64,000 nt of DNA, from the NCBI GenBank assembly GCA_040954595.2, contig CM082598.2, forward strand, positions 7,331,097-7,395,096, in the 5' to 3' direction. The position numbers and the translations under genes were made by a program. Shown piece by piece: positions 1 through 64,000 of the stretch (positions within the stretch are counted from its first letter, which is position 1; every line of letters begins with the position of its first letter). The notes beneath the pieces were generated by a model, which had not been told where the DNA came from, did not search any database, and was given only the letters and a program-made list of their open reading frames with translations. The DNA is from Balanoglossus misakiensis. Taxonomy: Eukaryota; Animalia; Hemichordata.

Positions 1-110
1 GAACAATGTCATAACATTTGAAACGTAGTGTGAGTGTTCCTAAAGAAACAAACAAACAAAAACTTTTTATACCGATAGAATTAATCAACAGAAGTCAGGT
101 TGGTATTTAC

Positions 111-209
111 CTTGTTTTGTATGGTCACATCAGCTTTGTGTTCCAATAACAATCTGACACGGCCTTCATCACCAAACCCTGCTGCATTATGCAAAGGGGT
201 GTCTCCATT
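111..209 (-). CDS. Ankyrin cassette exon NGDTPLHNAAGFGDEGRVRLLLEHKADVTIQNK
   Basis: 99 bp, conserved splice flanks. Confidence 0.88.
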
Positions 210-3200
210 CTGTAAGTAATGGAAGAGGAGCATGAGAACAATGTTACAAAAATTGAAATGTAATGTGAAATTTCCTTAAACAAGCAAATAAACAAAAAAA
301 TGAATAAATCTTTCTCACACTCCTGGCACGCTGGGAGTGTGGGATCAGTGTGAGATCAAATCGATCCCACACTCTCACTGAATCGAAAGCTGTCTATGAC
401 ATGAGCGCTGATTGGTTGACAAAGTGTTCTTTTGCTAATGTGCGCTAAATGTTATCCAATCACGCGATGTGTATTATAAGGACAGAGACCACAACGTGAC
501 TGGACGACAGTTCCAGAGTCATTTATTCAATGTTTTTAACGAATTTGGTTAATTTGTGACTCTGTGAGAAATATAATCTCATATTTCATCCCAAAGTCAC
601 CTGCAGCTCGTTTGGGACAGAAAATCCCCAACTCATGTGAGAAATATGATCCCAGGTCCTTGGGAGTGTCATATTCTATTATTCCACATTGATAGAATAA
701 GCCTGCAGAAGTCAGGTTGGTATTTACCTTGTTTTGTATGGTCACATCAGCTTTGTGTTCCAATAACAATCTGACACGGCCTTCATCACCAAACCCTGCT
801 GCATTATGCAAAGGGGTGTCTCCATTCTGTAAGTAATGGAAGAGGAGCATGAGAACAATGTTACAAAAATTGAAATGTAATGTGAAATTTCCTTAAACAA
901 GCAAATAAACAAAAAAATGAATAAATCTTTCTCACACTCCTGGCACGCTGGGAGTGTGGGATCAGTGTGAGATCAAATCGATCCCACACTCTCACTGAAT
1001 CGAAAGCTGTCTATGACACGAGCGCTGATTGGTTGACAAAGTGTTCTTTTGCTAATGTGCGCTAAATGTTATCCAATCACGCGATGTGTATTATAAGGAC
1101 AGAGACCACAACGTGACTGGACGACAGTTCCAGAGTCATTTATTCAATGTTTTTAACGAATTTGGCTAATTTGTGACTCTGGGAGAAATATAATCTCATA
1201 TTTCATCCCAAAGTCACCTGCAGCTCGTTTGGGACAGAAAATCCCCAACTCATGTGAGAAATATGATCCCAGGTCCTTGGGAGTGTCATATTCTATTATT
1301 CCACATTGATAGAATAAGCCTGCAGAAGTCAGGTTGGTATTTACCTTGTTTTGTATGGTCACATCAGCGTTGTGTTCCAATAACAACCTGACACTGCCTT
1401 CACCACCATAGCTTCCTGCTGCATAATGCAAAGGGGTGTCTCCATGCTGTAAGTAATGAAGGAGGAACATGATGAGGATGTCAAAAAAACTGTAACATGT
1501 AACATGAGGTTATTTTGTTAAAATGAACGACCGAACAAACACACAAACAACAAATTGTCATCGCAAACTCCCTTGTGGATAATATTAACAAGCTAAATAA
1601 ATTCCGACGAAATATCTGCCAGTTGATACATTAAGAAAAGTTACTCCCAATAATTCACAAACAAACTCAAATTTGACAATTTGCAAAACAAATAACATTA
1701 CGGATAACCAATACACCAATTTTAAACTGAACTTTATTTATGATTTTCTATCGAAGAATAAACACAACACAACTGACAGTGATGTAATGTTAGTGAACAT
1801 TTCCTGAATGGGACCAATTTATTTTTACACAACCTACACAATATAGAAGAAGATTTAAACAACAACTACAGTGACGTATAGTAGAATTGTCAGAAGACAC
1901 AATGGCCAATTTGGAATAATTTGAGAGGTGTGAAGATTTACGTGGAAACAGATCAAACATCTGTGCTAACCAAACTATGTTTATTTCCTGTAGGAGGGCA
2001 TCAGATTGTTCTCAGCACAAAGTAGCCAAGCTGTGCAGACTGGACGATGTCGATCAAAGGGGAAATAAAAGAGAAATTTTATGTGACAAGGGTTAAAAAA
2101 ATCATCAATAAAATAAATGTCTACTGAGTGGTCCAACAATATCAAGTAGAGTTGTGCAATGGTGTCACTAGTTATTTGTAGAAATAGTGTTTAAATAAAA
2201 AAACTTGAATTTCACACGAAAAATCATCTGAAGAAAGTTAACACTGATTCCCTTTCTCCATCACACTGCATCAAAAAGTCTAATAACCACAGCAAGACTT
2301 GAGTGGACACTGTGGCCAATGGGAATGTTTGGCAAATAAAATTAAATGCAATGAAACACTGAATGCAGTCCTTCTTTTCATGACATATCAAGAAAAAACA
2401 AAAGTATCAAAACTCTTCATAAGAGATTCCATTGAAAGCCACAGTAGCACTAACTTTCAAGAACATTTTTGTAACCATTCCAGCCGTGCCCCACACTAAA
2501 ACAGAACAGATTGGACCAGTCACACCTCCCTTAATCCTATTGTTCCCAATGTTTATCTCGTCAATATATCTTTCGCATGCTTTTAACACCTTTTCTCAGG
2601 TTCTTGAACCTGGTTGGTTAAAATTGGCTGTTCTGGCCATCTTGATCACCCCTTTGAAATGATTGGGTAAGTGTCGGACAGTGATGAGAAGCTAAGGAGC
2701 GGAGTCGCACAGACCTCATTTTTTATAAGCTTGAGCGATTTCCAAGAGAAAGAGCAATCCAAACGCTGCCGCCGTGTTGCTCAGAATGATGAAAAAAATT
2801 GTCTGACTGAACAATTTAGGGTTACAATGTATTATATTTTATAAAGTTTATAAGAGGTAAATAGGGTTGGCACTGCGCTATATTCGGCCTGAAGTACAAG
2901 CTCAAACTGGCCGACTCCTCTCGGCACCGTCAACAAGCACCCCCACCCCCAGCAAGTACCCCCGCATGGCGTGTGTGATGTGACCATGGCTGCATTTCTG
3001 TCCTTCAGTCCTAAAAGTCGCCAAACAAACCCCAGTTTAAAAGGGCCCCAATTAATCTGAGCCGCAACAAAAAGTAAAGTCTTACTCGAAATGTTGCTAT
3101 GACTATAATTCTGACACAAAACTGATCATGAGTGTGGACTGATTGCATAAAAATATTTTGAAAGTACTTCCTGTAAAAAGGGAGGCGGCTCCACACACCA

Positions 3201-6200
3201 GACTATTTTTGTTTATGTACATGATGTACTTGTGCGGGGGTTGTCAACTTGATGTAATAGCCATTCTCAAGATTTCCAATCGTTATAAGAGTGTACGAGT
3301 GTACGTAAACAAGAAAAGTAAACTCATGAATATTAAAGTAACACAAGCCTTGTTCTCACTGTATGTTTCGACACCTGTGCAGGGCCAGTGTTTACTCTCT
3401 GCAAACACAGGGGATTAGCCCACAGAATCTCTGTGCGTCCAAACTCTAAACTTTTCGACGTTGTTTTGAAATCAACACCGTCGTAAATGGCCATGTTTAG
3501 CAACACCGCAACTAACAAAATTGAGGATGTCAAGGACATTCCAGCAACATGTTTCAGTTTCTCTATACCTGCATATGCGTTCTAGACGACTTTGTCGTCG
3601 TCTTCGACAGTTTTGATATTGTTTAGAAGTAATGAATCCATAAACGGAAAATGCCTAGACATTTCGGCGATCGAGAGAACCTTCTGAACGTTTGTGGCAG
3701 ACAGAAGTGTTGCAGACTTGGCTAAAAAACACTTGCATCCAGTGTGATTGACTTCACAATGGAAAATGACCAAAGACAATAGGCTATATCTCATAAACAT
3801 ACCCAAAAGTCACTGCAGGGTGGCGCTTTTGATCGGTGTTTGTTTATCTGGATCTCACTGCATATTTCCATCGGAGCGCTGGCCCAGTACTGGCCCTGAC
3901 CAACCCCTCCTCGCCATCACAAATTAACACCTGCGCAGCACAAGTGTAAAACGTTCTGACGAAATGACGATTTTTCGACTTTGCGAAATTTCAAAATTTC
4001 TTCATATTTCGAAAAAAATCATGGGTTATAGCTCATGAAAATAATCCAAAAATGACGATTTTTTGACTTTGCGAAATTTCAAAATTTCTTCATATTTCGA
4101 AAAAAATCATGGGTTATATAGCACATGAAAATCATCCAAAAATGACGATTTTTCGACTTTGCGAAATTTCAAAATTTCCCCCTTATTTTAAAAAAAAATC
4201 ATGGGTTATAGCACATGAAAATTTCAAAATGTTCCCCTTATTTTGAAAAAAACATGGGTTATAGCTCATGAAAATCATCCAAAAATGACAATTTTTCGAC
4301 TTTGCGAAATTTCAAAATTTCTTCATATTTCGAAAAAAATCAGGGGTTTAAGCTCATGAAAATAATCCAAAAATGACGATTTTTTGACTTTGCGAAATTT
4401 CAAAATTTCTTCATATTTCTAAAAAAAATCATGGGTTATAGAACATGAAAATCATCCAAAAATGACGATTTTTCGACTTTGCGAAATTTCAAAATTTCCC
4501 CCTTATTTAAAAAAAAAATCAAGGGTTATAGCACATGAAAATTTCAAAATGTTCCCCTTATTTTGAAAAAAATCATGGGTTATAGCTCATGAAAATCATC
4601 CAAAAATGACAAGTTTTCGACTTTGCGAAATTTCAAAATTTCCCCCTTATTGAAAATCATCCATAAACATTTCAGTGAGAACGTCCTAAAAGTCTCTCTC
4701 TCGCTGCGCTTTTTCCATTAATAATTTTTGATACAAGACACTATTTATGTTATTCTACCTGTGGATATATAGTGAATCAACGTTCAACCACACACACCTT
4801 CCATCCCACTTGTAGACACGAGAGTGAAAAACTCACCAAAATGAATTATCGGTGTTTACCATTTATTCATTTCGGCGAGATTTTTACTCTCATATCCTAC
4901 AAACGGGATGGAAGTTGTGTGGGGTTGAATGTTGATTCACTATATATCCACAATATACACATGTACATTAACATAAACGGTGTCTTGTATTAAACATAAT
5001 TAATGGGAAAGGGGCAGCGAAAGAGATTTGTCCTTTTAATAGACTTGGTGTGTATGGCCGATTTGAGGCAAATCGGCAATACCCACCACGTCTAAATCTG
5101 TGTTCACAGAAATATTCATGAATTAAAGATTTTTTTTTATTATTACAAAGTCCCACTAGCACAGCGCCAAATTTGCTTGAGACAGTTTGGAGCTATGGCA
5201 TTATTACATTAATTCATTAATTTTGCAAATGGGAATTAATTAAGTAAAACCCACTAAACTGTTATCATATTGTTGGTAATGAGTAATGTAAAAATTATGA
5301 ACAAAGTACCACTAAATTTGCTTTATTATTTCTGGAGATATGGCCTAATCACAAAACATCATTAAATATACAAATGAGCATTTAATAATAAGCCACACCC
5401 ATCAAAATCTAATCAAATCTAGATGTTATTATAACAATGATACATACCAAATTTCATAGCATTGGATTCAATTTCTCTCAAGATATGAGTAGAAAAAATT
5501 CTGTCAACGGACTGACAGACAGAAATCGCTGTGCCACAGAGTCCAAAAATGAGGTTATTATTTAAAACAAAAAGATTGAGGATAAACAATGCAAAAAACA
5601 ACAACATCCTTATGTTCGACAAGACAGTTGTTGGCAGATGCTGATAATCCCACTTTCTCATAACCCCAAATTGCTGACAGTGGAGATCAAATGTCTCAGA
5701 GATAGGAGAGACAATCACATCATCATCATGAGTCAATACTTGCCTGTGTCTGTACAACACCTGACTCGATAGAGGGAGTAGTTTTGATTCAAAGGACAAT
5801 GGACAAATAGATACATTGAATCCCAGACACAATTTACCAAAAAAACTACAGTGGAAATTGGGACTATTGAGAAAGCTAATACTTTTAGAATTAATATGCA
5901 GAAGTCAGGTTGGTATTTACCTTGTTTTGTATGGTCACATCAGCTTCGTGTTCCAATAACAATCTGACACTGCCTTCACCACCACCCCTCCTTGCTGCAA
6001 TATGCAAAGGGGTGTCTCCATCCTGTAAGTAATGAAGAAGGGGCATGAGAACATGTCACACAAATTGAAATGAAATGTGTAATTACCTTAAACAAACAAA
6101 TAAATGAATAAATCTTTCCGCATTGGTAGAATTAACCTGCAGAAGCCTGGTTGGTATTTACCTTGTTTTGTACGGTCACATCAGCTTCGTGTTCCAATAA

Positions 6201-9200
6201 CAATTTGACACCGCCTTCACCAAACCTTGCTGCATCATGCAAAGGGCTGTCTCCATCCTGTAAGTAATGAAGGAGGAGCATGATGAGGATGTCAAGAAAA
6301 CTGATACATGTAACATGAGGTTCTTTTGTTAAAATGAACGATCGAACAAACACACAAACGACAAATAATCGCAAACTCCCTTGTGGATAATATTAACCAA
6401 CAGTAAAATGGCATTTGAACAGAAACTGTATCGAATCTACACACAAAATGTGTAATTCAGTTTTATACATGAATTTTAACGAGCTAAAATAATTTGACAA
6501 AATATCTGCCAGTTGATACAGAAAGAAAAGTTGCTCCCAACAATTAAGAAACAAACTCAAATTTGACAACTTGCAAAACAAATAACATTACGGATAACCA
6601 ATACACCAATTTTAAATTGAACTTTATTTATGATTTTCTATCAAAGAATGAACACATCACAATTGACAGTGATGTAATGTTAAGTGAACATTTCCTGAAT
6701 GGGACCAATTTATTTTTACACAATATAGAAGAAGATTTAACCAACAACTACAGTGACGTATAGTAGAATTGTCAGAAGACACATTGCCAATTTGGAATAA
6801 TCACATCTCATCTCCAATATGATGACAAATTTGAGAGATGTGAAGATTTCCGTAGAAACAGATCTAACATGACTGTGCTAAACAAACTATGTTTATTTCC
6901 TGTAGAAGGGCATCAGACTGTTCTCAGCACAAAGTAGCCAAGCTGTGCAGACTGGACAATGTCGATCAAGGGGGAAATGAAAGAGAAATTTGAGAGATGT
7001 GAAGATTTATGTAGAAACAGATCAAACATCTGTGCTAACCAAACTATGTTTATTTCCTGTAGGAGGTCATCAGACTGTTCTCAGCACAAAGTAGCCAAGC
7101 TGTGCAGACTGGACAATGTCGATCAAAGGGGAAATGAAAGAGAAATTTGAGAGATGTGAAGATTTATGTAGAAACAGATCAAACATCTGTGCTAACCAAA
7201 CTATGTTTATTTCCTGTAGGAGGTCATCAGACTGTTCTCAGCACAAAGTAGCCAAGCTGTGCAGACTGGACGTTGTCCATCAAAGGGGAAATAAAAGAGA
7301 AATTTGAGAGATGTGAAGAGTTATGTAGAAACAGATCAAACATCTGTGCTAACCAAACTATGTTTATTTCCTGTAGGAGGGCATCAGACTGTTCTCAGCA
7401 CAAAGTAGCCAAGCTGTGCAGACTGGACGATGTCGATCAAAGGGGAAATAAAAGAGAAATTTGAGAGATGTGAAGATTTATGTAGAAACAGATCAAACAT
7501 CTGTGCTAACCAAACTATGTTTATTTCCTGCAGGAGGGCATCAGACTGTTCTCAGCACAAAGTAGCCAAGCTGTGCAGACTGGACGATGTCGATCAAAGG
7601 GGGAAATAAAAGAGAAATTTGAGAGATTTGAAGATTTATGTAGAAACAGATCAAACATCTGAGCTAACCAAACTATGTTTATTTCCTGTAGGAGGGCATC
7701 AGACTGTTCTCAGCACAAAGTAGCCAAGCTGTGAAGACTGGATGATGTCAATCAAAGGGGAAATTAAAGAGAAATTTGAGAGATGTAAAGATTTATGTAG
7801 AAACAGATCAAACATCTGTGCTAACCAAACAATGTTCATTTCCTGTAGGAGGGCATCAGAACATTCTCAGCACAAAGTAGCCAAGCTGTGCAGACTGGAC
7901 GTTGTCGATCAAAGGGGAAATTAAAGTGAAATTTGAGAGATGTAAAGATTTATGTAGAAACAGATCAAACATCTGTGCTAACCAAACTATGTATATTTCC
8001 TGTAGAAGCTAGGGCATCAGACTGTTCTCAGCACAAAGTAGCCAAGCTGTGGAGACTGGACGATGTCGATCAAAGGGGAAATTTTAGAAAAATGTTATGT
8101 GACAAGGGATTAATCAATCATCACTAAAATAAATTTCTACTGAGTGTTCCAACAATATCAAGAAGAGTTGTGCAGTGATGTCGTTTGTTATCTGTATAAA
8201 TAGTGTTTAAAAATAAAAAACTTGAATTTCACAAAAAAATCCATCTGAAAAAAGTCTAATAACCAAAGCAAGACTTAAGTGGACACTGTGGCCAATGGGA
8301 ATGTGTGGCAAATGAAATTAAATGCAATGAAACACTGAATGCAGTCATTCTTTTCATGAAATATCTGGCCATCTTGATCACCCCTTTGAAATGATTGGGT
8401 AAGTGACGGACAGTGATGAGAAGCTGAGGAGCGAAGCCGCACAGACCTCATGTTTTATAAGCTCGGCGATTTCCAAGAGAAAGACAAATCCAAACGCTGC
8501 CATCTTACTCAGAATGATGATAAAATTGTCCGACTGAAAAATTTGGTGTTACAATATATTATATTTTATGAAGTTTATAAGAGGTAAATAGGGTCGGCAC
8601 TGCGCTATTCGGCCTGAAGTACAAGCTCAAACTGGCTGACTTCTCTCGGCACCATCAACAAGCACCCCCGCCCCCACCAAGTCCCCCGCATGGCATGTGT
8701 GATGTGACCATGGCTGCGCTTCCGTCCTTCGGTCCTAAAAGTCGCCAAACACACCCCAGTTTAAAACGGCCCCAATCAGAGCCGCAACAAAAACAAGTTC
8801 TTCTGGTAAAGTCTTACTCGAAATGTTGCTATGACTATAAATCTGACACAAAACTGATCATGAGTGTGGACTGGTTGCATAAAAATGTACATGTATTTTG
8901 AAAGTACTTCCTGTTAAAAGGGAGGTGGCTCCACACATCAGACTATTTTTGTTTATGTACATGATGTACTTGTGCAGGGGTTGTCAACTTGATAGCCATT
9001 CTCAAGATTTCCAATCGTTATAAGTGCGTACGTAAACAAGTAAACTCATGAATATTAAAGGGACAAAGTCTCTCTCTCTCTCGCTGCCCTTTTCTATCAA
9101 TTATGACGTTTGATACAAGACACGGTTTATGTTATTCTACATGTGGATTTATAGTGAATCAACGTTCGACCACACACAACTTCAATCCTACTTGCAGACG

Positions 9201-12200
9201 GCAGAGTGAAAAACTCGCCAAAATGAATAATCGGTGTTTACCATTTATTCATTTTGGCGATGATTTTTACTCTCATATCCTACAAACGGGATGGAAGTTG
9301 TGTGTGGTCGAACGTTGATTCACTATATATCCACGTGTAGAATAACACAAAAAGTGTCTTGTATCAAACATAATTAATGGAAAAAGGGCAGCGAGAGAGA
9401 GATTTGTCCCTTTAATAGACTTGGTGTGTATGGCCGAAGCAAATCAGCCATACCCACCACGTCTAAACCTGTGTGGGGAAAAGCTGTCATGACTGACTGA
9501 GAGAGAGAGAGTATCAGACCCAAAGTTAAGATAATTCTCACCGCTAGATGGGACTATGTAACAAAATGTATTAGTTATACTTGGCGCCGATTACACAAAT
9601 ATCAGTGTTCATGAAATATTCATGAATTAAAGATTTTTTTATTATTACGAAGTCCTTATAGCACAGCGCCAAATTTGCTTGAGACAGTTTTGAGCTATAG
9701 CATAATTACATTAATTCATTAATTTTGCAAATGAGAATTAATTATGTGAAACCCACTAAACTCTCATCATATGGTTGGTAATGAGTAATGTAAAAATTAT
9801 GAACAAAGTTTCACTAAATTTGATTGAGTATTTCTGGAGATATGGCCTAATCACAAGAGATCATTAAATATGCAAATGAGCATTAAATAATAAGCCACAC
9901 CCATCAAAATCTATTCAGATCTAGATCTTATCATAACAATGCTACATACCAAATTTCATATCATTGGATGCTATTGGTCTCAAGTTATGAGTGGAACAAA
10001 ATCTGTCTACAGACGGACAGACATAAATCAATGCGCCAAAAATGAGGTTATTATTTAAAACACAAACGATTGGGGATAAACAATGCAAAAAAAAAACATT
10101 CTTATGTTCAACAAGACAGTTGTTGGTAGATGCAGGAGACAATCCCACTTTCTCATAACCCCAAATTGCTGACAGTGGAGATCAAATGTCATAGAGATAG
10201 GAGAGACAATCACATCATCATCATGAGTCAATTAATACTTGCCTGTGTGTGTACAACACCTGACTCGATAGAGGAGTAGTTTTGATTCAAAGGACAATGG
10301 CAAATACATGTAGATACATTGAATGCCAGACACAATTTACCACGAAAACTACAGTGGAAATTGGTACTATTGAGAAAGGTCATACTTTCAGAATTAATCT
10401 GAATTGATAGAATTAACCTGCACAAGTCAGGTTGGTATTTACCTTGTTTTGTATGGTCACATCAGCTTTGTGTTCCAATAACAATCTGACACGGCCTTCA
10501 TCACCAGACCTTACTGCTTCATGCAAGGGGGTGTCTCCATACTGTAAGTAATGAAGGAGGAGCATGAGAACAATGTCACACAAATTGAAATGAAATGTGT
10601 AATTTCCTTAAACAAACAAACAAATGAATAAATATTTCCGCATTGATAGAATTAACCTGCACAAGTCAGGTTGGTATTTACCTCGTTTTGTATGGTAACA
10701 TCAGCTTTGTGTTCCAATAACAATCTGACACGGCCTTCATCACCATACTGTGCTGCACGATGCAAAGGTGTGTCTCCTTTCTGTAAGTAATGAAAGAGGA
10801 GCATGATGAGGATGTAAAAAATACTGTAACATGTAACATGAGGTTATTTTGTTAAAATGAATGACCGAACAAACACACAAACAACAAATTGTCATCGCAA
10901 ACTCCCTTGTGGATAATATTAACCAACAGTTAATGGCATTTGAACAGAAACTGTATCGACTCTATACACACAAGATGTGTAATTCAGTTTTATACATGAA
11001 TTTTAACGAGCTATATAATTCACAAACAAACTCAAATTTGACAACTTCCAAAACAAATAACATTACGGATAACCAATACACCACTTTTATACTGAACTTT
11101 ATTTATGATTTTCTATCAAAGAATGAACACATCACAACTGACAGTGATGTAATGTTAGTGAACATTTCCTGAATGGGACCAATTTATTTTTACACAACCT
11201 ACACGATACAGAAGAAGATTTAACCAACAACTACAGTGACATTTAGTAGAATTGTCAGAAGAATTTGGAATAATCGCATCTCATCTCCAATATGATGACA
11301 AATTTGAGAGATGTGAAGATTTACATAGAAACAGATCAAACATGACTGTGCTAACCAAACTATGTTTATTTCCTGTAAGAGGGCATCAGACTGTTCTCAG
11401 CACAAAGTAGCCAAGCTGTGCAGACTGGACGATGTCGATCAAAGGGGAAATTAAAGAGAAATTTTATGTGACAAGCGATAAATCTATCATCATTAAAATA
11501 TATTTCCACTTGTTGTCCAACAATATCAAGTAGAGTTTTGCAACGATATCATTACCGGTAGTTATCTGTATAAAAAATGATTAAATAAAACAAGCGACCT
11601 AGCGTCCGTTAGAGCTCCACTGTAATGGGTTGCAGAAATGATTAGGTAACCAGTTAGCATGCAGGTTATGATGAGAAGCTGAATATTCAACAAGCAAACA
11701 TATATAGATGGTAGAAAATAAGAAAGTGTGGTGGATAGACATACACACATGGTTGAGCCTTTTTCACTAGTCCCAAAAGTACAAATATGCAAATTTAACC
11801 ACAATTTGAACAAACTAAGGTCACCCCAAGGAAGCTGCATATCAAATGTCCAATCAATTGGAGCAGCCATTTCAGAGAAGAAGATAAAAAATGATTTTTG
11901 ATCAAAAACAGGGAAAATTGCCCGAAAAATACAATATGCAAATTTCACCACAATTTGAGCAAACTTGACTTTGGTCACTCCAAGGAAGCTGCATAGAACA
12001 TTTCCAATCAATTGGAACAGAGGTTTCTGAGAAGACAAAAGAAGAAGAATGTTGACGGACGGCGAACGACATACGCCGGATGATAACTATGAGTTCACCT
12101 GTCTGATAAGCTCCGCGTCTCTGACAGCGGAGCTAAAAACTTGAATTTCACACAAAAAATCCATCTGAAGAAAGTTAACACTCGCAGTGCATCAAAAAGT

Positions 12201-15200
12201 CTAATAACCAAAGCAAGACATGAATGGACACTGTGGCCAATGGGAATGTGGTAAGACACTGAAATACTGAAATGCAGTCATTCCATGGGAAGAAATATTT
12301 TAATGAAATATCACGGACAAACAAAAGCAACAAAACTCTGCGTAAGAGCATGGAGGTACTAGAGAGAAGGAGCGAGGACGCTATTGTTTCCTATGAACCC
12401 CATGTGCGTCTTAATCTGTTTGCAGATAACATTAGGCTCTCAACCTTTTATCACCTGATAGGCGTTCATTAAAGCTGTGCGCTTGCGTAGATAAACAAAT
12501 CATAGCTGGCGTCGCGTCTCCATGATTTTCAAAGCATAAACAACCAGACCAAACTGCTGTGCCGAAAGTCTCCGCGCTGGCAATTACAATGGTGAATATC
12601 GGGCATCCCACACCATCCCACGCGAACAAAAATACTTGCATCGGGAAGATTGGTTTTCAAAGAAAACCTAAGAACTTATTGTTTTTTGCTGAAAATTGCT
12701 ACAAACTCAAAATATTCATTTCAAAATCATACGTTTTGGTTGTACAAAGAAGCAAAATAACGCCACAAGTCTTCCAAGACGTCCGCCTGACACGTTTCCG
12801 GTAGTGGTGATGCGTAAACTTCACCCCTAGATGTAAATAAAAGTCACCACGCATATGTAGTACGCTCGTCCGCGATGTGCGCATAGTGTTTTTAATATCG
12901 TAGAAATATTACCCCGTAGATCTTGCAAACCTAACTGTAAAATCGGCGGTAACGCACAGTGGGTTCAACTGACGCTATCGACACAGAAACACAAAGACTT
13001 AAGAAGCTTATCACACTTCAGAAGAAAAGGATTTAATCCGCTTAAATCCGTCCTCGCTCCTTCTCTCTAGTACCTCCATGATAAGAGATTCCATTGAAAG
13101 CCACAGTAGCACCAATTGTCAAGGACATTTGTGTAACCATTCCAGCCATGCCCCACACTAAAACTGAACAGATTGGACCAGTCACACCTCCCTTAATCCT
13201 ATTGTTCCCAATGTTTATCTCATCAATATATCTATCGCATGCTTTTACCCCCTTTCTCAGGTTCTTGAACCTGATTGGTTAAAATTGGCTGTTCTTGCCA
13301 TCTTGATCACCCCTTTGAAATGATTGGGTAAGTGACGGACAGTGATGAGAAGCTGAGGAGTGGAGCTGCACAGACCTCATGTTTTATAAGCTTGAGCGAT
13401 TTCCAAGAGAAAGAGCAATCCAAACGCTGCCGCCGTGTTGCTCAGAATGATGTAAAAAAATCGTCCGACTAAACAATTTAGTGTTACAATGTATTATATT
13501 TTATAAAGTTTATAAGAGGTAAATAGGGTCAGCACTGCACTATTCGGCCTGAAGTACAAGTTCAAACTGGCCGACTCCTCTCGGCACTGTCAACAAGCAC
13601 CCCAGCCCCCAGCAAGTCCCCAACATGGCATGTGTGATGTGACCATGGCTGCACTTCCCTCCTTCGGTCCTAAAAGTCGCCAAACAAACCCCAGTTTTAA
13701 ATGGCCCCAATCAGAGCCACAACAAAAACAAGTTCTTCTGGTAAAGTCTTACTCGAAATGTTGCTATGACTATAATTCTGACACAAAACTGATCATGAGT
13801 GTGGACTGATTGCATAAAAATATTTCGAAAGTACTTCCTGTAAAAAGGGGAGGCGGCTCCACACACCAGACTATTTTTGTTTATGTACATGATGTACTTG
13901 TGCGGGGGTTGTCAACTTGATGTAATAGCCAATCTTTATAAGAGTGTATATAAACAAGAAAAGTAAACTCATGAATATTAAAGGAACAAAGTCTCTCGCG
14001 GGAGAGTGAAAAACTCGCCAAAATGAATAATCGGTGTTCACCATTTATTATTTAGAGAATAATGAACGCCCCAAAGACCCATAATGGACGAAAGCACACA
14101 TTGTGCGTCATAATATACGAGGCGAAGCCGAGTATATTATGGAGCTAGCACAATGTGTGCTTGAGTCCATTATGGGTCTTTGGGGCGTTCATTATTCTCA
14201 TTATTTTATAGTTTTGTCAATGCCAGTGAATTTGCAGACTTCAAAAAGTATAGGTGCGAACAATTCAGACTCGGACACGGAGATCGAGAACAGAGCAATG
14301 GCGTACGCGTAAACAAAAGGTCACCTGATCGTGGTGTGTCAGTGTACTGTACATTTCTAGTATCATATTCAAACATCAGGAAATAAATAATGAAGGTTTA
14401 TTTACACATGTGAAAATTCATTTAAGGGTTCTGCTGAAATATATCTGAAAAAGTTTCGATTTTTGTGTAATCTTGGGGAGGACTCGGGGAATATTTGAAT
14501 TCGTTTGCGTTCTCAGGAAAGTTCACGTATACGGGCGCTCGGAAGGTTGCAATACATAAACAAACTCGCCCTCGATCGACCCTCCGTACCGCGTACACAA
14601 CATGACAGTGACACTTGCGGCATAATTTTTTTACGTATAGCTTCGTTGACATGACTGCTTGGTACATGGTACACGGTATGTATGATGAACTAATGTCAAA
14701 TCCAGCACCATGGAGAGGTTTGCTTTACGTGCGTGAGCGAGCCATGTTGACTGCGCGTGATTCAAGAGCAGACGACATGTACTGCAGCCGTAGGAAGAAA
14801 AAATAAACAAAATGCCAGTCGAGGACAGATATTGAAATTAATAAATATCGCCGTATTTATTCTGTGTACGTTTGCATTTCTTTTTTAGCCCTTAAAATGT
14901 TCGCATTGTTTGAAATCCTCCGTTATTCAGTCGGAAATTGTACACGTCCGCTGGTTCTTGGGCGCGTCGCGCGTCCATCGAATAACACGATACATTATCA
15001 GTAATAATGTATAGCTATGACGTCACAAAATTCACTGGTATTGATAAAGCTATAATATAATTTGGCGATATTTTTACTCTCATATCATACAAGCAGGATG
15101 GAAGTTGTGTTCACACGGTTCTGTACGTTTTGAGCTAATACTAGTAGTGTGAATTTTCTACTCTTTATGCATTTTGTCACATTTTTGGTAAAAAAATTTA

Positions 15201-18200
15201 CTATTCCAGAATTGATCCGCTGACTTCTTTGAAATTTAGTATGAAGCTTCATATATGTGATCTGAGTTACCATAATTTTGTTTAAATTGTTGCAAAATTT
15301 GCATATTTATCATTTTTGCCTTTTTGATCAAATATGTTTTCTCTATAACTGCTTGTCAGATTGCTTTGAAATTTGGAAGACATGTTCCTAGGGGTACCCC
15401 AAGTAAGATTTGCATGTATGTATTTTCAAATCAACGTGAAGAATTCAATACATTTAGTGTACTTTTGGTTAAACTTTTTCTCAGAACCCTCTACCCCCAT
15501 TGCTTTGAATTTTGATTTGATGGTTCTTGGGTGAGTTGTCATGGTGATTACAGTGTCAATGTTTTGTGGGGGCAATATCTTGTATTTTGGGAGCATATTT
15601 TCCAATTTTGATAAAAAATTATATTTCTCTGAAAGTGTATTCTGTATGGCTGATTACTGTAAAATTCGAGTGTAAGTTAATGAGATTGGTTTCTTTAGAA
15701 ATACTATGGAATCAAATCATAGGTAATTTGGAACTTTTATATTTTGTAGGATATTTTTTCTCATACCACAATTTTTATCTCAATAAGAACAATTACCAGT
15801 ACATAGTTCTTTGTAATACAAAAATGCACCCCTCTGAGATTTGTATACACATCAAATTCCTGCATGTTTACATAACTGGCTAACTGTTAAAGAGACCAGC
15901 TGTTCTACTTGGTCTATGTACATTTCACATGCCATTGGCAGCTTATGGGTCAGGCAGTGTTTGCCTATTGATCTCTCTATGTGTGTGTGTCTGTATATGT
16001 ACTCCGGTGTAGACTCTTTCTGTGTAATCCCTAAATGGGATCATGGTGGCCGTGACACATGTTTTTGAGTTGGATGTCTCCACGTTAATGTAGCTTTAAA
16101 TGATAGAGTTGAATTAAATGAATGCATTGTGTGTAATAGGTCCACCATGTCAGAATGTTCAATTTGACTTTGTTTAGAGATAACAGATAAATTTCCTCAT
16201 AACAATGAACAATTTCAAAAGCTGCAAACCATAGAAGGTAAAATAGCCAGACCAATGTATTTGATAGATATCCTCATGATTTTAGTCCAGAGGCTTGATG
16301 AAAATTTGATTTTAATCTTTTAAACAATGATCTCTTTTCATGAAATTTATAATTTTTACAATGTCTGTCTCTCATCAGGTCTGTTACAAAGAAAAATACA
16401 GACAGTAGATTGTGCCTTTATTTATATTGACAGTTTTGAGGGAAAAACTGATTTGGATCAATTTGTATAGATCTGCATGAGACCAGAAAATTTACATGGA
16501 TGGGAAATCTTTGTTTAGACTAATGACTAGAGATGACTTTGATGATCATTAATGTTCAGAAAGTGTTTGTTTGAGTGAAATACTGTGTTTTGACTTGCAT
16601 AGAGTGCCTAAATTACTGTTATCATTATCAGAGGTAGAGAACTTGTCCTTGGTCATCCATTATTATGAAGCATTTTCATTGTGAGTAACTTAATTTCTTG
16701 CCAACACCGTACTGGTGAGTATTTCTGTATGTAATGGAAGAGGAGCATGAGAACAATGTCATAACATTTGAAACATACTGTGAGGATTCCTAAACAAACA
16801 AACAAACAAACAAACAAATAAATAAATGTTTCTATACTAATAGCATTAATCTGCAGAAGTCAGGTTGGTATCCTCGTCAAGTGATGCCGGCGCATGCGCA
16901 ATTAGGCTAGATAAAATTTCTTTGTTCAGCGCACACAGTGAGTAATTTTCCATGTGAGGAAAAAAATATCAAACATGTTGAATATCGTGATCCGCGACAC
17001 AAAAGTAAAAATATCAGGAAAAATCGCTCGCACACGGAAGGAAAATTGCTGAGCAAAATTCCTCGAATGACTTTTTGCTCAGCTGATTTCTCTCGTGTGC
17101 GGCAGCCTTAATGGCGGAGGAGCATGAGAACAATGTACATAGTATTTGAAACATACTGTGAGGATTCCTAAACAAACAAACAAATAAATGAATAAATCTT
17201 TCCATACTGATAGAATTAACCTGCAGATGTGATGTTGGTATTTACCTTGTTTTGTATGGTCACATCAGCTTCGTGTTCCAATAACAATCTGACACGGCCT
17301 TCATCACCATACTCTGCTGCAAAGTGCAAAGGTGTGTCTCCATCCTGTAAGTAATGAAGGAGGAGCATGATGAGGATGTCAATAAAACTGTAATGCATGA
17401 GGTTAATTTCTTAAAATGAACGAATGAATGAACAAACAAACAAACAAACAACAAATTGTCATCACAAACTCCCTTGTGGATAATATTAACCAACAGTTAA
17501 TGGCATTTGTAGTGTATCAGATGTATTCTGATCTCCCTGTATTGACTTTGGTACATTCCAGACGCATGGCAGTATGGGACATATAGCCTCGTTCTGATAC
17601 TCTCTCTGGTAGTTGTAGTTCTCCTTGTTATGTGTACAAGCAATACATACCTGTTCGTGTTCATGATTCAATTCGGAGAGTCCTATAAGTTACGAAGTAA
17701 GAGCGACTGACACGTATAAACACATATACTGTGAGAAGCGGTACATAACACTGGCGACGAGTATTTCACCCACATCCTTGAAGGAAGATTAAAAAACCAG
17801 CGCCCGATTCCAAAATTCGACTTCTATACTAATCCGTCAACCCTGGGGCCACGATGGGAGCGATGGCTGACGTCATTTGAACTGTACGCCGATGGAAAAG
17901 GTTTGATAATTAATGACGACTCCTCGAAACAAAGGCGGAGAGCTTTGTTGTTGCATTTAGCCGGTCCAGACGTACAGGACATTTTTACAACTTTGTCAGA
18001 TACGGGAACAGTCACAGAGTATAACAGAGCCGTGACAGCGCTGAACACCTACTTTATGCCCCAAGTCAACCCTGCGTTCGCCAGACAGACATTCCATCAA
18101 ACCACACAAAAGCAAGGTGAGACCGTACTTCAATTTGTCACCCGCCTACATAAAGCTGCCAGTGATTGTAACTTCGGAGGTGATAAAGACAATCAAATCA

Positions 18201-21200
18201 GAGACGCAGTGCTGAATAAATGTTCGTCAGATTACGTACGCCAGTAGTTATTGGAAGAAGGCCAAGCATTGACCTTAGCACGTACCCTACAAATAGCCGA
18301 TCAGTGCGAGAAAGTGGAGGTACAAATGGCTGCTCTTTCAGCAAAGAGAGAAGACAGGGAAACTGTCAACAGACTTACTGATAGAGGCAAACGCCGTACA
18401 CAGAAAGCAAAGAAACATGAGAAAGATAAAGATACAAAACCAGCAAGAGATAAAACTTGTTATCGCAGTGGATTGACAGGACACTTTGGTCGCGATCCCA
18501 AATGTCCAGCAAGAGGCCAGACATGCTAGAAATGCGACGGCAAGAATTACTTTGCCAAAGTATGCAGGTCAAAGGTTAAATCAGAAGTCAATGTGGTCGA
18601 AGAGCCGCAAAACAGCCCAGCACCGCCCGATTACACCTTCACTGTCAACAGTGGTAAGAACTCAAACACACTTGATGTCCATGTTGGTGGTGTAAACCTG
18701 AAAATGTTGGTAGACTCAGGCGCAACTGGCAACATTATTGATGAGCCGACCTGGGAGCAATTAAAGCGACAGAAGATCAGATGTGCATCACAGGCCAACA
18801 CATGCGGACGAAAAATGTACCCGTATGGATCAAACCAACCCCTAACCGTCAAGGGCCGTTTCACATGTGAAGTACAGGTGGGCAGAAACATCACCAATGC
18901 TGAATTCCTAGTCATTAAAAGCAAAGACATACCTTTACCCGGCAAGGACACATCAACAAAATTGGGTGTACTGAAAATTGGTATTGTTGCACACATCGCA
19001 AAAGTAACAGACATGGCTGACCGCTTACAGCGACAGTACCCGGATGTCTTTACTGGTGTGGGCAAGCTCAACACAAAGCAAATAAAACTTCACATCGACC
19101 CCTCCGTAGAACGTGTAGCACAACCCCTGAGGCGAACACCATTCAACTTGAGAGGAAAGGTAGGGGCGAAAATAAAAGAGCTACTTGATTTGGACATTAT
19201 TGAACCAGTAGACGGGCCGACACCATGGGTCAACCCAGTCGTTGTAGTGCCAAAATCAGGAGGTGACATCAGACTATGCATCGACATGCGCAGAGCAGAC
19301 AAAGCGGTCACACGCGGCAGACACCCTATCCCTACCGTAGATAAGCTGTTACAGAACATGAACGGTTCCAAAGTGTTCAGCAAACTAGACTTAAAGTGGA
19401 GTTACCACCAGTTGGAGCTGACGCCAGAATCCCGTGAGATCACAACATTCGCCACACACGCCGGACTGTATCGTTACAAATGATTGCTATTTGGTGTAGG
19501 TTCAGCGAGTGAACAGTATCAACACTAAATTGTGACAGCCCTGGCAGGCGTTGATGGTGTAGAAAACATATCTGATGATGTCATAGTACATGGGTGTGAC
19601 CAGGAAACACATTTTACTTGCAGTTTACTTGCAGTCATAACCTGATTACGCGATTGTGGTCTAACACTGAACCGTGAAAAGTGTCAATTCAACATGGATG
19701 ACCTTGTTTTCATGGGAATACTACTGTCACAGAAGGGTATAGGACCAACCCAAGACAGAGTTAGAGCCGTATTGGAGGCCAGAGAACCGAGAGATGTATC
19801 TGAAGTCAGAAGCTTCATGGGCATGGTTAGTTACAGTAGCCGATTTATACCAGGTCTCGCAACCATCTCAGAACCGCTGAGGAGAATCACCAGAAAGAAC
19901 GTGCCATTCCATTTTGGTGCAGAACAGAAATCAGCATTTGCAGAGCTGAAGGCAAGTTTAGCCAAAGCAACAACCCTAGCCTACTTCGACAAAAACGCTC
20001 CGACGAAAGTGATTGCTGATGCCAGTCCCGTAGGACTAGATGCAGTGCTAGTGCAGGAGCAGAACAAAATGCTAGTTCCAGTTTGTTATGCAAGCCGTAG
20101 CCTCACCGATTGTGAGAGGAGATACTCGCAGACTGAACGTGAACAGTTCCGATCCGAAGAGTTCCAGAAATACTGTGACCACAACAGCATCACACACCTT
20201 AGTGTTACAGCAAGGTGGGCTCAAGCTAACGGCGAAGTAGAAAGCCAGAACAGAGATCATTGATGGAGAGAATCTGTATCGCTCAGGCCGAAGGGCTAGA
20301 TTGCAAACGAGAGCTGAGAAGATACGTGACCAAATACAGAGGCATAGATCATGCTACTACAGGCAAAAGCCCAGCCGAACTCCTATTCAGATGCAAGATA
20401 ACATTTGAAACATACTGTGAGGATTCCTAAACAAACAAACAAACAGACAAACAAATGTTTCTATACTAATAGCATTAATCTGCAGAAGTCAGGTTGGTAT
20501 CGTCGTCAACTGATGCCGGCGCATGCGCAATTAGGCTAGATACGTGAGTAAAATTACTTTGTTCGGCGCACACGGTGAGTAATTTTCCTCGTCAGGAAAA
20601 AAATATCAAACATGTTGAATATCGTGATCCGCGGCGCAAAAGTAAAAAGATCAGGAAAAATTGCCCGCACACGGAAGGAAAATTGATGAGCAAAATTCCT
20701 CGAATGACTTTTTGCTCAGCTGATTTCTCTCGTGTGCGGCAGCCTTAATGGAGGAGGAGCATGAGAATAATACCGTAACATTTGAAACATACTGTGAGGT
20801 TTTCCTAAACAAACAAACAAACAAATAAATGAATAAATCTTTCCATACTGATAGAATTAACCTGCAGAAATCAGGTTGGTATTTACCTTATTTTGTATGT
20901 TAGCATCAGCTTTGTGTTCCAATAACAATCTGACACGGCCTTCATCACCAAACCATGCTGCATAATGCAAAGGTGTGTTTCCATTCTGTAAGTAATGAAG
21001 GAGGAGCATGATGAGGATGTCAATAAAACTGTAATGTCACATGAGGTTAATTTCTTAAAATGAATGAACGAATGAATGAACAAACAAACAAACAAACAAA
21101 CAAACAACAAATTGTCATCACAAACTCCCTTGTGGATAATATTAACCAACAGTTAATGGCATTTGTAGTGTATCAGATGTATTCTGATCCCCCTGTATTG

Positions 21201-24200
21201 ACTTTGGTACATTCCAGACGCATGGCAGTATGGGACATTTAGCCTCGTTCTGATACTCTCTCTGGTAGTTGTAGTTCTCCTTGTGTGCAAGCAATAAATA
21301 CCTGTTCGTGTTCATGATTCAATTCGGAGTGTCCTCTAAGTTACGAAGTAAGAGCGACTGACACGTATAAACACATATACTGTGAGAAGCGGTACATAAC
21401 ACTGGCGACGAGTATTTCACCCACATCCTTGAAGGAAGATTAAAAAACCAGCGCCCGATTCCAAAATTTGACTGCTATACTAATCCCTCAACCCTGGGGC
21501 CACGATGGGAGCGATGGCTGACGTCATTTGAACTGTACGCTGATGGAAAAGGTTTGATAATTACTGACGACTCCACGAAACAAAGGCAGAGAGCTTTGTT
21601 GTTGTATTTAGCCAGTCCAGACGTACAGGACATTTTTACAACTTTGTCAGATACGGGAACAGTCACAGAGTATAACAGAGCCGTGATATCGCTAAACACC
21701 TACTTTATGCCCCAAGTCAACCCTGCGTTCGCCAGACAGACATTCCATCAAACCACACAAAAGCAAGGTGAGACCTTACTTCAAGTTGTCACCCGCCTAC
21801 GTAAAGCTGCCAGTGATTGTAACTTCGGAGGTGATAAAGACAATCAAATCAGAGACGCAGTGCTGAATAAATGTTCGTCAGATTACGTACGCCGGTAGTT
21901 ATTGGAAGAAGGCCAAGCATTGACCTTAGCACGTACCCTACAAATAGCCGATCAGTGCGAGAAAGTGGAGGTATAAATGGCTGCTCTTTCAGCAAAGAGA
22001 GAAGACAGGGAAACTGTCAACAGACTTACTGATAGAAGCAAACGCCGTACACAGAAAGCAAAGAAACATGAGAAAGATAAAGATACAAAACCAGCAAGAG
22101 ATAAAACTTGTTATCGCTGTGGATTGACAGGACACTTTGGTCGCGATCCCAAATGTCCAGAAAGAGGCCAGACATGCAAGAAATGCGACGGCAAGAATTA
22201 CTTTGGCAAAGTATGCAGGTCAAAGGTTAAATCAGAAGTCAATGTGGTCGAAGAGCCGCAAAGCAGCCCAGCACCGCCGGATTACACCTTCACTGTCAAC
22301 AGTGGTAAGAACTCAAACACACTTGATGTCCATGTTGGTGGTGTAAACCTGAAAATGTTGGTAGACTCAGACGCAACTGGCAATATTATTGATGAGCCGA
22401 CAGCAGATCAGATGTGCATCACAGGCCAACACATGCGGACGAAAAATGTGCCCGTATGGATCAAACCAACCCCTAACCGTCAAGGGCAGTTTCACATGTG
22501 AAGTACAGGTGGGCAGAAACATCACCAATGCTGAATTCCTAGTCATTAAAGGCAAAGGCGTACCTTTACTCGGCAAGGACACATCAACAAAATTGGGTGT
22601 ACTGACAATTGGTATTGCTGCACACATCGCAGCAGTAACAGACATAGACCACTACGCGGATAGGATATCTGCAATGCATGACGGTATACTTTGCGTTCAA
22701 CATAGAGTCTAGTACATGACCAACGCACGCGCTCAGAACAACACCCTGCGTTATGCCATGGTTATGCTATCCGCGAAGTGGTCCATGGCTGACCGCTTAC
22801 AGCGACAGTACCCGGATGTCTTTACTGGTGTGGGCAAGCTCAACACGAAGCAAATAAAACTTCAAATCGACCCCTCCATTCAACTTGAGAGGAAAGGTAG
22901 GGGCGAAAATAAAAGAGCTACTGGATTTGGACATTATTGAACAAGTAGGCGGGCCGACACCATGGGTCAACCCAGTCGTTGTAGTGCCAAAATCAGGAGG
23001 TGACATTAGACTATGCATTGACATGCGCAGAGCAAACAAAGCGATCATACGCGGCAGACACCCTATCCCTACCGTAGATGAGCTGTTACAGAACATGAAC
23101 GGTTCCAAAGTGTTCAGCAAACTAGACTTAAAGTGGGGTTACCACCAGTTGGAGCTGACGCCAGAATCCCGTGAGATCACAACATTCGCCACACACGCCG
23201 GACTGTATCGTTACAAATGATTGCTATTTGGTGTAGGTTCAGCGAGTGAACAGTATCAACACGAAATTGCGACAGCCCTAGCAGGCATTGATGGTGTAGA
23301 AAACATATCTGATGATAGTACATGGGTGTGACCAGGAAACACATTTTACTTGCAGTTTACTTGCAGTCATAACCTGATTACGCGATTGTGAACCGTGAAA
23401 AGTTTCAATTCAACATGGATGACCTTGTTTTCATGGGAATACTACTGTCACAGAAGGGCATAGGACCAACCCAAGACAGAGTTAGAGCCGTATTGGAGGC
23501 CAGAGAACCGAAAGATGTATCTGAAGTCAGAAGCTTCATGGGCATGGATAGTTACAGTAGCCGATTTATACCAGGTCTCGCAACCATCTCAGAACCGCTG
23601 AGGAGAATCACCAGAAAGAACGTGCCATTCCATTTCGGTCCAGAACAGAAATCAGCATTTGCAGAGCTGAAGGCAAGTTTAGCCAAAGCAACAACCCTAG
23701 CCTACTTTGACAAAAACGCTCCGACGAAAGTGATTGCTGATGCCAGTCCCGTAGGACTAGGTGCAGTGCTAGTGCAGGAGCAGAACAAAATGCTAGTTCC
23801 AGTTTGTTATGCAAGCCGTAGCCTCACCGATTGTGAGAGGAGATACTCGCAGACTGAACGTGAACAGTTCTGATCTGAAGAGTTCCAGAAATACTGTGAC
23901 CACAACAGCATCACACACCTTAGTGTTACAGCAAGGTGGGCTCAAGCTAACGGCGAAGTAGAAAGCCAGAACAGATCATTGATGAAGAGAATATGTATCG
24001 CTCAGGCCGAAGGGCTAGATTGGAAACGAGAGCTGAGAAGATACGTGACCAAATACAGAGGCATAGATCATGCTACTACAGGCAAAAGCCCAGCCGAACT
24101 CCTATTCAGACGCAAGATAAGAGGGAAATTGCCAGAATTCAACGCAGAGCATCACAACGACATAGATGTACGTGACAGAGATGTCGAACAGAAAGGAAAA

Positions 24201-27200
24201 GCAAAGATGTATGCAGATGAAAGAAGGAATGCGCGATATTCTGAAGTGCAAGTTGGAGATAAAGTTCTAGTTGAGCAGCAGAAGACAAACAAATTGTCAA
24301 CTCCATTTAACCCGGAGCCGTATACTGTTGTCAACAAAACTGGGAATAGCATCATAGTTGAGTCCCCGAGAGGTGTTCAATATTCTAGGAATACCACACA
24401 CGTCAAGACATACATCACTGACACCGTAACACCAGAGCAGGAGACAAACAGCCAGCACAACAAGAATCGCCACCTGCTATATCACCCTGTGACCAGTCTT
24501 TGCAGAGAATGATCAGCGGGAAAGTCCACAGACTCCGACAGATTCACCTATGACTAGTAGTGGCAGACCACAAAGGTCCAGGCAACTGCCATCAAAATAC
24601 TCAGATTTTCTTGTTAGCTATTAGCTTTGACCCTGAATATTGACATTGAAATTTGTCAGTAGTTTATTGTTGTTTTCAGATATGCGCGGAACACTGATAT
24701 AAGGAAAATACATACTGCGGACGTGTTCATGTTTATGCATTGTTGGACATGCATTCGTTTCACATTTTGCTGTTGATTTTTTGTAAACTTTAAACTGTGC
24801 ATTTTCGTGGACACTTGACATTCCATTGACACATTAGTAGCCTGAAGAGCTATTCCAAGAAAAGGAGGGATGTAGTGTATCAGATGTATTCTGATCCCCC
24901 CTGTATTGACTTTAGTACATTCCAGACGCATGGCAGTATGGGACATATAGCCTCGTTCTGATACTCTCTCTGGTAGTTGTAGTTCTCCTTGTGTGCAAGC
25001 AATAAATACCTGTTCGTGTTCATGATTCAATGCGGAGTGTCCTCTAATTAACGAAGTCAGAGCGACTGACACGTATAAACACATATACCGTGAGAAGCGG
25101 TTCATAACAGCATTTGAACAGAAACTGTATCGACTGTAAACATGTGTAATTCAGTTTTATACATGTACCTAAACGATCGCGCTAAATAACTTCTTTGAAA
25201 ATATCTGCCAGTTGATACAGAAAGAAAAGTTACTCCCAGTAATTGACAAACAACCTCAAATTTGACAATTTGCAAAACAAATAACATTACGCATAACCAA
25301 TTTTAAACTTAACTTTTTTATGATTTTCTTTCAAAGAATGATTACATCACAACTGACAGTGATGTAATGTTAGTGAACATTTACTGAATGTGACCAATTT
25401 ATTTATGCAACCTACACAATATAGAAGAAGATCTAGCCAACAACTACAGTGACATTTAGTAGAATTGTCAGAAGAAACATTGGCCAATTTGGAATAATCA
25501 CATGTCATCTCCAATATGATGACAAATTTAAGAAATGTGAAGATTTATGTAGAAACAGATCAGACTGTTCTCAGCACAAAGTAGCCAAGCTGTGCAAACT
25601 GGATGATCTCAATCAAAGGGGAAATAAAAGAGAAATTTGAGAGGTGTGAAGATTTATGTAGAAACAGATCAAACATCTGTGCTAATCAAACTGTGTTTAT
25701 TTCCTGCAGGAGGGCATCAGACTGTTCTCAGCACAAAGTAGCCAAGCTGTGCAGACTGGACGATGTCAATCACAGGGGAAATTGAAGAGAAATTTGAGAG
25801 ATGTGAAGATTTATGTAGAAATAGATCAAACATCTGTGCTAACCAATTTATGTTTATTTCCTGTAGGAGGGCATCAGACTGTTCTCAGCACAAAGTAGCC
25901 AAGCTGTGCAGACTGGACGATGTCAATCAAAGGGGAAATAAAAGAGAAATTTGAGAGATGTGTAGAATGATGTAGAAACAGATCAAACATCTGTGCTAAC
26001 CAAACTATGTTTATTTCCTGCAGGAGGGCATCAGACTGTTCTCAGCACAAAGTAGCCAAGCTGTGCAGACTGGACGATGTCAATCAAAGGGGAAATAAAA
26101 GAGAAATTTGAGAGATGTGTAGAATGATGTAGAAACAGATAAAACATCTGTGCTAACCAAACTATGATTATTTCCTGTAGGAGGGCATCAGACTGTTCTC
26201 AGCACAAAGTAGCCAAGCTCTGCAGACTGGACGATATCGATCAAAGGGGAAATTAAAGAGAAATTTGAGAGATGTGAAGATTTATGTAGAAACAGATAAA
26301 ACATCTGTGCTAACCAAACTATGCTTATTTCCTGTAGGAGGGCATCAGACTGTTCTCAGCACAAAGTAGCCAAGCTGTGCAGACTGGACGATGTCAATCA
26401 AAGGGGAAATATAAGAGAAATTTGAGAGATGTGAGGATTTACGTAGAAACAGATCAAACATCTGTGCTAACCAAACTATGTTTATTTCCTGTAGGAGGGC
26501 ATCAGACTGTTCTCAGCACAAAGTAGCCAAGCTGTGCAGACTGGACGATATCGGTCAAAGGGGAAATTAAAGAGAAATTTTATGTGACAAGCGATAAATC
26601 TATCATCATTAAAATATATTTCCACTTGTTGTCCAACAATATCAAGTAGAGTTTTGTAACGATGTCATTACCGGTAGTTATCTGTATAAAAAATGATTAA
26701 ATAAAACAAGCGACCTAGCGTCCGATAGAGCTCCACTGTAATGGGTTGCAGAAATGATTAGGTAACCAGTTAGCATGCAGGTTATGATGAGAAGCTGAAT
26801 ATTCAATATAGATGGTAGAAAATAAGAAAGTGTGGAGGATAGACATACACACATGGTTGAGACTTTTTCACTAGTCCCAAAAATTACAAATATGCAAATG
26901 TAACCACAATTTGAACAAACTAAGGTCACCCCAAGGAAGCTGCATATCAAATTTCCAATCAATTGGAGCAGCCATTTCAGAGAAGAAGACAAAAAATTAT
27001 TTTGGACCAAAAACGGGGAAAATTGCCCCAAAAATACAATATGCAAATGTCACCACAATTTGAGCAAACTTGACTTAGGTCACTCCAAGGAAGCTGCATA
27101 GAACATTTCCAATCAATTGGAACAGAGGTTTCTGAGAAGACAAAAGAAGAAAAATGTTCACGGACGGCGGACGACATACGCCGGATGACAACTAAGAGTT

Positions 27201-30200
27201 CACCTATCTGATAAGCTCCACGTCTCTGACTGCAGAGCTAAAAACTTGAATTTCACACAAAAAATCCATCTGAAGAAAGTTAACACTCACACTGCATCAA
27301 AAAGTATAATAACCAAAGCAAAACATGAATGGACACTGTGGCCAATGGGAATGTGGTAAGACACTGAAATACTGAAATGCAGTCATTCCATGGGAAGAAA
27401 TATTTTAATGAAATATCACGGACAAACAAAAGCAACAAAACTCTTCATAAGAGATTCCATTGAAAGTCACAGTAGCACCAATTGTCAAGGACATTTGTGT
27501 AACCATTCCAGCCATGCCCCACACTAAAACTGAACAGATTGGACCAGTCACACCTCCCTTAATCCTATTGTTCCCAATGTTTATCTCATCAATATATCTA
27601 TTGCATGCTTTGAGCACGTTTTCTCAGGTTCTTGAACCTGGTTGGTTAAAATTGGCTGTTCTGGTCATCTTGATCACCCCTTTGAAATGATTGGGTAAGT
27701 GACAGACAGTGATGAGAAGCTGAGGAGTGGAGCCGCACAGACCTCATGTTTTATAAGCTTGAGCTATTTCCTAGTGAAAGAGCAATCCAAATGCTGCCGC
27801 CGTGTTACTCAGAATGATGAAAAAAATTGTCCGACTGAACAATTTAGTGTTACAATGTATTATATTTTATAAAGTTTATAAGAGGTAAATAGGGTCAGCA
27901 CTGCACTATTCGGCCTGAAGTACAAGCTAAAACTGGCCGACTTCTCTCGGCACCGTCAACAAGCACTCACGCCCCAAGCAAGTCCCCCGCATGCCATGTG
28001 TGATGTGACCATGGCTGCGCTTCCGTTCTTCGGTCCTAAAAGTTGCCAAACAAACCCCAGTTTAAAACGGCCCCAATCAGAGCCGCAATGAAAACAAGTT
28101 CTTCTGGTGAAGTCTTACTAGAAATGTTGCTATGACTATAATTTTGACACAAAACTGATCATGAGTGTGGACTGATTGCATAAAAAATATTTCGAAAGTA
28201 CTTCCTGTAAAAAAAGGGAGGCGGCTCCACACACCAGACTATTTTTGTTTATGAACATGATGTACACGTGCGGGGGTTGTCAACTTGATGTAATAGCCAT
28301 GATTCTCAAGATTTCCAATGGTTATAAGAGTGTACGTAAACAACAAAAGTAAACTCCTGAAAATTAAAGGGACAAAGTCTCTCTCTCGCTTCCCTTTTGC
28401 CATTAATTATGTTTGATACAAGACACTGTTTATGTTATTCTACATGTGTATGTAGTGAATCAACGTTTGACCACACACAAATATGCAAAGGAGAATTTAT
28501 TAATAAGCCATACCTACCAAAATCTTATCAGATCTAGAACTTATCATAACAATGCTTTATACAAAATTTCATATCATTGGATTCAATTTCTCTCAAGATA
28601 TGAGTGGAACAAAATCTGTCTACAGAAGGACAGACAGAAATCGCTGTATCACAGAGTCCAATAATGAGATTATTATTGAAACCACAAAATATTGACGATA
28701 AACAATGCAAAAAACAACAACATCTTTATGTTCAACGAGACAGTTTTTGGCAGATGCTGGAGACCCTTTCTCATAACTCCAAATTGCTCACAGTGGAGAT
28801 CAAATGTCTCAGAGATAGGAGAGACAATCACATCATCATCATGAGTCAATATTTGCCTGTGTCTGTACAATACCTGACTCGATAGAGGGAGTAGTTTCGA
28901 TTCAAAGGACAGTGACAAATTATATGGCGCCTCCTTATGATGAATTGTATTAGGTGACAGACAGGAGTTGCCAGATGCTGGAGGCCGACAGACAATCGCC
29001 CTATCTGATACTCTCTGTGATAGGATTGGCATCGACCGTCATCAGTCAACACCTGTCTGTACAACACCTGACCAATAGAGGGAGTAGTTTTGATTCAAAG
29101 GGCAATGGACAAATAGATACATAGTATCCCAGACACAATTTACTAAGAAAACTACAGAGGAAATGGGACTATTGAGAAAGCTCATACTTTTAGAATTTAC
29201 CTGCAGAAGTCAGGTTGGTATTTACCTCGTTTTGAATGGTCACATCAGCTTTATGTTCCAATAACAATCTGACACAGCCTTCACCAGCACACCCTGCTGC
29301 ATCATACAAAGGGGTGTCTCCATCCTGTAAGTAATGAAGGAGAAGCATGGGAACAATGTCACAAAAATTGAAATGTAATGTGAGGTTTCTTAAAACAAAC
29401 AAATAAACACTTAAATGTGAGGTGTAAACAAACAAACAAACCTACAAATAAATAAAAATATCATACCATCAGCCATATTGCAAAAAACAACCAAGAATGG
29501 CATACTGACTGATTTGAAAGGATAATCCACAGTACTTCCACACACACACAATGAAAATTGCCGACTGTTAAAGTGAAAACAGATCAAAGAATCTCAATTG
29601 ATTCTAACAGCGAGGAAAACGCTTTGACTGGTCATATAGTTTTTAACATTGGATGTTTTAGACTCCATAGCTTAGCTAGGGATGGAGGGGATCTGGAAGA
29701 TTTAAAAAAAAGATTGCCAGCAAAATTTCAGAGATGGCTTGAAAAAAATGAAAATTTGTGAACTTTGGTGAAACACAAAAAAATCCATCAAAATTTACTT
29801 TCTGGAACATATTTATTCATTCGGCACAAACTGTGTCAAATACACTATGGTTCAACATATTTGGCTAAATTGTAAAGATTGTTAAATTTAGAGTACAATG
29901 CGTCCTACTGTCCTTCCTATGGCAGGATCCCAGGGTAAAACTAAATCAGTATGGGTAATAATTTTTGGCCTTTCCCTCTTCTTGTTCAGGGGTTAGCTTG
30001 TTTCTTCCCATTGAATTTGGATCATGCAAAGTAATTTTGGATGAAAATAAGAGTGTTGTAATTAGGTCTTTTTCAAAGGCATTTTTTTATTATCCAATTG
30101 TGTGGCCACGTTATCCATAATAAAGTGATAAGTCAGTTCACGTACCTCATCCTTCGCATTGACATCTGCACCATGGCTAATCAACACCCTGACAGCATCC

Positions 30201-32394
30201 AATTTACCTTCGAAGGACGCTGCATGCAATGCTGTGCAACCATACTGGAATAAAGACGTTTAATGTTGGAATAAAAATGACATCACAAATTTGATACTTG
30301 CAATGTGAGTCAACTGATTGATCTTCTGATGAAGAAACTCTAGGAATTTCATCACAATGAGCTTCAGTCACTATTGTAATAATGGTTTTGATTACGATGG
30401 TGTGTTATTTCAGTAATAGTTTGATATTATGAGGTTATGATATTATGATATTATGATATTATGAGGCTCGTGTGGGTTGTGAGCTGCATCACACTCGTCT
30501 TCGACTCGTGTGATGCGGCTCACAGCCCACACTCGCGGCAAATATGGCCCAACAAGACGTGATATGGGGCGATAACCGATTTATCATATGCTCAAACCTC
30601 GGAATTTACAAGAAAAATGAAAAAAATAAAACAAGAACATTTAATTTTTATGAATTATTTTATTCCGCCTAGCGCATTGATATTTTAATAAAATTGTAAA
30701 TCGGCTTCATTCATGATGATGTTGTTGACGTGACCCGCCATTTTAAAGTGTAGCGCTAGCGTACGGTTATGTAAAAGTATGAGGATAACTGTTAAGATGT
30801 AAAATAACGGTAGGAAACGACAACATCGGTCAAAGATGTTTTAGAATGGTAAATTGTTCAAGGACCGCTCTGCATCATGCAAAACAACACATTCTGAAAA
30901 TTGAATTTGAATCGGTGCAACAACAACAACGAACAAGTGAACGTCATCAACATTGCGATGAAATTCAAAATCGGTATGAAATTAGTTAAATTGCAAATAA
31001 AGCCAGAGGCCTTTTATTTCAAAGTTCGAGAGTCTCAAAGTCTGCTCATTTTTTGTGAATTTTTTGATGAGCACGGAGAGTCATATCTGACTGCACGACG
31101 GCGTCGTTTGTACAGTGGCAGGGGCTGTGTCATGGAGGATGATCCCGTCGACGTCGCATTGGAAACGCACAGATATTGAACGAGCCGCCATATATCACTG
31201 CGTCGCTAAATATACCAACCCTTGTCGCCGTTTCCATCTGACACGTACTTGAACTGGTCGAACCAGATTTCACATGTGAAATTGCCCGATTTTCGACGTG
31301 TTTGGATGAAGATTGGGCGAGGACATCTCTTCCTGCTGTCTGAGCGAGGCGGTATTTTTTACAGGTGTAACTGACAATCGTGTTTTTTTCTAAATCAATC
31401 ACACAAGATAAATCTTTTATTTATAACAAATGTCCGAGGCCATCAGAACCCCATGACTTTCGATGTTGACTACCGGTATATCAAATCTCATGAAACCGGG
31501 CCCTGTATCGGGTTATATTAGTTTACATTTAAGGTCGCGATTTTCATAAACATAGTTCCGGGTATCAGCGCAAGAAATGATGACGTTTAGTGCGAAATAT
31601 CACCGGGTGATATTTCACACTAAACGTGGTAATATTCACGTTAAACGTCACTAGGAGGAGGTGATATCAGCATGAGCATATGATAAAGATTTGAATCTGA
31701 AAGATCATAATAATGGTATTTTCTGAGATTGAGTGACAATTCTCTATGACCAAAATACATGTACAGTAAAACCTGTCTAATCCGAACACCAACGGGACAG
31801 AAGCAATTTTTCAGTTTACAGACGTTTCCGGTTGGTAAAGGTTCTTTTAACACGTGGTTCTATGTCAAGGGGACAGGAAAATGTGTTCATTATAGACTGT
31901 TTTCCAGATACGGCATGTTCCATTTCGACAGGTTTTACTGCATGTGGTTGAACCACATTGAACAAAACTGTAGACTGATACCATGTTCACACTAGGTAAA
32001 ACTGGAACTTTTGATGAAACAGTCCACGCTGAATTGATATTATTTATATTTGTGGGCTAGTGTAGATCTTTTTTGCAGAATCTAAATGTGGTGTTGTGAT
32101 ATCATTTTGGGAGTGTGTGGTATTTTGGGAGTTCATAGAAATCTAGTTGATTCAGTGTTATTATTGTGTGAAAAGCCAGTCACTCACATGGCGTTCACAC
32201 AGAGACCATTGAAATGTTTCTGAAACGTCTCTGGTCAAATGCTGGCATAAAATATTACATGTGAACAGTTAAAATGGTCCTGGAACGTTTCAGATTTGAG
32301 ACAGTTTTTGCTGGCCAGACCTGTGGTGTAAAGGATTAACATCTCTCCACAACACATTGTCTATGGGGCGATCTAGTTCCAGGGTCTATGCTTT

Positions 32395-32448
<54 letters not shown>

Positions 32449-34994
32449 ACACAAACCAGTACAAAAGTTTCATCATCTGTGTTTACAAATGACATACAGT
32501 GTCTCTGAAATGTTTCTAGTCTCACCCAGTGTGAAAATGGTGTCAGTCTACAGTATTTGTTTTGTTCAATGTGATTCAGCTAGTGCTATTACAGTAACAG
32601 CATCAGGGGTGCTATAGAAAGCGGTGTGGCAAACTGCATTGATGTATTTGCAAACAGGAAAATGCGATAGACCTTGAAAATGCCCCAGAATTAATTCCTG
32701 CCACAGAGAACTTGAAACACTGTAGTTAACCCCTAAAAATACCTAGAAAATATTGATTGAGGGCCCATTCAACATGGTGCAAACTGTTTGTAAGTGTATT
32801 TTACGTGGAAGAATTTACATTAGGAATATCTTGTTTGCACCAAGAATCCATTTTATTTCAACAAAATTCGTTATTTTAAAAAGATATTTCTATTAAAAGT
32901 TGTTACTTACCAAAAACCCAGGCTGTCTATCGTTATTTTGTTGCACGTAATTGAAATACAGTTTCACACAATTTTTTTTAAGTTCCTGCATGCACCGCAT
33001 GTGAAAAATAAAATATCAAACGCTAGCCCTGAGCGATGACTTTGTATAAAACATTGGTCAATACGAACACTTACCCATCCTGGGTATTTACCCCTTGCAT
33101 TGACATCATATCCATCATCTATCAGCGACTGAATCTTTGCAACATTACCACTCCATGCGGCATCGATGAGAACCTGTAACATTCAACAATCAACACTTCT
33201 TTTATCAAAATATTCTCAAAATGCAATCATAAACAGCAGTAATATAAAAGGAAAACATTGAAATCTTTATTAATGAAGAATTCTGAAGACGAAACATGAT
33301 CATGTCAATTTGAATAAAAAATGATGACATAGTGTTGTGAGAAAACAAAGACAACACAATTACTCTTCTCCAAGACAAAACAGCAAGATCTCCAAAGGGC
33401 AACAGGAAAACAGAAATACAAAACCGGTGGTGGCACTCTTAGGGAAAATAGACATTGCTTCTCCATAAAATTTCAAGACATATATCATTTCCAAGAATTT
33501 TCAATAACAAAAAGACAATTTGCACAATATGAGTGTTTCATCTAGATGGGTGGATGAGGGATTCACCCCCTATTGATGTGTTTGCACCCCCTGGCAATTT
33601 AATTTTCAAAGGGGGACCAGTGCCCTTTAAAATGTCACTCACATGTTGAAGATATTGCAGCCCTCCCCCCCCCCCCCTTGCCAGAGTGGAACCCCCTCAA
33701 ATATTCTGGCAAAAGGGGACATATACCCCCTGCTGATACCATCCTGAATGAAACACTGAATATAGAAGAAAATCAGACAAAAGCCCCCTCAGCTCCTAAT
33801 TTACAAAAACTGGGACAGATAATGCCATAATACAAATACAAAGCAAGACCGTTGTTTCTAATACAAAGAACTCTGGTTTAGTCACCCATCTGTATTTCAA
33901 ATCTCATTTGAACATTGTTGGAAGAAGTACCATTTTTTATCATTTTCAAAGACAGTGATGATAACTGGAAAGCATCCCCTTCTCTGTGATAGTTTTGGGA
34001 ACATGCATGGATAACTATTTTGCCTGAGTGTATCACCACCAGGGGAGGGTAGAAATTCACAATATTTTGACATTTGTATATTTTCTTTTTGTCATTCTGT
34101 ATACAAGTTCCCTATGTAGTTTTCCTTTAACAATTTCTGTAGTAGGTATGTGAGAAAACACAATGACCTTGTTGCAGACACAATTGGTGTTCAAAAATGT
34201 GGTTGATAAACAATTTGTTTCACTAACAATAATGACACGAATAATTTTCTATCATTGCTACAAAAACCAAGTGATCTTAGGTTAGCATGAAACTGAGTGC
34301 AGCTGAAACACCGTTCGCTTACAATCGACATTTGTGTCACCTTGAATGAACTCGCACAGGTCAGAAAGGTCATTGTCTGTTGATATGGTAATTGGTATCT
34401 ATGTGGAGTGAGGCACTGTAGAGATGCTTATCAGACTCTAGAATGATTGACTATACAGTAATACAGATATAGATTAAAAACTTTGGATTGTGATAATAAA
34501 ATATGACAAGCAGTTTATTACTAGTCAAAACTTTGTACGTCCAGCACAAACAACGAACATTTTTCATGATGCCATTGTTACAAGTTGTGTGCCCCTCTCA
34601 CAGTCTCTCGATCCACACAGACACCTCACTCAGAACTCACGGATTTATTGACTGACTGACTGATTCACCTTTCCACAGATGTTTGGACAATCATTTAATG
34701 TCTAGCAGAACAAGTCAGAGTTGTGGACTAATATTTTAGGGGTACAAAACGCGCATAGCACAAGGCTGGTTTGAGCTGACCTGCATTTGGAGCCCACATG
34801 AAAATGTGAGCACACATATATTGCATCAATTTGATAAAACGTTTCAGTCCACCCGAACCATGAATAATCTCAGCAGACGGACATTTAATCTGAAACACCT
34901 GTCGATAGATTATGGGCGTCCATGATGAGACAGACAGCGTAAATTCAGTTCAAAAGTCACTTACCCATGGGTTTTTATATTCCTGGGAAGCCAT
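111..34994 (-). CDS. Multi-exon ankyrin-repeat protein gene, 5' portion; 13 coding exons visible, continues beyond the left edge
   Basis: Manual splicing of GT-AG, phase-0 exons gives one open frame: MASQEYKNPW|VLIDAAWSG...|YGCTALHAAS...|then 10 xGxxPL(H/Y)xA(A/V)xx..EG.V.LLLEH.AD..(I/V)QN(K/E) repeats. Bases 1-60 match the intron sequence that precedes a cassette exon, implying more exons to the left. Confidence 0.88.
313..682 (-). mobile_element. Non-autonomous DNA element in the cassette intron (second copy ~930-1299), related to 62745-63373
   Basis: Absent from paralogous introns (aataaatctttccgcattgg at ~6108; similar at ~10627). Both ends match the reverse complement of the ends of 62745-63373. 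Confidence 0.7.
728..826 (-). CDS. Ankyrin cassette exon [33 protein letters not shown]
   Basis: 99 bp, identical to exon 111-209. Confidence 0.88.
1345..1446 (-). CDS. Ankyrin cassette exon [34 protein letters not shown] (34 aa)
   Basis: 102 bp, conserved splice flanks. Confidence 0.88.
3960..4665. repeat. Minisatellite, ~88-bp unit with shorter ~50-bp variants (aaatgacgatttttcgactttgcgaaatttcaaaattt...catgggttatagc)
   Basis: Repeated directly about 8-9 times. It lies in an insertion (~3338-4690) unique to the first intron unit. Confidence 0.85.
5921..6022 (-). CDS. Ankyrin cassette exon [34 protein letters not shown] (34 aa)
   Basis: 102 bp (one-codon insertion), 139-bp intron to the preceding cassette. 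Confidence 0.88.
6162..6257 (-). CDS. Ankyrin cassette exon [32 protein letters not shown] (32 aa)
   Basis: 96 bp (one-codon deletion in the turn), conserved splice flanks. Confidence 0.88.
6827..8085. repeat. 157-bp tandem repeat, ~8 copies
   Basis: aaatttgagagatgtgaagattt...caaaggggaaat recurs at ~157-bp spacing. Confidence 0.92.
9059..9411. mobile_element. Palindromic MITE with TTAA target duplication (Kolobok-like); other copies at ~4690-5036, ~13980 (interrupted), ~28368 (partial) and 45780-46125
   Basis: TTAA|agggacaaagtctctctc...gagagagagatttgtccct|TTAA with inverted arms of ~130 bp. Confidence 0.75.
10443..10541 (-). CDS. Ankyrin cassette exon [33 protein letters not shown]
   Basis: 99 bp, 140-bp intron to the preceding cassette. 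Confidence 0.88.
10682..10780 (-). CDS. Ankyrin cassette exon [33 protein letters not shown]
   Basis: 99 bp, conserved splice flanks. Not in the ORF track. Confidence 0.88.
11589..12137 (-). mobile_element. Helentron-associated (HINE/DINE-like) non-autonomous element; paralog at ~26705-27242
   Basis: The reverse strand starts tttttagctc, has a GTCC-like microsatellite, internal tandem repeats and a short sub-terminal IR, and ends cttgtttt. It is absent at the paralogous A-run (~2197, ~8215). Confidence 0.65.
12349..13080. mobile_element. MITE with perfect 32-bp TIRs and ~7-bp TSD (P-element-like termini)
   Basis: catggaggtactagagagaaggagcgaggacg and its exact reverse complement at the other end. 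Flanks are gtaagag / ataagag; empty sites at ~2417 and ~27446. Confidence 0.85.
14052..15060. mobile_element. Non-autonomous element with a 5' long hairpin and sub-terminal IR (Crypton- or Helentron-like, unclassified)
   Basis: Hairpin 14055-14199 centred on cgaggcgaagccgag. ttatagttttgtcaatgccagtgaattt (~14206) is inverted at ~15028-15055. It interrupts the TTAA MITE. Confidence 0.6.
16872..17109. mobile_element. Truncated PIF/Harbinger-like MITE end occupying the place of an ankyrin exon (paralog ~20501-20746)
   Basis: Lies between donor-side flank caggttggtat and acceptor-side flank taatggcggaggagcatgag. It ends cgtgtgcggcagcct at a TAA. Confidence 0.55.
17246..17344 (-). CDS. Ankyrin cassette exon [33 protein letters not shown]
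   Basis: 99 bp, same conserved splice flanks. Confidence 0.88.
17508..20401 (+). mobile_element. Ty3/Gypsy LTR retrotransposon copy A (5' LTR 17508-17750, 3'-truncated)
   Basis: TG...CA LTR, PBS tggcgacgag, gag with zinc knuckle, protease LVDSGA, RT (LCIDMR, FSKLDL), RNase H start (ADASPVG) and an integrase fragment. Multiple stops. Confidence 0.95.
17780..20400 (+). pseudogene. Gypsy gag-pol pseudogene, copy A
   Basis: ORF fragments 17903-18247, 18251-18529, 18593-19483 and 19694-20263, separated by stops and frameshifts. Confidence 0.9.
20887..20985 (-). CDS. Ankyrin cassette exon [33 protein letters not shown]
   Basis: 99 bp, same conserved splice flanks. Confidence 0.88.
21430..24620 (+). 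pseudogene. Gypsy gag-pol pseudogene, copy B
   Basis: Fragmented ORFs 21554-21898, 21977-22501, 22885-23220, 23388-23873 and 23979-24512. Confidence 0.9.
22646..22783. mobile_element. ~140-bp MITE inserted in Gypsy copy B only
   Basis: TIR gaccactacgcggatag / ctatccgcgaagtggtc with CAT duplicated. Copy A has uninterrupted aacagacatggctgacc. Confidence 0.8.
25524..26582. repeat. 157-bp tandem repeat, ~6 full copies plus one deleted copy
   Basis: Same unit as 6827-8085. Single copies occur at ~1918-2080 and ~11298-11465. Confidence 0.92.
29226..29324 (-). CDS. Ankyrin cassette exon [33 protein letters not shown]
   Basis: 99 bp, cattacttacag acceptor, gtaaatacc donor. Confidence 0.85.
30146..30244 (-). 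CDS. Ankyrin exon, unique repeat YGCTALHAASFEGKLDAVRVLISHGADVNAKDE
   Basis: 99 bp, tttattccag acceptor, gtacgt donor, canonical GxTALH...HGADVNAKD. Not in the ORF track. Confidence 0.9.
30455..31690. mobile_element. Hairpin-headed non-autonomous element (same architecture as 14052-15060)
   Basis: Hairpin 30470-30532 centred on ctcgtcttcgactcg. tttatcatatgctca (~30580) is inverted at ~31673-31688. Confidence 0.55.
31764..31940. mobile_element. Tc1/mariner (pogo-type) MITE
   Basis: TA|cagtaaaacctgtc...gacaggttttactg. Confidence 0.7.
32398..32445. repeat. (GT)n microsatellite
   Basis: About 24 GT units. Confidence 0.97.
33075..33173 (-). CDS. Ankyrin exon, N-cap-like unique repeat VLIDAAWSGNVAKIQSLIDDGYDVNARGKYPGW
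   Basis: 99 bp, ttacag acceptor, gtaagt donor, ankyrin pattern AAxxG...L...G.DVN. Confidence 0.85.
33531..33758. mobile_element. Short MITE with agtgtttcat...atgaaacact termini (hAT-like, tentative)
   Basis: Terminal inverted repeat visible; TSD unclear. Confidence 0.45.
34965..34994 (-). CDS. First coding exon (MASQEYKNPW) of the ankyrin gene
   Basis: Start context ACAATGG, in-frame TAA 42 nt upstream, ends TGG|gtaagt in phase 0. A plausible acceptor (ccttttttttacag-like) lies at ~35132. Confidence 0.7.
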
Positions 34995-36329
34995 TGTTAT
35001 GTCATTAACATTGCCTTGGAATACATTCACAAATTACCCCATAGCACGATGTTGCAGTCTTGAGGTCAACTGGCAAGTTAGTTTTGTTGGGATTGCGTTG
35101 TCTAGCTATCATATGATTTTGAAGACTGTATCTGTAAAAAAAGGGCAATAAGTAACTATAAGTAAATACGAGCTGCGCTACAAAGAAAAAAATCGCGTCA
35201 AGGACACTGGTCCCATTGAGGGATTACACAAGAATAAGTCTACACCAGAGTACATGGCCGTATACGACATACAGACACACACACATAGATCACTGGTCAA
35301 ACACTGACTGACCCATAAGCTGCCAATGGCACATGTACTGTACATACACTAAATAAAACAGCTGGTCTTTTTGCATTTTTCGCTGTTTTTGACAACTTCA
35401 GAAGAATTTACCTTCGCTCTGCGTTGGCCGAATTTGCTCAAATTTTAACAGGGGATTGTGTATGACCCATCCAACAATACAAAAAAATGTTTTTAGGCGA
35501 TTAAGTGTCCCTAGCGGAAATAAATAACTTTCATTCAATACAACTCATCATGAATTTGATCATATATTCTAAAAATCTAACTTTCAAACGCTGTTACTCC
35601 TCAATGGAAACAGAAAATGTAAATCAAAATTTTCGCTTTTTTGCACGTGTACTCTAGTTTCGAATGACATATTACGATGCATGATACATGGTCAACTTGT
35701 TTTACCTACTTCAAATTGAATGACATAATATCAAAAACTGTTTTTTTAGCCCAAAAACGCCACCATTTCCGAGGGTTAATAAAAATATGCAACTCAAACA
35801 GTCGTTACTCCCCAGGCACGATCACAACTCCCAGCAAGGGCTATCAGGTTTTATTGGGCCAGTGGCATGTTTGACCTAGATGTTAGTTTTGGAAGCAAAG
35901 TTGACGGCTAGATACGAGACTAGGATAGTGCATGATCACATACAGGCCTAGATGAATCATTATATACACAGAAATCATAGTGTCCTTCATAGTTGCATAG
36001 GTGCATGCAGGGACAATTAAAATCTCTTCATCTTAATTTCATTTAAATGCCTTGAATGTAATTCGCTCATGCAGTCAAATGTAGATAACGATTAACAATT
36101 TTCTCGTTGTTTGTGATGTAGCCCTTATCAGAAAGGACAGGTACGGTCCCCTTTGGCCATAATGCCCTGACCATATCATCGATCACCTCATGGTATCACA
36201 CAGATAAACACACAAAATTTGAAGAGGTTTCTGAGGGTACTCCATTCAAAATTAGTTTTTTCGTGATCTTTAGAGATGGCAAAGATGCTATAAGCCTGTT
36301 ACCAAACATTCTTTGAAAAATCGTGTTAA

Positions 36330-37064
36330 GGTGGCTTTGCATGAAAAGTTGTGATTTCTGCCAAATTTTACTCTTTTTTTTTTACATAAATCGGTAGGTC
36401 TAATACTGATCCACATTCTGCCAAATGTGTCTTGGCGGAAATGGTGCATAATCAACCAAAAATAGCACTAAATGAGTCCACAGCTTAAGAATTAGGTGTC
36501 AACAATGCAAATGGCTGTTTTTCTCAGTTTGTATTTTCGCCGCTTTTGACAACTTCAGAAAAATTTATCTTCACTCCGCGTTGGCCGAATTTGCTCAAAT
36601 GTTAACAGGGGATTGTGTATGACCCATCTAACAATATGAAAAAAAAATGTAGTCGATAAAGTGTCCCTGGCGGGAATAAACTCTGATTCAATACAACTCA
36701 CCGTGAATGTGATCAAATTTTCTAAAAATCTAACTTTCAAACGCTGTTACTCCCTAATGGAAGCGGATAGCGCAAAACCAAATTTTCGTTTTTTTTTGGC
36801 ACGTGTACTCTAGTTTCGAATGAAATATTAAGATGCATGGTCAACTTTTTTACCTAATTTCAATTGAATGACATATCATAATATCAAAAACGTTTTTTTT
36901 AACCCAAAAACACCACCATTTCCAGGGGTCAATAAAATGTGCAATTCAAACAAAAGTTCAAAAATTCAGCTCTCAGAATATGTATGGTTTATAGGGGTTT
37001 TAACGTTGTCTTTGATGAGAAATAGGCCTCTGAATAAGTCTTGACGGTTTCGTGCAATGCCACC
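36330..37064. mobile_element. TTAA-flanked (Kolobok-like) MITE; other copies at 49073-49716, 50097-50824, 60806-~61415 (truncated) and ~35370-35800 (fragment)
   Basis: TTAA|ggtggc(a/t)ttgcatgaa...ttcgtgcaatgccacc|TTAA. Empty sites tgttaaggatgtac at ~46755 and ~55908. Confidence 0.85.
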
Positions 37065-39721
37065 TTAAGAGGGAAATCTATAGCAAATTTGAGGGTTAAA
37101 TTATCAGAGAGAACACAGGTATCGTCCACTCTGGCCATTAATACCCTAATCGTACCGTCGCCTCTTGGTATTATCCAAACGCAGAAACTTTTAAGTGAGA
37201 CAAGAACGTGTCGGAACAAATTGTGTTTTGGACCAAAGCGATATCTTTGATTAATGTGCGTATAACATCACAACACCATGGCCACACACACTCCTTTGAG
37301 TGACATCTTGCTTATCCCAAAAAACATCGCAATCTAATATTTTGGCAGCTAAACTGAAACTTTTAAAATCAAACAAGAATTTTTTTCTCAGGTATAGTAT
37401 TATGGAAAGACACTATTGTTTTTGCAGTTGCATTTATTTTATTCATTTCACTCTACTTGCCAGGGGAGCAGTTACTCAGTCACTCTCCTACCACTTGTGT
37501 AATTAATTTCAGGAGAGTTATTTTCAGCTCTCCAGCATTTTTAAATTAAATTACATGCCCTGAAAGTTATGCAAGCTGGTGTCTCCCTCTGCAAAATCTA
37601 CTAATTTAAAGTAGAAAAAACTGTAACTGTTAATATATTGTCAAGTTCACATGTAAAATGTTGTAATTTACTTATGCTGTTTTTAATATGGAAGGAAGGC
37701 AGTTAGTAAGTTAACGTTCAAAATTGTCATTCCTTGATGTTTACCTAATTAACATAAATTATGCAAATCATGATTCCCCCTACTTTGACCAAATCCCCCC
37801 TTAATTTTGGACTATTAAAGAAATATTTGCTGTTCTTGTTTCGCAGAAAAAAAAAAGAAGCCGCATCACCGCATCAATTTTGAGATTTTGCTTGGACGCT
37901 AAACAAAACTCTTCTTTTTTTTGGCCTAACAACCTGTACGCGTTCAAGTCAAGGCAGACCTAACCTATTCAAAATATGATAATTAGGAAAAGACGCATAC
38001 ATGCATTCTTTGCATACCCAGAGACACATACAGGAAATCAAGCGAGTGCGGCCACTAGCTGGAAGAGCTGAATTCAATGCATTGCCTTGCGATGTTCATG
38101 ATACAGGGGGGTGATGATCAATGAACAGAACAGCGGTCCACGTTCACGCATTGTAGTGCACTGATCATGGCAAGTTGATCATGGCGAAATAAACGACGGT
38201 GTTAGATAGCAGTGCTTCACAAGTTTGGCTTATTTGTATGAAAATCGTCTCGCCAAACACAACTTTTTTCTCGCGGGTAGCGAAAACACTGCTGGCTAAT
38301 CCGTTCCGATTTTTGTCTCTGTTCCAATTCTTCCTCAACACCTCAAAGCTACACACCACCGCCAAAAACATAAAGCTACACACCCCTACCAGAAAATGGT
38401 ATGCATTCTTTACAGGTTGACGGACGGAAGTTGACACTGATGCCCCATTCGAAAGACTCCTCCGTGTAAACACTTCGGAGGCAAAAAACATGTGATAACA
38501 TTAATGTTTCACCCCGCTTGTTTTTTAAATACAAGACTGTGAATGAGTCAGCATTTTTCACCAATGGTTTGTCTATTGGCAAAACATTTACCAAAGTTTA
38601 TCGCAAAATAGAGCGCGGTGACCACGCGATATTATTTGACCAGTGAATTTATTTTTACTTGACTATGTGTAAAATTTTGTGAAAATGACAATAGTAGAAG
38701 TGAGTTTTTCTAGCGATTCTCAATGTAATCATTTATGGGAAAAGACAAACACATACTTATTTGCACAGTTTACAAGTTTACGTTCTGCACGTACATCCTA
38801 ATAAAAAGGGAGTCTATAGCAACTTTGGGGCTAAGTTATCAGAGAAAACACAGGTATCTTCCACTCTGGCCCCCCAAAAAACTCGCCTCGTGGTATCATC
38901 CAAACGCAGAGACTTTCAAGTGAGACAAGAACGTGTTGGAACATATTGTATTTTTAGACCAAAGCGACATCTTTGATTAATGTGCGTGTAACATCACAAC
39001 ACCATGGCCACACCCACTCCTTTGAGTGACATCTTGCTTAACTCAAAAATTATCGCAAAATAACATTGTTGCTAACAGTAATTGACACTCAGCTATACAT
39101 AGGGATAGTAGGTCTAAGCTTAAACTTTAACAATTCAGGTTGATTGATTATATCTGTGCAGTATCGAGCGGCGACATCGACAAAACAGTCAGGGTGTTAC
39201 GCCCAAACTGGAACTAATCGCTTCCACGTACAAGAAGAGATACGTGCGATTATGGACGTCGTTCATGTGGGACTAATACATGTACATAGACTGGAGCTTT
39301 ATGGTAAATGAGGCTGAAAGTTTGAATTATGTGATATGATTCCATAAATTGTTAGCATTGTTTGCATTAAATATTATGGTTTAATTGTTGCAGAAAATGA
39401 CAACTTTTGAGGTTCAGTGCTGTGTGTATTTAACTGCACGCAAATAAACTTTGTGTGCACGCAAATAAAATATATCCATTTTGAGCAGTGCGTCTATCAA
39501 TGAACCATGTGCATATACCAATAATTGTGCCGATCAATTTGTATGATTGTCCATTCAAAATTTTTGTTTCTGTTTTGTTTTTTAATTGTGTCATCGTTTT
39601 ATTACCTTTGGCAGGGATGGAATCATCTTCACTCGTGCCCGCCAATGTCAATGGAAATAATATTACACAATTCTCATTCCATGTTTTCATGTTAGCTTTT
39701 GGAGACATTGATGTGATAGAA

Positions 39722-39877
39722 AAGACTCTCTCACAGCCCCCTTTGCAGTCCATGCAGGCTTATGGTCTGATTGCAAGGTTCGTTACACAACACCATATGA
39801 GGCTTCTCCGTAGCTAAACGGTTCTGGGCGCGTCAGTGAAGAGCCTTGTAGCTAGACATGGGCTGTGATAGAGTCTA
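39722..39877. mobile_element. 156-bp MITE with 9-bp TSD (Academ-like termini)
   Basis: TSD gtgatagaa at 39713-21 and 39878-86, TIR agactct.tcacagccc. Empty sites at ~45277 and ~54785. Confidence 0.75.
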
Positions 39878-40378
39878 GTGATAGAAATGGCTATTTTAAA
39901 TTTACATGTACTAAAGCAATGTCAAGTTATTTTTTTCCATAAATAGTGAAACACATAACTGAAGTTTTGCTGGCCTAATTTGACTTCATAATTGTCCCTT
40001 CTTCATTCTGTCTATATTTAATTAATCCACATTAATTGTAGAGTTATCGAGTCAACAGATGAATTAGCCCACATTCCCGGAGCCCAAGCTTTAGACTATC
40101 AGCAATCATCAATCCCCAGGCACGAAGGCACCTCATCTATGTGAGCTGAGGCACCGAAGACGCGAGCTGAACAGAAACCACTTTGCACCATTTAGTAGTA
40201 CGCAAAACTTGGCCAAAACAGCAAAGGCGGTTTTCAAGTCTGTCCAGCAATCCTCTTTGTTTGATAGAACTAGGTCAAAATGGACTATATCTATCTACAG
40301 AAATATCTCTTCAGTTAACCTGTTTGACTCTATAACTTGTTGCTTCAAAATATGGCAATGCTCACGTATATGGCTTAA

Positions 40379-40953
40379 AGTTTGTGTGACATGCCATATA
40401 CAACCGCGCGTAAAATCACTCTTTGGGTCTTGAAATTAACGTATGTTAGTATCTGCCATTGTGTATCGCCCTCTGTGCTCAGATAACAGGCAAACATAAG
40501 TAGCATGTGGGTGTGTACCCCTAACCCAACTCAGTTGATTTTTTCGGCTTTTCGAAGTTCAGCAGAAGACTTATCTTGATATGGACAAATAGTCTTTCAC
40601 ACCTTCGTAAATCCTCTGCTGGTAATGTGAGGCAAGGGCTTCCTTTGCTTTGAACACTGTTCATATAGCTGTCTTTGTCTGTGGACTTAATAATTACGCA
40701 TTGACTGCAAATTACACTTAACTGTCAGCAGAGTGGTACACTAGATTCTAGTGGACTTGTTTGTCCATATGCAAATACCTTCGCATGGCTCGAGTGCGAA
40801 GTGGCTCCCTGATCACAGGCATGAAAAAAGGTGGCAAATTCTGGCATTCGCGCACATTTTTCGGAACCGACACAAAACGCAATGCATAGACAAGTACCCT
40901 TGGTGAGCTTTTGACGAAAAAATGACAACTTTTTAAAGCATGTCACAGACCCT
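40379..40953. mobile_element. TTAA-flanked non-autonomous element
   Basis: TTAA|agtttgtgtgacatgc...gcatgtcacagaccct|TTAA. Confidence 0.7.
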
Positions 40954-42597
40954 TTAATTGCCTGGACAAGCAGGCTTCATAAGGGTGGACTGGATGAGGC
41001 AATGAAAATTAATTTTTGGCTAGATTGTCTTCACTGATTTAGTACATGTGTCAACTTGCGGTCAAAGTTCATGAGCAACAAATGTGTAAACAATCTTGAA
41101 TTTGTGTTTTAGAACTGGTTTGGATGTAAATGACTAAAATACTGTATGACAACACCCAAACAGTTTATTGGATTATATTGGACAAATCTCGGAGATGAAC
41201 TATAAAGCTATAAACTTTAAGTTGTATTTAATTGCCAATATCCAATTTACGTCACAATACAATTGAATATAGATGCTAAATTTTCATGTTGGGATTGGAA
41301 ATTTAATTCACCAATGCAGTCAAATTTAGATAACGAGAAACAATTGTCTCTCTGTTTGTGATGTAGCTCTTATCAGAAAGGACAGGTACGGTCCCCTTTG
41401 GCCATAATGCCCTGACCATATCATCGATCGCCTCATGGTATCACACAGATAAACACACACCATTTTAAGTGGTTTCCCAGGGTACTCCATTCTAAACTAT
41501 TTTTTCATGATTTTTAGAGATGGCAAAACGTCGACAATGGCAAAGATGCTGAAAGCCTGTTTCCAAACATTCTTTGAGAAAATGTGTCAAGGATGTACGA
41601 TCAGTAAAATTAAATGTATTGTCATTTCTTTTAATTGTACATTTTTGGTTTCTCCTTAAACTATAAGCATTAAAAAAATATGTGATAACATATAGGTTTC
41701 ACCGCGCTTGAAATACAAGACTGTGAATGAGTCAGCATTTTTCACCAATGGTTTGTCTAAGGGCAAAACATTTACCAAAATTTATCTCAAAATAGAGCAC
41801 GGTGACCACGCGATTTCATTTGACCAATGAATTTATTTTGACTTGACTATGTGTAAAATTTTGAGAAAATGACAATTGTAGAAGTGAGTTTTTCTAGCGA
41901 TTCTCAATGATATCATTTATGGGAAAAGACAAACACATTATTACTAATTTGCACAGTTAAAAAGTTTATGTTCTGGACGTACATCCGTAAGAGGGAAATC
42001 TATAGCAACTTTGGGGATAAATTATCAGAGAGAACACAGGTCTGATCATACCGTCGCCTCTTGGTATCATCCAAATGCAGTGACTTTTAAGAACGTGTCT
42101 GAACAAATTGTATTTTTAGACCAAAGCGACATCTTTGATTAATGTGCGTGTAACATCACAACACCATGGCCACACCCACTCCTTTGAGTGACATCTTGCT
42201 TAACTCAAAAATCATCGCAAAATAACATTGTTGCTAACAGTAATTGGCACTCAGCTATACACAGGGATAGGAGGTCCAAGCTTAAACTTTAACGATTCAT
42301 GTTGATTGATTTTGTCTGTGCAGTATCGAGCGGCGACATCGACAAAACAGTCAGGGTGTTACGCCCAAAGTGGAACTAATTGCTTCCACGTACAAGAAGA
42401 GATACGTGCGATTATGGACGTTGTTCATGGCGGGACTAATACATGTACACAGACTGGAGCTTTATGGTAAAATGAGGCTGACAGTTTGTTTCTATGTGGA
42501 ACAGAAAATGAGATACTGACTGGGTTTCAAATCAACACCATAGAAAATAAAAGTACAAATAAATTACATGTAATTATTCCATAATTATTCGCATTAA

Positions 42598-44162
42598 AGG
42601 GCGAGGCTCGTCACCTATGAACCTGTGAGGGCGCCCTTGCGTGGGACTCTCTGGCAACGCGACTGGGGCCTCTCTAGCAACGCGACTGGGGCCTCTCTAG
42701 CAACGCGACGTGCGATGAGCTCAGAAATCCCATAATTATGTGCAAATGACGAATAACTCTTAGACTATGATCACCATTCAAATTCCGAATTTACAGCAGA
42801 AATTTCAGTGCCGAAAGCCTTTCTGATTTTTTGTGAGAGAAGGCTGTGTACCGCATGATGTCAAGCACTTATGTCCAGTCTCTGCAGCACGCAATCGCTT
42901 TGAACAGCGTTTGGAGACAACAACACAAGCGACAGAAACAGCCGTACGGCCCACAACAGATAGGTGAGTGTCTGTGACAGTTGAGAGGTTCGTCCGTCAC
43001 TTGTCTGTGTACTACCGGTAAAAGTAGGCCCCTACATTGAAGCTACTCACTGTAACAACTATGTTGTAGCCCTCCTGTGTTCCAGAATTCACGCGGCCTC
43101 CCGTCATTACACGATGGAGGCTGTACAATGCCGGGTTATGTGTGACGCTGCCCAGGAACGCACATCACTGTACGCAAGGCTAGTGTTGGACAATGTCCTT
43201 GTATGGCTTCGTCATATAATTTTTTTTTTTTATCGAGGACATTCTCTAAGTTTTTATGATATTAGGTCATGCTGATATATTTTTCTCGATCTTTGTTTCA
43301 GATCAATCTGTCACAAGTCACAATTCAACTTGAAGCTAACATTGGAAAGATGCGTCTCCAGCCCCTGTTGAAATTTCCACTGTTATATAGTTGAACTACA
43401 TGTAATTATTAGACTAAGCAAATAAAACTGTGTTTATGTTAGGGTAATTCGTATAACAAGTGTCTGATTCACTTTTTTGTACGGATGTGTGTAGTGTATG
43501 AACTTGATTAACAAATACATATGTACCGTTCTTGGTGGATTGGCTGGGTCAGTGCAGCTGACGCGCGCAGAACACCGGGCGGCTTCTAAGCTGGGCCCGG
43601 AAGAGAGAACAAACATTGCCGTGTACGATAATAAGCCTCGCGCTCGTGGGGGAAGACTGCGATGAAAGCAAATTTTATGAAGATGTACACATTACCAGTC
43701 ACAGTCATCGACTGTGTACCAGTATATACGGTGTTCGACGGGAAGGACTTTGTAATCAACCGAGAAGAAAACTGCTCGGATTGGCAGCGATAATTGTTAG
43801 CGATTGCTCAGGTACGGATATAGGCCTACAAATAGGCGGTCAGATCAGCGATGATTTACGGCAGCTAAAACACATAAGTGTACTGTAACTGTACCCGACC
43901 GATCTTTGGGCAGTCATTTCGACTAGAATTTCCGTCTCTGAATCAAAACTCGTGGACCGATAACCGTTACCGAGCACACCTCATCCATACGGGACGACCA
44001 AACGCTCCAAAACGCCTCACAACTTGTACAACGGCCCCTTTTTGGACTTTATGCGAGAGAAACCACGGCCATCTTTATCTAGCTCGCACACAGGTTCTGC
44101 AGTGCATTGTGGGTAAAAGTAATGTTTATCAACAAAGGCTATTTCGGGACGATACCCGCCTT
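42598..44162. mobile_element. 1.56-kb TTAA-flanked element (Kolobok-like)
   Basis: TTAA|agggcgaggctcgtc...gacgatacccgcctt|TTAA. Empty site gcattaaatatt at ~39364 and ~54448. Confidence 0.7.
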
Positions 44163-45779
44163 TTAAATATTATATGGTTTAATTGTTGCAGAAAATGACA
44201 ACTTTAAAGGTTCAGTGCAATGTGTATTTTACTGCACGCAGAGAAACTTTGTGAGCACGCAAATAAAACATTTCCATTTTGAGCAGTGCATCTAGCAATG
44301 AACCCTGTGCATATACCAATAATTTTGCCGATCAATTTGAATGATTGCATTTTCGATTCAATATTTTTGTTTCTGTTCTTTTTTATAATTGTGTCCTTCA
44401 AACCTGCCATTTAGTCTGCTGTGTAAAGTAAAAATTTGGTATGCATGTTCCCAAGCAATCTTACAAGCGGTTTTACAGGAAAAAAATGATCAAAAAAACT
44501 AAACTTGCTCCAAAATTATAAAAATTTCAAAGCAATCTTACAAGGGGTTTTACAGAAAAAAATAATCAAAAAGGGAAAAATTGCTCCAAAATTATAAATA
44601 TGCAAATTTTGCAGAAATTTAAACAAAACTTTGGTACTCAGATCACTATGGCGCTCAAATGGGGCCAAAATTCAAATCGCAATCTCACTCGAATCAAATC
44701 GCAATTTCACTCGACTCAAATCGCAATTTGACTCAAATCGCAATTTCACTCGACTCATATGGCAATTTGACTCAAATCGCAATTTCACTAGACTCAATCC
44801 AGGTCACCTAGCATACTACCAGGAAATATGTGTTGAAAATGAGAGCAGTTGAAAATGAATGTGTGTATTCATGAAATGACTTGTCAGAATTCCAGTGGTC
44901 ACTGATCAGGTTCTTAAAGGGGGTCGTACTCGTAATGGTTCTAGTCTACGAAAATGGCTACAGGTACGGAGTTTGTGCGTAAACTACGTGTCGGAAAGTT
45001 TGCCCACGATATTTCGACATTTGGACGTTCAAAGATTTTAGAGAAGATTTGGCGTCTAGGTGTATGAGTCTTGCCGAACTTTTATCACAGTTACATTATG
45101 TTTGAATGTGCGATGAGCGTGTTGTTCAGGTTGTGGTGGAGGCTCACCATGCACTCGAGCAACTTGTAAGTATCTTCACCCGCGCCCGCCGATGTCAATG
45201 GAATTATTAATATTACACAATTTTTGTTCCATGTTTTCATGTTAGCTTTTGGAGACAAGCTTTTGGAGACATTCATGTGATAGAAATGACTACTTTAAAC
45301 TTTACTAATGCAATGTCAAGTTAATTATTTTTTTTCATATTAGTGAAACACATAACTTAAGTTTTGTGAGCCAAACTTAACTTCACAATTGTGCCTTCTT
45401 CATTCTGTCAAGATTTAATTAATCCGCATTAATTGTAGAGTTATCGAGTCAATCAGAGCAATTAGCCCACATTCCGGGAGCCCAAACTTTAGACTATCAG
45501 CAGTCATCACTCCCCAGGCACGAAGGCACCTCATCTATGTGAGCTGGGGCACAGAAGACGCGATCAGAACAGAAAGAACTTTGCACCGTTTAGTTGTATG
45601 CAAAACTTGGCCAAATCAGCGAAGGCGGTTTTCAAGTCTTTCCAGCAAGCTTCTTTGTTTGATAGAACTAGGTCAAAATGGACTTTATCTATCTACAGAA
45701 ATATCTCTTCAGTTACCCTGTTTGACTCTATATTAACTTATTGCATCAAAATATCGCAATGCTCAGGTACATGGCTTAA

Positions 45780-46125
45780 AGGGACAAAGTCCCTCCCTCG
45801 CTGCCCTTTTACCATTAATTATGTTTGATACAAGACACCATTCATGTTATTCTACATGTGGATTTATAGTGAATCAACGTTCGACCACACACAACTTCCA
45901 TTCCACTTGTAGACATGAGAGTGAAAAAACTCGCCCAAATGAATAATCAGTGTTTACCGTTTATTCATTTTGCCGAGATTTTTACTCTCATATCCTACAA
46001 ACGGGATGAAAGTTGTGTGTTCGAACGTTAATTCACTATATATTCACATGTAGAATATCCTAAACGCTGTCTTCTATCAAACATAATTAATAGAAAAAGG
46101 GCAGCGAGAGAGAGACTTTGTCCCC
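45780..46125. mobile_element. Palindromic TTAA MITE, same family as 9059-9411
   Basis: TTAA|agggacaaagtc...gactttgtcccc|TTAA. Confidence 0.8.
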
Positions 46126-47978
46126 TTAATTGCCTGGACAAGCAGGCTTCATAGGGGTGGACTGGATGAGGCAATGAAAATTAATTTTTGGTCAGATTGT
46201 CTTCACAGATTTACTACATGTGTCAACTTGAGGTCAACGTTCATGAGCAACAAACATTGTAAACAATCTTGAATTGAGTTTAAGAACTGGTTTGGATGTA
46301 AATGACTATAATACTGTATGACAGCACCCAAACAGTTTATTGGATTATATTGGAGAAATCTCGGGGATGAACTATATAAAGCCGTACACAATTAGTCGTA
46401 TTTAATTGCCAATATCCAATTTAGGTCACAATACACTTGAATGTAGATGCTAAATTTGCATGTTGGGATTGGAAATTTACTTCGCCCATGCAGTCAAATT
46501 TAGATAACGAGATAAAATTTCCTCGTTGTTTGTGATGTAGCCCTTATCATCAGGACAGGTACGGTCCCCTTTGACCATAATGCCCTGACCATATCATCGA
46601 TCGCCTCATGGTATCACACAGATAAACACACACAATTTTAAGAGGTTTCCGAGGGTACTCCATTCTAAACCATTTTTTTCATGATAGAGATGCCAAAACG
46701 TTGACAATGGCAGAAATGCTGAAAGCCTGTTTCCAAACATTCTTTGAGAAATTGTGTTAAGGATGTACATCAGTAAAATTGAAAGTATTCTTTTTTCTCT
46801 TAATTGTACATTTTTGGCGTCTCCTTAAATTATAAGCATTAAACTAGTCTAAAAGTGAAAGAAATACATTTTGAAAAAAATATCAGACAGCATTCAATAT
46901 CAGCTGAAGTGTTTCGATAAAAAGTTCTCCATTTTCAAGTATATAGGTAATGTCATGTGCTGACTATAGTAGTGTAGGTGTTAGCAAAAAAATACATGAA
47001 TTGTTCAAACAGAAAGTTCAATCATTTAGTTTCCCCAGTTGATGGGAGCATAGCAGTTGTGAACATAGTATATGAAATAATTTAAAATAGTCATTGCTCT
47101 CTGGTCCATCATTTTCGGTAGAAGTGACCTGATTTCACATCAATAGTTTACCACCCGTCATTTCCTGCTAATTTCATGTAGTTCAAAACTCCTATACAAC
47201 AAAATGACATTTCTAGAACCTTTTTTTGCTGGTTGGGCCCACAGACTAACACTAGTGGTTCTAAAAAGAAACTTCCATAACAACCTGTACACTTGACGCG
47301 TTCAAGTCAAAGCAGACCTAACCCATTCAAAATATGCAAATTAGGAAAAGACGCATACATGCATTCTTTGCGTCCCCAGAGACACACACAGGAAATCAAG
47401 CGAGTACGGCCACTAGCTGGAAGAGCTGAATTCAATGCATTGCCTTGCGATGTTCATGATACAGGGGGTGATGTTCAATAAACAGAACAACGGTCCAATT
47501 TCACGCTTTGTAGTGCACGGTGATACTGAGCACTGATAATGGCAAAACAAACGACGATGTTAGATAGCAGTGCTTCACAAGTTTGGCTAATTTGTATGAT
47601 AATCGTCTTGCCAAACACTTTTTCTCGCATTTGCGATTTGGTGAGCGGGTAGCGAAAACACTGCTGGCTAATCCGTTCCGATTTCTGTCACTGTTCCAAT
47701 TCTTCCTCAACACCTCAAAGCTACTCACCACCGCCAAAAACATACATGTAAAGCTACACACCCCTACCAGAAAATGGTATGCATTCTTGAAAGGTTGACG
47801 GACGGAAGTTGACACTGATGCCCCATTCGAAAGACTCGTCCGTGTAAACACTTCGGAGCCAAAAAAAAACATGTGATAACATAAAGGTTTCACCACGCTT
47901 GTTTTTGAAATACAAGACTGTGAATGAGTCAGCATTTTTCACCAATGGTTTGTCTATGGGCAAAAAACATTTACTTAC

Positions 47979-48137
47979 ATATAATCCCATGATATCTTTC
48001 TTTGTTTGACGTCATCGTATACGAGTGGTTTTCGCGGAGCAGTGCAACTTCGAGCCACAGGCGAGAAGTTGTACGCTTCCGCGAAAACCACGAGTATACG
48101 ATGACGTTAAACAAAGAAAGATATTATGGGATTATAT
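47979..48137. repeat. ~160-bp near-perfect hairpin (head of a truncated hairpin-headed element)
   Basis: atataatcccatgatatctttctttgttt...aaacaaagaaagatattatgggattatat, centre cgagccacaggcgag. Confidence 0.85.
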
Positions 48138-48250
48138 ATTTATCACATGAACAGTCTTCTTATTTTTCGTTAGAAGAGGCAGGACTAAAAAAAATCCAGT
48201 ATCATCGATCGCCTCATGGTATCACACAGATACTCCATTCAAAATTAGTT

Positions 48251-49003
48251 TTTAGCTCTGCTGTCACTTGTAAGAGCCGAGCTGTAGCAGTAGGTTGATA
48301 ATTGTCCGTCCGTCGTCCGTCCGTCCGTCGTCCGTCGTGTCCGTCATCCGTCAACTTTTGGTATTTCAATCTTCTTCTTTAAAACAACTCGGCATAGTTA
48401 GCTGAAATTTGGTTGGAATGTGTGTTATGGTGCCCTTAACTGATTTTGTTAATTTGGATTTGATGAGGTCATGAATATGCAAATTTGATCTAAAAATAGA
48501 AGTTTTGGTAAAAATCTTCTTCTCCACAACTACATGTACAATGGAGCTGAAATATGGTAGGAATGTGTGTTATGGTGCCCCTACATGATTTTGTAAATTT
48601 GGATTTGATTGGGTCATGAATATGCAAATTGGATCTAAAAATAGAATTTTGGGTCAATAATCTTCTTCTCCCTAACTACATGTACGATGGAGCTGAAATT
48701 TGGTAGGAATGTGTGTTATGGTGCCCCTACCTGATTTTGTTAATTGGAATTTTGATGGGGTCATGAATATGCAAATTAGAACCTTGGTGCTTCCTTTTGA
48801 TGTTGTTCTTTAGGATTCAATTCTTTCTTTCTTTAGCACAATGAATCAAGCTGAATTTGGATAAATACTTGTGATGTCTATGTTTGGTTTTGTTCAATAG
48901 AATACAATTGTTATGAATTAAAACCTAGTGTATTTATATCATTGCCCAGGTCACACTGACTGTTAAAGTCAGCAGAGCTCTTATGACCGATAGGTCACTT
49001 GTT
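48251..49003 (+). mobile_element. Helentron-associated (HINE/DINE/pearl-like) non-autonomous element
   Basis: Starts tttagctctgctg, has a (GTCC)n microsatellite, ~3 internal ~120-bp repeats, sub-terminal IR cagcagagct and 3' palindrome tgaccgataggtca, and ends cttgttt in a T-run. Confidence 0.75.
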
Positions 49004-50969
49004 TCATGATCTTTAGAGATGGCAAAGATGCTATAAGCCTGTTACCAAACATTCTTTGAAAAATCGTGTTAAGGTGGCATTGCATGAACAGTTGTCATTT
49101 CTGCCAAATTTTAGTTTTTTTACATAAATCGGTAGGTCTAATACTGATCCACATTCTGACAAATGCGTACCGCGTCTTGGCGGAAATGGTGCATAATCAA
49201 CCAAAAATAGCACTGAATGAGTCCACAGCTTAAGAAATAGGTGTCAACAATGCAAATTGCTGTTTTTCTCAGTTTGCATTTTCGCTGCTCTTGACAACAT
49301 CAGAAAAATTTAGCTTCGCTCTGCGTTGGCAGAATTTGCTCAAATTTTAACAGGGGATTGTGTATGACCCATCTAACAAAACGAAAAAAAAAGTAGTAGT
49401 CTATAAAGTGTCCCTGGCGGGAATAAACTCTGATTCAATACAACTCATTTGATCAAATTTTCTAAAAATCTAACTTTCAAACACTGTTACTCCTCAATGG
49501 AAACAGATAACGCAATCAATTTTTTTTTGCACGTGTACTAGACTAGTTTCGAATGACATATTAAGATGCATGGTCAACTTTTTACCTAATTTCAATTGAA
49601 TGACATTATATCAAATAACCCCAAAACACCACCATTTCCAGGGGTCAATAAAATGTGCAATTCAAACAAAAGTTCAAAAACTCTGAAAAAGTCTTGACGG
49701 TTTCGTGCATGCCGCCTTAAGGATGAACGATAAGTAAAATTGAACGTATTGTCATTTTTGGTTTCTCCTTGATAAGCATAAACAAAAATCTGTGATAAAA
49801 TATAGGTTTGTTTTTGAAATACAAGGCTATGAATGAGTCAGCATTTTTCATCAATTGTTTGTCTATGGGCAAAACATTTAATGAAGTTTATCTCAAAATA
49901 GAGCGCGGTGACCACACGATTTTTTTTGACCAATGAATTTATTTTTACTTGACTGAATATGTGTATAATTTTGTGAAAATGACAATAGTAGAAGTGAGCT
50001 TTTCTAGCGATTCTCAATGTAATCCTTTGTAGGAAAAGACAAATGCATAGTAATTCGCACAGTTAACAAGTTAACGTTCTGCACGTACATCCTTAAGGTG
50101 GCATTGCATGAAAAGTTGTGATTTTTGCCAAATTGTACTTTTTTCACATAAATTGGTAGGTCTAATACTGACCCATATTCTGACAAATGCGTTTTGGTGG
50201 AAATGGTACATAATCACCCAAAAATATCACTTTCCTGAATGAGTCCGCAGCTTAAGAAATAGGTGTCAACAATGCAAATTGCCGTTTTTCTGAGTTTGTA
50301 TTTTCGCCGCTTTTGACAACTTCAGAAGAATTTAGCTTCACTCCGCGTTGGCCGAATTTGCTCAAATTTTAACAGGGATTGTGTATGACCCATCTAACAA
50401 TACGAAAAAAAATTAGTCGATAAAGTGTCCCTGGCGGGAATAAACTATGATTCAATACAACTCACCGTGAATTTGATCCAATTAGTTTCTTAAAATCTAA
50501 CTTTCAAACGCTGTTACTCCTGGAAGCAGATAACGCAAAACTAAATTTTCGTTTTTTAGCACGTGTACTCTAGTTTCGAATGACATATTAAGATGCATGA
50601 TGCATGGTCAATGTTTTTACCTAATTTCAATTGAATGACATAATATCAAAAACATGTTTTTAACCCCAAAACACCACCATTTCCAGGGGTCAATAAAATG
50701 TGCAATTCAAACAAAAGTTCAAAAGTACAGCTTCGAGAATATGTATGGTTTATAGGGGTTTTGACGTTGTCTTTATGAGAAATAGGCCTCTGAAAAAGTC
50801 TTGACGGTTTCGTGCAATGCCACCTTAAGAGGGAAATCTATAGCAAATTTGAGGGTTAAATTATCAGAGGGAACACAGGTATCTTCCACTCTGCCCCCCC
50901 CCCCCCAAAAAAAAAGCTCTGATCGTACAGTCGCCTATTGGTATCATCCAAACGCAGTGACGTTTAAGT

Positions 50970-53900
50970 AGTCCTGTTTCATAAGTCAGGTCCATGACAT
51001 ATGTACCGACATCTGTGATTGGTCCATCTGGTAATCTTAGGTCCACTTGAGGCACGCTGATTGGAGGGACCTTATGTGTTAGGTCTTATTATTATGTATT
51101 ATTCACTTTACAGCTCCCTGATTGGTTAATGTGTAGGTCTGGTCCTCCAGTGTTCACTGCCTCATTATGCAGGACCTTGTAGGTTAGGTCTTATTAACAT
51201 GTATGTATTCAATTTTCAGCTCCCTGATTGGTTAATGTGTAGGTCTCAAATTTTCACTGCCTAGTCTTTTGTACTTTCTGAATACAGTTGTCGTATTCTG
51301 TCTGCCATGCTGCCTGCGCGTTGTCGAAGCTCGATCCCAGTGTATAAAGAAAGGCACTCATATAATGATTGGATTTCACCTTTTCCTTCACTATTCATGG
51401 CATTTTATGTGATACTGTGACCTAGATACTCGAAATAAAAATTGCCAGGAGAAATTTCGCATTTATTTCCAGTGGCGGTTTGTTGAAATGGGCTAGTGTT
51501 TTGTTACGTAATGCCTTTCAGGGCATCACTTCGTGTAACACCTGGCTGAATACGAAGTGTGTGCTATTCATTCGAGCAAACCAAAAATATCTTACAATAG
51601 AAATGTTTAGAATAGCATTGCATTTCTTTAATTGGGATACCTCATTAGTTGCTTTACAGGTATGATTACTTTTATTGTACTACTTTCACGAAGCTGCACC
51701 GTCATAGTTCCATTTTTATGAAAACAGTATACGAATGTATAAACGGACAACGTACTCCTTATCACAACATCTTTGTCAAAACAAATTTACTTTAAAATAG
51801 TAAAACAACAATAATAATATTGATGATGAGAAGTAGGAGGGTGATTAAAAAAATATACAACTGTTAGCAAAAATGCTTAGATGAGTTAATCAGATTTTCA
51901 AAGTCCATCTAAAAATCATTGAATCTTTCCAGGGTGTGGTTTATGTTGGAGATAGTATCAGTCAGGCTATTTCTCAGAAAATCAATGAATGATCTGCGGA
52001 CATCCCGAATAATGTGTTACCACAACGCTAGCGAGGAAGCACATGGGACATTTCACAATGAGGCAGTGAACACTGGGAAACCAGACTGACACGTTAACCA
52101 ATCAGAGAGCTGTATGGTGAATAAATACATTTTAATAAGACCTAACCTACAAGGTCCTGTATAATGAGGCAGTGAACACATGGGGGACCAGACTGACACG
52201 TTAACCAATCAGGGAGCTGTAAAGTGAATAATGCATAGTAATAAGACCTAACAAGGTCTAGTGAATAATACATAGCACTAGTCCTGTTTCATAAGTCAGG
52301 TCCATGACATATGTACCGACATCTGTGATTGGTCCATCTGGTAATCTTAGGTCCACTTGCGGCACGCTGATTGGAGGGACCTTATGTGTTAGGTCTTATT
52401 ATTATGTATTATTCACTAGACCTTGTAGGTTAGGTCTTATTACTATGTATTATTCGCTTTACAGCTCCCTGATTGGTTAATGTGTAGGTCTGGTCCTCCA
52501 GTGTTCACTGCCTCATTATGCAGGACCTTGTAGGTTAGGTCTTATTAATATGTATTTATTCAATTTTCAGCTCCCTGATTGGTTAATGTGTAGGTCTCCA
52601 GATTTCACTGCCTCGTTATGCAAAGTCTTTTGTACTTTCTGAATACTGTTGTCGTATTCTGTCTGGCATGCTGCCTGCGCGTGGTCGAAGCTCGATCCCA
52701 ATGTATAAAGAAAGGCACTCATACAATGATTGGATTTCACCTTTTCCTTCACTATTCATGGCATTTTATGTGATACTGTGAACTAGATACTCGAAATAAA
52801 AATTGCCAGGAGAAATTTAGTATTTTATTTCCAGGGGCGGTTTGTTGAAATGGGCTAGTGTTTTGTTACATAATGTCTTTCAGCGCATCACTTCGTGTAA
52901 CACCTGGCTGAATACGAAGTGTGTGCTATTCATTCGAGCAAACCAAAAATATCTTACAATAGAATTGTTTAGAATAGCATTGCATTTCTTTGGGATACCT
53001 CATTAGTTGCTTTGCAGGTATGATAACTTTTATTGTACTTCTTTCACGAAGCTGCACCGTCATAGTTCCATTTTTATGAAAACAATATAGGAATGTATTT
53101 ATAAACGGACAACGTGGTCCTTATCACAACATCTTCGTCAAAACAAATTTACTTTAAACTAGTAATAACAACAATAATAAAATTGATGATGAGAAGTAGG
53201 AGGGTGATTAAAAAAATATACAACTGTTAGCAAAAATGCTTAGATGAGTAAATCAGATTTTCAAAGTCCATCTAAATGATCATTTAATCTTTCCAGGGTG
53301 CGGTTTATGTTGGACATAGTATCAGTCAGGCTATTTCTCAGAAAATCAATGAACGATCTGCGGACAAACCGAATAATGTGTTACCACAACGCTAGCCAGG
53401 AAGCACATGGGACATTTCACAATGAGGCAGTGAACACTGGGGGGACCAGACTGACACGTTAACCAATCAGGGAGCTGTATGGTGAATAAATGCATATTAA
53501 TAAGACCTAACCTACAAGGTCCTGCATAATGAGGCAGTGAACACTGGAGGACCAGACCTACACAATAACCAATCAGGGAGCTGTAAAGTGAATAATACAT
53601 AGTAATAAGACCTAACCTACAAGGTCCTGTATAACGAGGCAGTGAACACATGGGGGACCAGACTGACACGTTAACCAATCAGGGAGCTGTTAAGTGAATA
53701 ATGCATAGTAATAAGACCTAACCTACAAGGTCTAGTGAATAATACATAGTAATAAGACCTAACCTACAAGGTCCCTCCAATCAGCGTGCCGCAAGTGGAC
53801 CTTAGAGAAGCGGATAAACCAATCAGAACATGCAATACATGTGTATAGGACGTGTAATGTTGGTCATTTTGAAACAGGACTACTAAGACCTAACCTGCAA

Positions 53901-54012
53901 GGTCCCTCCAATCAGCGTGCCGCAAGTGGACCTTAGAGAAGCGGATAAACCAATCAAAACATGCAATACATGTGTATAGGACGTGTAATGTAGGTCATTT
54001 TGAAACAGGACT
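50970..54012 (+). mobile_element. Foldback-type non-autonomous TIR element (outer copy), 3-bp TSD AGT
   Basis: AGT|agtcctgtttca...tgaaacaggact|AGT with ~110-bp sub-terminal repeats in inverted orientation at both ends. Empty site aagtgagac at ~37193 and ~38918. Confidence 0.8.
52280..53881 (+). mobile_element. Second copy of the same element nested inside the first, TSD ACT
   Basis: ACT|agtcctgtttca...tgaaacaggact|ACT. The outer copy resumes at 53885 (aagacctaacc). Confidence 0.8.
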
Positions 54013-56429
54013 AGTGAGACAAGAACGTGTCGGAACAAATTGTATTTTTAGACCAAAGCACAATCTTTGATTAATGTGCGTATAACATCACAACACCATG
54101 GCCACACCCACTCCTTTGAGTGACATCTTGATTAACTCAAAAATCATCGATTCATGTTGATTTGTTTTTTTCTGTGCAGTATCGAGCGACGACATCGACA
54201 AAACAGTCAGGGTGTTACGCCCAAAGTGGAACTAATCGCTTCCACGTAGAAGAAGAGATACGTGCGATTATGGACGTCGTTCATGGTGGGACTAATACAT
54301 GTACATAGACTGGAGCTTTATGGTAAAATGAGGCTAAAAGTTTGTTTCTATGTAGAACAGAAAATGAGATACTGACTGGATTTCAAATCAATACCATAGA
54401 AAATGAAAATATAAATGACTTATGTGATATGATTCCATAAATTGTTTGCATTAAATATTATGGTTTCATTGTTGCAAACAAATTACAAATTTTGAGGTTC
54501 AGTGCTGTATTGTACTGCACGCAAAGAACCCTGTGCATATACCAATAATTGTGCCGATCAATTTGTATGATCGCATTTTCTATTCAATATTTTTGTTTCT
54601 GTTCTGTTTAATAATTGTGTCCTTCAAACCTGCCATTTAGTCTGCTGTGTAAAACATTAGCAATGGTTTATTTCCTTTGCCAGTGTTGAAAGAATCTTCA
54701 CCCGCGCCCGCCGATGTCAATGGAATTATAAATACTACACAATTCTCATTGCATGTTTTCATGTTAGCTTTTGGAGACATTCATGTGATAGAAATGACTA
54801 CTTTAAAATTTAGTAATGCAATGTCACGTTAATTTTTTTCATAAATAGTGAAACATATAACTGAAGTTTTGTGGGCCAAACTTCCTTCATAATTGTGCCT
54901 TTTTCGTTCTGTCAAGATTTAATTAATCCACATTAATTGTAGTGTTATCGAGTCAGTCAGAGCAATTAGCACTTTTCCCATGAACCCACGCTTTTAGACT
55001 ATCAGCACTCATCACTCCCCAGGCACGAAGGCACCTCATCTATGTGAGCTGGGGCACTGAAGACCCGAGCTGAACAGAAACAACTTTGCACAGTTTATAG
55101 TACGCAAAACTTGGCCAAAACAGCACAGGTGGTTTTCAAGTCTGTCCAGCAATCCTCTTTGTTTGATACAACTAGGTCAAAATGGACTACATCTATCTAC
55201 AGAAATATCTCTTCAATTACCCTGTTTGACTCTAAAGCTTGTTGCTTCAAAGTATCAGGTATATATGGCTTTCTTGCCTGGACAAACAGGCTTCATACGG
55301 ATGGACTGGATAAGGCAATAAGGTTAATTTTCGGTCAGATTGTCTCCACTGATTTACTTCATGTTTCAACTTGAGGTCAAAGTTCATGAGCAACAAACAG
55401 TGTAAACAATATTGAATTTGAGTTTTAGAACTGTTTTGGATGTAAATGACTATAATACTGTATGACAGCACCCAAACAGTTCGGTTTATTGGATTATATT
55501 GGAGAAATCTCGGGGATGAACTATAAAGCTATAAACTTTTAGTCGTATTTAATTGCCAATTTCCAATTAAGGTCACAATACACTTGAATATAGATGCTAA
55601 ATTTTCATGTTTGGATTGGAAATTTAATTCGCCCTTGCAGTCAAATTTAGATAACGAGATACAATTTTATCATTGTTTGTGATGTAGCCCTTATCAGAAA
55701 GGTCATAATGCCCTGACCATATCATCAGGACAGGTACGGTCCCCTTTGGCCATAATGCCCTGACCATATCATCGATCGCCTCATGGTATCACACAGATAA
55801 ACACACAAACTTTTAAGTGGTTTCCGAGGGTACTCCATTCAAAAATATTTTTTCATGATCTTTAGAGATGGCAAAACGCCTGTTACCAAACATTCTTTGA
55901 GAAATTTTGTTAAGGATGTACGATCAGTAAAATTGAATGTATTGTCATTTCTTTTAATTGAAGATTTTTGGTTTCTCCTTAAATTGTAAGCATTACAAAA
56001 AATGTGATAACATATAGGTTTCACCGCCCTTGTTTTCGAAATACAAGACTGTGAATGAGTCAGCATTTTTCACCAACATTTGTCTACAAAGTTTATCTCA
56101 AAAGAGAGCGCGGTGACCACACGATTTTATTTGACCACTGAATTTACTTTTACTTGACTGACTATGTGTATAATTTCGTGAAAATGACAATAGTAGAAGT
56201 GAGTTTTTGTAGCGATTCTCAATGTAATCATTTATGAGAAAAGACAAATTCATACTAATTTACACAGTTTACAAGTTTATGTTCTGCACGTACATCCTTA
56301 AGACGGGAATCTATACCAACCTTTGGGTTAAATTATCAGAGAGAACACAGGTATCTTTCACTCTGGCCAAAATAAACTCTGATCGTACCATCGCCTCTTG
56401 GTATCATCAGAACGCAGTGACGTCTAAGT

Positions 56430-57922
56430 AGTCCTGTTTCAAAATGACCTACATTACACGTCCTATGCACATGTATTGCATGTTCTGATTGGTTTATCCG
56501 CTTCTCTAAGGTCCACTTGTGGCACGCTGATTGGAGGGACCTTGTTGGTTAGGTCTTATTACTATGTATTATTCACCAGACCTTGTAGGTTAGGTCTTAT
56601 TACTATGTATTATTCACTTTACAGCTCCCTGATTGGTTATTGTGTAGGTCTGGTCCTCCAGTGTTCACTGCCTCATTATGCAGGACCTTGTAGGTTAGGT
56701 CTTATTAATATGTATTTATTCACCATACAGCTCCCTGATTGGTTAACGTGTCAGTCTGGTCCCCCCAGTGTTCACTGCCTCATTGTGAAATGTCCCATGT
56801 GCTTCCTGGCTAGCGTTGTGGTAACACATTATTCGGTTTGTCCGCAGATCGTTCATTGATTTTCTGAGAAATAGCCTGACTGATACTATCTCCACCATAA
56901 ACCGCACCCTGGAAAGATTAAATGATCATTTACGTGGACTTTGAAAATCTGATTTACTCATCTAAGCATTTTTGCTAATAGTTGTATATTTTTTTAATCA
57001 CCCTCCTACTTCTCATCATCAATTTTATTATTGTTGTTATTACTATTTTAAAGTAAATTTGTTTTGACGAAGATGTTGTGATAAGGACCACGTTGTCCGT
57101 TTTTTACATTCCTATATTGTTTTCATAAAAATGGAACTATGACGGTGCAGCTTCGTGAAAGAAGTACAATAAAAGTTATCATACCTGCAAAGCAACTAAT
57201 GAGGTATCCCAAAGAAATGCAATGCTATTCTAAACAATTCTATTGTAAGATATTTTTGGTTTGCTCGAATGAATAGCACACACTTCGTATTCAGCCAGGT
57301 GTTACACAAAGTGATGCGCTGAAAGACATTACGTAACACAACACTAGCCCATTTCAACAAACCGCCCCTGGAAATAAAATACTAAATTTCTCCTGGCAAT
57401 TTTTATTTCGAGTATCTAGTTCACAGTATCACATAAAATGCCATGAATAGTGAAGGAAAAGGTGAAATCCAATCATTACATGAGTGCCTTTCTTTATACA
57501 TTAGGATCGAGCTTCGACAACGCGCAGGCAGCATGCCAGACAGAATACGACAACAGTATTCAGAAAGTACAAAAGACTTTGCATAACGAGGCAGTGAAAT
57601 CTGGAGACCTACACATTAACCAATCAGGGAGCTGAAAATTGAATAAATACATATTAATAAGACCTAACCTACAAGGTCCTGCATAATGAGGCAGTGAACA
57701 CTGGAGGACCAGACCTACACATTAACCAATCAGGGAGCTGTAAAGCGAATAATACATAGTAATAAGACCTAACCTACAAGGTCTAGTGAATAATACATAA
57801 TAATAAGACCTAACACATAAGGTCCCTCCAATCAGCGTGCCGCAAGTGGACCTAAGATTACCAGATGGACCAATCACAGATGTCGGTACATATGTCATGG
57901 ACCTGACTTATGAAACAGGACT
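56430..57922 (-). mobile_element. Third copy of the element, inverted, at the paralogous site
   Basis: Reverse complement of 52280-53881 (ORF-track peptides 52567-52752(-)/57450-57635(+) and 53346-53678(-)/56476-56859(+) match). Flanks AGT / ATT. Confidence 0.85.
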
Positions 57923-58741
57923 ATTGAGACATCGCAACACCATGGCCACACCCACTCCTTTGAGTGACATCTTGCTTAACTCAAAAATCATCGCAAAATA
58001 ACATTGTTGCTAACAGTAATTGGCACTCAGCTATACATAGGGATAGTAGGTCCAAGCTTAAACTTTAACGATTCATGTTGATTTGTTTTATCTGTGCAGT
58101 ATCGAGCGGCGACACCGACAAAACAGTCAGGGTGTTATGCCCAAAGTGGAACTAATCGCTTCCACGTACAAGAAGGAGATACGTGCGATTATGGACGTTG
58201 TTCATGGCGGGACTAATACATGTACATAGACTGGAGCTTTATGGTAAAATGAGGCCAACACCATAGAAAATGAAAATATAGATGTATTATGTGATATGAT
58301 TCCATAAATTGTTTGCATTAAATGTTATGGTTTAATTGTTGCAGAAAATGACAACTTTTGAGGTTCAGTGCTGTGTGTATTTGACTGCACGCAAAGAAAC
58401 TTTGTGAGCACGCAAAGAGAATATATCCATTGTGAGCAGCGCATCTAGCAATGAACAATATACCAATAATTGTGCTGATCAATTTGTATGATTGCATTTT
58501 CTATTCAATATTTTTGTTTCTGTCCTCTTTGATAACTGTGTCCTTCAAACCTGCCATTTAGTCTGCTGTGTAAAGTTAAAAATTGGTAAAGCATGTTCTT
58601 AAGGAACATGCCTACAAATTTCAAAGCAATCTTACAAGCGGTTTTACAGGAATAACAATGATCGAAAAGGCAAAAATTGCTCAAAAATTATAAATATGGA
58701 AATTTTGCAGCAATTTAAACAAAACTTTGGTACTCAGATCA

Positions 58742-59660
58742 CTATGGCGCTCAAAAGGGGCCAAAATTCAAATCGCAATTTCACTCGACTCAAATTGCAG
58801 TTTCACTCGACTCAAATGGCAATTTGACTCAAATCACAATTGCACTCAACTCAAACCAGGTCACCTAGCATACTACCATGAAATATGTGTTGAAAATGAG
58901 AGCAGTTGAAAATGAATGTGCGTATTCATGAAATGACTTGTCAGAATTCCAGTGGTCACTGATCAGGTTCTTAGGGGGTTGCGTACTAAATGGTTCTAAT
59001 CTACGAATATGACTACAGGTACAGAGTTTGTGCGTAACTACGTGTCGGAAAGTTTGTCCATGATATTTCCAGATTTGAACGTTCAAAAATTTTAGAGAAG
59101 ATTTGGCGTCTAGGTGTATGAGTCTTGCCGAACGTTTATCACAGTTATGTTGGAATGTGCGATGAGCGTGTTGTTCAGGTTGTGGTGGAGGCTCAACATG
59201 CACTCGAGCAACCTGAGCACATGTCGATGAATCATACCAAGCGCCTTTTTTGAACCATGGAACAAAAGGCAGGCCTTCCTTAGACGTACCGGAAGAGCAG
59301 TTACGGTTCTTAGTCTCCTCGCCCAAGGTAGCCACCATGTAAAACGTAGACAAACGAACAATTCGACGCCGATTGCGACCCTCTAAGACAACCAAAAAGG
59401 ACATGGTTAAAATGTTGATGACGCGTTGTGACGTAGGCATGTTGCGTTCTGACATGGACACGCTTATCAGATCGAAGCGCGTGACAACTGAGAAGTAACT
59501 TAGGGATACCCACACCGTACACATGCATCGAGTGAAATTGCGATTTGAGTCGAGTGAAATGCCATTGACTCTCATGAAATGCTGATTTGAGACGAGTGAA
59601 AATGCGATTTCAGTTGAGTGAAATGGCGATTTCAATTTTGGCCCTATTTGAGCGCTGTAG
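58742..59660. mobile_element. TIR element with sub-terminal ~20-bp repeats (truncated paralog ~44647-45165)
   Basis: ctatggcgctcaaaaggggccaaaatt...aattttggccctatttgagcgctgtag, with gatcac on both flanks. Confidence 0.7.
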
Positions 59661-60403
59661 ATCACCCATATAAAGCTCCATACTAAATTTCAAAGGCGTC
59701 GGTTGATCACTTTCAAAAAAGTCGATTTTTTTACTAAAAATGTGGAAAAAGACAAAAAAATGCATAAACAATAGAAAATTCACACTATTAGCTCAAAACA
59801 TTCAGAACCGTGTGAGGTTCATATAAGGTACATGCATACCAAATTTATTTGACCAGGGATTGTTGAGTTTCTGAGTTTTGACCAAATTTAGGTTTTTCCC
59901 AGCTAAATTGCATATTTTGGCAATGACAACTTCGTTTGAACAAACTCCCATCTACAGCCCAGCATTCATCTACACACCAAATATCGAGGTTACACGTGCA
60001 GCGGTTTTCAAGTTTTCGATGTGGACGGACGGACGGACATACGGACATACTGACGGACGGATATACGTACGTACGTACATACAGACAGACAGACAGACCC
60101 ACTGGTATAAATGTATACAAATGGAACCTAAAAAAACTCTGATCGTACCACCGCCTCTTGGTATCATCCAAACCTCTGAGGTTCAGTGCTGTGTGTATTT
60201 GACTGCTCGCAGAGAAATCGCGGGGATGAACTATAAAGTAATAAACTTTAAGTCGTATATAATTACCAATATCCAATTTAGGTTACACTGTTATAGATTC
60301 TAAATTTTCATGTTGGGATTGGAAATTTAATTCGCCCATGCAGTCAAATTTAGATAACGATTAACAATTTTCTCGAGCTGTTTGTGATGTAGCTCTTATC
60401 AGA

Positions 60404-60638
60404 AAGTACAGGTATGGTCCCCTTTGGCCATAATGCCCTGACCATATCATCAGGACAGGTACGGTCCCCTTTGGCCATAATGCCCTGACCATATCATCAG
60501 GACAGGTACGGTCCCCTTTGGCCATAATGCCCTGACCATATCATCAGGACAGGTACGGTCCCCTTTGGCCATAATGCCCTGACCATATCATCAGGACAGG
60601 TACGGTCCCCTTAGGCCATAATGCCCTGACCATATCAT
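60404..60638. repeat. 47-bp tandem repeat, 5 copies
   Basis: caggacaggtacggtcccctttggccataatgccctgaccatatcat. Single copy in most paralogous units. Confidence 0.92.
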
Positions 60639-62744
60639 CGATCGCCTCATGGTATCACACAGATAAACACACAAAATTTTAAGAGGTTTCCGAGGGTACT
60701 CCATTCAAAATTAGTTTTTTCATGATCTTTAGAGATGGCAAAACCTTGACAATGGCAAAGATGCTATAAGCTCGTTTCCAAACATTCTTTGAAAAATCGT
60801 GTTAAGGTGGTATTGCATGAAAAGTTGTGATTTCTGCCAAATTTAACTTTTTTACATAAATCGGTAGGTCTAATACTGATCCACATTCTGACAAATGCGT
60901 CTTGGCGGAAATGGTGCATAATCACCCCAAAATATCACTGAATGAGTTCACAGCTTAAGAAATAGGTGTCAACAATGCAAACTGCCGTTTTTCTCAGTTT
61001 GCATTTTCGCTGCTCTTGACAACATCAGAAGAATTTAGCTTCGCTGTGTGTTGGCCGAATTTGCTCAAATTTTAACAAGGGATTGTGCATGACCCATCTA
61101 ACAATACGAAACAATTTTAGTCGATAAAGTGTCCCTGGCGGGAATAAACTCTGATTCAATACAACTCACCGTGAATTTGATCAAATTTTCTAAAATTCTA
61201 ACTTTCAAACGCTGTTACTCCTCAATGGAAGTAGATAACGCAACAAAACATGTTGTTTTTTGCACGTGTACTCTAGTTTCGAATGACATATTAAGATGCA
61301 TGATGCATGGTCAACTTTTTTACCTAATTTCAATTGAATGACATAATATCAAAAAATGTTTTTTAACCCAAAAACACCACCATTTCCAGGGGTCAATAAA
61401 ATGTGCAATCCAAACAGTATCTTCACCCGCGCCCACCAATGTCTTTTGCTCTCTGAGACTGTTACGTACAATGTAGTCGAGCTGACAACCTGTGCGAGCA
61501 GACGATGTGATTGAAGTGTTGTGTATCAAATGCCTTTACAAGAGGGCTTTCTGTTTCTCATGTTGTGTTCACAAAAGTCTGTAATAAAATATAGACTCAC
61601 CATAAGGAAGCTGTGGGTGGCAGGACTTGCATGCACAACTTGGAGTGATGAAGAGACAGGCCGAGGACGGAACAGTCTTCACATACATCAAGCAGCAACA
61701 CTTCTGTCACTAGTGTCAGACCAGCCCAAAGCTTTTCTATTCTTTCAAAGTCCAATATAGTCATGTGATGATGAGCACCAACCAGTCAGAATCAAGACTT
61801 GTACTGCCATCAGTGAGGGCGCACATAAGGCATGGACCATTTGATATCCTGGAGAGGGGGGCTGGAAGGTTTATGCAATGGTTTATGCAATGCTTAAAGT
61901 TGGTATAAATATGATTAAAGCTGTTCTTGTAATCATCTTTATGCAGCATAAAGATACTCTTTTATACATCTTCATGCAACTCTATAAATTGATATAATGG
62001 CTTACCACAGATAATCACATTTATGCACTCTAATACAGGTGAATAAAAGGACGAATTTCTGTACACCTAGCGTCATGTTTATATGCATTTGTCAGAATGA
62101 TCAGAATATTTGCTTTAGCTTCTGATTCTCATTTCTGCTTTTGGAATATTCACTTTATCCAGAGAGAGTTTACAAATGTTGGGGGAATAATTTTTATTAA
62201 CAATGAAAGACTTATACCACCTTTGTCCAGTACACTTATTGTTTCATGCATAATTAAAGGGTAGAATATATCCTGTGTCAGTGATAGTTCTTTTCTCAGA
62301 CTGTTGCCCTCTCTTTTGGAACTAATCATGGAACTCTGATCACACCATTAAATATTGTATTTACTGTGCCAGCTTTGTCATCAGCCAATCTTTTCATTCC
62401 TGCACATGTAGCAGTACAGTCTACCACTGTCTAATAGATCACACATACACAAGCTATATATACATGCAGTGGGACATTGTCACGAATTATTTGATTTGTT
62501 TTATTACTAAGTACTACTATTTACAATATAATGAGAAATTTAAGAAACTAGAAAGTAAAAGAACTCATAAAATAACCTTTACAAACTAAAATACAAACTT
62601 GAATACAAATCACAAACACAATTAAAAACAATCCTAAAGTAAATAAAAATGTCATTGAAAATGAAAAGTCAAATAGAAATATTTAGTTATAAATAGAAAA
62701 TAAATAATTATAACAATGAAGTGCAATATCAATCAGTGGGGACT

Positions 62745-63373
62745 AATAGAATCTCACACTCCCAAGGACCTGGGATCATATTTCTCACACAAGTTGGGGA
62801 TTTTTTGTCCCACACGAGCCGCAGGCCCCGACGAGTGTGACAAATATGATCCCAGGTCCTTGGTGTGTGAGATTCTCTTTCTCACAAAACCACAAATTTG
62901 CGATATTCACGTTTATTTACAATCAAAGGACTAAATCAATAAAATACCCACTGATAACTGCTCAACGGGTCATATATTGATCCGCCCCACAAAACATAGT
63001 CCCCGTTTCATCACGAGTTTACAGTACACACATGCCTCAAAAATGTGCTCAACACATTAAAATACGGAGATTGTTTCCAGTGGCATAAATTCGCGGGATA
63101 TCTGGAAAATACAATCGTTTTTGCGATTCTGTAATCAACCATGTACACCACTGTCTTCTGCACATGACCTGGTCACTTTGTAGTTCCGGTTCGTGTACAA
63201 CACATCACACAAACGGATAATATTTGCTCATTCTGAGGGGTACAAATATCATTATCCAATCAGAGATCATGTCAAATAACAGTTGTCTGTGTGCGCATTA
63301 ACACAGAGTGTGGGATCGATTTGATCCCACACTCTCTATCCCACACTCCCAGCAGCCAGGAGTGTGAGAATAG
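62745..63373 (+). mobile_element. Hairpin-headed non-autonomous element, longer relative of the 313-682 intronic insert
   Basis: Hairpin gaatctcacactcccaaggacctgggatcatattt...aaatatgatcccaggtccttggtgtgtgagattc around cgagccgcagg. The 3' end is gtgtgggatcgatttgatcccacac...ggagtgtgagaa. Confidence 0.65.
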
Positions 63374-63424
63374 TACATCCCTCCTCCAGAGAACCTGTTG
63401 TTCCAGAGAAAGACCCAGAATTAT

Positions 63425-63755
63425 CCCAGACGCAACCCTGACTGCCCAATCATCTGGGTAGTGAGGCCGCTCCCAGGAAGAGGGGTTCCATCTGACCTGG
63501 GAAGGCAAAGCTGGCGCTGCTTTGCCGATAGTGATTTTAAATAAATATCCATTAACTTGGGGGTTTTTGCTTTTACGCAACATTTTCATTTCCCAGGTCA
63601 GGGGACATCGTATGTACTGCTTGATTTTCCCCTCATCATCAAAATCGCTCTCTTCCGAGGATATATATTCAGCCGTCAGGACTAGTTTTATTTTCTCCTT
63701 GTCCTCTTCAGACCAGTCAACAGCCTTCGAGGAGGACTGAAGCTTGTTTGAGTTT
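63425..63755 (-). pseudogene. Frameshifted exon of a C14orf93/DUF4616-like protein (probably transposon-borne)
   Basis: Motifs WSEEDKEK..VLTAEYISSEESD...PLTWE..L.K, then in a shifted frame KLMDIYLKSLSAKQR, then S..RP...DWAVR. There is a ttttag acceptor at 63756-57. The family was assigned from recalled motifs, not a search. Confidence 0.55.
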
Positions 63756-64000
63756 CTAAAAGTGAACAACACAGGATTTGTCAATTATAAATAAATGTAG
63801 AGCTATTAAGCAAAGGATATTTAACAAGATCCTAATACCATCATTGGGTTTGTAATTGGTTATTAAAAATCTGATTCTCCCCATTCATACAGAATGAAGG
63901 AAATTCTTTATGACATGATATCAAGAATTTATTTTTAAAATGTCATTCAAAATAAGCTCTGAATACTGGCAAGAAAGACATGAATATTATTCTTTTTTAC

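Follow-up and report, generated by a model that had tools for sequence, protein, structure and literature searches.

An array of at least ten near-identical exons lies on the minus strand of the window, the 64,000-nucleotide stretch of DNA analyzed here. Each exon encodes a single 33-residue ankyrin repeat, and DNA identity among the copies is about 90%. The earlier note had placed ten exons within 111..29324, and this was confirmed: all ten have AG and GT borders, phase 0, and an open frame. The cassettes are E29324 (29226..29324), which is the most diverged copy of all and has TPLY in place of TPLH; E20985 (20887..20985); E17344 (17246..17344); E10780 (10682..10780); E10541 (10443..10541), separated from E10780 by a 140-nt intron; E6257 (6162..6257; 96 nt), in which a deletion shortens the loop between helix 1 and helix 2 by one codon; E6022 (5921..6022) and E1446 (1345..1446), both 102 nt long with a one-codon insertion in that loop; E826 (728..826); and E209 (111..209), which is the same sequence as E826 (0/99 mismatches). 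All three indels are in frame, consist of whole codons, and are confined to the loop adjoining the variable codons described below. The shortest introns between cassettes are 139 to 140 nt, and an intron of this approximately 140-nt type (1..110, minus strand) reaches the next acceptor flank, indicating that the array goes on past the window edge. The repeats carry the ankyrin pattern G-x-T-P-L-H...L-L...A-D over 33 residues, and E826 (Pfam Ank over residues 1 to 33 of 33) and the third upstream exon score above the Pfam Ank cut-off. An ankyrin repeat search matched 337 solved sequences. Pairwise amino acid identity among the cassettes averages 0.79 (range, 0.64 to 0.93).

Three unique exons stand 5' of the cassettes, all on the minus strand. 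The predicted first coding exon part (34965..34994) consists of an ATG-initiated stretch of 10 codons with a phase-0 donor. Predicted exon 2 (33075..33173) is bordered by AG and GT, is open in phase 0, and encodes an N-capping ankyrin repeat that is Pfam negative on its own, and predicted exon 3 (30146..30244) encodes a unique ankyrin repeat (Pfam Ank, E = 4e-11). The best single matches of these exons are ankyrin-Roc-COR proteins of the acorn worm Ptychodera. The K-N-P of exon 1 aligns, by eye, to the N termini of Ptychodera P0127 and P0001. Among 285 fetched proteins, a biased set that was ranked by single-stretch score, the top match of exon 2 was P0127 (62% over 29 aa) and that of exon 3 was P0001/P0121 (70% over 30 aa), with a small lead over the runner-up in each case (38.1 versus 37.4 bits and 44.7 versus 43.1 bits, respectively). 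Thus, the N terminus is of the ROCO type, with the same order and spacing as in the Ptychodera relatives. The cassette repeats themselves scored equally well against unrelated ankyrin proteins and against Ptychodera proteins. When exon 2, extended by 7 read-through residues, served as a protein query, one candidate came up and nothing scored, and a HMMER search of exon 2 against 1.84 billion representatives listed 150 multirepeat proteins with no more than 55% identity, none of them from this gene. An exact 23-nt pattern search of metagenome contigs found 0 stretches. The closest relatives carry Roc-COR and not a STAND ATPase domain, and on these similarities the gene likely encodes an ankyrin-Roc-COR sensor. 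No Roc or COR exon was detected within the window by tblastn. Because the array extends off the window edge, the Roc-COR part is predicted from relatives, which would place Roc, COR, and the C-terminal region beyond the left edge.

The exons differ from one another at a small number of codons. Statistics were computed on nine distinct 33-codon exons, since E209 is identical to E826, and these nine are mutually different across codons 1, 8, 11, 12, and 17. In each of these five codons, all four bases occur at one position. Four bases were found at 5 of 61 zero-fold sites and three bases at 1 further zero-fold site, whereas no two-, three-, or four-fold site and no intron-flank site (90 in total) had three or more. 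This concentration of alleles at zero-fold sites is far beyond chance. The codon sets listed in the earlier note for codons 1, 8, 11, and 12 were correct; its list was incomplete, as codon 17 (CGT/AGT/GGT/TGT) had been missed. Of the two blocks described there as invariant, GCT GAT is identical in 10/10 exons and TTG TTA TTG GAA CAC in 9/10, with E29324 having CAT for CAC. Divergence is approximately 36% at the five codons versus approximately 7% across scaffold and flanks.

Contrary to the earlier note, third positions are not specially fixed: they vary in 2/5 hypervariable codons and 9/28 others when codons 11 to 14 of the two insertion exons are masked (3/5 hypervariable codons when unmasked). 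Synonymous sites vary as well, with a pS of 0.11 to 0.13 across the exon. The background is therefore one of low divergence, not of specially frozen third positions, and this low divergence partly reflects nothing more than recent duplication. The excess of replacement changes is limited to a few codons, and pN/pS for the whole exon is 0.93 to 0.99. At codons 1, 8, 11, and 12, pN reaches 0.46 to 0.50, and pN/pS for the remaining codons is 0.52 to 0.57. Synonymous divergence did not approach nonsynonymous divergence at these codons, although for one way of placing the two insertions the ratio drops to 1.8.

Site models, run in our own implementation and not in PAML, rejected neutrality. The comparison of M2a with M1a gave likelihood ratio test (LRT) values of 33.3 and 31.4, with omega at 11.5 and 9.0, and M8 versus M8a, run on three trees, gave 33.4, 36.2, and 31.4. 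Codons 1, 8, 11, 12, and 17 again stood out on these trees, with posteriors of at least 0.97 by naive empirical Bayes. The M8 versus M8a LRT was 28.4 under F1x4 and 16.8 when only the 5 indel-free TPLH exons were used. The site test is liberal under a wrong tree, with 19% of null runs passing the nominal 5% level; in null simulations with exchange between copies, 0 of 72 reached an LRT of 31 and the maximum was 15.2. Sixteen neutral settings were used for the tree-free allele count; two of them, with a star tree, a divergence of 0.2, and strong rate variation, gave P values of 0.13 and 0.26, and those two settings presuppose about twice the neutral divergence actually observed. The open frames and AG/GT borders of all ten exons, the in-frame indels, and the pN/pS of 0.52 to 0.57 outside codons 1, 8, 11, and 12 speak for functional exons. 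The scaffold is under only weak purifying selection, however (omega, 0.36 to 0.66); therefore, some copies may be idle.

The positions of the variable codons were compared with those used in designed ankyrin repeat proteins, with the binding face taken from papers rather than from any model of the protein encoded here. According to the DARPin module consensus (PMC4308713), codons 1, 8, 11, and 12 correspond to positions 3, 10, 13, and 14. These are four of the six positions (2, 3, 5, 10, 13, and 14) randomized in the DARPin library (PMC3308923). That 4 of the top 5 variable codons fall among 6 of 33 positions has a P value of 0.0017. DARPin positions 5 and 2 (cassette codons 3 and 33) scarcely vary. 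Codon 17 lies outside the designed binding positions and holds the sole CpG of the exon. Positive selection thus acts on the binding face as assigned from papers. The diversifying selection suggested earlier is borne out by the M2a/M1a and M8/M8a comparisons, the allele count, and the match to ankyrin binding positions.

The array also carries traces of exchange and loss. E826 is a chimera whose acceptor flank and exon resemble E209 (8 diagnostic sites) and whose donor flank resembles E1446 (5 sites). Three slots on the minus strand have no exon. Dead slot a (20503..20747) retains an acceptor flank, an unrelated insert of approximately 240 nt, and a donor flank, having lost the exon and both splice sites; dead slot b (16872..17110) carries the same insert and is 91% identical to slot a; and an orphan acceptor flank (16723..16755) has its AG but no exon after it. 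The chimera and the three lost exons indicate that unequal exchange both creates and removes copies. Block duplications are also evident: a broken, intronic LTR-retrotransposon gag-pol copy on the plus strand (17735..20263) was duplicated along with E17344/E20985, and its second copy (21386..24512, plus strand) shares 94 to 95% identity with it. Pfam matches in the first of these copies were to Retrotrans_gag, Asp_protease_2, and RVT_1, with only Asp_protease_2 and PNMA above curated cut-offs. E20985 and E17344 differ at 0 of approximately 200 nt just upstream of the exon, 12/99 within it, 39/1575 upstream, and 27/468 downstream. An exon-sized conversion patch in this pair was rejected because divergence remains raised downstream; the boundary lies at the acceptor and does not enclose a patch. 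The four-gamete test was failed by 36 of 66 informative site pairs, a level matched by 0 to 9% of clonal simulations. The concerted evolution proposed earlier is thus supported in the form of unequal crossing-over and exchange, by the chimera, the step in divergence at the acceptor, and the incompatible site pairs. Within the duplicated pair, E10780 and E10541 have 6 differences from each other versus 11 and 8 from their block partners, and E6257 and E6022 differ at 9; this neighbor homogenization is only suggestive. A conserved AG|GT located 25 nt inside the donor flank was considered as a recursive splice site and rejected because 4/10 copies lack it.

Taken together, these data support diversifying selection on the cassettes plus concerted birth and death. 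The explanation that we consider probable is that ten one-repeat exons with five variable codons, four of them at known binding positions, belong to a likely ankyrin-Roc-COR sensor, with ordinary point mutations under positive selection as the likely source of diversity on its binding surface. Since each repeat occupies one phase-0 exon, copies can be gained, lost, or swapped without breaking the frame. A unit of approximately 240 nt, exon plus intron, would have multiplied through unequal crossing-over at the shared exon and splice flanks. Exchange would keep scaffold and flanks alike, and selection would maintain residue differences at codons 1, 8, 11, 12, and 17. Default splicing would join the exons one after another to give a single long stack of ankyrin repeats, with skipping possible. 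The gene is a probable pathogen sensor, likely selected for new binding specificities, and by analogy its ligand is probably fast changing and pathogen derived.

Other origins of the codon variety were weighed against point mutation under selection. Recent duplication with relaxed constraint, leaving the variable codons free to drift and perhaps acting as mutation hot spots, would account for a whole-exon pN/pS of about 1, for the decay indicated by the dead slots and the TPLY copy, and for the CpG at codon 17. Drift permits an omega of 1, however, and not of 9 to 12; the models that allow for a neutral class (M1a and M8a) were rejected, synonymous-type and intron sites never exceed two bases, and the variable codons fall on binding positions, so that this account is highly improbable. 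A targeted mutator that rewrites codons, which the earlier note had left open, is almost certainly wrong. The NAT, NNT, NNG, and TNT patterns resemble A-to-N change on an AAT/AAG/TAT template, as from an adenine-specific diversity-generating retroelement. However, three four-fold adenines (codons 2, 9, and 10) are invariant, as are 22 of 30 majority-A sites, none of which has four bases, and the majority base at the four-base sites is G, G, G, T, and C. An AID/APOBEC-like process fares no better, since WRC/GYW sites vary in 3 of 13 cases and none has four bases. The sole reverse transcriptase in the window sits in a broken LTR element, and the variation follows codon position, which is invisible to a mutator acting on DNA. 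Adenine-specific and AID-type mutagenesis were therefore rejected on base and motif counts, there being no frame-independent change specific to a base or motif. Conversion from diverged paralogues could instead have delivered the variants already formed, leaving little for new selection to do at this locus; this is also very unlikely. Scaffold variants of E20985 (codons 3, 28, 29, and 32) and donor-flank variants of E17344 are absent from every other copy, and several family paralogues exist in Ptychodera; import would nevertheless also add third alleles at synonymous and flank sites, where there are none. It could supplement point mutation under positive selection but not substitute for selection.

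A different alternative accepts the same selection and treats the cassettes as an alternatively spliced library, with skipping or a Dscam-like choice of one exon from many yielding many sensors from one gene per animal. This is rather unlikely. All cassettes are in phase 0 with near-identical splice flanks, the nine distinct exons are all unlike at the five codons, P0127 and P0124 have the same N terminus followed by only one or two internal repeats, and alternative splicing is known for the LRR-ROCO exons of brown algae (PMC11378527). On the other hand, introns of 139 to 140 nt give room for neighboring exons to be included together, and P0001 is annotated as one long stack with 15 motif-matching repeats. 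Neither the 820-nt intron that precedes the first cassette nor the final 1.25 kb of the intron ahead of exon 3 showed an outstanding docking-type duplex; of 20 shuffles each, 2 to 16 were as strong. A natural-DARPin repertoire in a deuterostome invertebrate, that is, a ROCO gene whose interchangeable ankyrin exons, varied on their binding face, form combinations differing per cell or animal via exon skipping or somatic exchange, is a speculative and unlikely extension of the sensor reading.

Among known systems, the ankyrin-Roc-COR proteins predicted for Ptychodera flava and automatically named "DAPK1-like" (XP_070546715.1, P0001; XP_070546714.1, P0121; also P0124, P0125, P0127, and P0128) share a collinear N terminus (K-N-P, N-cap repeat, and second repeat) and similar internal repeats (66% to P0001), numbering from one to more than 15. 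No protein found equals this gene, and the repeats of P0001 are older and more diverged. Like DARPins, the cassettes combine a fixed scaffold with variation at module positions 3, 10, 13, and 14; unlike them, they are natural, barely vary at positions 2 and 5, and vary additionally at module position 19 and through loop indels. Natural selection has thus arrived at largely the positions chosen for randomization in protein engineering.

Fungal NLRs with high internal conservation include HET-E/HNWD WD40, ANK, and TPR versions (PMC13449251). They share near-identical repeats in which diversifying selection acts on about four hypervariable positions. Their repeats, too, come and go and change places, and unequal crossing-over is the proposed cause (PMC13449251). 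With pairwise identity as a proxy, the cassettes reach the likeness of at least approximately 70% that defines high internal conservation (Psim of 0.7 in PMC13449251). Fungal NLRs are STAND ATPases (NACHT or NB-ARC) with C-terminal repeats, whereas here the repeats are N terminal, each on its own exon with splice flanks, and the switch is likely a Roc GTPase. In the titles and abstract openings covered, few of them from subscription journals, no paper described such an array in a hemichordate or exon shuffling of ankyrin repeats in an animal ROCO gene.

The array is an animal, ankyrin counterpart of the exon shuffling known from brown-algal LRR-ROCO genes (Zambounis et al. 2012, PMC3341825; Teng et al. 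2024, PMC11378527). Both have one repeat per exon of equal length and phase, live and dead intronic copies, local duplication and recombination, and a binding face on which some four residues are under positive selection, and the Roc-COR switch is probably common to both. The algal exons encode LRRs in 72 nt, whereas those described here encode ankyrin repeats in 99 nt, in phase 0. No inverted cassette copies occur on the opposite strand in this window, and alternative splicing has been demonstrated in the algae. The way in which brown algae and fungi make immune sensors variable, through homogenized repeats, hypervariable binding residues, and shuffling, is thereby placed in a likely hemichordate, near the deuterostome root, with ankyrin as the binder. 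This makes an expanded ROCO family a set of candidate pathogen sensors, with five exact codons named.

The array is, for certain, one of ankyrin repeats. Ten near-identical exons (cassettes) lie on the minus strand, each bounded by AG/GT, in phase 0, and encoding one ankyrin repeat; in E826 (cassettes are named by their 5' coordinate in the window), Pfam Ank covers positions 1-33 of 33. Seven cassettes are 99 nt long, one is 96 nt, and two are 102 nt, and all three indels are of one codon each in the loop following the first helix. The nine distinct cassettes share a mean identity of 89.5% in DNA and 79% in protein. The GC content of the window is 38.8%, which is animal-like. Three unique minus-strand exons are predicted upstream of the array: an ATG exon (exon 1, 34994-34965), an N-cap repeat (exon 2, 33173-33075), and a second repeat (exon 3, 30244-30146). 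At the other end, the final intron reaches a further acceptor flank at the window edge, showing that the array goes on beyond the window.

The earlier note had proposed that codons 1, 8, 11, and 12 vary by replacement on a fixed synonymous background. The codon sets it gave are correct, and the replacement excess, with pN of 0.46-0.50 at these four codons versus 0.06 elsewhere, is the exceptional part of the pattern. Codon 17 is a fifth variable codon, as variable as those four. The 15-nt stretch reported as invariant in all ten exons is so in nine. Third and synonymous positions are less fixed than the note stated, since pS is 0.11-0.13 and the intron flanks differ at 0.07-0.11; with the insertion region masked, third positions vary at 2 of the 5 hypervariable codons and at 9 of the 28 others. 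These positions appear fixed because the copies are young. The observation is real with small corrections, and its main reading, diversifying selection plus concerted evolution, holds.

Selection was assessed with GY94 site models written in Python (not PAML) on the nine distinct exons, with codons 11-14 masked in the two insertion exons. M2a was favored over M1a (LRT of 33.3 and 31.4 on two trees), as was M8 over M8a (33.4, 36.2, and 31.4 on three trees), with omega of 9-12 for about 15% of codons, in every case 1, 8, 11, 12, and 17. The five indel-free exons carrying the TPLH motif gave an LRT of 16.8 by themselves and still retained codons 8, 11, and 12. Such tests are liberal because of exchange between copies: 19% of null simulations (n = 72) passed the nominal threshold, with a maximum of 15.2. 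A tree-free count agrees with the site models. All four bases occur at 5 of 61 zero-fold sites and three bases at one more, versus not even three bases at any of 90 degenerate or intron sites (Fisher P = 0.024 for four-base sites, zero-fold versus 65 four-fold and intron sites). Simulated under full neutrality, this count had P ≤ 0.01 for 14 of the 16 settings; the other two (P = 0.13 and 0.26) combine strong rate variation with a neutral divergence about double that observed. A targeted mutator, which the earlier note had left as an alternative, gave no sign among the cassettes in base and motif checks. The four-fold adenines of codons 2, 9, and 10 are invariant. Where A is the majority base, no site reaches four bases; the sites that do have G, G, G, T, and C in the majority, and none of them is a WRC/GYW target.

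Traces of exchange among the copies support concerted evolution. An exon with its ~140-nt intron seems to form the basic unit, as at E10780-E10541, E6257-E6022, and E209 to the edge. Such units would later have been split by insertions and recopied as blocks of 0.6 to 3.6 kb. E826 equals E209 at 8/8 diagnostic sites, from the acceptor flank through codon 25, and E1446 at 5/5 diagnostic sites of the donor flank, and its two flanking introns differ from each other at 3 of 518 nt. This is the product expected from one unequal crossover. Comparison of E20985 with E17344 shows 39 differences over 1575 nt upstream and none over the ~200 nt closest to the exon, 12 over the 99 nt of the exon itself (of 10 codons changed, 8 are replacements), and 27 over 468 nt downstream (upstream versus downstream, P = 0.0009). 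This step indicates an exchange boundary at the acceptor. Outside the five hypervariable codons, the four-gamete test is violated by 36 of 66 informative site pairs, a count that clonal simulations reach in 0-9% of runs, so that support for exchange from this test is moderate.

Copies have also been lost. In two slots, a ~240-nt insert has replaced the exon together with both splice sites, and a third slot retains the acceptor only. The insert (16872-17110 and 20503-20747) begins directly after the TTA of the acceptor flank, occurs nowhere else in the window, and is possibly a truncated non-autonomous DNA transposon. The introns also hold 157-nt satellite arrays at 6827-8082 (8 copies) and 25559-26580 (6.5 copies), with 94-95% matches, which move along with block duplications; a single diverged unit lies near 1900-2100. 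The intron between E6022 and E1446 contains a compound 55/88/144-nt tandem array (3962-4656). Most cassettes carry a branch-point-like CTGAC and then CAG/GT at +13 to +27 of the donor flank, 25 nt in, and AG/GT stands at this point in 6 of 10 copies. Further upstream, at 35200-61500, the DNA is a mosaic of segmental repeats (0.2-1.4 kb, 80-98% identical) that show ~5-kb recurrences; among them is an inverted pair of 1.35 kb (52276-53626 and 56579-57926, 98.6%). No ankyrin or Roc-COR exons were found there.

On the module consensus of designed ankyrin repeats, as given in PMC4308713, exon codon n corresponds to module position n+2, and codons 1, 8, 11, and 12 are positions 3, 10, 13, and 14. 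Positions 2, 3, 5, 10, 13, and 14 were randomised in a designed library because they face outward from a single exposed surface (PMC3308923). Four of the top five variable codons fall among these 6 of 33 positions (P = 0.0017). The match is imperfect: module positions 2 and 5 are nearly invariant in the cassettes, and codon 17, which holds the exon's only CpG, is outside the designed set. Independently, entropy in a Lingula protein (P0003) peaks at 1, 3, 14, 12, 8, 33, and 11, and this protein is variable at the same binding positions as the cassettes. P0002, P0003, and P0004 have near-identical ankyrin arrays, C-terminal in abalone nSTAND-type proteins and N-terminal in the Lingula TIR protein.

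A cassette profile placed a predicted Ptychodera flava ankyrin-Roc-COR protein (P0001, XP_070546715.1) at the top of 3982 hits (7988 candidates scored), and its Roc-COR half retrieved 13 proteins (7 Ptychodera, 1 Glandiceps, 4 Branchiostoma, and 1 fish DAPK1). Exons 1-3 are collinear with the N-termini of P0127 and P0001/P0121, predicted proteins of the same species and type; among 285 fetched proteins, the best single matches were P0127 for exon 2 and P0001/P0121 for exon 3, by small margins. The gene is probably a ROCO family member and likely of hemichordate origin, a judgment tempered because these margins are small and the window has no Roc-COR exon. On present evidence it is not an NLR, and an immune role is suggested by analogy only. 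The Branchiostoma ankyrin-Roc-COR proteins (P0131-P0134) differ in their C-terminal parts (CARD, glycosyltransferase, caspase, and kinase in precomputed Pfam), which would be fitting for a conflict-type family.

Related systems are described in several studies. Ectocarpus ROCO genes encode a single LRR in each exon, include copies that are dead or rearranged, and show positive selection at residues of the concave face (PMC3341825); alternative splicing has also been described for brown-algal LRR-ROCO genes (PMC11378527). Fungal NLRs have near-identical repeats that are hypervariable at four positions and undergo exchange; near-identical repeats occur in NLR-like proteins outside fungi too (PMC13449251). 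Conflict-related architectures are expanded in sessile marine invertebrates, including hemichordates (PMC8195603), in passages that do not treat this family. A literature search, judged from titles and abstract openings, returned no description of an ankyrin exon array of this kind in an animal ROCO gene. One animal might combine its cassette exons in different ways. The cassette array operates like both the brown-algal LRR-ROCO shuffling and the fungal high-conservation sensors.
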